A stretch of 64,000 nucleotides of DNA from Eledone cirrhosa (Eukaryota): contig OZ024741.1 of assembly GCA_964016885.1 (NCBI GenBank), positions 239,382,001 to 239,446,000 on the forward strand. Reading direction: 5' to 3'. The position numbers were made by a program, and so were the translations under genes. This document shows, in pieces, positions 1 through 64,000 of this stretch; the stretch's first letter is position 1; every line of letters starts with the position of its first letter. The notes under the pieces were generated by a model. The model saw only the letters and a list, made by a program, of their open reading frames with translations, searched no databases and had not been told where the DNA came from.

Positions 1-268
1 AAATTTAAATTGGATTTTTCCAGAAAGAATATTTAGTTTTTAATTCTTAGCTCAGTTTACATAACTACAGTCTTAGCATTTAAGTGAAATTGTTCATGTC
101 TAAAAATATCAATTTATACTTCCTCTCTAGAAACCTTCCTTATATACATATATATAACATATTGTCTGTAACAACATAAAGATATAGGCAATATTGTAAA
201 AGTTTTATGTTTTTCTATATATTGAGTGTATGTTGAAGGTGATATTCTTGTTAACTTCTCAGTCTAAC

Positions 269-387
269 TTAACTTACAACAACATCTGGTGTTGAAGGTA
301 ACTGTCTCTCTGGAGGTTTCACATATCTGTCTTGGTAATGGTCTCTCTCATTGTTGCTCGACACATCAGGTGGGACACCATAGATTC
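269..387 (-). CDS. Pcdh: Protocadherin A, last coding exon (GIYGVPPDVSSNNERDHYQDRYVKPPERQLPSTPDVVVS*)
   Basis: TTTCAG acceptor, phase 1 matching the previous exon, TAA at 269-271; same 119-nt coding segment in all six paralogs. Confidence 0.85.
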
Positions 388-1860
388 CTGAAACAAGTAC
401 ATCAACTCAACTTACTACAGAGTTCACAAACAGACAATAGTTATTTACTCATGACAATACTCAATCTCTTGTACACACATTCAACTAATATATAAAATAA
501 AATTTAAAAATTCCTTTTACAACAAAAAGCACCCAGTCAACCTTGCAAGGTAGTTGTGTTGGTGTCATGTAAAATGGGTTCCATTATACACTGTAAGGCT
601 GGTGGTACTATGAATGGCTTTCAGCTATAGAAAACCAAGCCAAAAGCAGGGCATTTGAACAAGATGTCACCTGACTTGTATGGACTCATAACATGACAGG
701 GTGTCTAACCCATGCAAGTATGGAAAATGGATGTTAAATGATGATGCTGATGACACTAGACAATATTTTGATATCTTAGAATACCTTTGCATCTGCAAAT
801 CCAACAGAAACAATCCCCATCATAATAATAATAATAGCTGCCATGAGAATTATTATAAACACTGTAGAGAAACACATAGCCAAAATCACAGGAATCATAC
901 AAATATGTCATCATTATCATCTTATGTCTGCTTTCCATGATAGCATAAGTTGGAAGTGTTGGTATGGTCTATGTTAATGCTCACCTAGACAGGTCAGAGA
1001 TATACACCTCACTCATGCATTCCATTGTTTCTATGGTCAGATGCCCTTTCTAACACCAACAACTTTACATGGGGTAGTGGGTGCATTTTACCATGGTGTT
1101 GGCACTAGAAAGATTGTCATTTACTCAACAAAACTAAAATCCTCTCTCCCCTACATTGTCTTTGTTCAATTGCAAACCACTTTACAAATTGTACTGAGTT
1201 CATTTTAAGTGAGACCAACACTAGAGAGGTTGCCTTGTTCACTGCATAGCTAAAGAGTCCTCTGCTATCCATGTAAATTCCATTCCTCCAAGGTACCTGA
1301 GAGTGTGATTAGAAAGGGTGTAATTGATGGCCAAGAAGTTCTAAAAAGTATGAAAATTATTATCATTGGGGAAACTGAGCGATAAGATGGTAAGGATGAA
1401 GAGGAACAGCGGAGGCTTTATTTTGGTTGTTGGTAGGAGGTTGTCAAGGAAACAGCATGGACAATGTAATGGGATAGCAGTAGAGATGAGTCATGGTAGG
1501 AAAGAGCAAGTGATGGATAGCAACAGATGTTTGATAATAAGTGAAAGTAGTATAAAAGTAGCTAAAAGTTTCATATGAAAAAGAGAAAGATGGTTAATGG
1601 TAAAAGGTAACAGAACTGACGATGGACTTGAGTGACGGATATCAACGGATATGAGTTGTAAATGTCAACTGCCTTATAAAGTAGAGGGTGATGAAACTGA
1701 ATATGGACCAATCTAATACTGAATTTGTGGGGTATTGGTGAGTGAGAGTGATAAAGATAATGGGTGATGAACAAGAAATTGAGTACAGATAGATAGAATG
1801 CTCTCCCTTGAAAACCAGTCAGTATTTATGTAATAAAGGACATGGATAATAAAAATAATT

Positions 1861-2046
1861 GTTTCTACTTTTGGCACAAGGCCAGAAAATAACCAGTGTA
1901 TTACTGGTACTTTATTTTATCGACCCCATAAGGATGAAAGGCAAAGTTAACCTCGGCGAGATTTGAACTCAGAATGGCAAGGGCCGTAACCCTATGCGTC
2001 AAAGCATGGCGTCCGACCCTCTACCGATACTGCCAATCCACCACCC
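1861..2046 (-). mobile_element. tRNA-derived SINE with a Meta-like central domain
   Basis: Minus strand GAGTTCAAAT B-box followed by GCCTTTCATCCTT..GGGGTCGATAAAATAAAGTACCAG; related copies at ~14791-14877, 32671-32785, 56411-56577, 62071-62195. Confidence 0.7.
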
Positions 2047-2229
2047 TTAGGGCGGTGAATGGATAATAAAAATAATGAAATGGTAATAATAATGTTAATG
2101 ATTATGATAATTTCTACATTTTCCACATTTTAGAGGAATGGGTATAATTAATAATATTGAACATAGTATTTAACTTGTATTTCTAAGCCAATTAATAATA
2201 AACTTAGCTGTTTTGGTTAAAAGGTCAAT

Positions 2230-2570
2230 AGATTTTACTGTCACAACATACTTGAACTGTGTCATAGCAGTGTCACATACAATTGAGTTGATAGATAATG
2301 ATGCTGCTGAACTGTGTTACAACAGTGTCACTGAGCTGACCTAACTGAAAAAAAGACTAGTCTACTGTACCACAACAGTGTCACAGAGCTGAACAAGCTC
2401 ATGTTAAGGTCAGTAGACACTATTATGTTACCACTGTTAGGCTGTATAACAATAGTGTTACAGAGCTGAGCTAGCAAATGTAAAGTCAGTAGTCACTATT
2501 GTGTCACAACAGTGTCATACAGCTGACATAGTTGATGTAAAGTTCAGTAGTTGTTATTGTGCAACACTGT
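2230..2570. repeat. Degenerate ~55-60 bp minisatellite in a gene A intron
   Basis: Recurrent ACAACAGTGTCAC..GAGCTGA and GTCAGTAG units. Confidence 0.6.
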
Positions 2571-2816
2571 TGAAGTGAAGGACAGGAAAAAGTAACTAAA
2601 CTTTGCCCAATTCATCCACTTAGCAATAAACAGATACATAAAGACGTATGACAGATGTGGGGTTAGTTTTTAGATAGCAAATAAATTCGAACTCTAATAA
2701 TTCCATGGATAGATGAAGGCAAGAAATCTATCTATTGATCCTACTTGAAAAATTAAAATCAATCATTTGACAATCAGTGAGAAATAAAATATATTAAAAA
2801 TAATGAATTTGTTTAC

Positions 2817-2967
2817 CTGACATTGCTGGTATTTCTTCATACTGTCTACTTGACCTTTCACTCCAGCACTGTCCACTACTCTTACGACTCGTCAATGTAT
2901 CAGTGGGATAGTTAGAAGATGGTCTGTTGTCTCCATAAGATGTCACTTCTATAGGTTGACTGTATTT
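2817..2967 (-). CDS. Pcdh: Protocadherin A, cytoplasmic exon 2 (KYSQPIEV...YEEIPAMS)
   Basis: CAG acceptor (tandem CAGCAG), AG|GTAAAC donor, 151 nt, conserved in six paralogs. Confidence 0.88.
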
Positions 2968-4331
2968 CTGCTGTAAAATAAAGTTACAATATAAAGTGTA
3001 AAAAGATATTTCTGCAATAAAACAATAAGTCACAAGAGTGTAAAGGTATCACTTATCACTGACTGCCTAATGTCTAACATTGAATAAATCATAGTTGGGT
3101 GGAGTGGAGTTACCAATTTTGTCATAGTTTTACACATATTCACTTATAATTAAAACTATTGCTAGTGCATTATATCGATTAAATAGTTAAAATTTAAAGC
3201 ATTTACACACAGTTTCAAATATGACTGGGTAAGTTCCAAGATAAAATGAGACGAATTACTCAAAAATTTATAAGAGATGCTATAATTTACTTCTTGGTAA
3301 AATGAAATGACATTCCTATTAGAAATATTACATATATTCAATAAAAAATTAAAATATAGTAAAGTACTATCCACCACATATATATATATATATCTTGATA
3401 TCTCCAACTAAAATATTAAGGCTCTAATTTAACTATGTATAAACTGTCAAAATTGAAATACATAAACTCAACTAATATCTGTAGTAATTAATGGCACTAC
3501 CTTATCACGGCAGAACAAGTTGGTTGCGCTTGGTCAGTCGCCAGGCCTGTAAGTCGGCGGCGTAGGAATACCAGGCAGTGACTTCTGCCCAGCAAGCGAA
3601 TTCTCACCTTTTTTGACTTCTAAATAGTTGCAGCTTCATTTTTGTAGAGACAAGATGTTACTAATGGCGTTCCCTGGAGCAACTGGCAAGATGAAACATT
3701 TACCAAGGAACTTTGGCCCTCTTGGCAAGGGCCCAGCAACATCCTACCTAGATGTATGCCATAATATTTCCTCGCTGTGCTTACCTATTTGATCTTTTCC
3801 TCACCATGAAACACTAAACATGCAGCCTTATAACCTAATCTTCATTAAGGATCCTTCTCGCAACCAAAAAAATCATATTCTAAAGACTTATCTGCAAAAT
3901 ATCTTTCTTTCAGAACAATGTTAATGACAATTGCAACTATTGACGTCGGGATTAAAGCTTACAGCGCATTCTTGATTGTGTGAATAATGCTGTCTCTACA
4001 AATTTAGCTGGAACTCTCCGGACAAACAGTAGAACACCTGGTTTCAATGTATGAATCATATTCTATTCTACCGATGTTGGCTTTGCTTCAGTCTCATTTT
4101 CCAACTAACATAGATGTTAATTTTCAAAAAGGAACAAAAATATATTCCAACACCAAGGCAGAAATAACATTTTTTCAGTCTCAGATATTCTATATTTTCA
4201 ACATTTGGAAGCTAAACAAAACATTTAAAATGTTCAACAAAAGAGAACCTGACAAAAAGGTAACATGAGATTTTAACATTCTTAATTAAATATTATATAT
4301 TAACAGATCAAAAATATTGAATTGACTTTAC

Positions 4332-6683
4332 CTTTGTGGATTTCTGAAGAGATCTGTTCATTGTTGATGTCTTCCAGTCTTCAGGATAATAATGGCTTCT
4401 AGACTGACTATATCTGTCTGATATCTCTCCTCGATTACCTGACATCACAGATACACTGTTGTTACCTTGATAGATCAACTGTCTCATCTCATTACGACAT
4501 TGGTATGCCTGTTTCTCTTCTGTTGTTCTAGCTGAGTTATTTCTTACATTGTTACATCTCACAATACACAATGTTATAGAAACCACAATAGCTATAGATA
4601 CTATCACAGCTGCTACTACAATGATAATCAACAATGTTGCATCTATTGTGTTATCAGTTGGTACATGGACAGCTGTGAACATTGGTGATGTCTTGTTACT
4701 AACAGTCAGTGTTAAAGAGACACTAGTTGTTGCTGACAGAACTGGAGTACCACTGTCTTTCACAACAAACTCCAGTTGATATGATCCAGCATCATTTTGG
4801 TAAACTGTGCGAGAGTAAGATAAGACACCAGTGAATGAGTCCAGTTTAAATAACTGTCTCTCATTACCTGAAAGGATTTCATACCTGAGAAAAGCATTCA
4901 TATGACTGTCTATATCAGAGGCTTTCAGAAGTGTGATGTCATTCTTACTTTGTGGATGATAGTGGACATCAAGAGTGAAAGGGTCAACACTAGGAAATGT
5001 AAAATATGGAGCATTATCATTTTTATCTAATACTTCCACTTCAACATTTACTGTGTTATTTAGAGATGGTGTTCCATTGTCTTTGACTAAAACCTCAAAA
5101 TCATAGAAATCTCTGTGTTCTCTGTCTAAAGATTGGTTTGTTGAAATAAAGCCAGAGTTGATAATCTGGAATGGTAGATGATATTGGTGTTTATTTCTCA
5201 GATAATAACTTAATTCACCTCCCTTACCAACATCTGGGTCTGTAGCATTGATAAAACCAATAGGGAAATTAGCTTTGTCATTTTCATAGGTAAGGAACTT
5301 GAATGTATCTTTGGTAAAGTGTGGTTTTACATCATTCACATCTAACACTTGTATTGAGAGATCTTTATCAGTTTTGAGAGGAGGTAATCCTTTATCTTGA
5401 CAAGAGACAGTGAAGTGATAATGTTCCTGTGTCTCTCTGTCTACTGCTTTCTTTAGAACTATTTTATATTCCTTAGATCCCATTGACTGTAGTTTGAATG
5501 TATCGTGTTTAATATTACAGCTGACCTCTCCATTGTGTCCAACATCATTGTCAGTGACCATCACATAAGCAATGAAACTACCAACTTTGATATCTTCCAG
5601 AATGGTAGCTGTGTTGTGATTTGGTGTAGAAATATAGTTGACATCAATATTTGGAGGATTGTTGTGTTGGTTGATAACATTTACCATAACAGTTGCTATA
5701 GAACTGAGTGGTGGAATTCCATTATCTTTGGCTTTCACATATACTTTAAAAGACTGTTTTTTCCCAAGATTTAAAGGTTTTTCTAAGAACAATTTGCCAC
5801 TACTTTCATTTAAATGAAAATAATTTCTGATCTTCTCATCAGTTTTCTGACTAAAATAGAAAGATATTTTACCATTCCTGCCAATATCTAAATCATTGGC
5901 TGATAATGTCACTACTGGAATATTCTTTTTATGTTTATGTTCTATTGAAACATTGTAGATACGTTGGGAAAATATTGGTATATTATCATTTTCATCTTCA
6001 ACAGATATTCTAACATTTAAAATACTTTGTTTTGGTGGAGTTCCTCCATCTTTAGCAATGACGTCAATATTGAAACTGTCTTTCTTTTCCCTGTCTAATT
6101 TATCTTCTAAAATAATTCCTAATGTTGATAATCCATCATCTTCTTTCGAAACACTTAATGAAAAGTGTTTATCATCATCTCTCAATTGATATTTGATTAA
6201 GCTGTTCTGATATCCTTTATCTTTATCTATGGCATTAGGAATCGTTTTCTTCATACCTCTACCATCTCCTTCCCTAAAATTTAGAGTGATTTCTTTCTCA
6301 GGAAACTCAGGTTGGTGGTCATTGATGTCTTCTATTATGACTTTAATTTTTAATATCTTCATAAATGTCTTGGATTTGTGAACAGCAACTTTAATTATTT
6401 CAAAACATTCTTTCTCATAACTACACACAGACTCAGCATCCAATGTCTGAACAGTGTACAGTTTACCTGTTTTTGTCACATTGAACAATTGTTCTCCCTT
6501 TTGTTGTAGTTGACTAAATGTAATTAAATCCTTATTCTGTAAGAAGGAGCTATCTGATGTCTGTAAGTCAGTAGCAATGTCCCCTACATAAGTATAGGGA
6601 TTACTCTCTTCTTTAACATGGTATGTGATATATTCACTAAGATAACAGTGGAAGAAAGTCAGTAAAATGCAGAAAAATAACAT
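4332..6683 (-). CDS. Pcdh: Protocadherin A, large exon (signal peptide, EC1-EC6, TM, proximal tail; 784 codons)
   Basis: Six cadherin repeats (DRE, DxNDxxPxF, AxDxD motifs), EC1 C-x5-C, hydrophobic TM; donor AAG|GTAAAG at 4332/4331; acceptor at 6740. Confidence 0.96.
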
Positions 6684-7324
6684 CTCTGCTCCTGATGGTA
6701 ATACAATATCCAGATGAAAGGTAGTTATAAATGTTCAATCTGAAACAAAACAAAAAAATGATTACATTTACAAGAAATAAATAACTTTTTCCGTCACGAA
6801 AACAACATTGTATAATACCTGATTAAAATGTTTCTCGTATGGTATTTGATATAATGTAAAAGTCTATATATATATTTATATATATGTGTGTGGGGGGGGG
6901 GGGGGGGGGGAAGTGTGTGTGTGTATATATATGTGTATATATACATATTACTGAGTCACAGGAACAATAGAATATTGTTGGTTTAGCACTGGTTTACACC
7001 CATTTAAGCTGATTGTACAAATTTTAAATATTTACATTCTGGTTTATTCCAAACTCTTAACTGTATTGTCAGTTTTAATATGACTTTCAGATAAAGCAAC
7101 ACATATTTATGATAAACACTTTGAAGTAAATAGAGTAAAACTTCTACTTATACTACAACTGAAAATGAGACAGCAATATTGTGAGCATGATGGTAGCTAA
7201 ATTATATCAGATATAAATCCATTTCTTCAGAATATTTAACTAAACAGCACCATGTATATTTATGGGAAATTAAAACTGATTGTATTACATTAAAATCGGA
7301 TTTTGATTGAAAATAATACGAATA

Positions 7325-7339
7325 TTTGAATTATCTCCC
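7325..7339 (-). promoter_or_regulatory. Conserved upstream motif GGGAGATAATTCAAA (gene A copy)
   Basis: One copy seen upstream of each of the six Pcdh large exons; function inferred. Confidence 0.6.
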
Positions 7340-7404
7340 TTCGACATACCGACAACAGAGAAATTAATTCTTAACGGAAACATTTTAATAACTATAATAT
7401 ATAT

Positions 7405-8640
7405 AATAAAATAATAATTAAATTGTTGTGTACAGTGCTCAGGTGCACTACAACTCATCAAAGGCGAATGTATAGTACATAGAATAGTGTATAAATGTCA
7501 GGAGAGTGAACAGTGTATGAGTCCATGTGTGCATGTGTATGGAGGAGGGATATCGTGTAGTGTTGGCGGATTTCAGGAAGCATGGAGGTTTTAAAGGATG
7601 AAGTGTCCCGGCAGCTAACAACTGATGCAGGTAGTTTGTTCCATGCTTCAGCAACTCTGAACATGAAAAAATGTTTCCGAAAGTCATGGGAGCTTTCTGA
7701 CTTTGTAGGCATGCCCACAGGTGTTAGACACATGGAATTCAAAAAGGTGCTCAGGGTTGTTGTTGGCAAAATGGTTAATAATTTTGTGAGTGTTTACTAA
7801 GTCAGTTGCCAGACGTCGGAGCTTCAATGTATCCATGCCCAGGGAAGTAAGGCGTTCAGAGTATGGTAGATGTCTGATGGAGGGTATTCACTTGGTTGCA
7901 TGTCTCTGAACAGTTTCCAGGAGGTCACTGTTCTGAGCAAGATAGGGGTTCCAGACTGGAGATGCAAATTCTAAGTGTGGCCACACCATAGCTATAAACA
8001 GCTTTAAACAGATAGCTGGAGAGCGGCTGACAATGGTCTTGCTGAGTGATGCCAAGCCACCCTCTGCCTTCTTGACAATTTTAGAGATGTGCTTTATCCA
8101 ATGCAAATCGCTGCTGACAGTAATGCCCAGGTCACATTGACAAGAAGGCTTCTTGATATTAGTGTTGTGGAGGGAGTACGTGGACACTGGGTTTTTCCTC
8201 CCAAAATGCATGGTGGTACACTTGTCCACAGCCAACTTGAGTTGCCAGGCCATGATCCATTGCTGCATTGTGTCCAGGTCTGATTGCAGGAAAAATCTAT
8301 AGTGTTCAGGATCTGTCCTTTTTATCTCAAGGTACAGCTTGATGTCATCTGCATATTTCAGCACTGTGGCATTCTTTAAGTTGGCATCTATGTCGTTCAT
8401 ATATGCAACAAACAAAAGGGGACCAAGAACAGATCCCTGCAGTACACCAGATGACATCTCATAAGGTGAAGAATGCTGTCCTAAAACTGTGACTACCTCT
8501 TTTCGACTGAGAATGAAGGACTTCAACCAGTTAAAAAGATCATCTCTCACACCCATTGCAGAGACTTTTGCCATAAGTTTTTTGTGTGACACAGAATTGA
8601 AAGCTTTAGCAAAGTCAAGGAATCAGTGATCCGGGTGATG
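7405..8640 (-). mobile_element. 5'-truncated CR1-type LINE fragment
   Basis: ORF 7888-8592 with SGVLQGSVLGPLLF and KYADD RT motifs; HFFMFRVAEAWNKLP C-terminus; AT-repeat 3' tail. Confidence 0.88.
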
Positions 8641-9028
8641 TCTTCAATATCTTGTAAATATGGCGTGTATACCACAACTAAGTCTTAAAGCAATAATCGT
8701 AATAATGTTGTGCCATCTTCTGTCATGTATTTTGTAAAACTGGAAAATTGGATACTTGAAATTTTGAAAGTATAAATTCATATTAAATAATAATGATAAA
8801 TTCTAAAACTTTATTGCTTTACACATGTTTCGAGAGTAATATAAGGTTATGCATTTTTCTTATAAATATAAAGGTAATATCAGGAACAATAAAATATCGT
8901 CGTTATTACTTTTCTATGAATATAATAATATGTGGTTGGTATTAGGGAGGGCATCCAGCCGTAGAAAGCAAAAATCAGTTCTGTGTGAGCGAATCATGGT
9001 CCCCCGACCGGATCCCTCACAAAGGGAC

Positions 9029-9843
9029 TGTAGCGGTTGTCTCCCTTGTTTTGATTGGGATCTAGACGGGAAGTGGAACCCTTTCTCAAACTTCCGGTCA
9101 GAGCCCTATAAAACTAACAACTTTAAGCTTCCACCACTCTTTGCCTTTTCGGCACCAGGTCGAAGAGTCTTCTCATTTGGCTCTGCCATTAATTTGGCCA
9201 ACAGGCGCCTGGCCTTAGCCAGGCGCCCTCTGCCAGCCGCGTTTGCCTGGCATTCAAAACGGTAACTACTAACTTTGTTTCATTCTAACATCTATCTTTG
9301 ACATGTCAAGTATTCTATCTACCGTTAATTAAATATTATTTACACAAACATTGTCTCGTTTTGTTACATTCATACAGCCAGTACCATCCCGCTATATTGG
9401 TAACCCTGACGTGATACGAACACGCAGCCGTTCATCGCTATAAGTGGTCACCCCCCCCAAAAAAAGAAAAAAATAGCACATCTGGTTTTGTGAGTAACAT
9501 TACGAATACGCAGCAAATTTAGCGACAAACTATGAAAATACTCAAGGTCACGCACACACGCACATGTGGAATTCGCACAGACATACTTTTTCTCTCACGC
9601 ATCAATTAACTGTCGCATTTCACCAATATATATATATATGTTTCTCGTTTCTTACAACGAACACTTTCAAAACAAAAAAAACATTTCACGATATATATAT
9701 ATGTTTCTCGTTTCTTACAACGAACTCTTTCAAAACACACACAAAAAAAAAAAGAAATTTGATATTCTTTAAAAAACATTTCAACAGGAACATTTATTTT
9801 CGATGAACCATTGCCTTTTGTTCTTCGTTTTCTTCATCGTTCA

Positions 9844-9874
<31 letters not shown>

Positions 9875-11150
9875 CCAAAAGTTCACACCTATAATTATGC
9901 TGATTGAAGCCTTTCTTTTTCATCATTGTCACTTTCAAAATTGCACTATCATTTTCTCGCGCGTTAGAAATATTTTTTTTCAACCTTGTATTGGCACGTG
10001 TAGGCAGCATAAATTCTCGATTCACTGAGATGTCTCTTACTCACAGACAGCCGCACGCCATTTATCACCAGGGATTCTTCAGCCTTAAGCTATATTCTTC
10101 TATTTGCCGGTTTATAAATTTACAATGTAAATTTACCGTTGATAACCGCGCATTTATTAAGAATGCTTATTTCTCTGGTCGCTGGCCTCTTGACCCTTCC
10201 AGGTCAACGCATTCTCAACATCGACCATCAACTTCGGCTGCTATTTCTAGCACTTTGCGCAACTCATTTTTTTCTAAAAAAAAAAAATTTTTTTACTGTG
10301 AATTTAAACACCGAATACGCTCACTCAGCGAGACAACAGCAGCAGCAACAGCAATATAACAGCAACAGCAATACATCAACACAGCTTCACCAAAGCCAGA
10401 GAATTTATTTTTGCAGCACTCTTCCTGTGAGAAAATCCATTCGGAGGTTGGAAATTTCACGATGTACCACAGAACAGAAACCACCTGCATTCATTCTCTG
10501 GAACACACTTTCTTTCCTGCTGTCATGTGATTGCACACCTGTGAACTATATTTTGAACTTTGAGCTCTTTTATTACTTTTACTTTATTACATTGTATCTT
10601 TGGGTGATGGATAGATGGATGTCCAGTCGTTCTCTGGCCAAGAGCGGTTGGCTACCTTGATATCTATCATTGATTTTTCCAGACATTCTTTTGTCGTAAT
10701 TTTCATGCCTGTTACAACATTCTCGCCAACTTGCTACATATTTTCATTTCGATTTTTATACACTAAAATTCTGGCGGGAGGTTATGTAGCGGTTGTCTCC
10801 CTTGTTTTGATTGGGATCTAGACGGGAAGTGGAACCCTTTCTCAAACTTCCGGTCAGAGCCCTATAAAACTAACAACTTTAAGCTTCCACCACTCTTTGC
10901 CTTTTCGGCACCAGGTCGAAGAGTCTTCTCATTTGGCTCTGCCATTAATTTGGCCAACAGGCGCCTGGCCTTAGCCAGGCGCCCTCTGCCAGCCGCGTTT
11001 GCCTGGCATTCAAAACGGTAACTACTAACTTTGTTTCATTCTAACATCTATCTTTGACATGTCAAGTATTCTATCTACCGTTAATTAAATATTATTTACA
11101 CAAACATTGTCTCGTTTTGTTACATTCATACAGCCAGTATTCTCGCTATA
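9029..11150 (+). mobile_element. Non-autonomous LTR retrotransposon (TRIM/LARD-like) nested in an RTE-tail SINE
   Basis: Near-identical direct repeats 9029-9396 and 10785-11150; GGAC target-site duplication; tRNA-Trp-like PBS from 9398; purine tract before the 3' LTR; no pol ORF. Confidence 0.88.
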
Positions 11151-11329
11151 GGACTTCCCAACCTACCCATGATAGCGTGGAAGATGGACATTAAATGATG
11201 ATGAATGCTTACAGAATGAAAATATAGACACAAATATTATATATAATTATTTACTGCTAGGAACCTTATAAATATAATGCACAAAAATATATGATCAAAG
11301 TCAAGGAAAAAAAACAAAAAAACTATCAA

Positions 11330-12410
11330 TTCTCCACCAACTGCATCAGTTTATCATTCACCACAAAGGCCAATGGAAATTGTTCAAGCAACCCAACATG
11401 CTTAGAGCATTACCACAGGTGATGGCCAGGCTAAGGCACTGAAAAAGCCAGGCTCCTTCACAAGCATCACCTGACACCTCAGTAAGTGGTGAGTCGCTAA
11501 TGATGACAAGAACTTCACTGTCAGTAGTCCAGTTCCACCAAACGTCTCAAATGACACAGTCTGGAAAAAATAGTTATTTGATAGTTCCCAGTATTTTAAG
11601 ATTTTATTCCGTTTGTCTACGGAAGCAGTGACCCTCACATTTACCACGTCATCCATGCTGTGGGAGAGAGCAAAAGAGTCACTGACTGTGGCGTCCCAGA
11701 TGAGACATCTGTCTCTTACCCAGGGACAAAGGGTAAGACCATCTGGTCTCTTCCCATTCAATTCTGGATAATCCAGCTGGCTCCAGTACTGAAAGGATAT
11801 TAACCCAAGCTAGGAACCACTTGGTAATCAGGTTTAGCTCAGTGTGACGGGCGAAGTGACCATCTTTCAGGTTGCAAGACAAACCATGGTGGCCTGTGGA
11901 GTCGAGGGGCTTACCACAGTGACATCTCAGACTCCCTAAGACATCAGCTCCCACTCGGAGTGCAATAGAGATGCAGGACTCGTCCAGACTGAGAAGACCA
12001 CCAATTTGGCTACAGCCAGAGCATTAACCCAACGCCCCAAGAATTTTGCACTTGCAAAAAGTAAGCAACACCTTGAAAATTGATCAGATTGATCAAAGAA
12101 AGAGTTAAACATGTTGCTCAAATGCAGATTGTTCCACAGTCTCTGCTTCTGTCGATCCTCATCACTATCAGGAACTTACAAACCTAGCTTTCCCCCACTG
12201 TAGTAAAGCTTCATCCATCTCCCTGGTGGAACTGAATCATATTGTAAAGGAGAGGACATCACCTACTAAAGGGGAGCAAGAAAGCAAGGTAGAGATGGAG
12301 ATGAGCATTTACACAGGCTGAGACCTCCAAACAGCTTAATGTAGGATATCTTACACAAAATAATCGTGGGCCTCTGGAAAGAGTCTGACATTGACAAAGC
12401 CCTCGAGTTC
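11330..12410 (-). mobile_element. Degenerate CRE-clade (restriction-like endonuclease) non-LTR retrotransposon 3' fragment
   Basis: Frameshifted ORFs with a Cys/His knuckle (CHCGKPLDSTGHHGLSC) and RPDGLTLCPW..WDAT..KY..L..FETFG endonuclease signature; ends approximate. Confidence 0.78.
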
Positions 12411-13559
12411 ACTGAAGAAAATTCAGATTTATATTTGAAATTAAACGGTATTAAACAGTAATGATAAATTCAGATTTATCTTCTAAACAGATCAACATTT
12501 CCTATGTTTAACATTTTATATTCAATAAGTTTTTTCCAATAATTACAATATACCATTTTGTCAACATATCTACCTCAGCTTAAGATACATAATTTTACCA
12601 ATTTGGATATCTCCTTCAATAAAAGAATTTCCTTAAAGTAATATCATTCATTACTTCACTTTAATTATTACATAAGTAGCTAGCTAATGGTTAAAAAAAA
12701 GTGCATCGTTACAATAGTATTAAACCTGGGGAAAAAGTCTTCTATAAATCAAATATTCATAACATTAAATTGTTGCAGAATTTAGCAAGAGGCTTGCAAC
12801 AGAATATCATATATTTTGATTAAATATCAAAACAGAATTATATGAAACCACTTAATGTAGGATATCTTACACAAAATAAATAGTTAGCTAATTTATATTT
12901 GATTCCTACAGTTTAAAATAGAAATAAAATTATGTAAAATTTAAAACATATCACCAATGAATTTGATTATAACATTCTGAAATATGAATCAAATATTTAG
13001 TGGCAATCCTCTTCAAACCTACTTCAGTAATTTTGTTGTTTGGCGTGTGTACATTTTTATCTAGGAGATCTATGATGAAACACATGCCAGGTGCACTTGA
13101 TTTTACAAATTGTGACAAATTTTGGATGTATGTGTGAATGATGACCATCAATATTTTTCATAAAGACTTCAGGACAGAGATTACTCAGTTTTTATTGGAT
13201 TAAGATATGTCAATATGAATGGAAATTGTTGAAATATTACTTATATTTTTATAAATTATATTTAGTAGATAAGAAAACATATTTCAACATAAAATAATAA
13301 TCCTTATTAGACTTACCATAAATAAAGATTACCATACCCTTACAATGAGTGTGGGGGTACATATAACTGCAATACCATAACAAAAAATACTAATACATAT
13401 TAATTTTATTATCTGTCAACAATATCTTTGAAAAACCTCAATTTCTATATCTCAATGACATACTTATTCAATATTTAATAGCTAGCAAGATCATACAATG
13501 TTTTCACAGTAATTCAGTAAAATATATATAATAAGTAATGTTAAAATATAATAAATAAG

Positions 13560-14250
13560 ATAAATTTTGTAAATACATCAAAGATGACAGCAAATATTTC
13601 CAGAAGTATGTTATATAAAACTACAATTCAACATATATTCCTCTCTCTCACTGTTTCTTACAAAATACTTGATAGCCATGTTGGTAAAGAAGACATTCAA
13701 TGAGAACTAACACAGATCTAATATGGCCACCATTACAATATTATATTTTGATGTTATAATATGGCTATATATGAAGTTATTTTACATGACTGGATAAATA
13801 ATATAGAATAATAAAACTTACATTCATTGTGTAAAGTCCTTTGTTACAAACTGAGTTGGTCCCAATGTTCTGTTGTTAATGGTTGTCTGTGTCACTGCTG
13901 CTATGGTGTGACAATGGCTTCATGTTGATGGAATAGTGTTGGTAGTGAGTCAGTGGGAACCAGCAGTTCCTGTCTTCTGTGTATGTGTGATGTTTACTGA
14001 GTGTGAGTGTGTGTGAGAGAGAGAGGTGGGGGAGGGTGATGCTTACTCCAGCCTCACTCAGACTAGATGTGTTTCCCCTCACAGAGAAGAGGGAGAGAGA
14101 GAGAAGACACAATATCCGCTCCACTCACAGTCAGCCATAATGTCTATATAATACCAACATGTCTGATGTAGAGAGACTGACATAGAAATATTTAGAAGAG
14201 AGAGGTTATATTAACAAAATATGGCTGATGCTGTTAATGTCTATGTAATA
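13560..14250 (-). other. Conserved 3' non-coding block (probable 3' UTR) of gene B
   Basis: Near-identical copies downstream of genes C-G: ~25940-26660, 35330-36010, 47810-48510, 54915-55745, 63345-64000. Confidence 0.7.
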
Positions 14251-14572
14251 TAAAATGTATCTAAATTATCTATAATAATGGTTAGCGTGTGGTTGACCTA
14301 ATTTTAAACTAACTAAACCTACAGATGTTATGTTACCTCGCATCATTATCACAGTTTTGTCCATCATTACATGTTAAATATTTTTCCTCAAATATAAAAT
14401 TTATAATATATTGTACTTATTATTTATCTATAACATAATTCAATTTATATTTTGTAAAGTTTATCTATTATTATTGTAGAAATTTCCCTATTATATTTCC
14501 CTTAATATTATCAAACTAATATACTTCTATATTGGAGGTGATATTTCTGTTGTGTTAACTCCTCAGTCTGAC

Positions 14573-14691
14573 TTAACTGACAACAACATCTGGTGTTGAA
14601 GGTAACTGTCTCTCTGGAGGTTTCACATATCTGTCTTGGTAATGGTCTCTCTCATTGTTGCTTGAGACATCAGGTGGGACACCATAGATTC
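14573..14691 (-). CDS. Pcdh: Protocadherin B, last coding exon
   Basis: Paralogous 119-nt coding segment, TTTCAG acceptor, TAA stop. Confidence 0.85.
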
Positions 14692-14879
14692 CTGAAAGAA
14701 ATAATTCAATTCAACTTATCACATAGTTCACATAGACAATAACTATTTACTGACATTAGTTATCAATCATTGGTCTAACATAAAATAACTATTTCTACTT
14801 TTGGCACAAGGCCAGCAATTATTCCAATGTATTACTGGTAGTTTATTTTATCGACCCTGTAAGGATGAAAAGCAAATTA

Positions 14880-15121
14880 TTGTTTGTTAAAAAATTTGTT
14901 CTCTGTTCAGCCTTTATTGTTGTAACTATCAATTTTCTTTAACGTACTGGCTGCTGAACTGGGGAATCCTACAAACTATTCAAATCCAACATCAGAGCAC
15001 GTTAACCCCCCCCCCCCCCTCCCCTCGCTGACTTGAGAGGGCGTGCAGTATCTTTGCACTAGAGTGTAGGGATTGCTGAAAAGATAAAATGCCGGTATAC
15101 CTCGCCGGGTGCGCCAGCTAG
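14880..15121 (+). mobile_element. Possible Helitron 3' fragment
   Basis: GC-rich subterminal hairpin-like sequence (CCGGTATACCTCGCCGG) followed by CTAG then T; not seen in paralogous introns. Confidence 0.4.
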
Positions 15122-15153
15122 TATAACAAACATGAAAATTGAAATTGCTTTAC

Positions 15154-15304
15154 CTGACATTGCTGGTATTTCTTCATACTGTCTACTTGACCTTTCACTC
15201 CAGCATTGTCCACTACTCTTACGACTGGTCAATGTATCAGTGGGATAGTTTGAAGATGGTCTGTTGTCTCCATAAGATGTCACCTCTATAGGTTGACTGT
15301 ATTT
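15154..15304 (-). CDS. Pcdh: Protocadherin B, cytoplasmic exon 2
   Basis: 151-nt paralogous exon with AG/GT boundaries. Confidence 0.88.
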
Positions 15305-16723
15305 CTGCTGTAAAATATAGTTTCAATATAAAGTGTAAAAAGATATGTTTTACCATGTACTTAAAATATAAAATTCTAGATATTGATGAGTACATGTATA
15401 TTGTTGAATTATTGAATCATTATCTACAAAATTATTTATTATATAAATCCTTTTTATCTGACCACTTCCTATTCTACCATAAAAAAATGTAACCAGTACA
15501 TGTTAACTTAAGTCAGACAATTATCACAAATGTAATATCTGCTTCTCCTTACTTGAATGGGCCAAAAAAGTACATTCACAACCATCTGCCAATCCTGTTT
15601 CCTGATGAGTATGCAGTTATTCTAGCTTGTGAGCCTACCAGAATAATAGGTAAACTAGTGACTAGCTGATTTCCTTAAGTTAAAGTTTCAGATAGGTCAT
15701 TTGCATAACAGAATTCTAGGCGTGATGATCTTTCTTCATTCCTCAATATGTACTTATAATGTTACCCAACATCTCTATTAAAGTTGCCAGTCATGAAAAT
15801 GAAGTCTTTGTTACTTGCTAGTGAAGTGGTGTACAAGAGATCTTCATATAAGTGATCCCATATCAGTCACAATTGTGCTGTATTATTTGCAACTAGTCAA
15901 AGTTTCATAATTCTGTTCCATATTTTAACTACCTCAGTTACTTTATCAACCTCTCTGCTAACATTATAGCTATCCAAGATACCTCTTCCTCCTTACCTAT
16001 CCAGAAGACTATATGCCTGTTTTCTTTGCCTGTGAAGTATGTGGTTGTAGCTTCAATACATCCCACCTCTTCCATACATATGTACTCATCTCTACTCCAT
16101 ATTGTCCACAATTTTACCAGCACGACATTACACTGTGCTGATGTAGAATGTAGCAGCCCAGAAATTTGCTACTTGACATATAGCAAATAAATATCTTATA
16201 GCTAACTCTGAGGAAGAGAAGTGCATATAGATTTTCTTAGACCTTTCTTTAATGGAGATAGTAAATGTTTACATTATGTGTGAATTTGTAGAGTAGTGGC
16301 AAGCAAGCAATTTGGTAGGTTTATCTACAGAAGCAAAGTTTATAGAGACATCTGAATTGTATGGAATAAATGATTGCACAAAGTTAGCAAAGGCCATATT
16401 ATCATGCTAACTATACAGGCAAAAACAACATTCATGCATTGTAACGTATGATTTAGATCTTCCATTCACTTTGTGGAGGGCTTGTAAGTGATTCATTCAT
16501 AAGCAAGTAACTTAGAACAAGGAAGCAGCAGTAAATGTTGGATTATCACACATTTGAAAAATACATAGAATACATTTTCATCACCACATAATAATGCTAT
16601 TGTTTCACAAAGAAAGCATTATTCTACACTAGAAATTGTGAAATCTAAAATAAATTAGCTTTATCATTCTTATTTAAAGATTATTTAGTAACATACCAAA
16701 TATTAAGAAAAAAAAAAGGTTAC

Positions 16724-19078
16724 CTTTGTGGATTTTTGAAGAGATCTGTTCATTGTTGATGTCTTCCAGTCTTCAGGATAATAATGGCTTCTAGACTGAC
16801 TATATCTGTCTGATATCTCTCCTCGATTACCTGACATCACAGATACACTGTTGTTACCTTGATAGATCAACTGTCTCATCTCATTACGACATTGGTATGC
16901 CTGTTTCTCTTCTGTTGTTCTAGCTGAGTTATTTCTTACATTGTTACATCTCACAATACACAATGTTATAGAAACCACAATAGCTATAGATACTATCACA
17001 GCTGCTACTACAATGATAATCAACAATGTTGCATCTATTGTGTTATCAGTTGATACAGGGACAGCTGTGAACATTGGTGATGTCTTGTTACTAACAGTCA
17101 GTGTTAAAGAGACACTAGTTGTTGCTGACAGAACTGGAGTACCACTGTCTTTCACAACAAACTCCAGTTGATATGATCCAGCATCATTTTGGTAAACTGT
17201 GCGAGAGTAAGATAAGACACCAGTGAATGAGTCCAGTTTAAATAATTGTCTCTCATTACCTGAAAGGATTTCATACCTGAGAAAAGCATTCATGTGACTG
17301 TCTATATCAGAGGCTTTCAGAAGTGTGATGTCATTCTTACTTTGTGGATGATAGTGTATATCAAGAGTGAAAGGGTCAACACTAGGAAATGTAAAATATG
17401 GAGCATTATCATTTTTATCTAATACTTCCACTTCAACATTCACTGTGTTATTTAGAGATGGTGTTCCATTGTCTTTGACAAAAACCTCAAAGTCATAGAA
17501 ATCTCTGTGTTCTCTGTCTAAAGACTGGTTTGTTGAAATAAAGCCAGAGTTGATAATCTGGAATGGTAGACGATATTGGTGTTTATTTCTCAGATAATAA
17601 CTTAATTCACCTCCCTTACCAACATCTGGGTCTGTAGCATTGATAAAACCAATAGGGAAATTAGCTTTGTCATTCTCATAGGTAAGGAACTTGAATGTAT
17701 CTTTGGTAAAGTGTGGTTTTACATCATTCACATCTAACACTTGTATTGAGAGATCTTTATCAGTTTTCAGAGAAGGTAATCCTTTATCTTGACAAGAGAC
17801 AGTAAAGTGATAATGTTCCTGTGTCTCTCTGTCTACTGCTTTCTTTAGAATTATTTTATATTCCTTAGATCCCATTGACTGTAGTTTGAATGTATCATGT
17901 TTGATATTACAGCTGACCTCTCCATTGTGTCCAACATCATTGTCAGTGACCATCACATAAGCAATGAAACTACCAACTTTGATATCTTCCAGAATAGTAG
18001 CTGTGTTGTGATTCTCTGTAGAAATATAGTTGACATCAATATTTGGAGGATTGTTGTGTTGGTTGATAACATTTACCATAACAGTTGCTATGGAACTGAG
18101 TGGTGGACTGCCATTATCTCTGGCTTTCACATACAATTTATATGATTGTTTTTTTTCCAGATTTAAAGGTTTTTCTAAGTATAATTTGCCACTACTTTCA
18201 TTTAAATGAAAATAATTTTTGATCTTTTCATCAGTTTTTTGACTAAAATAGAAAGATATTTTACCATTCCTGCCAATATCTAAATCATTGGCAGATAATG
18301 TCACTATTGGAATATTGTTTTTATGTTTATGTTCTATAGACACATTGTAGATACGTTGGGAAAATTTTGGTATATTATCATTTTCATCTTCAACAGATAT
18401 TCTAACATTTAAAATACTTTGTTTTGGTGGAGTTCCTCCATCTTTAGCAATGACCTCAATATTGTAACTGTCTTTCTTTTCCCTATCTAATTTATCTTCT
18501 AAAATAATTCCTAATGTTGATAATCCATCATCTTCTTTCGAAACACTTAATGAAAAATGTTTGGTATCATCTTTCAGTTCATATTTAATTAAACTGTTCT
18601 GATATCCTTTATCTTTATCAATGGCATTAGGAATCGTTTTCTTCATACCATCTCGATCTCCTTCACCAAACATTAGATTGATTTCTTTCTCAGGAAACTC
18701 AGGTTGGTGGTCATTGATGTCTTCTATTATGACTTTAATTTTCAATATCTTCATAAATGTCTTGGATTTGTGAACTGCAACTTTAACTATTTCAAAACAT
18801 TCTTTCTCATAACTACACACAGACTCAGCATCCAATGTCTGAACAGTGTACAGTTTACCTGTTTTTGTCACATTGAACAACTGTTCTCCTTTTTGTTGTA
18901 GTTGACTGAATGTAATTAAATCCTTATTCTTTAAGAAGGAGTTATCTGATGTCTGTAAGTCAGTAGCAATGTCCCCTACATAAGTATAGGGATTTCTCTC
19001 TTCTTTAACATGGTATGTGATATGTTCACTTAGATAACAGTGGAAGAAAGTCAGTAAAATACACAGAAATAACAACAT
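16724..19078 (-). CDS. Pcdh: Protocadherin B, large exon (785 codons)
   Basis: 6 EC + TM ORF; donor AAG|GTAACC; acceptor at 19135. Confidence 0.96.
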
Positions 19079-19159
19079 CTCTACTCTTGATGGTAATACA
19101 ATATCCAGATGAAAGATCGTTAAAAATGTTCAATCTGAAACAAAACAAAATAAAAAATG

Positions 19160-21063
19160 ATCATCATCATCATCATCATCAATATCATCATCGTTTAACG
19201 TCTATCTTCCATGCTAGCATGGGTTAAACGGGAATTGTCCCACTTGAGGCAAGATTGGTCGGGTGACCGTGTCCTGCTCATATAGGACTATCTGGCAGGT
19301 TTTCTACAGCTGGATACCCTTCCTAACACCAACCACATTTACAGTGTGGACTGCGAGGTTTTTACAGTGTTACCTACATGGCCACATTACAGCGTGGACT
19401 GTGTTTTTTTTGTCACGACACCTACATGACCTCATCAGTTTGGACTGGATGTTGTGGTACCAACATAACTTTACAGAGAAAGGGTGGTGTTGGTGGGAGT
19501 GGTAGGGTGCAGTAAGGGTAGTGGGTTGGTGTGTATATTTGATGAAGAGGTACCTACTGATTTTAGGTTTCACTTTGTACATAGGCAAGGCAGGTCTTCT
19601 GTATTACTGTGTAGCGCCAAAGATCTCGGTCCAGTGCCATTGTCTTAGAGAGGTGCAAGTGTATAAGGTTGGAATTTATCAAATCGCCCCAGGTTTTTCT
19701 GGGTCTACCTACTCCGTAACTTCCATTAATTTTGATCGCCCTGCACTTTTTTATACAGCTGTCTTTCATGCACTTCATATGACCATACCAACTTAGTCTT
19801 CTCTCAAGTAAACAGCATCTGATCCCTTTTATACCTAATTTCTGACTTAGTTCATTTATGCTTTGCTGTTCATGTATATTACTATTACACATCCAGCGGA
19901 GCATGCATGCTTCGTTACTCTCCAGTCTGCGCAGATCCTCTGCACACAATGCCCATGTCTCACTGCCATGTAACATTGCTGTTCGTATACAGGCATCATA
20001 CAATCTGCCTTTCATTTTTAGAGAGAAACCTTTTGTGGCTAACAGCGGTATAAGTTCTCTGAACTTTTTCCATCCCATTCTGACTGACTACTGTACTTTC
20101 ACAGCTCCCTCCACCACTGCTTATTTTGTCACCCAGGTAACAGAAAGTGTCCACTATTTCTATAGAACCATCTGGGCAATAAAAGGAACTAGTATCCTGT
20201 GGACACTTGCTACTTATTGCCCCTGAGCATCGGCCACATATAAAATCTACATTCTTAGATAGCTTACCTGTGATCCCACTACATCTTTTATGTACCCATA
20301 GTTTGCATATGGGACATAAAATGGAATTTCTACCTACGGCCATTTCCCAGAGGGCACCTGTGCCCTATTTCCTTTCTACATACTAGAACTTTAGTCTTAG
20401 ACAAGTTAACTTTAAGGCCTTTTGACCACGCTTCCATGTTTGAAATTTCTTCTCTAGTTCAGCCATAGATTCATCTATGAGAGTTAGATCATCTGCATAT
20501 AGAAGTTCCCATGGGCAGCCAGTCTTAAACTCCTCTGTTATAGACTGAAGGGCAATAATAAATAGGAGTGGGCTAAGGACACAGCCTTGATGAACACCAA
20601 CTTTTACACTAAATTCTTCACTATACTCATTGTTAATTCTAACCTTGCTGACTGTTTCTTTATACATGGCTTGTATAGTTCTCACAAGTCATTCATCTAC
20701 ACCTAGTTTTCTAAGAGCCCACCAGATAATGGAGCAGGGGACTGTCAAAGGTTTTCTCCAAGTCAACAAAAGTTAAGTAGAGTGGTTCACTTTTAGCTAG
20801 GTACTTCTCCTGTAGTTGTCATACAAGAAAAAGAGTATCTGTGGTACTCTTAGCTAACACAAACCCAAACTGCATTTCATCTAGATCAATTCGCTCTCTG
20901 ATTAGTTGTGCTATAACTCTTTCTGTGACCTTCATGACTTGGTGAACTAACTTAATGCCTCTATAGTTTCCCCTATCCAGAGCATCACCTTTACACTTGT
21001 AGCAGTTAAGGATGATGCTGCTATGCCAGTCATTTGATATGACCCCATTCTGTATTACTTGGT
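19160..21063 (-). mobile_element. 5'-truncated, frameshifted RTE-clade LINE
   Basis: GVHQGCVLSPLLF and LLYADD RT motifs, Cys/His insert (CPICKLWVHKRC), GRPRKTW C-terminus, (GAT)n tail; the site is empty in genes A and D. Confidence 0.9.
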
Positions 21064-21547
21064 TTACTATCCGGTTATTAGAAATAATTTTTTCCTTCTT
21101 AAAAACATTGTATAATACATGATTAAAATGTTTATCATTTGGTATTTAATATGATGTAAAAATTGTCTATATATATATTTTACTATGTCAGAGGAACAAT
21201 AGAATGTTGTTGTTTCAGTATTGGTTTTCACCCATTTAAGCTGGTTGTACAAATTTTAAATATTTTCATTCGGATTTATTAATTAAAACCTTTAATAACT
21301 GTATGGCCAGTCTTAGTAAGACTTTCAGAATAAAAGCAACACCTATTTATGATAAACACTTTGGTGTAAATAGACTAAAACTTCAAGTTAGGGAATATCA
21401 CTGAAGATGAGACAGCAATATTATGAGCATGATGGTAGCTAAAATTTTATATCAGATATAAATCCATTTCTACAGAATATTTAATTAAACAGTACCAAAT
21501 TAAAATTGATTATATGATATGAAAATCGGATTTTGTTTGAAATAGCA

Positions 21548-24315
21548 ATTACCTTATGGTAGTTAATTTATAAGAATATTTGAAGCACAATTTAGTATAG
21601 CTAGATCCGAACTTAGAAATATTATAGAACAGTATAGCAAGAAGCATAATAGAATAGAGGCCCAGCAACTGGGAGAAAAATCTGCAAATGGCTTGCGTAA
21701 GCTCATGCAGCGCTCACGTAATGGAGAGATAGCATGCTTTCCAACAGACAAGTCTGGCAGAATGTCGGTTGACAGCCTGCCAAACTACATCCAGGCAATG
21801 CAACCCCACATCACTAACACAAGAGAGGTAACACCACAGGAGCATGAGGATAGAGAAAAAGCCCTCAATGCCCATATGGTGATGTGGACGAATATAATGC
21901 AGCCCAACAAAAGGACTGCCAATAACTTCCAGGCCTGGAACAATGACGTGCCGGCGTTGTATGGGCTTCGAAAAGACCATAAAACGGGCAATGACCCTGT
22001 CGCGGGACCACCAACACGGCTAGTCTGTGGAGCTAACATTGCTAGTAACTACAGACTGTCCTACTTCCTCTCCCTGATCATACGCCCCATCATTGAGATG
22101 TCCCCAGATGTATGTGACAGCACGGAGGACCTCCTCAGCAGAATCGGCGTGGGTAACCGATCTGGGGACCTAACAAACTGCATAATAGGCAGTATGGATG
22201 TTGTGTCCCTGTATCCATCTATTGACGTGGATTTTGCTGTGGAGAAATGCGTAGAAATGATCAGCGAGAGCAAGGTTGAGTTCCGTGGGATTGATACCAG
22301 TGAGCTGGGACTCCTACTTAAGCTTACCCATAGTAATAGTTACCTAGACACTTATGACCTTAGCAACCTGTGCCCTACAAGACCAGCAAGAGGCAGACCA
22401 CCTACCATTACCTCAATGGCCAAGAAAACCCACACAGATAGATGGAACGGGTGGACCAGAGCCATACGGACACCCGAAAACCACGATGAACTGAAGAAAA
22501 TGATTGCACATGCGGTAGGGGCCAGCATAAAATTAACCCTTAAGGAACATATGTTCAAATTTAATGGAAAAACATATGCCCAAGAGGAAGGAGCAGCCAT
22601 TGGTGTTAGCATTGCAGGCGACATAGCTAACTTATTCATAGTATGGTGGGACAGAAGACAAACTTAAACTTAAAGAACAATTAGAAGACAGCTTAACCCT
22701 GATAATGTACTCCCGCTACGTAGATGATATAAACATCGTAGTTAAGACACCCCCACTAGAGAACAGTCAGGAACTAGAGAAAAACACAATGGAAAGCATC
22801 CAGCAAATAGCAAACTCCATCCACCAGAGCATTAGAGTTACTATAGACTACCCAAGTAGACACCCCAACCATCGATTACCTGTACTAGACACAGAGCTCT
22901 GGTTAGATACCATTAACAACCAAAAACAAATCCTCCATTCCCATTATGCCAAACCCATGACTTCCAAACATCTGATCCAGCGAAACTCGGCCATTTCGGA
23001 CCATACCAAAATCAACATACTGATTGCGGATTTGGTACGGGTGATGAGAAATGTGTCCCGCATGTGCAACCCCGAAGAACTAGAGAGACACATACAACAC
23101 TTCATCCACCATATGCAGTTCTCTGGCTACAATCAGAGAGATAGAATCAGAGTGTATAGAGGAGCCAGAACCAAATGGGAAAAAATGGTAAATAATGACA
23201 TAAATGGGACCAGCCCCTTGTATAGGAGCAAATTTTGGAATAGAATAGAAAGAACTAGGAACAAGGCCAATAGAATAAACTCATGGTATGATAGCAATAA
23301 ATACCAGAGTGTAATGTTCATCAATTCAACCCCTAGAGGCGAACTAGCCTACAAATTTAGAAGGGCCCTAAATAAACATAAACTCAATAGTAAGATAGTA
23401 GAAAGACCAGGTACCTCTGTAAAAACACTTATTAGCAAGACATACCCGTTCCAAAGACCCTCATGTATAGATAAGAAATGTATAACCTGTAAAATAAGCC
23501 CCCATATTAACTGTAAAACTAGAAATGTAGTGTATAGCATAAGATGTACTGAAGGACAATGTAGAAACAAAAATATAGTGTACATAGGTGAGACAGCTCG
23601 TAGTATAGGGGAACGGATAAATGAACACTGGCGAGACCTTCAAGATAATAAAGAATCATCTGTACTCTACCAACATGCTAAGATAGAACACAAGGGTAAG
23701 TTAGAGAACATAGAAATAAAAATAGAATCCACACACAGAAAAAATGCAATGTTTAGGCAAATTACAGAGGCAGTAAGCATAAAAGAATTACAACCAAAAT
23801 TAAATAGAAAATATGAGTGGAACAGCAACATCACAACTTACAATTAAGGACAAAATGAAAACACACACACACACACATAGAACAAACAACCAACCAACAA
23901 CATGTAAATAAATAAACAAATAGATAAATGAACACAAACACACAGAGACACCCGGATGTGGCGCATGCGCAAACTGAGCACACAACACACACACAGAAAC
24001 AAAATGGCGTAGGACAGAAGAAAGGAAAGGCACAGAAACAAAGAAAGGAATCCCCAGTCACTGAAGAGGTCACAGAGTGTGTGACGAAAGGACTATGACT
24101 ATATATAAACAACTATCTGGTTGTGGAACCAACCAACCAACCAGAAATTTATAAGTTTGTAGATTTGTAAATTTATAAATTTATAAATATATAATAAATT
24201 GAAGTGAAAGCAACTGGTGCGTGTGTTTCTTATTGGCAACATGACCCTCCCAAAGTATAACAATATCGGTTTCAACACACGATTTCAGATAAAGAATCTT
24301 GCTAAACAAATTCAG
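21548..24315 (+). mobile_element. Penelope-like retroelement (RT + GIY-YIG), 5'-truncated, one frameshift near 22670
   Basis: ORFs 21693-22667 (SMDVVSLYPSI, QEEGAAIG) and 22705-23847 (YSRYVDD, VYSIRC..VYIGETARS); the site is empty in gene A; ends approximate. Confidence 0.92.
24056..24100 (+). ncRNA. Minimal type I hammerhead ribozyme in the Penelope 3' region
   Basis: AGTCA-CTGAAGA-g-GTCACA(gagtg)TGTGAC-GAAA-ggac-TA-TGACT: core boxes, stems I and II, and a very short stem III. Confidence 0.75.
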
Positions 24316-24325
24316 AAACGAAATA

Positions 24326-24340
24326 TTTGAATTATCTCCC
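24326..24340 (-). promoter_or_regulatory. Conserved upstream motif (gene B copy)
   Basis: TTTGAATTATCTCCC on the plus strand. Confidence 0.6.
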
Positions 24341-27040
24341 TTTTGCCATACTAACTACACAAAAGTAACCGTTAACGTAAAAATATATGTAATTATATAT
24401 AATAATAATAATAATGAAATATTGTGTACAGTGCTCAGGTGCACTCAGGTAAAGATGAGGTGAATATCACTACTAAAAGTCCTAAAGCAAGAAAAGTAAT
24501 AACGTTTGTAACATCTGTTGTGTGCCATGTTCTATTGTGTATTTTGTAAATCCATGGAAATGTGGAGACTTGAAATTTTTGAAGTATAAATTCATATTAA
24601 ACAGCAATGATAAATTCAGACATACTCAAAATCAAACAGTATTAAGCATTAGTGATTAAACCATATTAAACAGTAATGATGAATTCATGTATATCTTTTA
24701 AATAGATTAATATTTCCTATGCTTAGCATTTTATATTCAATAAGTTTTTTTCCGATAATTAGGATGTACCATTTTGTCAACACATCTAACTCACCTTAAG
24801 TTATAATATTAACATTGAAATATCCTTGAATAGAAGGAATTAATTAAAGGAGTAATATTCATTACTTCACTTATTTAATTATTTCACACAGTGTACACAG
24901 GAATGTAAGTCAATCCGAATATAACCCAACCTCTATTTTATATCTAAGAAATGGTCAAATATCTGAACCTCATGTGTTGAAGCAGCTAATTAACACATTA
25001 TGTTTAGATGGTGTGGTTTTGAAATTCTCATGAGTGGAGTAAATATCTATGAAGTTTTAATATTTTGATATTTAAAATGTTTTAAGTGTCATGTCAAGCA
25101 TAGTTTTTGTTTCACAACTCCAATTCTTGAATCAAATATTCATAACATTAAATTGTTGCAGAATTTAGCACAATACATTAAATTTAAGGTTTATAACTAA
25201 ATATCATATATTTTGTTTAAATATGAAAATAAAATAAGAATCCACTTAATGTAGGATGTCTTAGAATAAAAAAAAATATTTAGGTAATTTATATTTGTTT
25301 CCTACAGTTTAAAATAAAAATAAAATTATGTAAAATTTAAAACAAATCGCCAATGAATTTGATTATAATTTCTATTAAAACCTACTTGACTTTTTTTGTT
25401 GTTGAGGCTTGTGTAAAATTTTATCCAGATCTATGATGAAACACACATCAGGTGCATTTGATATTACAAATTGTGACAAATTAAGCATTTATGTGTGAAT
25501 ACATAGATGACCAAAATTATTACCTCAATATTTTTCACAAAGTCTTCAGGACAGAGATTACTCAGTTTTTATTGGATAAAGATATTTCAATATGAATGGA
25601 AATTGTTGAAATATCTACTAATTTATAAAAATAAAGAGTAATATGAAAATATATTTCAACATAAAATAATAATCCTTAATAGACTTATAACAAATAAAGA
25701 TTACCATACACTTACAGTGTGTGTGTGTAGGGGGGTGGGGGTGGGGGGGGGGGGGGATGTAACTGCAATACCATAATAAAAATACCAATAGATATTAATT
25801 ATATTATCTATCAACAATATCTTTGAAAACCTCAATTACTATATCAATGATATTCTTGTTCCATATTTAGTTTCTTCGAAAATGATAAAATGTTTTCACA
25901 GTGATTTAGTAAAAATATGTAATAAGTAATGTTAAAATGTAATAAACAAGATAAATATTGTAAATACATCAAAGATGGGAGCAAATATTTCCAGAAGTAT
26001 ATTATATAAAACTACAATTGAACATATATTCCTCTCCCTCACTGTTTCTTACAAAATACTTGATAGCCATGTTGGTAAAGAAGACATTCAATGAGAACTA
26101 ACACAGATGTAATATGGCCACCATTACAATATTATATTTTGATGTTATAATATAGCTATAAATGAGGTTATTATTTTACATGACTAAATAAATAATATGG
26201 AATAAATAAAACTTACATTCATTGTGTAAAATCCTTTGTTATAAACTGTGAGTTGGTCCCAATGTTCTGTTGTTAATGGTTGTCTGTGTCACTGCTGCTA
26301 TGGTGTGACAATGGCTTCATGTTGATGGAATAGTGTTGGTAGTGAGTCAGTGGGAACCAGCAGTTCCTCTCAGTCTTCTGTGTATGTGTGATGTTTACTG
26401 AGTGTGAGTGTGTGTATGGGAGAGAGAGGTCGGGGAGGGTGATGATCACTCCAGCCTCACTCAGACTAGATGTGTTTCCCCTCACAGAGAAGAGGGAGAG
26501 AGAGAGAAGACACAATATCAGCTTCACTAACAGTCAGCCATAATATGTCTATATAATACCAACATGTCTGATGTAGAGAGACTGACATAGAATTACTTTG
26601 AAGAGAGAGGTTATATTAACAAAATATGGCTGATGCTATTAATGTCTATGTAATATAAAATGTATTTAAAATATAAACAATAATAGTTAGTATGTGTTTG
26701 ACCTAATTTTAAACTAACTCTCCCACTCAGGGTATATTTAATAAAATCTACAGATGTTATGTTACCTCGCATCATTATCACAGTTTTGTTCATTTTTACG
26801 TGTTAAATAATTTTCCTCAAATATAAAATTTACAATATAGTGTACTTATTATTTATTTATAATATAATTCAATTTATATTTTCAAGTATATATTGTAAAG
26901 TGTATCTATTATTATTGTAGAAATTTCCCTATTATTATATTTCCCTTAATATTATCCACAAGCTAATATACTTCTGTAGTTTTAATAGTTATGTGAATGT
27001 TGAAGGTGATATTTCTGTTGTGTTCATTTCTCAGTCTGAC

Positions 27041-27159
27041 TTAACTAGCAACAACATCTGGTGTTGAAGGTAACTGTCTCTCTGGAGGTTTCACATATCT
27101 GTCTTGGTAATGGTCTCTCTCATTGTTACTTGACACATCAGGTGGGGCACCATAGATTC
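27041..27159 (-). CDS. Pcdh: Protocadherin C, last coding exon
   Basis: Paralogous 119-nt coding segment ending DVVAS*. Confidence 0.85.
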
Positions 27160-27372
27160 CTGAAATAAGTACATCAACTCAACTTATGACATAATTCACA
27201 TAGACAATAGGTATTTACTGACATTAGTTATCAACCATTTGTCTACATTGCTCTAATATAAAATAGCAATCATTAAAAGGTTTTGACTGACCATCCCTAA
27301 TATACTGCAAAATCATAATCACATCAGTATGGTAAATTATTATAATGAAACATAAAATTGAAATTGTTTTAC

Positions 27373-27523
27373 CTGTCATTGCTGGTATTTCTTCATACTG
27401 TCTACTTGACCTTTCACTCCAGCATTGTCCACCACTCTTACGACTGGTCAATGTATCAGTGGGATAGTTAGAAGATGGTCTGTTGTCTCCATAAGATGTC
27501 ACCTCTATAGGTTGACTATATTT
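27373..27523 (-). CDS. Pcdh: Protocadherin C, cytoplasmic exon 2
   Basis: 151-nt paralogous exon with AG/GT boundaries. Confidence 0.88.
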
Positions 27524-27890
27524 CTGCTGTAAAATAAAGTTACATTACGTGTAAAAAGAAATCAAGTTTCACTATGTACCTAAAATACAATAAATTTCTA
27601 GATATTGACAGGTAAATTTACACTGTTGAACCATTATCTACAAAATTATTGATTATATAGATCCTTGTTATCTTACTATTGTCTATCATACCATAAATAA
27701 TCTAACTATTACATGTTAGCCAAAATCTGACATAATCATCAGTTTTAATGTCAGCTTCTTACTTGAATGGCCAAAACATAGCATTCATAACCATCTGTCA
27801 ATCCTGTTTCCTGGTGCGTATGCAGTTAATCTAGCTTGTGTGTCTACCAGAATAATAATAGGTAAACAAGCAGCTAGTTGATTTCCTTAA

Positions 27891-28110
27891 CCCTTTAGCA
27901 TTTAAACCAGCCATGGCTGGCCAGAATTCTCTCACCCTTTTCTCTTCAAACCAGCTGTAACTGGCTACTCATACTTATGTTAAGGTATTGTTCTCAAAAT
28001 AATTAATATCAAAATCTCATAGATTCGATAATAAGTGAGATAATTATGTGAGGTATACCTTTCCTGAGAAATTATAATAGTACATATAGAGTAATGTAAA
28101 TGTTAAAGGG
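27891..28110. mobile_element. piggyBac-type MITE (220 bp)
   Basis: TIRs CCCTTTAGCATTTA / TAAATGTTAAAGGG, TTAA duplication; the gene B intron (~15671) shows the empty single-TTAA site. Confidence 0.85.
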
Positions 28111-28839
28111 TTAAGTTAAAGTTTCAAATAGTTACGTCATTGGAATAACAGAATTTTAGGAATCTTGATATTTCATTCTTCCTCAATCTATACTTAACAT
28201 ATTCATGAAGGGGCATGTTTGTTTTCTTTGCTTGAGGCTCTAGTTCTTCCCACGTCTTCCATACAGCACACACACACTCTTCTCTACTCCATATTGTCCA
28301 CAATTTTACCAGCACTACATTGCACGGGGCTGATGTGGGATGTGGTTGCTCAAAATTTGCTACCTGACATATAGCAAACAAATATCTTATACCTCACTCT
28401 GAACAAGAGAAGTGTACATGGTTTAGACCTTCTTTTACTGGTTTATATTATGCGTGAACTTGTAGTGCGAGCAAGCAGGCAATTTGGCAGGTTTTCTAGA
28501 GACATCCGAATTGTACAGAATAAATGGTTCCACAAAGTTAGTTGAGACCCCAGTAACATATGGTAAACATACAGACAAAAAAAAATAGATATCCATAAAC
28601 TTCAAGGAGGTGTTGTAATAGATTCATTTACCAAGTAACTTTTTGGTAAAGCAAGCAGCAATAAATGTTGGATTACCTCACATTTGAAAACTACACAGAA
28701 TACATTTTCATCTCCACATCATAATGCTATTATTTCAACCAGATAGTCTACACTGGAAACCATTAATCAAATTGTGAAATCTAAAAAATTCAGATTTATC
28801 ATTCTAAATTAAAGATGGAAAATATATAGTAGACTTTAC

Positions 28840-31194
28840 CTTTGTGGATTTTTGGAGAGATCTGTTCATTGTTGATGTCTTCCAGTCTTCAGGATAGTAA
28901 TGACTTCTAGACTGACTATATCTGTCTGATATCTCTCCTCGATTACCTGACATCACAGATACACTGTTGTTACCTTGATAGATTAACTGTCTCATCTCAT
29001 TACGACATTGGTATGCCTGTTTCTCGTCTGCTGTTCTAGCTGAGTTATTTCTCACATTGTTACATCTCACAATACACAATGTTATAGAAACCACAATAGC
29101 TATAGATACTATCACAGCTGCTACTACAATGATAATTAACAATGTTGCATCTATTGTGTTATCAGTTGGTACATGGACAGCTGTGAACATTGGTGATGTC
29201 TTGTTACTAACAGTCAGTGTTAAAGAGACACTAGTTGTTGCTGACAGAACTGGAGTACCACTGTCTTTCACAACAAACTCCAGTTGATATGATCCGGCAT
29301 CATTTTGGTAAACTGTGCGAGAGTAAGATAAGACACCAGTGAATGAGTCCAGTTTAAATAACTGTCTCTCATTACCTGAAAGGATTTCATACCTGAGAAA
29401 AGCATTCATGTGACTGTCTATATCAGAGGCTTTCAGAAGTGTGATGTCATTCTTACTTTGTGGATGATAATGGACATCAAGAGTGAAAGGGTCAACACTA
29501 GGAAATGTAAAATATGGAGCATTATCATTTTTATCTAATACTTCCACTTCAACATTCACTGTGTTATTTAGAGATGGTGTTCCATTGTCTTTGACTAAAA
29601 CCTCAAAGTCATAGAAATCTCTGTGTTCTCTGTCTAAAGATTGGTTTGTTGAAATAAAGCCAGAGTTGATAATCTGGAATGGTAGATGATATTGGTGTTT
29701 ATTTCTCAGATGATAACTTAATTCACCTCCCTTACCAGCATCTGGGTCTGTAGCATTGATAAAACCAATAGGGAAATTAGCTTTGTCATTCTCATAGGTA
29801 AGGAACTTGAATGTATCTTTGGTAAAGTGTGGTTTTACATCATTCACATCTAACACTTGTATTGAGAGATCTTTATCAGTTTTGAGAGGAGGTAATCCTT
29901 TATCTTGACAGGAGACAGTGAAGTGATAATGTTCCTGTGTCTCTCTGTCTACTGCTTTCTTTAGAACTATTTTATATTCTTTAGATCCCATTGACTGTAG
30001 TTTGAATGTATCATGTTTGATATGACAGCTGACCTCTCCATTGTGTCCAACATCATTGTCAGTGACCATCACATAAGCAATGAAACTACCAACTTTGATA
30101 TCTTCCAGAACGGTAGCTGTGTTGTGATTTGGTGTAGAAATAAAGTTGACATCAATATTTGGAGGATTGTTCTGTTGGTTGATAACATTTATCATAACAA
30201 TTGCTAAGGAACTAAGAGGAGGAATTCCATTATCTTTGACCTTCACATACAATTTATATGATTGTTTTTTATCAAGATTTAAAGGCTTTTGTAAGTATAT
30301 TCTCCCAGTAGTTTCATTTAAAAGAAAATAATTTCTTATTTTCATCTCTGTTTTCTGACTAAAATAGAAAGATATTTTGCCATTCCTACCAATATCTAAA
30401 TCATTGGCAGATAATGTCACTACTGGAATATTTTTCTTATGGTCATGTTCCATAGAGACATTGTAGATACTTTGAGAAAATTGTGGTTTGTTATCATTTT
30501 CATCTTCTACAGATATTTTCACATTTAAAATACTTTGTTTTGGTGGAGTTCCTCCATCTTTAGCAATGACTTCAATATTGTAGCTGTCTTTTTTTTCTCT
30601 GTCTAATTTCTTTTCTAAAATAACACCTAATGTTGAAATTCCATCAGCTTCTTTGGAAACACTTAATGAAAAATGTTCATCATCATCTTTCAGTTCATAT
30701 TTAATTAAGCTGTTCTGATATCCTTTATCTTTATCTATGGCATTAGGAATCGTTTTCTTCATACCATCTCGATCTCCTTCCCCAAACATAAGAGTGATGT
30801 CTTTCTCAGGAAACTCAGGTTGGTGGTCATTGATGTCTTCTATTATGATTTTAATTTTTAAAATCTTCATAAATGTCTTGGATTTGTGAACAGCAACTTT
30901 CACTATTTCAAAACATTCTTTCTCATAACTACACACAGACTCAGCATCCAATGTCTGAACAGTGTACAGTTTACCTGTTTTTGTCACATTGAACAATTGT
31001 TCTCCCTTTTGTTGTAGTTGACTAAATGTAATTAAATCCTTATTCTTTAAGAAGGAGCTATCTGATGTCTGTAAGTCAGTAGCAATGTCCCCTACATAAA
31101 TATAGGGATTACTCTCTTCTTTAACATGATATGTGATATGTTCACTTAGATAACAGTTGAAGAAAGTCAGTAAAATACACAGAAATAACAACAT
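28840..31194 (-). CDS. Pcdh: Protocadherin C, large exon (785 codons)
   Basis: 6 EC + TM ORF; donor AAG|GTAAAG; acceptor at 31252. Confidence 0.96.
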
Positions 31195-32525
31195 CTCTGG
31201 TCTTGATGTTAATACAGTATCCTGGAAAAATTACAGCTTCACATATTCAATCTGAAAGACACATAGATTTAGTATATTAATAAGTGTGTTGAGTGCTGTA
31301 AATCATATACTGCACTTTTCAAAATATATGACAGACTCACCCTGATTTTGTACAAAAAGGTAATTTAGGAAAACAATAAACGTATACCTGTGCATATACA
31401 TTTCCTATTCATTGTATACATACATATTATTACAATATTTATATCTGCAGTTAATAGCATGCAGTCAGATTTCGTTAGAAAAGTTTTGGGTATAATTGTG
31501 TGTTATACAATGAAATATACTATTTTCTGTCATGTATTATTTTTCTACAAGACAAAAAATTGTGTAATAACTCAACAAATGTGATATCACAATTACTTAT
31601 GAAGAGCAAATCTATGATATTTAATATGACATTTAAGTAGACTACATATCTTGTATGGAAAAGAGAAATGTTTCATGTTACTGCATTTACATCAATAGCA
31701 GCAAGTTTTACAAAAATTAGGATATTTACATTTTAGTTTATATCACCCTGTAATGTGATCATGCTTGTGCCACAATGAAATGCACTCAGTCAACCCTGTA
31801 AGGTGCTGGTGCCATGACAAAAAGCATGCAGTTCATTCTGTATGGTATTAGTGCTGAGATCATGATAAAAAGTTTCGAGTACATGCTGTAAAATGACTGA
31901 CATTAGGAAGAGCATCCAGCTATAGGAACCAAGCCAACAGCAGAGTATACAAACAGGATGCTGTCACCAGGCCAGCCTTGCCTCAGAACATGACAATTTA
32001 TGTAACCCATACAAGCATGAAAAATAGACATTAAATTCTGATGAAGATGAACATTTTATGGCAGTAGAGTTTATTATAACTTTTGGAGTAAAAGCAGCAC
32101 CTATTTTCAGTTAAACAGTTCTGAAGTAAACTCACCATTAAACTCACCATTATTAAACTCACCTTAGATCAATCACTTTGTAACAACTAAATATGAGAGA
32201 TCAATGTTTGAGTAAGATGGTAGCTGAATCATAGATTTAGATTCATTTTTATCAAATATTTGATTAACCTACAGCATGATATATTTGTATTTGACATGGG
32301 AATTTAAAATAGATTATATCCAATAACTACGTGATTTTCATGGAAAATATCAAGGCAAAAATGATTAAAAGACTCAATCCATAACCCAGTTTAACACTCC
32401 CACATAGCCCTCCGTGAGCCTTTAACGTAGTGCATTCAGTTACAAGTGTTCGGATCAAATACCCCCCCCCCCCCCCCTCACCCATTTCTGACTAAAGAAA
32501 AAGAGAAAAAAATTCATTAGGAAGA

Positions 32526-32540
32526 TTTGAATTATCTCCC
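32526..32540 (-). promoter_or_regulatory. Conserved upstream motif (gene C copy)
   Basis: TTTGAATTATCTCCC in flanks otherwise diverged from A/B/D. Confidence 0.6.
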
Positions 32541-32802
32541 CCTAGATATAAACTTCACCCTGTACAGAAATTACATAATGTTTAACAAGGTTTTACATAC
32601 TGTAAACATCTTGTATCACAACTAAAGTATTAACCAGAAATAGTAATAAACATTTCTCATATTAAACATTGTTTCTACTTTAGGCACAAGGCCAGCAATT
32701 ATCCAGTGCATTACTGGTACTTTATTTTATCGACCCCGTAAGGATGAAAGGTAAAGTCAACCTCGGCGGGATTTGAACTCGGATCGTATTAAACATTAAT
32801 AA

Positions 32803-32847
<45 letters not shown>

Positions 32848-33029
32848 CTTGAATTATTATTACTCCAAGTATAAACTACATAGAAATCACCGCGAAGCCG
32901 CAGCAGCATCACTATGGAAACGTCTTGTTGAGTCAAACTAAGCCACACGTTAATACTATCCACTACACGAACTACTCCAACTGGACTACATCTAAGTGGA
33001 CTGCCATAACGATAACCTGTTATCCCGTG

Positions 33030-33067
<38 letters not shown>

Positions 33068-33229
33068 TAGATAGATAGATAAATGTAATCTGAGTTTTTC
33101 GAATATTAATAATATTCGATTCGTTTGCAACTATGCAAACAAGCCTTATTTTTAAAGCCATGTCAGTAGAATGAGGCCCTCATTCTTGCTCTTATGTTGG
33201 CATGTAATAGATCGATAGATAGATAGATA

Positions 33230-33261
<32 letters not shown>

Positions 33262-33265
<4 letters not shown>

Positions 33266-33896
33266 GTGTAACAGTAATATACGTGAACGACAAAGCATAA
33301 ATGAATTGAGAGAGAGACTGAGCATAAGAGGAATCAAATGCTGTGTGCAGGAGAGGCGGTTACGCTGGTATGGACATGTGATGCGTATGAAGGATGACAG
33401 CTGCATAAAAAGGTGCAGAGCACTAGAAGTTGATGGAAACCGCGGAGTGGGGAGACCCAAGATGACCTGGGATGAGGGGATAAAAGCCGACCTTACCCAA
33501 CTACACCTCTCAAAGTCAATGACACACGACCGTGACTTCTGGCGTCACGCAGTAATACAGGGTACCCGACCTCCCATGGGTACATGCTGAAGCATATAAA
33601 CAATATGCCCCCCCCCCCCCACCGCAAGGTGGTCGTGGAGGTGCCACGGCAAAAAAGCACCCAGCCCACACTGTAAAGTGGACGTGTAGGCGCCACGAAA
33701 AAGCACCCAGCACTCACTGTAAATGAGGTTGGTGTTAGGAAGGGCATCCAGCTGTAGAAATCAAGCCAGATCAGTTCCTGTATGAGCAAGGCATGGTCAG
33801 CCGACCAGACACTGCCCACAACAGGACAACCCGTCTAACCCATGCTAGCGTGGAAGAACGGACGTAAAACGGTGATGATGATGATGATGATGATGA
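33262..33896 (+). mobile_element. RTE LINE 3' fragment, same family as 19160-21063
   Basis: RRLRWYGHVMRM..GRPKMTW; tail CCATGCTAGCGTGGAA..GGACGT(GAT)n; related fragments at ~53850-54205 and ~61200-61835. Confidence 0.85.
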
Positions 33897-36448
33897 TACA
33901 CACACACATGTATGTATACATGTAAATCCTGAGTAAAATCTGAGGTGGGGGGATAACCACAGTTTAAAAAGGTACTCAATACATTGGTAGAGTGTAAACA
34001 TCATTATTTAATAAAAGAAATGGTTTCTATGGGACTAGACTGCTGATTTTATATGAATGAAACAGTTCTATTCCTATAGAAGCCATTTCTATATTAAATA
34101 ATGCATCATCATCATCATCATCATTTAACGTCTGCTTTCCCTGCTATATATACTGTTAATATCTTTAGATTGATATTCTAAACTGATGAACATTTGATAT
34201 TTTAACATTTTCTGTTCAATAAGTTTATACCCGTAAATATCGTTCATTACTTGATTCCCCTAACTTGCAAACTTATAAAAAACAAATTTATTATGAAATT
34301 AGTATTAAACAAGATATGAAGAACACCTTTTTATGAAAGCCTTTCAATTACATTAAATTGAATCCATATTTAGCTAAATACTTTAATTTTAACATATAAA
34401 CAGAATACAGTATATTTTGTAATAAATAGCAAATAATCTCAAACAAAACCACCTAATGCATGATATCTTACACTGATTGTGTAACTAGATAATTTACATT
34501 TAATTGCTCCTTACAATTGAAAATAGTGATAACATTTGATAAAACATCTAATACACATTCTAAATTAAGTTTGTATAATAATGACTTCTTCATCATGATC
34601 CTGAAATACCTATCAAATATTCAGTGCCAACATTATTAGTGATAGAGTTATTGGGTTTTCTAAGATCTTCTTGATTATTGTTGTTTAGCACTGTAAGGTC
34701 TTATCGAGCAGACATATGCAGAAAAGAATTCCAACCATGACTAACCCATCCTTTATCTGTATAGAGACCTACTTGGTATCACAAAGGATGTGTGTGTGTG
34801 TGTAAATATATAGAAGGCCAGAACTATTACATAAATATTTCCTTGTGGAGCTTTAATGACAGATTCCTCATTACTTAGTAAATTTGAGATATTTCAAAAA
34901 TATCAGAAATTATTGAAATATTATAAATCTATTGAGACAAATATGATCAAAGTAAGTTAGTAATAACAAAGGGTTGCATTTGTAAATATAATCTTCGAAA
35001 TAGAACCAATAAGATGTATTGTGTATATTTAACATAAAGTGATAGTTATCAATATATGTATAGATAGAAATAAAAATGTTCACATTCTCACAAATTGTCT
35101 GTGCATGTGTATGTGCATGCACACACACACAAACACAGGCAAGAATACCATTACGAAAACACAGATGTTTTATTATCAATTTCATATTGCTGAATAATAT
35201 TTACATACAAACCATATTGCTGTATATATGTCAAAAGTATTCTTGTTCTATAATTAGTATATACTAAGATCATACAATCTGAATAATTCAGTAAAAATGT
35301 ATAATGATGAATTTTGTTAAAATAATAAATATTGAAAATACATCAAAGATGACAGCAAATATTTTCAGAAGTATGTTATATAAAACTACAATTCAACATA
35401 TATTCCTCTCCCTCACTGTTTCCTACAAAATACTTGATTGCCATGTTGGTAAAGAAGCCATTCAATGAGAACTAACACAGATCTAATATGGCCACCATTA
35501 CAATATTATATTTTGATATTATAATATAGCTATATATGAGGTTATTATTTTACATGACTGGATAAATAATATAGAATAATAAAACTTACATTCATTGTGT
35601 AAAATCCTTTGTTATAAACTGTGAGTTCGTCCCAATGTTCTGTTGTTAATGGTTGTCTGTGTCACTGCTGCTATGGTGTGACAATGGCTTCATGTTGATG
35701 GAATAGTGTTGGTAGTGAGTCAGTGGGAACCAGCAGTTCTTCTCAATCTTCTATGTATGTGTTATGTTTACTGAGTGTGAGTGTGTGCGAGTGTGTGTGA
35801 GAGAGGTGAGGGAGGGTGATGCTTACTCCAGCCTCACTCAGGCAAGATGTGTTTCCCCTCACAGAGAAGAGGGAGAGAGAGAGAAGACACAATATCAGCT
35901 CCACTAACAGTCAGCCATAATATGTCTATATAATACCAACATGTCTGATGTAGAGAGACTGACATAGAAATAATTAGAGAGGTTATATTAACAAAATATG
36001 GCTGATGTTGTTAATGTGTGCATTATATAAAACATGTTTAAAATATTGACAATATTAGTTAGTGTGTGTCTGACCTAATTATAATCTAACTCTTGTATTC
36101 AGGATATATTTAGGAAAATTTACAGATGTTATGTTAACTAACTAAAACATTTTTTTTAAATGTTAACATTTAAAATATAATATAGTTATTATATATTTGT
36201 ACAATAATTTAATTTACATTTTCAAATTTGAATTGTATTTCCCTGGGTGTAAAGTCTATTATGATAGAGGAATTTCCCCACTATCATAATTCCATTATAA
36301 ATTCCATCTAACACATGCCAGTATGGTAAAGCAGACATATGATGATGATGATGATAAATATTATCAACTAACTAATATATTTTTGTAGTTTTGATTATTG
36401 TGTTAATGTTTGAAGGTGATATTCTTGCTGTTAACTTCTCAGTCTGAC

Positions 36449-36567
36449 TTAACTAGCAACAACATCTGGTGTTGAAGGTAACTGTCTCTCTGGAGGTTTC
36501 ACATATCTGTCTTGGTAATGGTCTCTCTCATTGTTGCTTGACACATCAGGTGGGGCACCATAGATTC
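36449..36567 (-). CDS. Pcdh: Protocadherin D, last coding exon
   Basis: Paralogous 119-nt coding segment ending DVVAS*. Confidence 0.85.
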
Positions 36568-36840
36568 CTGAAACAAGTACATCAACTCAACATACTACAT
36601 AGTCCACATAGATAAAGATTAGGTAATTGCTGACATTAGTTATCAATATCTTGACCACAACATTCACTGGACTAAGATATAAAAGAACAATTATTAAAGG
36701 AATTATGTTCTATCATCAATTAGATGCTAAGAATTCATAATCAGAGCAGGGATCCCAAATAAATATAAGTCAATTAATGATAATTTATGTTGGAAAAATT
36801 TATCAAAACCTAAATTATATCCAATATGTTTTAATTGCCA

Positions 36841-37449
36841 AAATGTGATCATATAACTCAAGACAAGGTCTGAATAAATCTTGATAATAATAATAATAAT
36901 TTCTCATCTCAGAAATTAAGAGATATCTGAAGTGCTGTAAGCAACAAGCTAAGGAGAGAGTCTCCACATGACCTGCTACAAATCACCTTCACCCATCTTA
37001 AAAAGGAAAGACTCATTAGATAATGTACTCTTAAATATAATATATTCTTAATAATATCTTTGTTATAGTGCTATCCCATGAATGGTAGGATATATTTTTT
37101 TAAATAGGAAATTAGTTATCATTTACAGGAATCCATCACATTAATATAGAGACATGCAATGTATACTAAGCATAAAAAATATGAATTTATCTAAATATTT
37201 TTGTATTTATTACTTTAAAAAATATTTATAAAAGATTCATAAAGATCATGAATTTAAGACTACATTATCTAATGTCTTTCCTTAAGATGGTTGAATGTAA
37301 TTTGAGGAAAATGTAGCAGGTCATGTAACTATGTAGAGACTCTCTCCTTGGCTTGTTACTTACAGTTATCTCTTAATTTCTGAGATGAGAAATTATCATT
37401 ATTATAAAGATTTATTCAGACGTCATCTTGGGTAATATAATCACATTTC
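36841..37449. repeat. Imperfect inverted repeat, ~195-bp arms (36841-37036 / 37252-37449)
   Basis: e.g. ATAATTTCTCATCTCAGAAATTAAGAGATA and its reverse complement. Confidence 0.8.
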
Positions 37450-40289
37450 AGCTGTCGTATGCTCTAGCCTCCATGAAGAGTGTTGTATTCAATAATGTCC
37501 AAGGAATTTTGAATCAAACTCTTTATTCAAACCATGGGGTTAGATTGATTTTATTCAGTGGTCCATGCTTGGGATATCCTCATATTAATAATTAGTTACA
37601 TGTGATACCATTTAACCTCTCCTAGATTCACTGTACCATTATTGATTGAATTCACATCCACCAGGTAAACTGTAACATTTAACACTTAATGTTTATATTG
37701 AATGTTATTATCCTCTACAATAATTAAGTGATGTAAATTAAGAGCATTAATCCTTTTTTTTTTATAACTCATAAGTGGTGACCCCAAAAAGATTATCAGG
37801 ATTAGAAAAACCCTTCATAACCTCAGCTTCTAAGACAAGAAATATAAAGATCGAGTGTTAGTAAAAAAATTACCATGCTCTATCTTTCTTACTGAATGTA
37901 AAAAACAAAATTTAGATAATCTGTGGTCCAAATGTTTGGACAGTACTCAAAAGGGACATTTCTTTCAAACAAAACCTTCATGAGAAAAGATCATTATCAA
38001 AGTGATAGGGAATGTAAAAATTAGACTAACTGCCACCTAAAATTAAGATTAAAGGAACATCATAAAGACATTGGTAATTTGTAAAGAGAAAAGGGGAGTT
38101 ACTAACTCTGATAGAACAAAGTCAAGATAATAGATGATTGAAAGAATCAGTACAGAAACTAGATTCTGGTAGTTTTTTTAGTTGCCTTTCATTAAGAAAT
38201 AATATTAAGCCTAAAAAAAATGCTCTTAATTTCCATCACCTAATTATCCTAGAGGACAATAGTGAATATAAGAATTAAATAAGTGTTAAGTGTTGATTAA
38301 GGGTTAAGCATAATATCAGTCCTTGGGTTAGTGAATCTATATATATTCTAGTTTAATCTTTTTGATACCAAATTGTTCCTGGCTCTATGACACAAAACTG
38401 TTTATTTTAAAGCGTTCATATTCATATTAAAACCTATCACAATTTTTTAAAAGAACTTTTTGTTAATTAATGTTCCAAAGATCAACATACTAATTAAAAT
38501 GTTAATTAAATTCCTCCAAATTTTGTAGCATTTTCCAAATTGATTGAAACAAGTTGACAGTGTATTCCATTATGAATATGGTAACAAAAGGATTAAGCAG
38601 AACCAGCAAGCAGCATCGCAACTATGAGAATAATTAATTTGAAAATATCCCTAGTGTTGACAATAGAATGAAAACAATCTGTCTCCTTGGTTTGAAAAGA
38701 CAGTTCAGTGTGAAAAATTTCAAGAATATTTACCAAATACAACAGACAGAACCAATATGAAGAATCTAGTCCAATAATACATTGTTCTGAAAGATATTCC
38801 TAATTTCTTTCAAAGTTTGATATACAGAACATTCATGTTCACCATCATCACCATTTAACGCCTATTTTCCATGCCCAAATAGGTTAAAAATGTAGTCACA
38901 TTATGAGACCAATCAGATCAGATGACCACATCTTCCTCATATGTTCCATTTTTGGCTTGGTTATCTATGGCTTGATGTCTATCTCAACACCAACCAGAAT
39001 AAAGGGGAGAATGGGTGCTTTTTGTTGTGGCACCAGTGTGATCACCTATATAGTGGACTAGGTGCCTTTTGCTTGGTCACCAGTATAAACACCTATTCCT
39101 CAGTAAAAACCAAGTTCAATTACAATCATAAACCTATGTTCATCAATAGAGGACAAGTGATACATTTCTAAGTCGGAAATGATGAGGTTATCATCTAAAA
39201 CGAATCATCACATTATTAATAAATACAAGTAGCTCCTAAACTGTTATATATAGATACAGCCTTATCATCTGACTACATCATTTTAAGTGTCCTTCATCAC
39301 CATTTTACATACTTTTCCCATGCTGGCATAGGGCAAATGAGTTTGTCACATTCTGAGATGCTGACCGATCAAATGACCATGTCTTGCTCATACCTTTCAT
39401 TTTGGCATGGTTTCAATGGCTGGCTATCCATCCTAACACGAATCCCTTTATAGCATATACCGGATGCATTTTATTGTGACACTAGTGCTAGCACTTATAG
39501 GATGGACTGAGTGCCTTTTATTGTGGCACAATCACCAGCACTTTACAGCATGTACTGGATGCATTTTATCAAGACACCATCACTAGTACTTTACAGCATG
39601 GTGATGTAATTTGAGGAAGATGTAGTTGCTATTTCTTGGAAATAGATTCCTTTCTTAGCTCTTCTTGATTTCTTTCAACATTTTATTGAAATCTTCTGAC
39701 ATACAGAATATTCCCCTTCTTCAATAAAAAAAATTAAAAAAACTTCCATTGTTTATCCATTCCATTTCAAACTGAGTGGGTCCAAATAATATAAAATCCT
39801 GAAAGGGATTTGCTGCCATTTCCATTCAGGCAATATATTATTGGATATAAAAAAATTATTGGATATAAATAGTTATGGAAAATGTAAATCTTTCCTTAAT
39901 GCTTGGGACAGTTATTTTTAAAATATACTGTAACAATCACATGGTGTTATTTCACATTTTACACTACACTCAAGGTGGTAAATTGTCAGAGTCATTAGAA
40001 CATGGAACAGAATGCTTTGCAGTATTCCTTCCAGTTCAACACTATCATCATTCATCATTTCAGTTTACGTCCGCTTTTTCCCTGCTTGCAAGGGTGGGAC
40101 GGGAACTGATTCAGGCTTGATTTTTACAGCTGGATGCCCTTCCTAACACCAACCTCATTTACAGTGAGTGCTGGGTGCTTTTTTTCCGTGGCGCCTACAC
40201 ATCCACTTTACAGTGTGGGCTGGGTGCTTTTTTGCCGTGGCACCTCCACGATCACTTTGCAGTGGAATGATAGGGACCCCAGTCCCTAT

Positions 40290-40437
40290 CATCTCATTTC
40301 TACAGCTGAGTAAACTGGAGCAATGTGAAATAAAGTGTCTTGCTCAAGGAAACAACACATCACCCGGTTTGAGAATTGAACTCACAACCTTTCGATTGCA
40401 AGGCCAATGCTCTAACCACTAAGCCATGTGCCTCCAC
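40290..40437 (-). mobile_element. tRNA-derived SINE 5' part (CORE/V-like central domain)
   Basis: Minus strand A-box TGGCTTAGTGG, B-box GAGTTCAATTC, then TCCTTGAGCAAGACACTT; related piece at ~40940-41195. Confidence 0.7.
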
Positions 40438-41375
40438 TATCTGGCTAGAAATCCTGTGGAGGTCAACAGTGCCTTTCAAAGAGATATGGTACTTTTTTTT
40501 TTTATTGACCTCAAATGGTCAATAAAAAAAAAGTACCATATCTCTTTCCCACTTCCTCTCTCTCCTTCTGTGGAAGAAATCAGTTGTGGTCACACCTGTA
40601 GAGAGGAAGCTCTCCACCAGTTTAAAAGTACCCAAGACATGCTGTATATCACAATGGCACAGCAGTTCCATATTTTACATTTCAGGAAGAATCTGTTATA
40701 TAATATTCATTCACAAGAATCTGTTATATAATATACAGAACCTATAAACTTGTAAATCACACACACATGATTAAATCATTTTCCTTTATTTTAGAAACGA
40801 GTGAAATAGTCTCTCAAAATAGTTTTAGATGAGACAGGGAGATTTGCGTGTATAGAGTACTTGGTTAAGACACCATGGCATATTTTCTAAATGACAAATG
40901 ATTTCTATATAATTCACTGTCCTGTAATATATCACAGTATGATATATACTTACAGGGCCTCCATTGGTTCTGACAACGCATGTCTCACTTATTTGAACAG
41001 AACAGTCTGCTTGTGAAATTAATGTGCATGTGGCTGAGCATGCCACAGACACATGCACCCATAACATAGTTCGGAGGGAGGTTTAGCATGACACAGTGTG
41101 TGACAAGGCTGGCTCTTTGAACAATAGATACAACTCATTTCTGCTAGCTGAGTGGACTGGAACAATGTGAAATAACATGTCTTGATTAAAGAGCTGAACA
41201 CCCTATAAACTATTATATCAGTGTAAGAATATAAGATATCAGCTAACTTATCGTAACAGTGATTAATGAAGGAATACTGATAGAAATAAGGATTGTTTGT
41301 GAGATTATTGAAATTAGACTTTCTGAAAATTATGTTATAATAAAATACAAAAATGAATGAATAAAATTGTTTTAC

Positions 41376-41526
41376 CTGACATTGCTGGTATTTCTTCATA
41401 CTGTCTACTTGACCTTTCACTCCAGCACTGTCCACTACTTTTACGACTGGTCAATGTATCAGTAGGATAGTTAGAAGATGGTCTGTTGTCTCCATAAGAT
41501 GTCACCTCTATAGGTTGACTGTATTT
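41376..41526 (-). CDS. Pcdh: Protocadherin D, cytoplasmic exon 2
   Basis: 151-nt paralogous exon; CAACAG acceptor. Confidence 0.88.
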
Positions 41527-42848
41527 CTGTTGTAAAATATAGTTACAATATAGATAGAGTGTAAAGATAATATTAATGACTATAATAAATTATATATGAT
41601 ATTAAATATATCGCTTCCTGTTTGGTGGAATTAGGAATTTTATCATAGTTTTACATGTTCACTCATAATTTGTAAAACAGACGCTTGTGTATTATGTTAA
41701 ATTATTAGAATATGACATACAAAGAATGGTTTGCTGCTGTTAACTGAAACATTGTTTCACAAAACTTTCTCAAATTGATCATTTAACCAGTGCAGCCTCA
41801 GTCCTGATTTGGTTGGGGACATTGATCATGCTCATGTTGAAGAATGATGGTAAATATCTTGGCTACCATATCTGCTAAAACGAAATGGCACCTATCACCC
41901 TTCTTCAAGAAAGGGAGGACTGCATCACTCTAGTGTTGTGGACAACATTCCATGTCCCACATGTGTGTGATCACACAATGCAGCAAGGTGGCTGAGATGT
42001 CGGAACAGTTCTGGAAGATTTCAACAGATAACTCGTCTTCACCTGCAAGCTTGTTTGAATAGCTTCACACATTACCTTAATAGATTCTAACAATCTTAAT
42101 TAATAGACATGACAATACTAGTAAGCACCAAGTCCTTAAAACATTTCATATAAAATTGCTTAAATATATTTTACTCCTATCTACCCTCTCTCACATAACT
42201 GAGTGATAGTTATCAACACAAAAATTGGGGTACCTCAGCCCTGCATCTTATGAATCTCCATCTAAACAATGAGCTGCTAGTAGTCACTTTCGCTCCCTAG
42301 AAGTACATATCCACAAATCGAATACATGTTCTCACTTTCTCTCCTTCTCGTTTTGGCAAGCAAGATGTAGCAATTATTACTATTCAGGCCACAGTGCCAC
42401 TTTCATCATGCTTCCATCTCACCAACTCTACTCCCATCAAGAGTCAGTCTCTTTCACTGCCTGGCAAAAGACACAACAATCACTCAAGTGATGATGCGAC
42501 AATAAGATGCATCCAAATCACACTGTAAAGTGATAGTACTAGCACTTCGATATAATTTATCTAAAACATTCTGTCAAGTGATTAGCATTAAGAACAACAT
42601 GCAGCCATAGATACCATGTCAAAATAAAACATCAGCAAGGCATGATCATTTACCCTGACAAATCACAGAACATGATAACACATGTGAGCATGGAAAATAG
42701 ATATGAAATAGTGAGGATGATGACTATGTTATTCTCATATTTAACAACATTAACATATTGTCCACTATTCAAATATGTATTTTTGTCATTTTTATTTAAA
42801 CATTCTTTATACATTATCTATACAGATAGAAAATATAAAATAGTTTAC

Positions 42849-45200
42849 CTTTGTGGATTTCTGAAGAGATCTGTTCATTGTTGATGTCTTCCAGTCTTCA
42901 GGATAGTAATGGCTTCTAGACTGACTATATCTGTCTGATATCTCTCCTCGATTACCTGACATCACAGATACACTGGTGTTACCTTGATAGATCAACTGTC
43001 TCATCTCATTACGACATTGGTATGCCTGTTTCTCTTCTGTTGTTCTAGCTGAGTTATTTCTCACATTGTTACATCTCACAATACACAATGTTATAGAAAC
43101 CACAATAGCTATAGATACTATCACAGCTGCTACTACAATGATAATCAACAATGTTGCATCTATTGTGTTATCAGTTGGTACATGGACAGCTGTGAACATT
43201 GGTGATGTCTTGTTACTAACAGTCAGTGTTAAAGAGACACTAGTTGTTGCTGACAGAACTGGAGTACCACTGTCTTTCACAACAAACTCCAGTTGATATG
43301 ATCCGGCATCATTTTGGTAAACTGTACGAGAGTAAGATAAGACACCAGTAAATGAGTCCAGTTTAAATAATTGTCTCTCATTACCTGAAAGGATTTCATA
43401 CCTGAGAAAAGCATTCATGTGACTATCTATATCAGAGGCTTTCAGAAGTGTGATGTCATTCTTACTTTTTGGATGATAGTGGACATCAAGAGTGAAAGGG
43501 TCAACACTAGGAAATGTAAAATATGGAACATTATCATTTTTATCTAATACTTCCACTTCAACATTTACTGTGTTATTTAGAGATGGTGTTCCATTGTCTT
43601 TGACTAAAACCTCAAAGTCATAGAAATCTCTGTGTTCTCTGTCTAGAGATTGGTTTGTTGAAATAAAGCCAGAGTTGATAATCTGGAATGGTAGACGATA
43701 TTGGTGTTTATTTCTCAGATAATAACTTAATTCACCTCCCTTACCAACATCTGGGTCTGTAGCATTGATAAAACCAATAGGGAAATTAGCTTTGTCATTC
43801 TCATAGGTAAGGAACTTGAATGTATCTTTGGTAAAGTGTGGTTTTACATCATTCACATCTAACACTTGTATTGAGAGATCTTTATCAGTTTTGAGAGGAG
43901 GTAATCCTTTATCTTGACAAGAGACAGTGAAGTGATAATGTTCCTGTGTCTCTCTGTCTACTGCTTTCTTTAGAACTATTTTATATTCCTTAGATCCCAT
44001 TGACTGTAGTTTGAATGTATCATGTTTGATATTACAGCTGACTTCTCCATTATGTCCACCATCATTGTCAGTGACCATCACATAAGCAATGAAACTACCA
44101 ACTTTGATATCTTCCAGAATGGTAGCTGTGTTGTGATTTGGTGTAGAAATAAAGTTGACATCAATATTTGGAGGATTGTTGAGTTGGTTGATAACATTTA
44201 TCATAACAATTGCTATGGAACTAAGAGGAGGAATTCCATTATCTTTGGCCTTCACATACAATTTATATGATTGTTTTTTATCCAGATTTAAAGGATTCTC
44301 TAAATATATTCTCCCACTACTTTCATTTAAATGAAAATAATTTCTCATTTTCACCTCTGTTTTCTGACTAAAATAGAAAGATATTTTACCATTCCTGCCA
44401 ATATCTAAATCATTGGCAGATAATGTCACTACTGGAATATTCTTTTTATGTAAATGTTCTATAGAGACATTGTAGATACTTTTGGAAAATTCTGGTTTAT
44501 TATCATTTTCATCTTTTACAGATATTTTAACATTTAAAATACTTTGCTTTGCTGGAGTTCCTCCATCTTTAGCAATGACTTCAATATTGTAGCTGTCTTT
44601 CTTTTCTCTGTCTAATTTATCTTCTAAAATAATTTCTAATGTTGATATTCCATCTGCTTCTTTGGAAACACTCAATAAAAAATGTCTCTCATTATCCTGT
44701 AATTCATATTTAATTAAACTGTTTTGATATCCCACATCTTTGTCCACAGCATTGGGTATTGATAGTTTTGATCCTCTGCTGTCTCTCTCTGAAAACTGAA
44801 TATTTACTTGTTCAGTTGGAAACTCAGGCTGGTGGTCATTGATGTCTTCTATTATGACTTTAATTTTTAATATCTTCATAAATGTCTTGGATTTGTGAAC
44901 AGCAACTTTAATTATTTCAAAACATTCTTTCTCATAACTACACACAGACTCAGCATCTAATGTCTGAACAGTGTACAGTTTACCTGTTTTTGTCACATTG
45001 AACAATTGTTCTCCCTTTTGTTGTAGTTGACTAAATGTAATTAAATCCTTATTTTTTAAGAAGGAGCTATCTGATGTCTGTAAGTCAGTAGCAATGTCCC
45101 CTACATAGGTATAGGGATTTCTCTCTTCTTTAACATGGTATGTGATATCTTCACTTAGATAACAGTGGAAGAAAGTCAGTAAAATACACAGAAATAACAT
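42849..45200 (-). CDS. Pcdh: Protocadherin D, large exon (784 codons)
   Basis: 6 EC + TM ORF; donor AAG|GTAAAC; acceptor at 45257. Confidence 0.96.
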
Positions 45201-46274
45201 CTCTGCTTCTGATGTTAATGCAGTATCCAGGGAAAGGTAAGCTTCAAAAATTCAATCTGAAACAAACAATTATTACTATATTAATAAAAAATAAATATTG
45301 TTTCCTTAAAAAAATGCTCAATAAAACATCAAAATATTTGTTTCAGCAGTCATGTATTGTGATATTTAATATGATGTAAAAATAATCTTTCTATATTTTA
45401 CTGAGCCACAGGAACAATAGAATATTGTTCTGTTTTAGCACTGATTTACATCCATTTAGTCTGGTTGTACAAGTCTACAAGTCAGTACTGAAGTGGGGCT
45501 ACTGACATCCCAGGTAGGCCGAAGAGGTCTGTATCCCACTTATAAAAGGTCATTATTGAGTGCAGAGGAGAAGTTGACGTGCCTTTTGACAAAAAACAGA
45601 AAGATCCTCCTAACCTCTTGTTCGGAAAGCTTTCTATGGCTGAAAGCCCTACCTAACACCAACCACTTTACAGCATCTACTGGGTGCTTTTATTATGTAG
45701 TTCACCAACACTAGGGAGGATGTCATGTCCTTGAGATAACTAAAGCGTCTTCTCAATCCTTTGTTTGGCAAGCTTTCTATGGCTGGATGCCCTTCCTATC
45801 ATCAACCACTTTACAGCGTGTACTGGGTGCATTTATCATGTAGAACACCAACACAAGAGTGGTTGCTGTATCTTTGCCACAACTCAAGGATCCTCGCAAC
45901 CCTTTTAGGCATGGTTTCTACAAGGTGTCCTTCCTTTCGGCAACCACTCATACGGAGTACACCGGATACATTTAAATATTTACATTCTGGTTTATTAATT
46001 CAAACCTTTAGTAACTATAACCAGTCTTAATATGACTTTCAGATAAAAGCAACATCTATTTATGATAAACACTTTGGAGTAAATGGAGTAAAACTTGTAC
46101 TTAAGGAATATCACTTTAACTACACCTGAAGATGAGACAGCAATATTATGAGCAATACTGTAGCGAAATTATATCAGATATAAATCCATTTCTGCAGAAT
46201 ATATAATTAAACAACACTATATATTATATTTTTATGTGAAAATAAAGTTTTTTTGAATTACATTATATATGATA

Positions 46275-46289
46275 TTTGAATTATCTCCC
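46275..46289 (-). promoter_or_regulatory. Conserved upstream motif (gene D copy)
   Basis: TTTGAATTATCTCCC on the plus strand. Confidence 0.6.
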
Positions 46290-47335
46290 TTCGACATACT
46301 AACTACACAGAAATTAGTTTATAATGCTAAGATGTACGTAATTATAATATATGTGCTGCAATATCTTGTGTAGATGGAGTGAATATCACAACTAAACTCT
46401 TAAAGCAACAATAGTAAAACTGGATAACTATATACTTTAAATTTTTGAAGAATAAATTCATATTAAACAGCAATGATAAATTCAGATATATCTTCTAAAT
46501 AGATCAACATATCCTATGTTAAATATTTTATATTCAATAAGTCTTTTCCAATAATCAGGATATACCATTTTGTCAACCCAACTACCTCAGATTAAGTTAT
46601 TTTAACAACTTGGATATCTCTTTGAATAAAAGGAATTCTTGCAAGCTATATCATTCATTACTTCACTTAATACATAAGTAGCTAGCTAACAGTTGAAAAA
46701 AGTCTTCTATAAATTAGATATTCATAACATTAAATTGTTGCAGAATTTAGCAGGATACGTTAGATTTAACATTTGCAAGAGAATATCATATAATTTGTTT
46801 TAAATATCAAAATAAAATAATATGAAGCCACTTAATGTGGGATAGCTTATAATAAATAAATATTTAGATAATTTATATTTGTATCTACAGTTTAAAATAG
46901 AAATAACATTATGCAAATTTTAAAACAATTTACCAACAAATTTCATTATAACATATTCTGAAATATGAATCAAATATTTAGTGACAATTCCCCTAAGACT
47001 AGACTATTTTTGTTATTTAGGCTTATATAAAGTCTTATGTAGGAGATCTATGATGAAACTCCAGATTTGAGTGAATACATAGAAGGCCAAATTTATTACA
47101 TCAATATTTTCCATAAAGACATCAGGTCACAGATTTCTCATTTTTTACTGAATCAAGATATTTCAGTATGAATGGAAATTCTTGAAATATCTACTAAATA
47201 TAATTCATGAAAATAAAATAAGAAAACATATTTCAACATTAAATTATAACTCAATAGAATTATGTATAAACAAAAATTACTGTACCTTTACAGTTTATAT
47301 GTGTATACAGTTATATGTGTATACATACATATATA

Positions 47336-47491
47336 TAGAAGAGGTAACTCAACAGTTAGTTCACCATACCGAGAACAATTGTTTCACCTTAGCGGATCCT
47401 CAGCTCGTAAAAAGGTTTACAAGCTGAGGATCCGCTAAGGTGAAAGAATTGTTCTCGGTATGGTGAACTAACTGTTGTGTTACCTCTTCTA
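47336..47491. repeat. Near-perfect 156-bp palindrome/hairpin
   Basis: Arms of ~76 bp with about three mismatches, 4-nt loop, set in (TA)n. Confidence 0.9.
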
Positions 47492-47561
47492 CCTAACTCA
47501 TCCCATGGACTGAGTGCTCTACCAGTACAGATATTACCTTCCAGTGTTCTACCCCTCCCCC

Positions 47562-47611
<50 letters not shown>

Positions 47612-48891
47612 CCACAAAACCATAATGAAAATACCAATAAGATATTAATTAAATTTAATTAATATCTTAACAATATTTATGTATAACCTGAATTACTATA
47701 TTTCAATGATATTCTAGTTCAATATTTAGTATGTACTAAGACCCTACAATGTCTAACTGAATAATTCAGTGAAAATATATAATGATGATTTATGTTAAAA
47801 TGTAATAAACAAGATAAATATTGTAAATACATCAAAGATGGCAGCAAATATTTTCAGAAGTATATTATATAAAACTACAATTAAACATATATTCCTCTTT
47901 CTCTATCACTGTTTCTTACAAAATACTTGATAGCCATGTTGGTAAAGAAGACATTCAATGGGAACTAACACACATCTAATATGGCCACCATTACATTATA
48001 TTTTGATGTTATAATATAGCTATATATGAAATTATTATTTTACATGAATGGATGAATAATATGGAATAATAAACTTACTTTCATTGTGTCAAATCCTTTG
48101 TCATAAACTGTGAGTTGGTCCAAAAGTTCTGTTAATGGTTGTCTGTGTCACTGCTGCTATGATGTGACAATGGCTTCATGTTGATGGAATAGTGTTGGTA
48201 GTGAGTCAGTGGGAACCAGCAGTTCCTCTCAGTCTTTGGTGTATGTGTGATGTTTACTGAGTGTGAGTGTGCGTGTGAGAAAGAGAGGTGAGGGAGGGTA
48301 ATGCTTACTCCAGCCTCACTCAGACTAGATGTGTTTCCCCTCACAGAGAAGAGGGAGAGAGAAGACACAATATCAGCTCCACTAACAGTCAGCCATAATA
48401 TGTCTATATAATACTAACATGTCTGATGTAGAGAGACTGGCATAGAAATACTTAGACATTAATAGCATCAGCCATATTTTGTTAATATAACCTCTATTTT
48501 CTATGTAATATAAAATGTATTTAAAATATAAACAATAATAGTTAGTTTAAAATTAGGTCAAACACATACTAACTCTCCCACTCAGGGTATATTTAGGAAA
48601 ATCTACAGATGTTATGTTACCTCACATCATTATCACAGTTTTGTCCATTTTTACATGTTAAATAATTTTCCTCAAATATAAAATTTACAATATATTGTAC
48701 TTATTATTTATTAATATAATTCAATTTATATTTTCAAGTATCAAGTGTAAATTTATCTATTATTATTGTAGAAAATTCCCTATTATTATATTTACCTTAA
48801 TATTATCCACAAGCTAATATACATTTGTAGTTTTAATAGTTATGTGAATGTTGAAGGTGATATTTCTTTTGTGTTAACTTCTCAGTCTGAC

Positions 48892-49010
48892 TTAACTGGC
48901 AACAACATCTGGTGTTGAAGGTAACTGTCTCTCTGGAGGTTTCACATATCTGTCTTGGTAATGGTCTCTCTCATTGTTGCTTGACACATCAGGTGAGACA
49001 CCATAGATTC
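48892..49010 (-). CDS. Pcdh: Protocadherin E, last coding exon
   Basis: Paralogous 119-nt coding segment ending DVVAS*. Confidence 0.85.
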
Positions 49011-49241
49011 CTGAAACAAGTACATCAACACAACTTATGACATACTTCACATAGACAATAGGTATTTACTGACAGTTATCAATCATTTGTCTACTACATT
49101 CATTGGTGTAACATAAAATAACAATCATGAAAAATATTTTGATTGACCAATAAATCCCAAATATTCTTCAAAATCAATCACATCAGTAGGATAAATTCTG
49201 ATAATGTAACATAATAAACATTAGAACTGAAATTGTTTTAC

Positions 49242-49392
49242 CTGACATTGCTGGTATTTCTTCATACTGTCTACTTGACCTTTCACTCCAGCACTGTCCA
49301 CTACTCTTACGACTGGTCAATGTATCAGTGGGATAGTTAGAAGATGGTCTGTTGTCTCCATAAGATGTCACCTCTATAGGTTGACTGTATTT
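49242..49392 (-). CDS. Pcdh: Protocadherin E, cytoplasmic exon 2
   Basis: 151-nt paralogous exon; CACCAG acceptor. Confidence 0.88.
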
Positions 49393-49921
49393 CTGGTGTA
49401 AAGTAAAGTTAAAATATAAAGTGTATAAAGATATGTTTTACTATGTACCTAAAAAAATAACATTCTAGATATTGATGTGTATATATATACTGTTGAATTA
49501 TTGGACCATTATGTACAAAATTATTGATTATATAGATCATTTTTATCTGAATACAATCTATCATACCATCAAAAATGTAACTAGTACATGTTAGTCAAAA
49601 CCTGACATAATCATCACAGTTTTAATGTCAATACACTCTTAAAATGAAGAGAATCATGCACTACAACATATGATTTAGATCTTTCATTCACTTTGTGGAG
49701 GCCTTGTAAGAGATTCATTTAAAAGCAAGTAACTTAGAACAAACAAGTAGCAGTAAATCTTGGATTATCACACAGAATACATTTTCATCTGCACATGATA
49801 ATGCTAATATTTCACCAAGATATTCTATGCTAGAAACTGTGAGATCTAAAATATTCAGATATATAATTCTTATTTAAAGATTATTTACTAACAGATAGAA
49901 AATATAAATAATAGACTTTAC

Positions 49922-52267
49922 CTTTGTGGATTTCTGAAGAGATCTGTTCATTGTTGATGTCTTCCAGTCTTCAGGATAGTAATGACTTCTAGACTGACTA
50001 TATCTGTCTGATATCTCTCCTCGATTACCTGACATCACAGATACACTGTTGTTACCTTGATAGATCAACTGTCTCATCTCATTACGACATTGGTATGCCT
50101 GTTTCTCTTCTGTTGTTCTAGCTGAGTTATTTCTCACATTGTTACATCTCACAATACACAATGTTATAGAAACCACAATAGCAATAGATACTATCACAGC
50201 TGCTACTACAATGATAATCAACAATGTTGCATCTATTGTGTTATCAGTTGGTACATGGACAGCTGTGAACATTGGTGATGTCTTGTTACTAACAGTCAGT
50301 GTTAAAGAGACACTAGTTGTTGCTGACAGAACTGGAGTACCACTGTCTTTCACAACAAACTCCAGTTGATATGATCCAGCATCATTTTGATAAACTGTGC
50401 GAGAGTAAGATAAGACACCAGTGAATGAGTCCAGTTTAAATAATTGTCTCTCATTACCTGAAAGGATTTCATACCTGAGAAAAGCATTCATGTGACTGTC
50501 TATATCAGAGGCTTTCAGAAGTGTGATGTCATTCTTACTTTGTGGATGATAGTGGACATCAAGAGTGAAAGGGTCAACACTAGGAAATGTAAAATATGGA
50601 GCATTATCATTTTTATCTAATACTTCCACTTCAACATTCACTGTGTTATTTAGAGATGGTGTTCCATTGTCTTTGATAAAAACCTCAAAGTCATAGAAAT
50701 CTCTGTGTTCTCTGTCTAAAGACTGGTTTGTTGAAATAAAGCCAGAGTTGATAATCTGGAATGGTAGACGATATTGGTGTTTATTTCTCAGATAATAACT
50801 TAATTCACCTCCCTTACCAACATCTGGGTCTGTAGCATTGATAAAACCAATAGGGAAATTAGCTTTGTCATTCTCATAGGTAAGGAACTTGAATGTATCT
50901 TTAGTAAAGTGTGGTTTTACATCATTCACATCTAACACTTGTATTGATAGATCTTTATCAGTTTTGAGAGGAGGTAGTCCTTTATCTTGACAGGAGACAG
51001 TAAAGTGATAATGTTCCTGTGTCTCTCTGTCTACTGCTTTCTTTAGAACTATTTTATATTCCTTAGATCCCATTGACTGTAGTTTGAATGTATCATGTTT
51101 GATATCACAGCTGACCTCTCCATTGTCTCCAACATCATTGTCAGTGACCATCACATAAGCAATGAAACTACCAACTTTGATATCTTCCAGAATGGTAGCT
51201 GTGTTGTGATTCTCTGTAGAAATATAGTTGACATCAATATTTGGAGGATTGTTCTGTTCACTGATAACATTTATCTGAATTATTGCAAGGGAACTGAGAG
51301 GAGAACTGCCATCATCTTTGGCTTCCACATATAATTTAAATTTCTGATTTTTTCCAATTTCTAATGATTTTTTCAAGTATAATTTTCCAGTAATTTCATT
51401 CAAACGAAAATAATTTCTTGACTTTACATCAGTTTTCTGACTGAAATAGAAATATATTTTACCATTCCTACCAATATCTAAATCATTGGCAGATAATGTC
51501 ACTATTGGAATATTCTTTTTATGGTCATGTTCCATAGAAACATTATAGATAGTCTGGGTAAATTGTGGTGTGTTATCATTTTCATCCTCTACTGATATTT
51601 TAACATTTAAAATACTTTGTTTTGGTGGAGTTCCTGCATCTTTAGCAATGACTTCAATGTTGTAACTGTCTTTTTTTTCTCTGTCTAATTTCTTTTCTAA
51701 AATGATACCTAATGTTGATATTTCATCAGCTAATTTTGATTGAGATAAGGAAAAATGTTCATTTTTTAATTCATATTTAATTAAGCTGTTTTGGTATCCC
51801 ACATCTTTGTCTACAGCATTAGGTATGGCCTTCTTCATACCTCTACCATCTCCTTCCCTAAAATTTAGAGTGATGTCTTTCTGAGGAAACTCAGGTTGGT
51901 GGTCATTGATGTCTTCTATTATGACTTTAATTTTTAATATCTTCATAAATGTCTTGGATTTGTGAACAGCAACTTTAATTATTTCAAAACATTCTTTCTC
52001 ATAACTACACACAGACTCAGCATCCAATGTCTGAACAGTGTACAGTTTACCTGTTTTTGTCACATTGAACAATTGTTCTCCCTTTTGTTGTAGTTGACTA
52101 AATGTAATTAAATCCTTATTTTTTAAGAAGGAGCTATCTGATGTCTGTAAGTCAGTAGCAATGTCCCCTACATAGGTATAGGGATTTCTCTCTTCTTTAA
52201 CATGGTATGTGATATCTTCACTTAGATAACAGTGGAAGAAAGTCAGTAAAATACACAGAAATAACAT
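49922..52267 (-). CDS. Pcdh: Protocadherin E, large exon (782 codons, 2-aa deletion in EC2)
   Basis: 6 EC + TM ORF; donor AAG|GTAAAG; acceptor at 52324. Confidence 0.96.
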
Positions 52268-52788
52268 CTCTGCTTCTGATGTTAATGCAGTATCCAGGGA
52301 AAGGTAAGCTTCAAAAATTCAATCTGAAACAAACAATTATTACTATATTAATAAAAAATAAATATTGTTTCCTTAAAAAAATGCTCAATAAAACATCAAA
52401 ATATTTGTTTCAGCAGTCATGTATTGTGATATTTAATATGATGTAAAAATAATCTTTCTATATTTTACTGAGCCACAGGAACAATAGAATATTGTTCTGT
52501 TTTAGCACTGATTTACATCCATTTAGTCTGGTTGTACAAGTCTACAAGTCAGTACTGAAGTGGGGCTACTGACATCCCAGGTAGGCCGAAGAGGTCTGTA
52601 TCCCACTTATAAAAGGTCATTATTGAGTGCAGAGGAGAAGTTGGCGTGCCTTTTGACACAAACAGAAAGATCCTCGTAACCTCTTGTTTGGAAAGCTTTC
52701 TATGGCTGAAAGTCCTTCCTAACACCAACCACTTTACAGCATGTACTGAGTGCTTTTATTATGTAGTTTACCAACGCTAGGGAGGATG

Positions 52789-52971
52789 TCATGTCCTTGA
52801 GATAGCGATGTCCCCTACATAGGTATAGGGGCTCATCTCTTCTTTAACATGGTATGTGATATGTTCACTTAGATAACAGTGGAATAAAGTCTGTAAAATA
52901 CACAGAAATAACATCTCCGGTCTTGATGTTAATACAGTATCCTGGAGAAATTACAGCTTCAAATATTTAAT
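52789..52971 (-). pseudogene. Stranded Pcdh 5' fragment (acceptor, 5' UTR, ATG, 37 Pcdh codons, then ISRT*)
   Basis: MLFLCILQTLFHCYLSEHITYHVKEEMSPYTYVGDIA from ATG 52914; intact TTTCAG acceptor at 52972; TGA at 52789-52791. Confidence 0.9.
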
Positions 52972-53255
52972 CTGAAACAGAAACAATTTCAATATATTAA
53001 TGGTGTCTGATATGTTAAGTCTTGTCTTCCATTTTTTTTCTCATGAAAACAACAGTGCGCAAAATGATATCTAAATGAAATCCAATTAAGTTTATGTGAA
53101 TGTGTGTGCTGAAACAGTTAATGGCTATTAAGGCAGAGACATGATGACAATCAAAACACCTGCACTGTTTATCTTTCACTTTAGTTTTATTATTTATCTG
53201 GTAATTATTCAATCACTCAGTTGATTAATATTAAAATATAGTCATAATAAGAAGC

Positions 53256-53270
53256 TTTGAGTTATCTCTC
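53256..53270 (-). promoter_or_regulatory. Conserved upstream motif, variant (gene E copy)
   Basis: TTTGAGTTATCTCTC, 13/15 match to the other five. Confidence 0.5.
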
Positions 53271-53302
53271 TTGAACATGAAGTAATTTCAGATATTACAC
53301 CA

Positions 53303-53800
53303 TCTATATATATAAAACTGAGGATGTCTGTCTGTGTGTGTGTGTGAATCCCTAAAACTCGAGAATCACCCAACCGACTGTTTTCAAACTTTACACATGT
53401 AATACTTATGTTTCAGGGAGTGTTCTGAGCAAAGAAAATTCAAATTTTCAATGCCCTAGGGACCGCATTAGGCGATTTAGCGATCTCTCTCTATAATTCT
53501 TAGTCTTTCTCTTTTTAGATAGATAGATACATACATATAACGTCGCGCCCTTATAATATCTGTCTGTATGTCTGGCTGTCTGCATTACGTCACTTCCCTG
53601 AGGATGTCTGTCTGTGTGTGTGTGTGTGAGTTTGAATCCCTAAAACTCGAAAATTACCCAACCCATTTTTTTCAAACTTTACATGTGCATTACTTATGTT
53701 TCAGGGAGTATTATGCACATAAAAAAATGCAACATTTTCATCTAGGGCCCACATTAGGTGAAAAACTGCGTTTTTTAAGCTTTTTGAGGCGTTACGTCAG
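53303..53800 (+). mobile_element. Non-autonomous Helitron-like repeat, two tandem ~150-bp units
   Basis: Starts TCTATATATATAAAA; duplicated CTGAGGATGTCTGTC(TG)nAATCCCTAAAACTCGA..TTTTCAAACTTT unit. Confidence 0.5.
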
Positions 53801-54347
53801 ACCGATTTCCTTGAAATTGTAACTATGTATTAGTCAGTCTCTTCTTCATGCAATGCCAATGTGCGTGAACCACCAAACATAGACGAGTTGAGAAAGAAAC
53901 TGGGTATAAGAGGGATAAGTTGTGGTGTGTAGGAGAGAAGGCTGAGATGGTATGGACATGTGATGCGCAAGGAGGATGACCGCTGGGTAAAGAAGTGCCA
54001 AGAAATCCCAGTAGAAGGAAGATGCAGTAGAAGTAGACCACGAAAAACATGGGCGGAGGTGGTGAGAGCAGACCTCAGAAACTCACCAAGGAGATGTCGA
54101 AGGACTGTGACAAGTGGAGAGATGCTGTGCTGAATAGGACCCTTCCAACCATTGCAAGCAGGGAAAAGCGGACGTAAAATGATGATGATGATGATGATGA
54201 TGATGTCACCTTAAAAACAAATTATTTAGACTGCATTTACTACATTATTCTCCTATTTGTTATATCAGCAGCTTAAGCCTTTTTCTTTTTGTTTATTTAT
54301 GTAAAGTATTTATCAAATTATAATTAAAACATGAAACAAGAAATCAG

Positions 54348-54378
<31 letters not shown>

Positions 54379-55084
54379 TTACAGGACTTCACTACAATAA
54401 ACTGTGACAGTATTAATCTGAATACATTAAAATTAACATTTTACAACAGACAGAATATTTCTAGCAAACCACAATTAGTACATAAATATTGTTCATGCAG
54501 GATTAAGGCTACAGATTCATTATATCTCATCTTCCTAAATGTTACTAAAATTTATAACTGGAAATTATATAAAATATCATGGATATATTTGGCCTGTTAT
54601 CTAAAATGAATTAATGATTGTATATTTAAAACACTAAAGATATGTAAATTTGTCTATATAATTTCAATCAAATCAATAAGACATTATAATATGAAGCTAT
54701 AGTCATCAATACACAGAAATAAAGACGTTTTCTTATAGAATTATGTAGAAAAAAATTATAATTTATTTGAGTGTCTTATATTATTAACATTAAACCTACG
54801 TTACTGTATATATGTCAATGGTATTCTTGTTCAATATTTAGTCTATAATAAGACCATAAAATATCTGACTGAATAATTCAGTAAAAATATATAACATGTA
54901 ATGTTAAAATATAATTAAGATAAATATTGTAAATACATCAAAGATGACAGCAAATATTTTCAGAAGTATGTTATATAAAACTACAATTCAACATATATTC
55001 CTCTCTCACTGTTTCTTACAAAATACTTGATAGCCATGTTGGTAAAGTAGACATACAATGAAAACTAACACAGATCTAATAAGG

Positions 55085-55237
55085 CCTCCATGCTTCCCGA
55101 GATCCGCCAACACTACAGCTAACACATACAAACATGTACTTCCCTGGCATTTGTGTATTATTCTATGTACTATATTGACGAGTTGTAGTGCACCTGAGCA
55201 CTTTACACAATAATTTCATTATTATTATTATTATTAT
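55085..55237 (+). mobile_element. Short CR1 3'-end insertion in the conserved 3' block of gene F
   Basis: Matches the 3' end of the CR1 at 7405-7590 (GAGTTGTAGTGCACCTGAGCACT, (ATT)n); absent from the five other copies of the block. Confidence 0.85.
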
Positions 55238-56116
55238 AATATTATATTTTGATGTTATAATATGGCGATATATGAAGTTATTTTACGTGACTGGATAAAT
55301 AATATAGAATAATAAAACTTACATTCATTGTGTAAAATCCTTTGTTATAAACTGTGAGTTCGTCCCAATGTTCTGTTGTTAATGGTTGTCTGTGTCACTG
55401 CTGCTATGGTGTGACAATGGCTTCATGTTGATGGAATAGTGTTGGTAGTGAGTCAGTGGGAACCAGCAGTTCCTCTCAGTCTTCTGTGTATGTGTGATGT
55501 TTACTGAGTGTGAGTGTATGAGAGAGAGAGGTGGGGGAGGGTGATGCTTACTCCAGCCTCACTCAGATTAGATGTGTTTCCCCTCACAGAGAAAAGGGAG
55601 AGAGAGAGAGAAGATGCAATATCAGCTCCACTAACAGTCAGCCATAATATGTCTATATAATACCAACATGTCTGATGTAGAGAGACTGACATAGAAATAC
55701 TTAGAAGAGAGAGGTTATATTAACAAAATGTGGCTGATGTTGTTCATGTGTTTAATATAAAATGTAAATAAAATATTGACAATAATACTTAGTGTGTGTC
55801 TGACCTAATTATAAACTAACTATTCTATTCAGGATATATTTTTTCTAATTAACAGATATTGTAACCCATGTAAAATATATTTTCTCAGTAAAATTTCAAA
55901 TATCGTGTATATATAATTTATTAGCAGGGAGAAATGTATGTTAGTTGATAATGATGATAATTCTGTTCATATTTTCAAATTAAAATTGTATTTCCTAAAG
56001 ATATTTTATTAATGTAGACATTCCCATAATATTATCAACTAATATATTATGGTAGTTTAAAATATTGTGTGAATGTTGAAGGTGATATTTCTGTTGTGTT
56101 AACTTCTCAGTCTGAC

Positions 56117-56235
56117 TTAACTGGCAACAACATCTGGTGTTGAAGGTAACTGTCTCTCTGGAGGTTTCACATATCTGTCTTGGTAATGGTCTCTCTCATT
56201 GTTGCTGGATACATCAGGTGGGACACCATAGATTC
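56117..56235 (-). CDS. Pcdh: Protocadherin F, last coding exon
   Basis: Paralogous 119-nt coding segment ending DVVAS*. Confidence 0.85.
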
Positions 56236-57102
56236 CTGAAACAAGTACATCAACTCAACTTACTACATAGATCACAGACAGACAATAGATATTTACTGAC
56301 ATTAGTTATCAATCTTTGGTCAACTGCATACACTGGACTAAGATATAAAATAATCATTAAAGAAGTATTTTATCAATCCTTAGAAATCATCATCAGATGA
56401 GGCTAATAATTGTTTCTACTTTTGGCACAAGGCCAGCAATTATCCCAGTGTATTACTGGTACCCTGTAAGGATGAAAGGCAAAATTAACGTCGGCGAGAT
56501 GTGAACGCAGACCATAAAGGGCCGTAACTCTTTGCTGCAAAGCATGGCGTCCGACCTTCTACCAATACTGCCAATCCATGTATCTGTATGATATATACAT
56601 CATCAGATTAATGTATGTTTTTTCATGCTGTCATTAGTGGGATGAGTGCAGACAAAATTCTACAGGCAGATGCCCTTCTTGATAGTGAACCCATCACGTT
56701 TTTTAAGTAGAGTACAATTCTTTGCACATCTAAGCGCTGTTCAACTAGAGCTTTCTATAGATGGAACGTGAACAAATATCACCATAAGCGACAAGTCCAA
56801 AAAATGAGAAGAAACAAACATATTCACACTCTAAAAATGATATATATATATATATATATATATATAGGCTTCTCTATGTTTCTGTCTACTAAATTCATTC
56901 ATAAGGCATTGCTTGATCTGAGGCTATAGTAGAAGACATTTCCATAATGTGCAGTGGGATAGAATCTAACAGCAAATGGTTAACAGCTAATTTGTGATAA
57001 CATTGATAAATAAAGAAATATTAAAGAATTAATGACAACGTTTCTTAATAACTGATATTGGACATTATTTAATGAATGAATGCATGAATGAAATTGTTTT
57101 AC

Positions 57103-57253
57103 CTGACATTGCTGGTATTTCTTCATACTGTCTACTTGACCTTTCACTCCAGCACTGTCCACTACTCTTACGACTGGTTAATGTATCAGTGGGATAGTTA
57201 GAAGATGGTCTGTTGTCTCCATAAGATGTCACCTCTATAGGTTGACTGTATTT
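57103..57253 (-). CDS. Pcdh: Protocadherin F, cytoplasmic exon 2
   Basis: 151-nt paralogous exon; CAACAG acceptor. Confidence 0.88.
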
Positions 57254-58321
57254 CTGTTGTAAAATATTGTTAAGGATAGAATTTTTGAATGTAGACTTAA
57301 AATATCTTCAATTTCTAGCTAAAAATGGGTGTTAAAATATTGGATCAATATAAACAAAAACATCAATTCTATAGATCCTCATCTGACCACTTTCATTCAT
57401 ACCATAGAAAATGTATCCAGTACAATTTATTCTAAGGTTTTAGATGTTGCAAAAAGTGATTTTAAAGCGTAATATATTTCGAAAAGATATCTAGTAATAC
57501 AAGCTATGTCAATCAAAGGGTTGAAAGCAATCATTGTTGTGTTAACAACATAATCTTACATGTAATGGTGCAACAATAAAACCTACCCAGTACACCCAAA
57601 TAAAGTGGTTGGTGATAAAAAGGGAAACCAGATGTTGCATCAATGTCAAAATTGGAATATATACTAGCAAGATATGGTCCCTGAGTCATCTGGGAGAACA
57701 GTAGTTCAGATTAAATACTGACTTCGTCTGTAATAACCCAGTTAACCCATCTTATCGAGGGAAAACAGGCGTTAAATGATAATGGTGATCCCACAGAAGA
57801 AGAAAATAAACAAGGCACTTTAGGCTTTCCTTTATTGGTGATAGTCAAAATTTATATTTTGAGTGAGTTGTTGGTACAAAATTGGTGTCATAGTAGTCGG
57901 GGAAATTCACTGGTTACTATAAAGAAATACATTTTACAAAGGTATCAGAATTATGCAGCATTGTGTGGTTCCACAATGGTAGCTAAAATCCAATTGGCAA
58001 GTCTTAAGTTACTCTAACTAAAAATGAAATGGTTCTGGTTCTACAATATATGAATACAACATGGATTCTCATGTCAGTTGCCTTGTTAGGAATTCATTGA
58101 CCAACAAGTTACAAAGAGCAACTCATAGATTACTTAATAATTGATTAGGTAATATTTCTAAATTGTGATACATTATCACCAAGATATTCTAAAAAAAAAA
58201 AAAACTATGTGCAATTAAAAACTGTACATAAATTGCTAATTTAAGAAGTAAACATGAAATTTATGATATTCAATTATATTCTTCTTAATTTACAAATTGT
58301 AAAAAAACAAATAGACTTTAC

Positions 58322-60673
58322 CTTTGTAGATTTCTGAAGAGATCTGTTCATTGTTGATGTCTTCCAGTCTTCAGGATAGTAATGGCTTCTAGACTGACTA
58401 TATCTGTCTGATATCTCTCCTCGATTACCTGACATCACAGATACACTGTTGTTACCTTGATAGATCAACTGTCTCATCTCATTACGACATTGGTATGCCT
58501 GTTTCTCTTCTGTTGTTCTAGCTGAGTTATTTCTCACATTGTTACATCTCACAATACACAATGTTATAGAAACCACAATAGCAATAGATACTATCACAGC
58601 TGCTACTACAATGATAATCAACAATGTTGCATCTATTGTGTTATCAGTTGGTACATGGACAGCTGTGAACATTGGTGATGTCTTGTTACTAACAGTCAGT
58701 GTTAAAGAGACACTAGTTGTTGCTGACAGAACTGGAGTACCACTGTCTTTCACAACAAACTCCAGTTGATATGATCCGGCATCATTTTGGTAAACTGTGC
58801 GAGAGTAAGATAAGACACCAGTGAATGAGTCCAGTTTAAATAACTGTCTCTCATTACCTGAAACGATTTCATACCTGAGAAAAGCATTCATGTGACTGTC
58901 TATATCAGAGGCTTTCAGAAGTGTGATGTCATTCTTACTTTGTGGATGATAGTGGACATCAAGAGTGAAAGGGTCAACACTAGGAAATGTAAAATATGGA
59001 GTATTATCATTTTTATCTAATACTTCCACTTCAACATTCACTGTGTTATTTAGAGATGGTGTTCCATTGTCTTTGACAAAAACCTCAAAGTCATAGAAAT
59101 CTCTGTGTTCTCTGTCTAAAGACTGGTTTGTTGAAATAAAGCCAGAGTTGATAATCTGGAATGGTAGACGATATTGGTGTTTATTTCTCAGATAATAACT
59201 TAATTCACCTCCCTTACCAACATCTGGGTCTGTAGCATTGATAAAACCAATAGGGAAATTAGCTTTGTCATTCTCATAGGTAAGGAACTTGAATGTATCT
59301 TTGGTAAAGTGTGGTTTTACATCATTCACATCTAAGACTTGTATTGAGAGATCTTTATCAGTTTTCAGAGAAGGTAATCCTTTATCTTGACAAGAGACAG
59401 TAAAGTGATAATGTTCCCGTGTCTCTCTGTCTACTGCTTTCTTTAGAACTATTTTATATTCCTTAGATCCCATTGACTGTAGTTTGAATGTATCATGTTT
59501 GATATTACAGCTGACTTCTCCATTGTGTCCAACATCATTGTCAGTGACCATCACATAAGCAATGAAACTACCAACTTTGATATCTTCCAGAATGGTAGCT
59601 GTGTTATGATTCTCTGTAGAAATGTAGTTGACATCAATATTTGGAGGATTGTTGTGTTGGTTGATAACATTTACCAGAACAGTTGCTATGGCACTGAGTG
59701 GTGGACTGCCATTATCTCTGGCTTCAATATATAATTTTAAAAATTCTTCTTTATCAATTTCTGAAGATTTAGCTAAATATAACTTTCCTGTATTTTCATC
59801 TAAATTAAAGTATCTTTTCATTTTCTCTGCAGTTTTCGTAGCAAAATAGAAAGATATTTTACCATTCCTGCCAATATCTAAATCATTGGCAGATAATGTC
59901 ACGACTGGAATATTCTTTTTATGCTTATGTTCTATAGAGACATTGTAGATACTTTGAGAAAACTGTGGTTTATTATCATTTTCATCTTCTACAGATATTT
60001 TAACATTCAAAATACTTTGTTTTGGTGGAGTTCCTCCATCTTTAGCAATAATTTCAATATTGTAACTGTCTTTCTTTTCTCTGTCTAATTTATCTTCTAA
60101 AATAATTTCTAACGTTGATATTCCACCTGCTTGTTTGGAAACACTTAATGAAAATTGTCCTTCATTATCAAGAAGCTCATATTTAATTAGACTGTTCTCA
60201 TATCCCACATCTTTATCAACCGCATTGGGTATTGATCTCTTGGTGTTTTTACTATCAGTTTCAGAAAACTGAATATTGACTTGTTCTGTTGGAAACTCAG
60301 GTTGGTGGTCATTGATGTCTTCTATTATGACTTTAATTTTCAATATCTTCATAAATGTCTTGGATTTGTGAACAGCAACTTTCACTATTTCAAAACATTC
60401 TTTCTCATAACTACACACAGACTCAGCATCCAATGTCTGAACAGTGTACAGTTTACCTGTTTTTGTCACATTAAACAATTGTTCTCCCTTTTGTTGTAGT
60501 TGACTAAATGTAATTAAATCCTTATTCTTTAAGAAGGAGCTATCTGATGTCTGTAAGTCAGTAGCAATGTCCCCTACATAAGTATAGGGATTACTCTCTT
60601 CTTTAACATGGTATGTGATATGTTCACTTAGATAACAGTGGAAGAAAGTCAGCAAAATACACAGAAATAACAT
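58322..60673 (-). CDS. Pcdh: Protocadherin F, large exon (784 codons)
   Basis: 6 EC + TM ORF; donor AAG|GTAAAG; acceptor at 60722. Confidence 0.96.
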
Positions 60674-62225
60674 CTCTGCTCTTGATGTTATCCTCAGAAA
60701 TTAGAATTCCAAATATTCCAACTGAAAGAAAAAGATTTAATATATTAATGTGAAGTGAATAGAGTGTTATAAACATGGAAACAACATTATACCGTAGCTC
60801 CTCAAATTGTGTGTGGTCTGTATAATACATCACAAAAAAGAGCAAAGCTCATATTCTTAATATGACATAGAAATAGACCACATTATATATATATATATAT
60901 ACACAAATCATCGTTTAAGATCTATTTCCCTTCCAGCATGAGTTAGATTAGCTGCCCCATAATGAGACAAGCCAGGTTGGATGATTGTCTTGCTCATACA
61001 GAATTAAATTTGGCTAGATTTCTACAGCTGGATACCCTTCCTAACGCCAATCACACAGTAACAATGGGATAATATACAATTTTATTTTGCATAGTTTTAC
61101 ATTGATTTTACAAAATTTAGGTATTAACATTTTGAATTATGGAAACAAATCATTCACCATTTTATTGTCTGTCATTTTTTATATTTGCAGTAGATATGGA
61201 GTATAAAAAGGTGCAGTGCACTCAAAGTTTATGGAAGCCATGGAGTGGGAAGACGCAGGAAGAATTAGGATGAGGTGATAAAAGCTGACGTTGCTCAATT
61301 GCACCTATCAAAAGTGATGACACAGGATCGAGATCTCTAGCGTTTGCAGTCATATAGAAGACCCACGTTCCCATGAGCCCCGACTGAAACATACATCTAG
61401 TATGCACCACCTCCACTCTTTCTATTTACCTCCCACGTCCTAACATTCCACCCCTCAAACACACCCAAATATCCAACTCCCTAATCCCCACACAACTCTC
61501 CCACCAAATACACCAGACCACACTGTAAAGTTATTATGATGGCAACATGACAGACAGCACCCAGCCCATCCGAAACTGTAAAGTTGTCATGTAGGTGTCA
61601 GGACAAAAAGCACGAAGTCCACACTGTAAAGTGGTCATGTAGGCATCACAACAAAAAGCAACCAGTACTCACTGTAAATGAGATTGGAGTTAAGAAGGGA
61701 AACTAGCTGTAGAAATCAAGCCAAAATCAGTTCTGTGTGAGCAAGAAATGGTCACCTGACCTGGCATTTCTCACAAGACAATTCATCTAACCTATGCTAG
61801 CATGGAAAAATAGACGTTAAATGGTAATGATGATGGAGTATATTTCCAGATAAGCAGTCTATAATAAACACACTAACATGGGTAAACCTAAGATATATTA
61901 CATTATTCGACAAATAAATATAAGATAGCTGTATTGTGAGCCTGAGCATAGCTACATCACATCGATGATAGATTCAACGTCTATTATACATATTTTGATA
62001 TAGGAATTTGAAATTGGCTGTATCCAATAAATGGGATTTCAATGGAACATACTGAGGCAGAAAATTATTGATTTCTAACTTAGACACAAGGCTAGCAAAT
62101 TCGGAGGAGGCCAAAGTTGATTAAATTAACCTAATACTTAACTGGCATTTTATTTTATTAACCCAGGAAGGATCAACGGTAAAGTTAACCTCAGAAATGA
62201 TTCATTTGGAAATAAATAGGAATAG

Positions 62226-62240
62226 TTTGAATTATCTCCC
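62226..62240 (-). promoter_or_regulatory. Conserved upstream motif (gene F copy)
   Basis: TTTGAATTATCTCCC in diverged flanks. Confidence 0.6.
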
Positions 62241-63344
62241 CTCTATATATACTACTAAGTTACATATTTAACAAAACAAAGCTTACACTATAATATAACT
62301 TGACAATAGATATATATTGACTTATTACTGTTAATATTAAATTTATATTTTAAACTCAAAAACATTTTATGATAATATTTTTGTTCAATAAATCTCTTCC
62401 CCAAAATAAAACATACTATTTTGTAATCAACTCTACCTGATGTCAAGTTATAATCTTAACATCTTGGATATCTCCAATCTTTAGCTAGAACTAATTTTGC
62501 ATATAAAACCAAATATATTTTTTAAATAAATATCAAATTTTACATTATGACAATGCAAAATATATTTGCAGAAAAAAAATAATTGGACAAGATGCATTTG
62601 TTTCCTATACTTGAAATGTAACATTAGGTGAAAAAAATTTAAAACAAATTCTTATAAATTTGTTTGCAATAACTTATTCAAAAAGAGGAATAAAATAATT
62701 GGCACAAGATTTCTAAATCATATTGTTATTTAGTCATCTAGATGAATATTTTTTATATCAAACTTACAAGATAGATGTTATTTAACACTATCTAGTAGAT
62801 ATGTCATCAAAAGCATTCCAGTTATGACCACAGCCCCAATTTATTGGTCATCTAAGTGATACAACAAAAATATGACAGATCAGATGCGTGTATGAATAGA
62901 TAACAGGCAACAATATCAATATTCTTAAATATTTAAGGCCAAAAATTCTGCATTTCTTTGCTAAATTAACCTATAATAATTTTTTTAAAACATGGTTGGC
63001 AATAGTTGAAGTATCAAATATTTCGTATATGTTAACACAAATGTATCAAGAAACATATTTATGAATAAGCAAATCATCCACTGATATATATAAAGCATAT
63101 TTGTAACTTAAATCATTCAAATGAATAATTTACAAAAAAGAAAGAAATAAGCCTAATTTTAACATGAAATTATAGGAATCGGTAGATTTATACATACTGA
63201 AGATTTACAAACATTCACAGATTTCATGTATACACACATACACAATCTATATTTAGTATGTACTAAGGCCATTCAATGTCTGACTGACTAATTCAGTAAA
63301 AATATATAATGATGTGTTATATTGAAATATAATAAACAAGAAAA

Positions 63345-64000
63345 ATATAGTAAATACATCAAAGATGACAGCAAATATTTCCAGAAGTATGTTATATAAA
63401 TCTACAATTGAACATATATTCCTCTCCCTCACTGTTTCTTACAAAATACTTGATAGCCATGTTGGTAAAGGAGACATTCAATGAGAACTAACACAGATCT
63501 AATATGGCCACCATTACAATATTATATTTTGATGTTATAATATAGCTATATATGAGGTTATTATTTTACATGACTGGATAAATAATATAGAATATTAAAA
63601 CTTACATCATTGTGTAAAATCCTTTGTTATAAACTGTGAGTTGGTCCCAATGTTCTGTTGTTAATGGTTGTCTGTGTCACTGCTGCTATGGTGTGACAAT
63701 GGCTTCATGTTGATGGAATAGTGTTGGTAGTGAGTCAGTGGGAACCAGCAGTTCCCCTCAGTCTTCTGTGTATGTGTGATGTTTACTGAGTGTGAGTGTG
63801 TGTATGGGAGAGAGAGGTGGGGGAGGGTGATGATCACTCCAGCCTCACTCAGACTAGATGCGTTTCCCCTCACAGAGAAGAGGGAGAGAGAGAGAAGACA
63901 CAATATCAGCTCCACTAACAGTCAGCCATAATATGTCTATATAATACCAACATGTCTGATGTAGAGAGACTGACATAGAAATACTTAGAAAATAGAGGTT
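63345..64000 (-). other. 3' conserved block of a seventh Pcdh unit (G) whose coding exons lie beyond the window
   Basis: Near-identical to the blocks downstream of genes B-F. Confidence 0.8.

Follow-up and report, generated by a model that had tools for sequence, protein, structure and literature searches.

Conversion-like homogenisation that spares EC2 and EC3 in a tandem array of octopod protocadherin genes

Exchange between paralogues homogenises the exons encoding EC1, EC4-EC6, the transmembrane segment (TM) and the tail of octopod protocadherins within each lineage, a conclusion that is held here with great confidence. Given this homogenisation, it is probable, on the comparative evidence described below, that selection for specificity keeps EC2-EC3 diverse, and the combination of exchange with such selection is the best explanation overall, which we favour with some reserve. 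The exchange would be gene conversion, perhaps together with unequal crossover, keeping EC1, EC4-EC6, TM and tail near-identical, while selection would remove conversions that equalise the binding surfaces of two paralogues, so that EC2-EC3 stays diverse.

The window, that is, the whole 64-kb stretch of Eledone cirrhosa DNA analysed, contains six complete protocadherin genes, A-F, in tandem and all on the minus strand, as are all features listed here. In gene A, the large coding exon (4332..6683) encodes the signal peptide, EC1-EC6, TM and the proximal tail, includes a variable EC2-EC3 segment (about 5664-6299) and ends with a GT donor after STK; the 151-nt tail exon 2 (2817..2967, with AG/GT ends and in frame) and the coding part of exon 3 up to the stop (269..387) complete a spliced ORF of 873 aa with no stop inside it. 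The large exon, EC2-EC3 segment, exon 2 and exon 3 coding part lie at 16724..19078, about 18056-18691, 15154..15304 and 14573-14691 in gene B; at 28840..31194, about 30172-30807, 27373-27523 and 27041-27159 in gene C; at 42849..45200, about 44181-44816, 41376-41526 and 36449-36567 in gene D; at 49922..52267, about 51254-51883 (with a 2-codon deletion in EC2), 49242-49392 and 48892-49010 in gene E; and at 58322..60673, about 59654-60289, 57103-57253 and 56117-56235 in gene F. Exon 3 of gene B and a 3' UTR-like block common to the other units together span 13358..14691. In runs X4 and X17, a read-contig joint that omits 462 nt matches intron 2 of gene B, possibly with a paralogue as its origin. 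All six genes splice to an intact ORF (871-874 aa), exons 2 and 3 being private to each gene.

A splice acceptor upstream of the ATG in each large exon indicates that first exons lie further 5'. A truncated 5' end of a large exon, with 83-87% identity to A-F, remains as a pseudogene at 52803..53001 and reads acceptor, signal peptide and EC1 start, then stop; at 63236..64000, a 3' UTR-like block, 88-95% identical to those of B-F, belongs to a seventh gene past the window end. Shared constant exons were rejected for A-F, the tail exons being private. A candidate conserved promoter block near 12440-12670 and its copies (73-81% similar) was likewise set aside, as no distinct motif stands out in it and it could instead be distal 3' UTR. 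A-F are whole genes duplicated in tandem, all pointing the same way and each with private tail exons, as are coleoid clustered protocadherins, which also lack shared constant exons (PMC9068888, PMC6339937). The window is regarded, with moderate confidence, as part of an octopod sub-array of old duplicates of this kind.

The proteins have the protocadherin layout of signal peptide, six cadherin repeats, single TM and cytoplasmic tail, and A and F match Pfam PF08266 (the Cadherin_2-type EC1) and carry five PF00028 stretches. Among the matches listed, the closest proteins are protocadherins of O. sinensis, O. vulgaris, O. bimaculoides and Argonauta hians (up to 88% identity); 117 of these 120 matches bear Octopus or Argonauta names, the other three are nameless, and neither squid nor cuttlefish is named among them. 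The top vertebrate match is Xenopus Pcdh8.1 (PDB 6vg1), by sequence (E 1.6e-92) and in a fold search with a predicted model (E 4.6e-42), and identity to solved vertebrate protocadherin structures is about 27-32%. Canonical calcium motifs are not present at every EC junction of the window proteins. DxND-type linkers are found at EC1-2, EC2-3 and EC4-5, and the EC5-6 linker of the six window proteins is DKNDN; the EC3-EC4 linker is NQHNN, as against the canonical DxNDN, and the conserved calcium-binding DRE of EC3 (EF loop position) is absent. The EC3-4 linker has the form N-Q/E-x-N-x in all eight of its commonest forms, which account for 75 of 95 aligned octopod proteins. Because both the EC3 DRE and a canonical EC3-EC4 linker are missing, part of the EC3 diversity may reflect lost constraint, and dimer geometry may differ as well. 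Non-canonical EC3-EC4 motifs are thus found in most of the octopod set and, among vertebrate clustered forms, in mouse alphaC1 (PMC8901172).

The first-pass annotation had placed the diversity of these genes entirely in EC2-EC3, and had cited variable-segment peptides from genes A, D and F, which are present as written; its limits of 5640-60295 span NNPPNIDV of A (starting at 5663) to HQPEFP of F (starting at 60307). The main contrast holds, although "confined" is slightly too strong: 94 of 219 amino acid columns vary among A-F in EC2-EC3, and 30 of 548 in EC1 plus EC4-tail. By domain, variable columns number 7/106 in EC1, 42/111 in EC2, 52/108 in EC3, 9/110 in EC4, 5/105 in EC5, 4/106 in EC6, 2/45 in stalk plus TM, 3/76 in the exon-1 tail and 4/18 in the signal peptide, and pairwise identity from EC1 to EC6 is 97, 80, 75, 96, 98 and 98.5%. 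The supposed homogeneity of EC1 applies to the window, but EC1 is also divergent in outlying genes of related species. Synonymous divergence, estimated for all 15 pairs of A-F (Nei-Gojobori/JC), is far from uniform along the exon, as had been anticipated: dS is 0.50 in EC2, 0.35 in EC3 and 0.025-0.09 in the other domains, or 0.42 pooled over EC2-EC3 versus 0.059 elsewhere, a 7-fold difference. The corresponding dN values are 0.134 and 0.011, giving dN/dS of 0.32 in EC2-EC3 and 0.18 elsewhere, so that no average-level signal of positive selection is seen in EC2-EC3. At four-fold sites of codons with invariant amino acids, 18 of 32 columns vary in EC2-EC3 and 13 of 197 elsewhere (Fisher p 1.7e-10, the columns not being independent). 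Synonymous and amino acid variation are correlated when the exon is taken as a whole (rho 0.52, 39 windows) and uncorrelated within EC2-EC3 (rho 0.15, p 0.66, 11 windows). GC3 is 0.19-0.24 in EC2-EC3 versus 0.26-0.35 elsewhere (per-gene p 0.004-0.06); GC-biased conversion is not claimed, as four-fold GC does not follow this pattern (EC2 0.18, EC3 0.32, others 0.11-0.27).

Between A-F, identity reaches 97.7% in exon 2 and 96.9% in exon 3; three of the intron ends are at 67-70% and the 3' end of intron 2 at 80%, with 63% for shuffled 150-nt intron-1 ends as the control, and the 3' UTR-like blocks are 79-90% identical between units. It could be supposed that this homogeneity is an artefact of assembly or polishing, produced by the merging of reads that came from similar copies. 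Polishing could inflate identity, and run X1 may derive from the same sample as the window; however, each copy carries private substitutions in its homogenised parts, and the pattern recurs in the protein sets of O. sinensis, O. vulgaris and Argonauta. Single high-depth contigs over EC5-EC6 also speak against such an artefact. Error-free contigs of run X1 have depths of 285 for EC5 and 220 for EC6, versus 5-9 for unique non-coding contigs, which is a hint only, and in run X5, from a second organism, single EC5-EC6 contigs have depths of 605-723 versus 19-47 for EC2-EC3 pieces; these depths are of single listed contigs, not sums per bin. An artefact is considered very improbable.

The comparison of lineages was based on a core set of 50 sequences (6 from the window, 25 from Octopus and 19 from Argonauta). 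In this set, the 26 residues diagnostic of a lineage fall without exception outside EC2-EC3, and each of the 53 columns that are polymorphic in every lineage falls inside. FastTree trees of 68 sequences require 3 lineage changes for EC4-tail, 6 for EC1 and 12 each for EC2 and EC3; the window six form one clade in the EC4-tail tree (support 100), and their monophyly in EC2-EC3 was rejected by the AU test (p 0.019), for which 30 of the 50 core sequences were used. These comparisons of residues and trees show that EC2-EC3 has kept variants older than the divergence of Octopus, Argonauta and the species of the window, and that within-lineage concerted evolution has spared them. Outlier orthologues (P0127_3/P0125 of Octopus and P0034 of Argonauta) are 71-75% identical to each other over EC1-EC3 versus 51-58% to any paralogue of their own lineage, and over EC4-tail they are 94-100% identical to own-lineage paralogues versus 91-95% to each other. 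The same pattern repeats in a second Argonauta subfamily, where EC4-TM is homogenised and EC2-EC3 is spared: among distant octopod protocadherins, EC4-TM identity is at least 90% in 48 of 1031 within-lineage pairs, 46 of them in Argonauta, where it is 99% alongside 86% in EC1 and 69% in EC2-EC3, and EC2-EC3 identity is at least 90% in 1 of the 1031 pairs.

Could the contrast arise without conversion, from recent duplicates in which EC2-EC3 is under rapid positive selection and everything else under strong purifying selection that acts on synonymous sites too? The higher dN/dS of EC2-EC3 and the still considerable identity of the 3' UTR-like blocks would suit such a history. The introns, however, are near random similarity, synonymous sites diverge together with EC2-EC3, and the "conserved" domains differ between lineages (87-95% identity), changing at the 26 diagnostic residues in all paralogues jointly. 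With EC2-EC3 variants common to the lineages, the three-lineage residue comparison largely refutes this explanation, which is left with hardly any credibility. Gene-conversion-like homogenisation outside EC2-EC3, as first proposed, is thus well supported by dS per domain, exon versus intron identity and the cross-species trees.

EC2-EC3 proved to be as diverse as described at first, but it is not free of conversion, being pieced together from short modules that have been exchanged. The rate of incompatibility between neighbouring informative sites is 0.28 versus 0.52 after permutation (p 0.0002), and gene D is a mosaic, resembling E in EC1, F at the start of EC2 and C at the end of EC3. A mosaic of short modules means that the region is reshuffled, not simply protected; the same modules are present in three lineages, and old EC2-EC3 variants have been shuffled between paralogues in this form. 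A recent exchange tract links D (44818..45576, covering upstream intron, signal peptide and EC1) and E (51885..52643), with 2 mismatches in about 760 nt, and stops at the EC1/EC2 linker; D/E similarity by BLAST reaches 45738, with gaps. As the tract spans more than 300 nt upstream of the acceptor, at least that event took place at the DNA level. Conversion templated by mRNA was rejected as the sole mechanism: identity falls at splice sites, yet the D/E tract crosses the acceptor.

An antiparallel EC1-4 dimer is used by vertebrate delta-protocadherins (PMC5001838, PMC7082078) and was therefore probably inherited, so that convergence would concern the expansion and the restriction of homogenisation to certain domains rather than the interface. 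A-F would form similar trans dimers, in which EC1:EC4 would provide an affinity surface common to all isoforms and EC2:EC3 a surface specific to each; the membrane-proximal part and signalling tail would likewise be common to all. Interface faces were defined strand by strand rather than from the exposure of residues, as A/B/D/E in EC2, which binds EC3 in vertebrate dimers (PMC7082078), and C/F/G in EC3, and the EC2 CD and EC3 EF loops were excluded from the on/off-face test. The expectation that variable residues map to the interface met with mixed results. Diversity in EC2 is enriched on A/B/D/E in the window (p 0.005) and in O. sinensis (p 0.0016), but not significantly in Argonauta (p 0.21); EC3 gave non-significant results in the window (0.27 on-face versus 0.23 off-face, p 0.23) and in Argonauta (p 0.25), and three of the six domain-by-lineage combinations are significant. 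Off-face elements are among the most variable (EC2 CD loop 0.59, EC3 EF loop 0.45, EC3 E strand 0.44). The EC2 DE loop and the EC3 Phe-X10-Phe loop, both named specificity regions (PMC5001838), are variable in A-F, and every pair of paralogues shows 10-41 differences across 95 on-face positions. Over EC1-4, A and B share 93.6% identity, more than a mouse pair that is strictly homophilic at 92% identity (PMC8901172). A predicted EC1-4 homodimer of A, computed without alignment, scored 0.01 and was counted neither way. For the proposed convergent EC2/EC3 recognition code, the EC2 face bias and the spared domains are favourable, but the unclear EC3 face and the dN/dS level are not.

These mixed face results bear on two further explanations. 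According to one, conversion is real, but EC2-EC3, as the least constrained part, diverged past the identity threshold for conversion and then drifted neutrally; no partner code would follow, and binding would be promiscuous or the paralogues mainly dosage or expression variants. Such drift would accord with the dN/dS of EC2-EC3, the high variability of off-face loops and of the region of the missing EC3 calcium motif, the non-significant EC3 test in two of three lineages, and the conservation of EC1-EC3 at 51-57% versus 66-75% for EC5-EC6 in 79 more distant octopod protocadherins. In the distant genes, however, EC1 (56-57%) is no better conserved than EC2 (55-57%), yet EC1 is homogenised here; exchange inside EC2-EC3 occurs without erasing the modules, which last across three lineages, and EC2 and EC3 are also spared in the second octopod subfamily and in vertebrates (PMC4978886). 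Neutral drift is therefore judged unlikely, although it is the more serious of the two.

Selection may also have kept EC2-EC3 diverse for other ends, such as binding to heterophilic partners or the evasion of ligands, microbial or viral, that attach to the ectodomain. Long-lived shared variants with patchwork exchange are characteristic of parasite-driven systems such as MHC, and the EC2-EC3 variants resemble these in being common to lineages and exchanged piecewise. The variation in EC3 extends over more than one face, and octopus non-neural cells express protocadherins, with a mean of 13 per cell (PMC9712504). Against this, EC1, the membrane-distal and most exposed domain, is homogenised, and the spared region is the one that determines homophilic specificity in vertebrates (PMC5001838, PMC4978886); such other ends are considered improbable, and selection for homophilic specificity is preferred.

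Vertebrate clustered protocadherins, whose expansion is independent of the octopod one (PMC9068888), resemble A-F in encoding all six EC repeats and TM in a single large exon and in showing the highest dS in EC2/EC3 (PMC4978886), with homogenisation outside. Mouse alpha isoforms, with identities of 96, 69, 59, 85, 98 and 84% from EC1 to EC6 (PMC4978886), have a domain profile similar to that of the window genes. The common tail is achieved differently, by homogenised private exons in octopods and by splicing to constant exons in the vertebrate clusters, and A-F, in which variable exons are not joined to shared constant exons and which, given their separate origin (PMC9068888), are not orthologues of the alpha, beta or gamma clusters, do not belong to the vertebrate clustered type. 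The best vertebrate match to A-F is to delta-2 protocadherins, which use the antiparallel EC1-4 dimer (PMC7082078) but do not lie in clusters and bind one another heterophilically to some extent (PMC8901172). Gene conversion in cephalopod protocadherins has been proposed in general terms (Albertin 2022, PMC9068888; Styfhals 2019, PMC6339937); domain-resolved conversion, a cross-species test and EC2-EC3 module shuffling were not found in the available portions of the literature on these genes, and, according to PMC6339937, nothing was known of their adhesion specificity as of 2019.

For studies of these genes, near-identity from EC4 to the tail means that probes, antibodies and short reads cannot separate the paralogues, and whole-protein trees will cluster them by species irrespective of age; the variable modules are candidate segments for binding swaps. 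It is tentatively suggested that octopods possess an identity code independent of that of vertebrates, in which conversion would keep a constant scaffold and shuffle ancient modules into new homophilic specificities, with a calcium-poor EC3-EC4 joint. The scaffold of EC1, EC4-EC6, TM and tail would be a functional substitute for the vertebrate constant exons, and the modules would be the EC2 A/B strands, the EC2 DE loop, the EC3 CD loop, EC3 EF/F and the EC3 G strand. The domain-by-domain match to the vertebrate pattern, reached through a separate expansion and a different build, is indirect evidence for an octopod neuronal identity code, and hints that octopods may independently have built one similar to that of vertebrates.

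The window carries the minus-strand protocadherin genes A-F, all six complete, and the 3' end only of a seventh (63236-64000, minus strand), which is similar to the 3' blocks of the other units. Each gene consists of one large exon encoding the signal peptide, six cadherin repeats (EC1-EC6), the transmembrane segment (TM) and the proximal tail, followed by a 151-nt exon 2 and an exon 3; in A and F the large exon matches Cadherin_2 and five Cadherin stretches (Pfam), and the spliced reading frames of A-F are uninterrupted (871-874 aa). The best 120 of 1328 homologues were, except for three unnamed proteins, Octopus and Argonauta protocadherins, the closest among these being 88% identical, and the tail of F closely matches tails of O. 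sinensis and Argonauta proteins. Judged by these matches, the source is an octopod that is absent from the species named among them. Intron 2 of B (462 nt) was skipped exactly by a contig joint in two runs with little intron cover, for which a paralogue could be the source. The exon 2 acceptors (2967, 15304, 27523, 41526, 49392 and 57253) are tandem CAGCAG in A, B and C and CAACAG or CACCAG in D, E and F; an extra Q in the tail is present in some relatives and absent in others (proteins P0006 vs P0001). Just upstream of gene E lies a pseudogene remnant (52803-53001), a truncated copy of the 5' end of the large exon, which reaches a stop after about 41 codons.

A 368-nt direct repeat (9029-9396 and 10785-11150, 98.9% identical) lies between genes A and B. 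A non-coding block downstream of the 3' UTR-like block (12440-13344; copies near 24655, 34164, 46461 and 62341; 71-81% similar between units) may be distal UTR or regulatory DNA. A reverse-transcriptase fragment was detected at 7888-8622 on the minus strand (PF00078, E 5e-24). Two consecutive ORFs of 366 and 401 codons (21567-23847, plus strand) and a further ORF (19563-20087, minus strand) gave no Pfam match; we take the former to resemble the reverse transcriptase and subsequent GIY-YIG-type nuclease of Penelope-like elements, and the latter is presumably LINE-derived.

The first-pass annotation had claimed diversity in EC2-EC3 and homogenisation of EC1 and EC4 to the tail, and this is borne out: 94 of 219 columns vary among the six genes in EC2-EC3, compared with 30 of 548 across EC1 and EC4-tail. 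Checked per domain and by sliding window, divergence was non-uniform along the exon, rising at about codon 120 and falling at about codon 345, with dS of 0.50 in EC2 and 0.35 in EC3 vs 0.059 in the pooled remainder, and dN of 0.134 in EC2-3 vs 0.011 elsewhere. Four-fold sites of invariant codons were variable at 18 of 32 positions within EC2-3 and at 13 of 197 outside (Fisher p 1.7e-10, the sites not being independent). With dN/dS at 0.32 inside EC2-3 and 0.18 outside, rapid evolution of EC2-EC3 is not demonstrated; the segment appears old and the other domains abnormally young.

Recent duplication is a very improbable explanation: paralogues are 97.7% identical in exon 2 and 96.9% in exon 3, and identity falls off a few bases away from the splice donors, three of the intron ends flanking these exons standing at 67-70% and the fourth at 80% (shuffled intron-1 ends, 63%). 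The 3' UTR-like blocks of five genes are intermediate (79-90%). These values clearly indicate that A-F are old full-gene duplicates. Just as improbable is an artefact; as far as tested, homogenisation does not arise from assembly, given private substitutions in each copy and the same pattern in independent species. Mismatch-free contigs of read set X1 had depths of 285 over EC5 and 220 over EC6 (unique non-coding contigs, 5-9), and in X5, from a second organism, EC5-EC6 contigs reached 605-723 and EC2-3 contigs 19-47; because contig depth is not equal to copy number and X1 is possibly the window's own source sample, this is only a hint that EC5-EC6 stretches are common to tens of copies. In the O. 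bimaculoides proteins P0004, P0043, P0133, P0149, P0164, P0165 and P0167, 11 of 12 gene units (some duplicates) lose their match somewhere in residues 347-459, a break at EC4 or inside it of the kind that assembly collapse of a near-identical EC4-tail would produce.

Comparison among lineages was based on 96 gene units cut from 80 relatives (cluster members being read for 10 clusters only) and the six window genes; of these 102, 80 passed the gap filter and 68 remained after duplicate removal, 50 of which formed the core (EC1 at least 80% identical to A). In the core, EC4-tail identity was higher within lineages (96-99.8%) than between them (87-96%), except for the TM of O. sinensis and Argonauta (99.5% between lineages), and the gap was much smaller in EC2-3 (67-80% vs 63-75%). 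None of the 26 lineage-diagnostic residues lay in EC2-3, whereas each of the 53 columns polymorphic in all three lineages did; the two counts are not independent, as high polymorphism itself makes fixed differences less likely, but together they are the expected signature. Trees of the 68 sequences gave 3 lineage changes in EC4-tail, 6 in EC1 and 12 each in EC2 and EC3, and monophyly of the window six in EC2-3 was rejected (p 0.019; a quick tree of 30 rows, its model violated by recombination). The clearest cases, P0127_3/P0125 (Octopus) and P0034 (Argonauta), are orthologous in EC1-3 and grouped by their own lineage in EC4-tail; a second outlier set is weaker (Argonauta P0035, 88% to both sides). 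As these outliers show, EC1 is not homogenised in every gene. The overall pattern recurs in a second Argonauta subfamily (46 of 496 pairs with EC4-TM 99%, EC1 86% and EC2-3 69%); the corresponding counts are 2 of 325 pairs in O. sinensis/vulgaris and 0 of 210 in O. bimaculoides. Just 1 of 1031 pairs reached at least 90% identity in EC2-3, in a set of cluster representatives at 90% identity that lacks near-identical pairs by construction without choosing the differing domain. Taken together, the comparisons show that EC1, EC4-tail and exons 2-3 are homogenised within lineages and that EC2-3 carries old, cross-lineage-shared, reshuffled variants.

The closest paralogue switches along EC2-EC3, from D+F at the EC2 start to A+B and C+E in the second half of EC2 and C+D and E+F in late EC3. 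Over 79 informative sites, neighbours were incompatible at a rate of 0.28, against 0.52 after permutation (p 0.0002), and the longest identical runs were significant for A/E, A/C, B/C and C/D (p <0.01, uncorrected over 15 pairs). Between D and E, 2 mismatches occur in a shared tract of about 760 nt that starts in the upstream intron; the identity stops at the EC1/EC2 linker. The same module types occur in differing combinations in the window, Octopus and Argonauta, the FSE-type EC2 start being found in 2/6, 8/25 and 9/19 core sequences, respectively. Exchange extends into EC2-EC3 as well, reshuffling variants without erasing them, which goes beyond the first-pass annotation. Gene E, P0135, P0140 unit 2, P0142 and P0023, which span the window species, O. 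sinensis and Argonauta, differ at the EC2 start but carry one and the same set of variants in the EC2 DE loop, the EC3 CD loop and the EC3 G strand; linkage or co-adapted surfaces may underlie this combination.

A convergent EC2/EC3 recognition code had also been proposed. The AlphaFold2 monomer (pLDDT 85, pTM 0.56) matches delta-2 and clustered protocadherin structures, and Pcdh8.1, also matched by fold, is the best sequence match. The contact in vertebrate dimers pairs the A-B-E-D face of EC2 with the C-F-G face of EC3 and has FG loops at its centre (PMC7082078). With faces assigned from the strands of the model, and the EC2 CD and EC3 EF loops excluded, EC2 diversity was higher on-face than off-face in the window (0.28 vs 0.11, p 0.005) and O. 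sinensis (0.30 vs 0.13, p 0.0016), and was 0.31 vs 0.22 in Argonauta (p 0.21); for EC3 the p values were 0.23, 0.007 and 0.25, respectively. Both the EC2 DE loop and the EC3 Phe-X10-Phe loop, which PMC5001838 names as specificity regions, are variable here. Variation is equal or greater in the EC2 CD loop, EC3 E strand and EC3 EF loop, which counts against a code. Neutral escape of EC2-EC3 from conversion, without a code, is unlikely though the strongest rival. Selection of this diversity through some other partner is improbable. The EC3 EF loop lacks the calcium-binding DRE motif, and the EC3-EC4 linker is of NQHNN/NQQNN type, not DxNDN, in every one of the six genes (about 5650-5680 in A, and the equivalent positions in the others). 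Both features recur in most of 95 aligned octopod proteins and point to a joint that is poor in calcium and perhaps flexible within the presumed dimer region. In mouse alphaC1 the linker is incomplete in a similar way, with possible effects on structure and binding (PMC8901172). In vertebrates EC1:EC4 also contributes to specificity (PMC5106212), so the code in those animals is not confined to EC2-EC3. In view of the off-face variation, the non-canonical EC3-EC4 region and this EC1:EC4 role, the face mapping supports the recognition code in part.

On balance we regard as probable an account in which old duplicates were homogenised around a reshuffled EC2-3, the antiparallel EC1-4 dimer would be inherited from an ancestral protocadherin, and selection would remove conversions that equalise the EC2:EC3 surfaces. 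Gene conversion in cephalopod protocadherins was suggested, without domain detail in the accessible text (PMC9068888, PMC6339937), and octopus clusters with large exons (PMC10084454) and about 21 protocadherins per neuron, some cell-type enriched (PMC9712504), are on record. No domain-resolved pattern in cephalopods was found in the literature searched; Albertin 2015, Wang and Ragsdale 2017, Noonan 2004 and the PMC9068888 supplements may already describe part. The observation is real and stronger than first described; the functional claim of a code is testable and unproven. Vertebrate clustered protocadherins have the same, documented domain pattern (PMC4978886), whereas the octopod array expanded independently and is built differently, and module shuffling is the new element beside that known pattern.

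Follow-up and report, generated by a model that had tools for sequence, protein, structure and literature searches.

In insect Dscam1, whose repeated exons are mutually exclusive within a single pre-mRNA, a conserved intronic selector upstream of each of them pairs with one docking site that follows a shared constitutive exon. In vertebrate protocadherins, a CTCF-bound promoter element of ~22 bp, the CSE, precedes each variable exon and is reported, in the excerpts consulted, for all 52 genes (PMC3333863). The coleoid protocadherin sub-arrays arose by whole-gene duplication (PMC9068888, PMC6339937, in excerpt), and for the regulation of the 150-300 cephalopod protocadherins the published accounts cover, in these excerpts, whole-gene duplication only. 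A further type of system is represented by the Drosophila GAGA factor and PROD and by mouse Ikaros, sequence-specific proteins that are common to pericentromeric satellite and genes (excerpts of PMC13335116 and PMC2132874). Here, we describe a short word found in intron 1 of octopod protocadherin genes and in the core of a multi-megabase satellite, and weigh what it may bind.

The window, by which we mean the whole stretch of 64,000 nt of Eledone cirrhosa DNA that was analysed, contains six large protocadherin open reading frames, all on the minus strand, and the following gene features:

13822..14000, minus strand: first exon of gene A, conserved GT donor at its 3' end, putative 5' end at an initiator-like TCAGT
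26217..26401, minus strand: first exon of gene B, putative 5' end
35590..35774, minus strand: first exon of gene C, putative 5' end
48079..48260, minus strand: first exon of gene D, putative 5' end
55323..55507, minus strand: first exon of gene E, putative 5' end
63606..63789, minus strand: first exon of gene F, putative 5' end
4332..6739, minus strand: large exon 2 of gene A, tail exons near 2970-2815 and 388-272
16724..19134, minus strand: large exon 2 of gene B, one tail exon starting near 15307 and one at 14698-14576
28840..31251, minus strand: large exon 2 of gene C, tail exons near 27526-27371 and 27166-27044
42849..45256, minus strand: large exon 2 of gene D, exon 3 at 41529, last exon near 36571-36452
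49922..52323, minus strand: large exon 2 of gene E, tail exons near 49395-49240 and 49017-48895
58322..60721, minus strand: large exon 2 of gene F, tail exons near 57256-57101 and 56236-56120
52805..52971, minus strand: additional, truncated start of exon 2 within intron 1 of gene E, with a separate acceptor, lower bound approximate

Large exon 2 of gene A encodes a signal peptide, cadherin repeats and a membrane span, and gene E looks chimeric. Across 42 units, a conserved GT donor of the unit's own first exon is present in 40, and the 42 large exons are accompanied by 43 exon-3 and 42 exon-4 matches, i.e. by tail exons in each unit. The octopod protocadherins of this array are complete genes that each carry a first exon and tail exons of their own. 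An RNA contig (run X9) joins 35591 to 31222, the exon-1 donor region of gene C to the start of its large exon, and contigs of runs X24, X9 and X1 contain the gene D splice from exon 2 to exon 3 (41529); these splices were read from assembled contigs, which read-through joins between near-identical genes could escape. RNA depth is zero just inside intron 1 of gene C (35423 and 35439), a weak hint only, and RNA cover across the bin that holds the motif is confounded by repeats. Shared constant exons are ruled out by the tail exons of every unit, and a distant shared first exon by the per-gene exon-1 donors together with the X9 join; the suggestion, made in the initial annotation, of an RNA selector that would pair with a docking site close to such an exon is likewise not supported.

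The same annotation had placed a 15-nt motif upstream of every protocadherin. Its copies, with distances counted from the motif start, are:

7325..7339, minus strand: motif copy GGGAGATAATTCAAA, intron 1 of gene A, 600 nt to the large-exon acceptor
24326..24340, minus strand: motif copy in intron 1 of gene B, 5206 nt to the large-exon acceptor
32526..32540, minus strand: motif copy in intron 1 of gene C, 1289 nt to the large-exon acceptor
46275..46289, minus strand: motif copy in intron 1 of gene D, 1033 nt to the large-exon acceptor
53256..53270, minus strand: variant copy GAGAGATAACTCAAA, intron 1 of gene E, 947 nt to the large-exon acceptor
62226..62240, minus strand: motif copy in intron 1 of gene F, 1519 nt to the large-exon acceptor

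Read on the plus strand, all six are where they had been placed, five exact and one (53256) with two mismatches; the measured spacings of genes A, C, D, E and F agree with the range first given, as does that of gene B (~0.5 kb) after removal of inserted blocks by alignment to the introns of A and D. A 2.8-kb insertion in gene B begins ~5 nt downstream of the motif and leaves it intact, the motif of gene A survives an insertion ~110 nt away, and the gene E copy lies 0.3 kb from the extra exon-2 start at 52971. The copies do not, however, lie upstream of the protocadherins: they sit within intron 1, 1.4-6.5 kb downstream of the exon-1 donor of their own gene, and a 3' UTR or promoter element is ruled out by their position past the next gene's exon-1 donor. 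A location outside the promoter would not by itself exclude a role in gene choice, since a second CTCF site of vertebrate protocadherin genes lies in an exon downstream of the promoter. The word 'every' applies to the window only, as other sub-arrays mostly lack the exact 15-mer, of which a genome scan found six copies in the array and 35 outside it.

Within the window's sub-array (S1), 31 of 33 genes have GRGAGRTAAYTCMA, with up to two mismatches, in their first intron, a single copy in each, constant in place and orientation, as had been claimed for the window, and always on the transcribed strand. For comparison, the opposite strand has it in 5 of 33 genes, and 40 shuffles gave a mean of 2.7 genes (maximum 6); no reverse-complement copy, as a docking site would require, is common to the S1 genes. 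Allowing one mismatch, GAGATAACTC ranks first among 53,841 10-mers of distal intron 1 and is present in 27 of 33 genes where 2.4 would be expected. These counts are not independent, because duplication and conversion link the paralogues to one another. Conservation well above the flanks is borne out across 11 flank families, with 87% core identity against 32-33% in the flanks of an alignment whose anchoring on the core inflates the gap; what the families have in common is a 12-14-nt word alone, neither satellite spacers nor repeat flanks being shared. The second G is replaced by A in 14 of the 31 genes, and the gene E variant belongs to a flank family of 14 genes; across the genome, the variant of this family shows no enrichment (RGAGAGATAAYTM, 1,681 against 5,284 for a control that AG repeats probably inflate). 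The AGATAA noted earlier as a GATA box is missing from six of the 31 copies, which still have GGG/GAG and RTAAYT, and ~12 of the first 100 genome-wide matches listed have AG at the centre; a GATA-factor site, with its invariant WGATAR core, was therefore rejected. A look-alike in intron 2 (GAGRTAATCC) was set aside for its want of GGG, and a TATA box, splice acceptor or pseudo-donor was discarded as well, suggestive flanks occurring in one flank family each. A search of metagenome contigs found no cephalopod protocadherin locus.

A second sub-array (S4; C2:252.35-252.52 Mb), 13 Mb from that of the window, has the word and its reverse complement as its top-ranked words, the word having ranked first in S1 too. 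There, 16 of 17 genes carry an inverted pair of the word, able to fold into a 12-13-bp stem, and the reverse copy (16 of 17 genes, 97% identity against 38-39% in the flanks) lies downstream of the first-exon donor and is thus intronic there too. The forward copies vary in their central bases while the partner shows no matching change; it is the reverse copy that stays invariant. The other sub-arrays are different: S3 has no shared site among its 22 genes, and S2 has only degenerate or differently placed sites, and in seven of its genes the word precedes the exon-1 donor by ~310 nt. Among single protocadherin genes, a non-repeat copy was found in 3 of 20, against two control words. The word is nevertheless retained in two unrelated sub-arrays, in both orientations, above its flanks.

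Protocadherin specificity is lost at the scale of the genome, where thousands of copies lie elsewhere. The consensus is roughly RGGG-NN-RTAAYT, with the two central bases free genome-wide, and relative to the same word read backwards as control, RGGGAGATAAYTM occurs 7,083 times (control 416), AAGGGNNATAAYTC 24,066 times (control 528) and AAGGGARATAAYTC 4,214 times (control 82). Unique DNA, several unrelated repeats and a satellite are all enriched for the word. In a first sample of 22 dispersed sites no flanks were held in common, and in a second sample of 30 (four of them also in the first) 18 matched no other and 12 fell into small shared-flank groups; at non-protocadherin loci with word pairs the two copies point inward at 10 and outward at 9 (controls 0), and direct pairs number 277,707 genome-wide. 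A single dispersed repeat family or MITE end, the origin that the initial annotation had named as fatal to its proposal, is ruled out by the unrelated flanks of the sampled sites, both pair directions and varied spacing. An Rfam search with a SINE-like repeat gave no match, nor did a Pfam search for three of four repeat open reading frames. The satellite, to which the direct pairs led, has a 25-28-bp unit with two unlike spacers and a core that is 91-100% constant (1,965 units), although homogenisation of the satellite alone could suffice to keep its core. Of 20 samples taken across C2:245.8-251.06 Mb, 18 contained it, and it fills more than 5 Mb of chromosome C2, flanked by protocadherin exons at 241.74 and 251.30 Mb. 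Mid-chromosome arrays were also found on C1 (~1 Mb) and C4 (one 4-kb sample), other satellites adjoin, and the satellite is absent from the eight chromosome ends sampled; the block on C2 is a putative centromere region, judged by array size, neighbouring satellites and mid-chromosome position.

Taken together, this genome-wide word, kept in intron 1 of nearly all genes of two sub-arrays and in the core of the multi-megabase satellite between them, is probably the binding site of an abundant, sequence-specific chromatin protein. Since the intron word is also the core of the satellite, a protein that organises chromosomes probably lands on it, and a one-gene switch is less likely. Against this reading stand the unlike ends of the intronic copies (TAAYTC/A) and of the satellite core (TAATTT), the 14-gene variant with no genome-wide enrichment, and the missing or degenerate sites of S3, S2 and most single genes. 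The protein would bind the word as double-stranded DNA, and the intronic sites may set the chromatin state or nuclear position of genes beside the satellite. A C2H2 zinc-finger protein as binder is a guess from family expansion, this family being expanded on the protocadherin chromosome of coleoids (PMC9068888, in excerpt). Of the earlier proposal, the part that sees a short element acting as DNA stands, as the word is conserved above its flanks and most likely works as DNA; the gene-choice role is not supported.

The alternative that survives best, while still unlikely, is that the word is a functionless passenger, i.e. a satellite monomer or repeat fragment that landed in an ancestral intron 1 and was copied by duplication and patchy gene conversion. 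Its abundance in repeats and satellite, the location of the genes 1.3-6.5 Mb from the satellite array and the many protocadherins that lack the word would all fit such an origin, as would the 14-gene variant, which differs from the enriched word and on either side is similar to the look-alike of the repeat. However, the flank families have the bare word alone in common, the word is top-ranked independently in two sub-arrays in different arrangements, and it stays intact beside the insertions in genes A and B.

Somewhat less probable is an RNA element of intron 1, either a splicing-protein site, a hairpin (the S4 pair) or a selector. Such a selector would pair with a conserved stretch that begins ~120 nt past the donor of exon 1, and in this way would bridge the intron or allow large exons further downstream to be chosen from a read-through transcript. 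The constant placement of S1 copies on the transcribed strand, the possible S4 stem and the gap of only ~0.7-1.1 kb from gene end to next first exon in most units are compatible with it. Near exon 1, the strongest candidate for pairing is marginal: a 15-16-pair duplex (~-13.6 kcal/mol) with intron positions +119 to +141 forms in 9 of the 32 genes having that stretch, but equal energy was reached by 3-16 of 100 shuffles in the six well-pairing genes and by 27-78 of 100 in the other three. Among paralogues, this candidate partner remains unchanged when the motif changes, so that the compensatory changes expected of a selector are missing, as they are from the S4 forward copies. A local GAG/YTC hairpin was rejected (probability <0.15 in 28 of 33 genes; best pairs 0.49-0.81 in the other five), and so was pairing with the large exon as an editing partner, which in 10 of 13 genes was no better than the best of eight shuffles and in three only slightly above shuffles.

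A dedicated gene-choice element, a counterpart of the CTCF-bound CSE through which a distant enhancer would pick one gene, is the most doubtful of the three: single, fixed and oriented copies in S1 and the S2 word ahead of the exon-1 donor speak for it, whereas S1 and S4 have the word in introns, S3 and most single genes lack it and thousands of copies are present elsewhere, a search of the 40 nt around the motif in 33 genes gave no CTCF-like site (general consensus, two mismatches allowed), stochastic choice in cephalopod protocadherins is not shown in the excerpts of PMC9068888 and PMC6339937, and the same word at the same place in every gene of a sub-array would act on all alike and would not by itself pick one.

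Searches for the word itself gave only titles on unrelated subjects, and the literature on cephalopod protocadherin regulation and octopus satellites, in the passages covered, gave no earlier description of the word, the satellite or their link. The word offers a concrete 13-nt bait for finding the regulator, with natural contrasts in the sub-arrays with and without it and in the 14-gene variant, and its satellite is a candidate octopod centromeric satellite inside a protocadherin cluster. Even without a role in gene choice, a 17-50-fold enrichment over control in satellite, unrelated repeats and unique DNA would point to an unrecognised chromosomal DNA-binding protein. A bolder reading, to which we give little credence, is that the super-cluster straddles its centromeric satellite and that one satellite-coating protein also binds the intron-1 sites, tethering genes to centromeric heterochromatin or shielding them from it, so that variegated silencing might give each neuron its own protocadherin set; if true, neuronal identity codes would have arisen by a route that relies neither on CTCF looping, as in vertebrates, nor on splicing, as in insects.

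Compared with the known systems, the octopod word resembles the Dscam1 selectors in that each repeated exon is preceded by a conserved word in the intron, but there is neither a single shared docking site nor compensatory change, and each large exon is part of its own complete gene. With the vertebrate CSE it shares the short conserved element, once per protocadherin unit and in one orientation; unlike the CSE, it is intronic, has no CTCF match, is absent from whole sub-arrays and occurs genome-wide, and the octopod genes have no shared constant exons. The window is an array of the coleoid type, with head-to-tail multi-exon genes that have their own tail exons on one chromosome, and the excerpted accounts of such sub-arrays (PMC9068888, PMC6339937) mention neither an intronic element nor a satellite block. 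The GAGA factor, PROD and Ikaros recognise a different word from the octopod one; like theirs, the octopod word combines presence in a large satellite block, as the satellite core, with enrichment at dispersed sites in or near genes.

The six protocadherin large exons of the window (exon 2, encoding signal peptide, cadherin repeats and membrane span; genes A-F) lie on the minus strand. Among named proteins they come closest to protocadherins of Octopus and Argonauta, which marks the animal as an octopod. In a protein search of the genome, 150 of 279 candidate large exons were scored, the majority lying at C2:238.0-241.7 and 251.3-253.3 Mb. The regions compared are as follows:

Protocadherin sub-arrays and satellite arrays in the 3.0-Gb genome
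C2:239.382-239.446 Mb, the window, in sub-array 1
C2:238.0-238.2 Mb, sub-array S2
C2:240.0-240.2 Mb, sub-array S3
C2:252.35-252.52 Mb, sub-array S4
C1:251.19 to ~252.2 Mb, satellite array
C4 near 140.09 Mb, satellite array (one sample)
C2:245.8-251.06 Mb, satellite array (in 18 of 20 samples), strand flip between 248.0 and 248.6 Mb

In the region used for gene anatomy (C2:239.282-239.676 Mb, 42 large exons), tail exons 3 and 4 follow every large exon (43 and 42 matches, respectively, to Octopus and Argonauta protein tails), and contigs of runs X24, X9 and X1 join the gene D large exon to exon 3 (matching to 30800-46900 was at 85% likeness, and paralogues contribute). The units of this array are whole-gene duplicates, the origin that the accessible part of PMC9068888 gives for coleoid protocadherins. 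When the intergenic stretches <4.2 kb of sub-array 1 (25 of 32) are aligned, a near-invariant block with a GAAT/GTAAGT donor stands out behind each stop codon. This donor is present in 40 of 42 units; at 35590 it is joined to the start of the gene C large exon in a single X9 contig (from a different organism and presumed to be RNA, with 26 letters on the shorter side of the junction), and one representative gene each of S2, S3 and S4 has a conserved GT donor 3.8-4.9 kb ahead of the coding start. Together, these features argue that every gene starts with a first exon of its own, rather than drawing on a distant one near a docking site, as the initial annotation had envisaged, and that the motif lies in intron 1; start sites are predicted from an initiator-like TCAGT.

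All first exons contain two ATGs, the last being the ATGAAT at the donor, whose frame does not continue through the distal acceptor (window positions concerned, 35590 and 31221); where a second acceptor is present 27 nt ahead of the main ATG, as in gene C, it would put ATGAAT in frame. Only ~0.7-1.1 kb separates a stop codon from the exon-1 donor of the next gene (36449-35590 in the window, likewise in other units), and RNA-run contigs show depth at listed places across it. The 3' UTR and the next promoter abut or overlap, making read-through or transcriptional interference possible. Gene E, in which an additional, truncated exon-2 start that has a separate acceptor (52971-52805) is joined to a D-like intron end, looks like a chimera from unequal crossing over. 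Intron 1 of gene B carries a 2.8-kb insertion (21542-24322) with two plus-strand ORFs of 366 and 401 aa, which have no match in Pfam and which, by their motifs, we take to be Penelope-like. Just past the window, units 22/25 and 24/26 (C2:239.45-239.49 Mb) are each almost identical around the motif, which suggests that two genes were recently duplicated together.

The motif, a short word of roughly RGGG-NN-RTAAYT, was confirmed at 6/6 annotated places. Its copies do not precede the genes, as had been proposed, and instead sit inside intron 1, in the window 1.4-6.5 kb 3' of the exon-1 donor and 0.6-5.2 kb 5' of the acceptor. With up to two mismatches, it occurs in intron 1 of 31 of the 33 sub-array-1 genes (opposite strand, 5/33; shuffled mean, 2.7), and GAGATAACTC ranks first among 53,841 10-mers in an alignment-free ranking of these introns. 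The 31 sites form 11 flank families, between which identity is 87% in the core and 32-33% in ungapped flanks, a gap inflated by anchoring on the motif. With gaps allowed, flanks of many families still align as homologues, so most of the sites are homologous. The second G is A in 14 of the 31 motif-bearing genes, a variant with no genome-wide enrichment. A resembling yet distinct word, GAGRTAATCC, is conserved in intron 2, 160-530 nt past the large-exon donor in several units (28679 in the window).

The top-ranked words of S4 are the intron-1 word and its reverse complement, arranged as a forward copy, a ~20-nt spacer and an inverted copy; the latter is found in 16 of 17 genes and is 97% identical, versus 38-39% in its flanks. 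S2 has two strict and ~6 degenerate sites 250-350 nt ahead of the coding start, and the word lies 5' of the exon-1 donor in seven genes. No common site was found among the 22 genes of S3, and a non-repeat copy accompanies 3 of 20 single protocadherin genes (control words, 2). The S2, S3 and single-gene results speak against a general role.

Although genuine and conserved, the feature is intronic and genome-wide and not a protocadherin-specific switch. The exact 15-mer occurs 41 times in the genome, six of them in the array (once when read backwards, our control), and RGGGAGATAAYTM, AAGGGNNATAAYTC and AAGGGARATAAYTC have 7,083, 24,066 and 4,214 matches versus 416, 528 and 82 for their controls. 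This dispersed excess is not satellite, since the first 100 AAGGGARATAAYTC matches cover 80 Mb of C1, well ahead of the earliest satellite array in the C1 listing (231 Mb). By eye, the central two bases vary among the first 100 AAGGGNNATAAYTC matches listed (~41 CC, 13 AC, 12 AA, 12 AG), the CC class probably deriving largely from a common SINE-like repeat with AAGGGCCGTAACTC beside a B-box-like stretch; it has no Rfam match, and the SINE label is a sequence reading. An abundant SINE-like repeat (many loci) has AAGGG-CC/AC-GTAACT next to a B-box-like stretch. Twenty-two dispersed sites share no flanks; among 30 further sites (four overlapping the first sample), 18 stand alone within the sample, and the remaining 12 form small shared-flank groups. 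Inward-facing pairs occur at 18 loci, eight of them in S4, and outward-facing pairs at nine (control 0 for both). An S4-like inverted pair with the S4 spacing lies at C7:26328664, and a 58-60-bp tandem repeat at C14:38.407 Mb carries the word once per unit.

Direct pairs number 277,707 and derive from the satellite, whose tandem 25-28-bp units have a constant core (core columns 91-100% constant in 1,965 units) and, around it, two dissimilar spacers. The surprise is that the word is tied to a satellite of several megabases lying within the protocadherin cluster: the C2 block has protocadherin exons on both sides, at 241.74 and 251.30 Mb, and is ~6.4 Mb from the window at one edge and 1.3 Mb from S4 at the other. 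Its neighbours are other satellites and a TTAGGG tract internal to the chromosome (242.2-243.5 Mb), and it may be the centromere region; none of eight sampled chromosome ends has the satellite. The ~9-Mb repeat block dividing the super-cluster (C2:242.2-251.2 Mb) includes a second satellite (244-245 Mb) and an ACCAARC repeat, present also beside the C4 array, and is a candidate for a centromere or for the site of an old chromosome fusion. That a satellite-binding protein drives variegated protocadherin expression seems improbable.

The word is probably a protein-binding site on double-stranded DNA: it is kept while flanks decay, occurs in both orientations, has free central bases, clusters with itself and is common to unrelated repeats. 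Such a site could serve a chromatin or positioning role, equal for all genes of a sub-array. A neutral passenger, for which the word would be carried along without function, is unlikely. An RNA element is also unlikely. Its one lead is a conserved intron stretch (+119 to +141) that could form a duplex of ~-13.6 kcal/mol with the GGGAGATAATTCA type in 9 of 32 genes; shuffled sequences do equally well in 3-16 of 100 cases, and the partner is unchanged when the motif changes. A dedicated choice element, with copies in nearly all sub-array-1 genes and none in common in S3, is unlikely. The GATA box, considered as the core, is incidental.

Dscam1 docking/selector pairing requires a shared dock and compensatory changes, both of which fail among these paralogues. 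The accessible parts of PMC9023564, PMC13218726, PMC9476566, PMC9635835 and PMC6339937 mention no such element, and a literature search, mainly of open-access papers, found no published description of the word or of octopus satellites. The vertebrate conserved sequence element, to which the word had been likened, is described in the accessible part of PMC3333863 as a CTCF-bound promoter element, ~22 bp long, which all 52 genes share; the octopod word differs in where it lies and in sequence, is not universal, and belongs to genes without shared constant exons. The closest known cases are GAGA factor, PROD and Ikaros, which, according to the portions available of PMC13335116 and PMC2132874, bind both pericentromeric repeats and gene sites.
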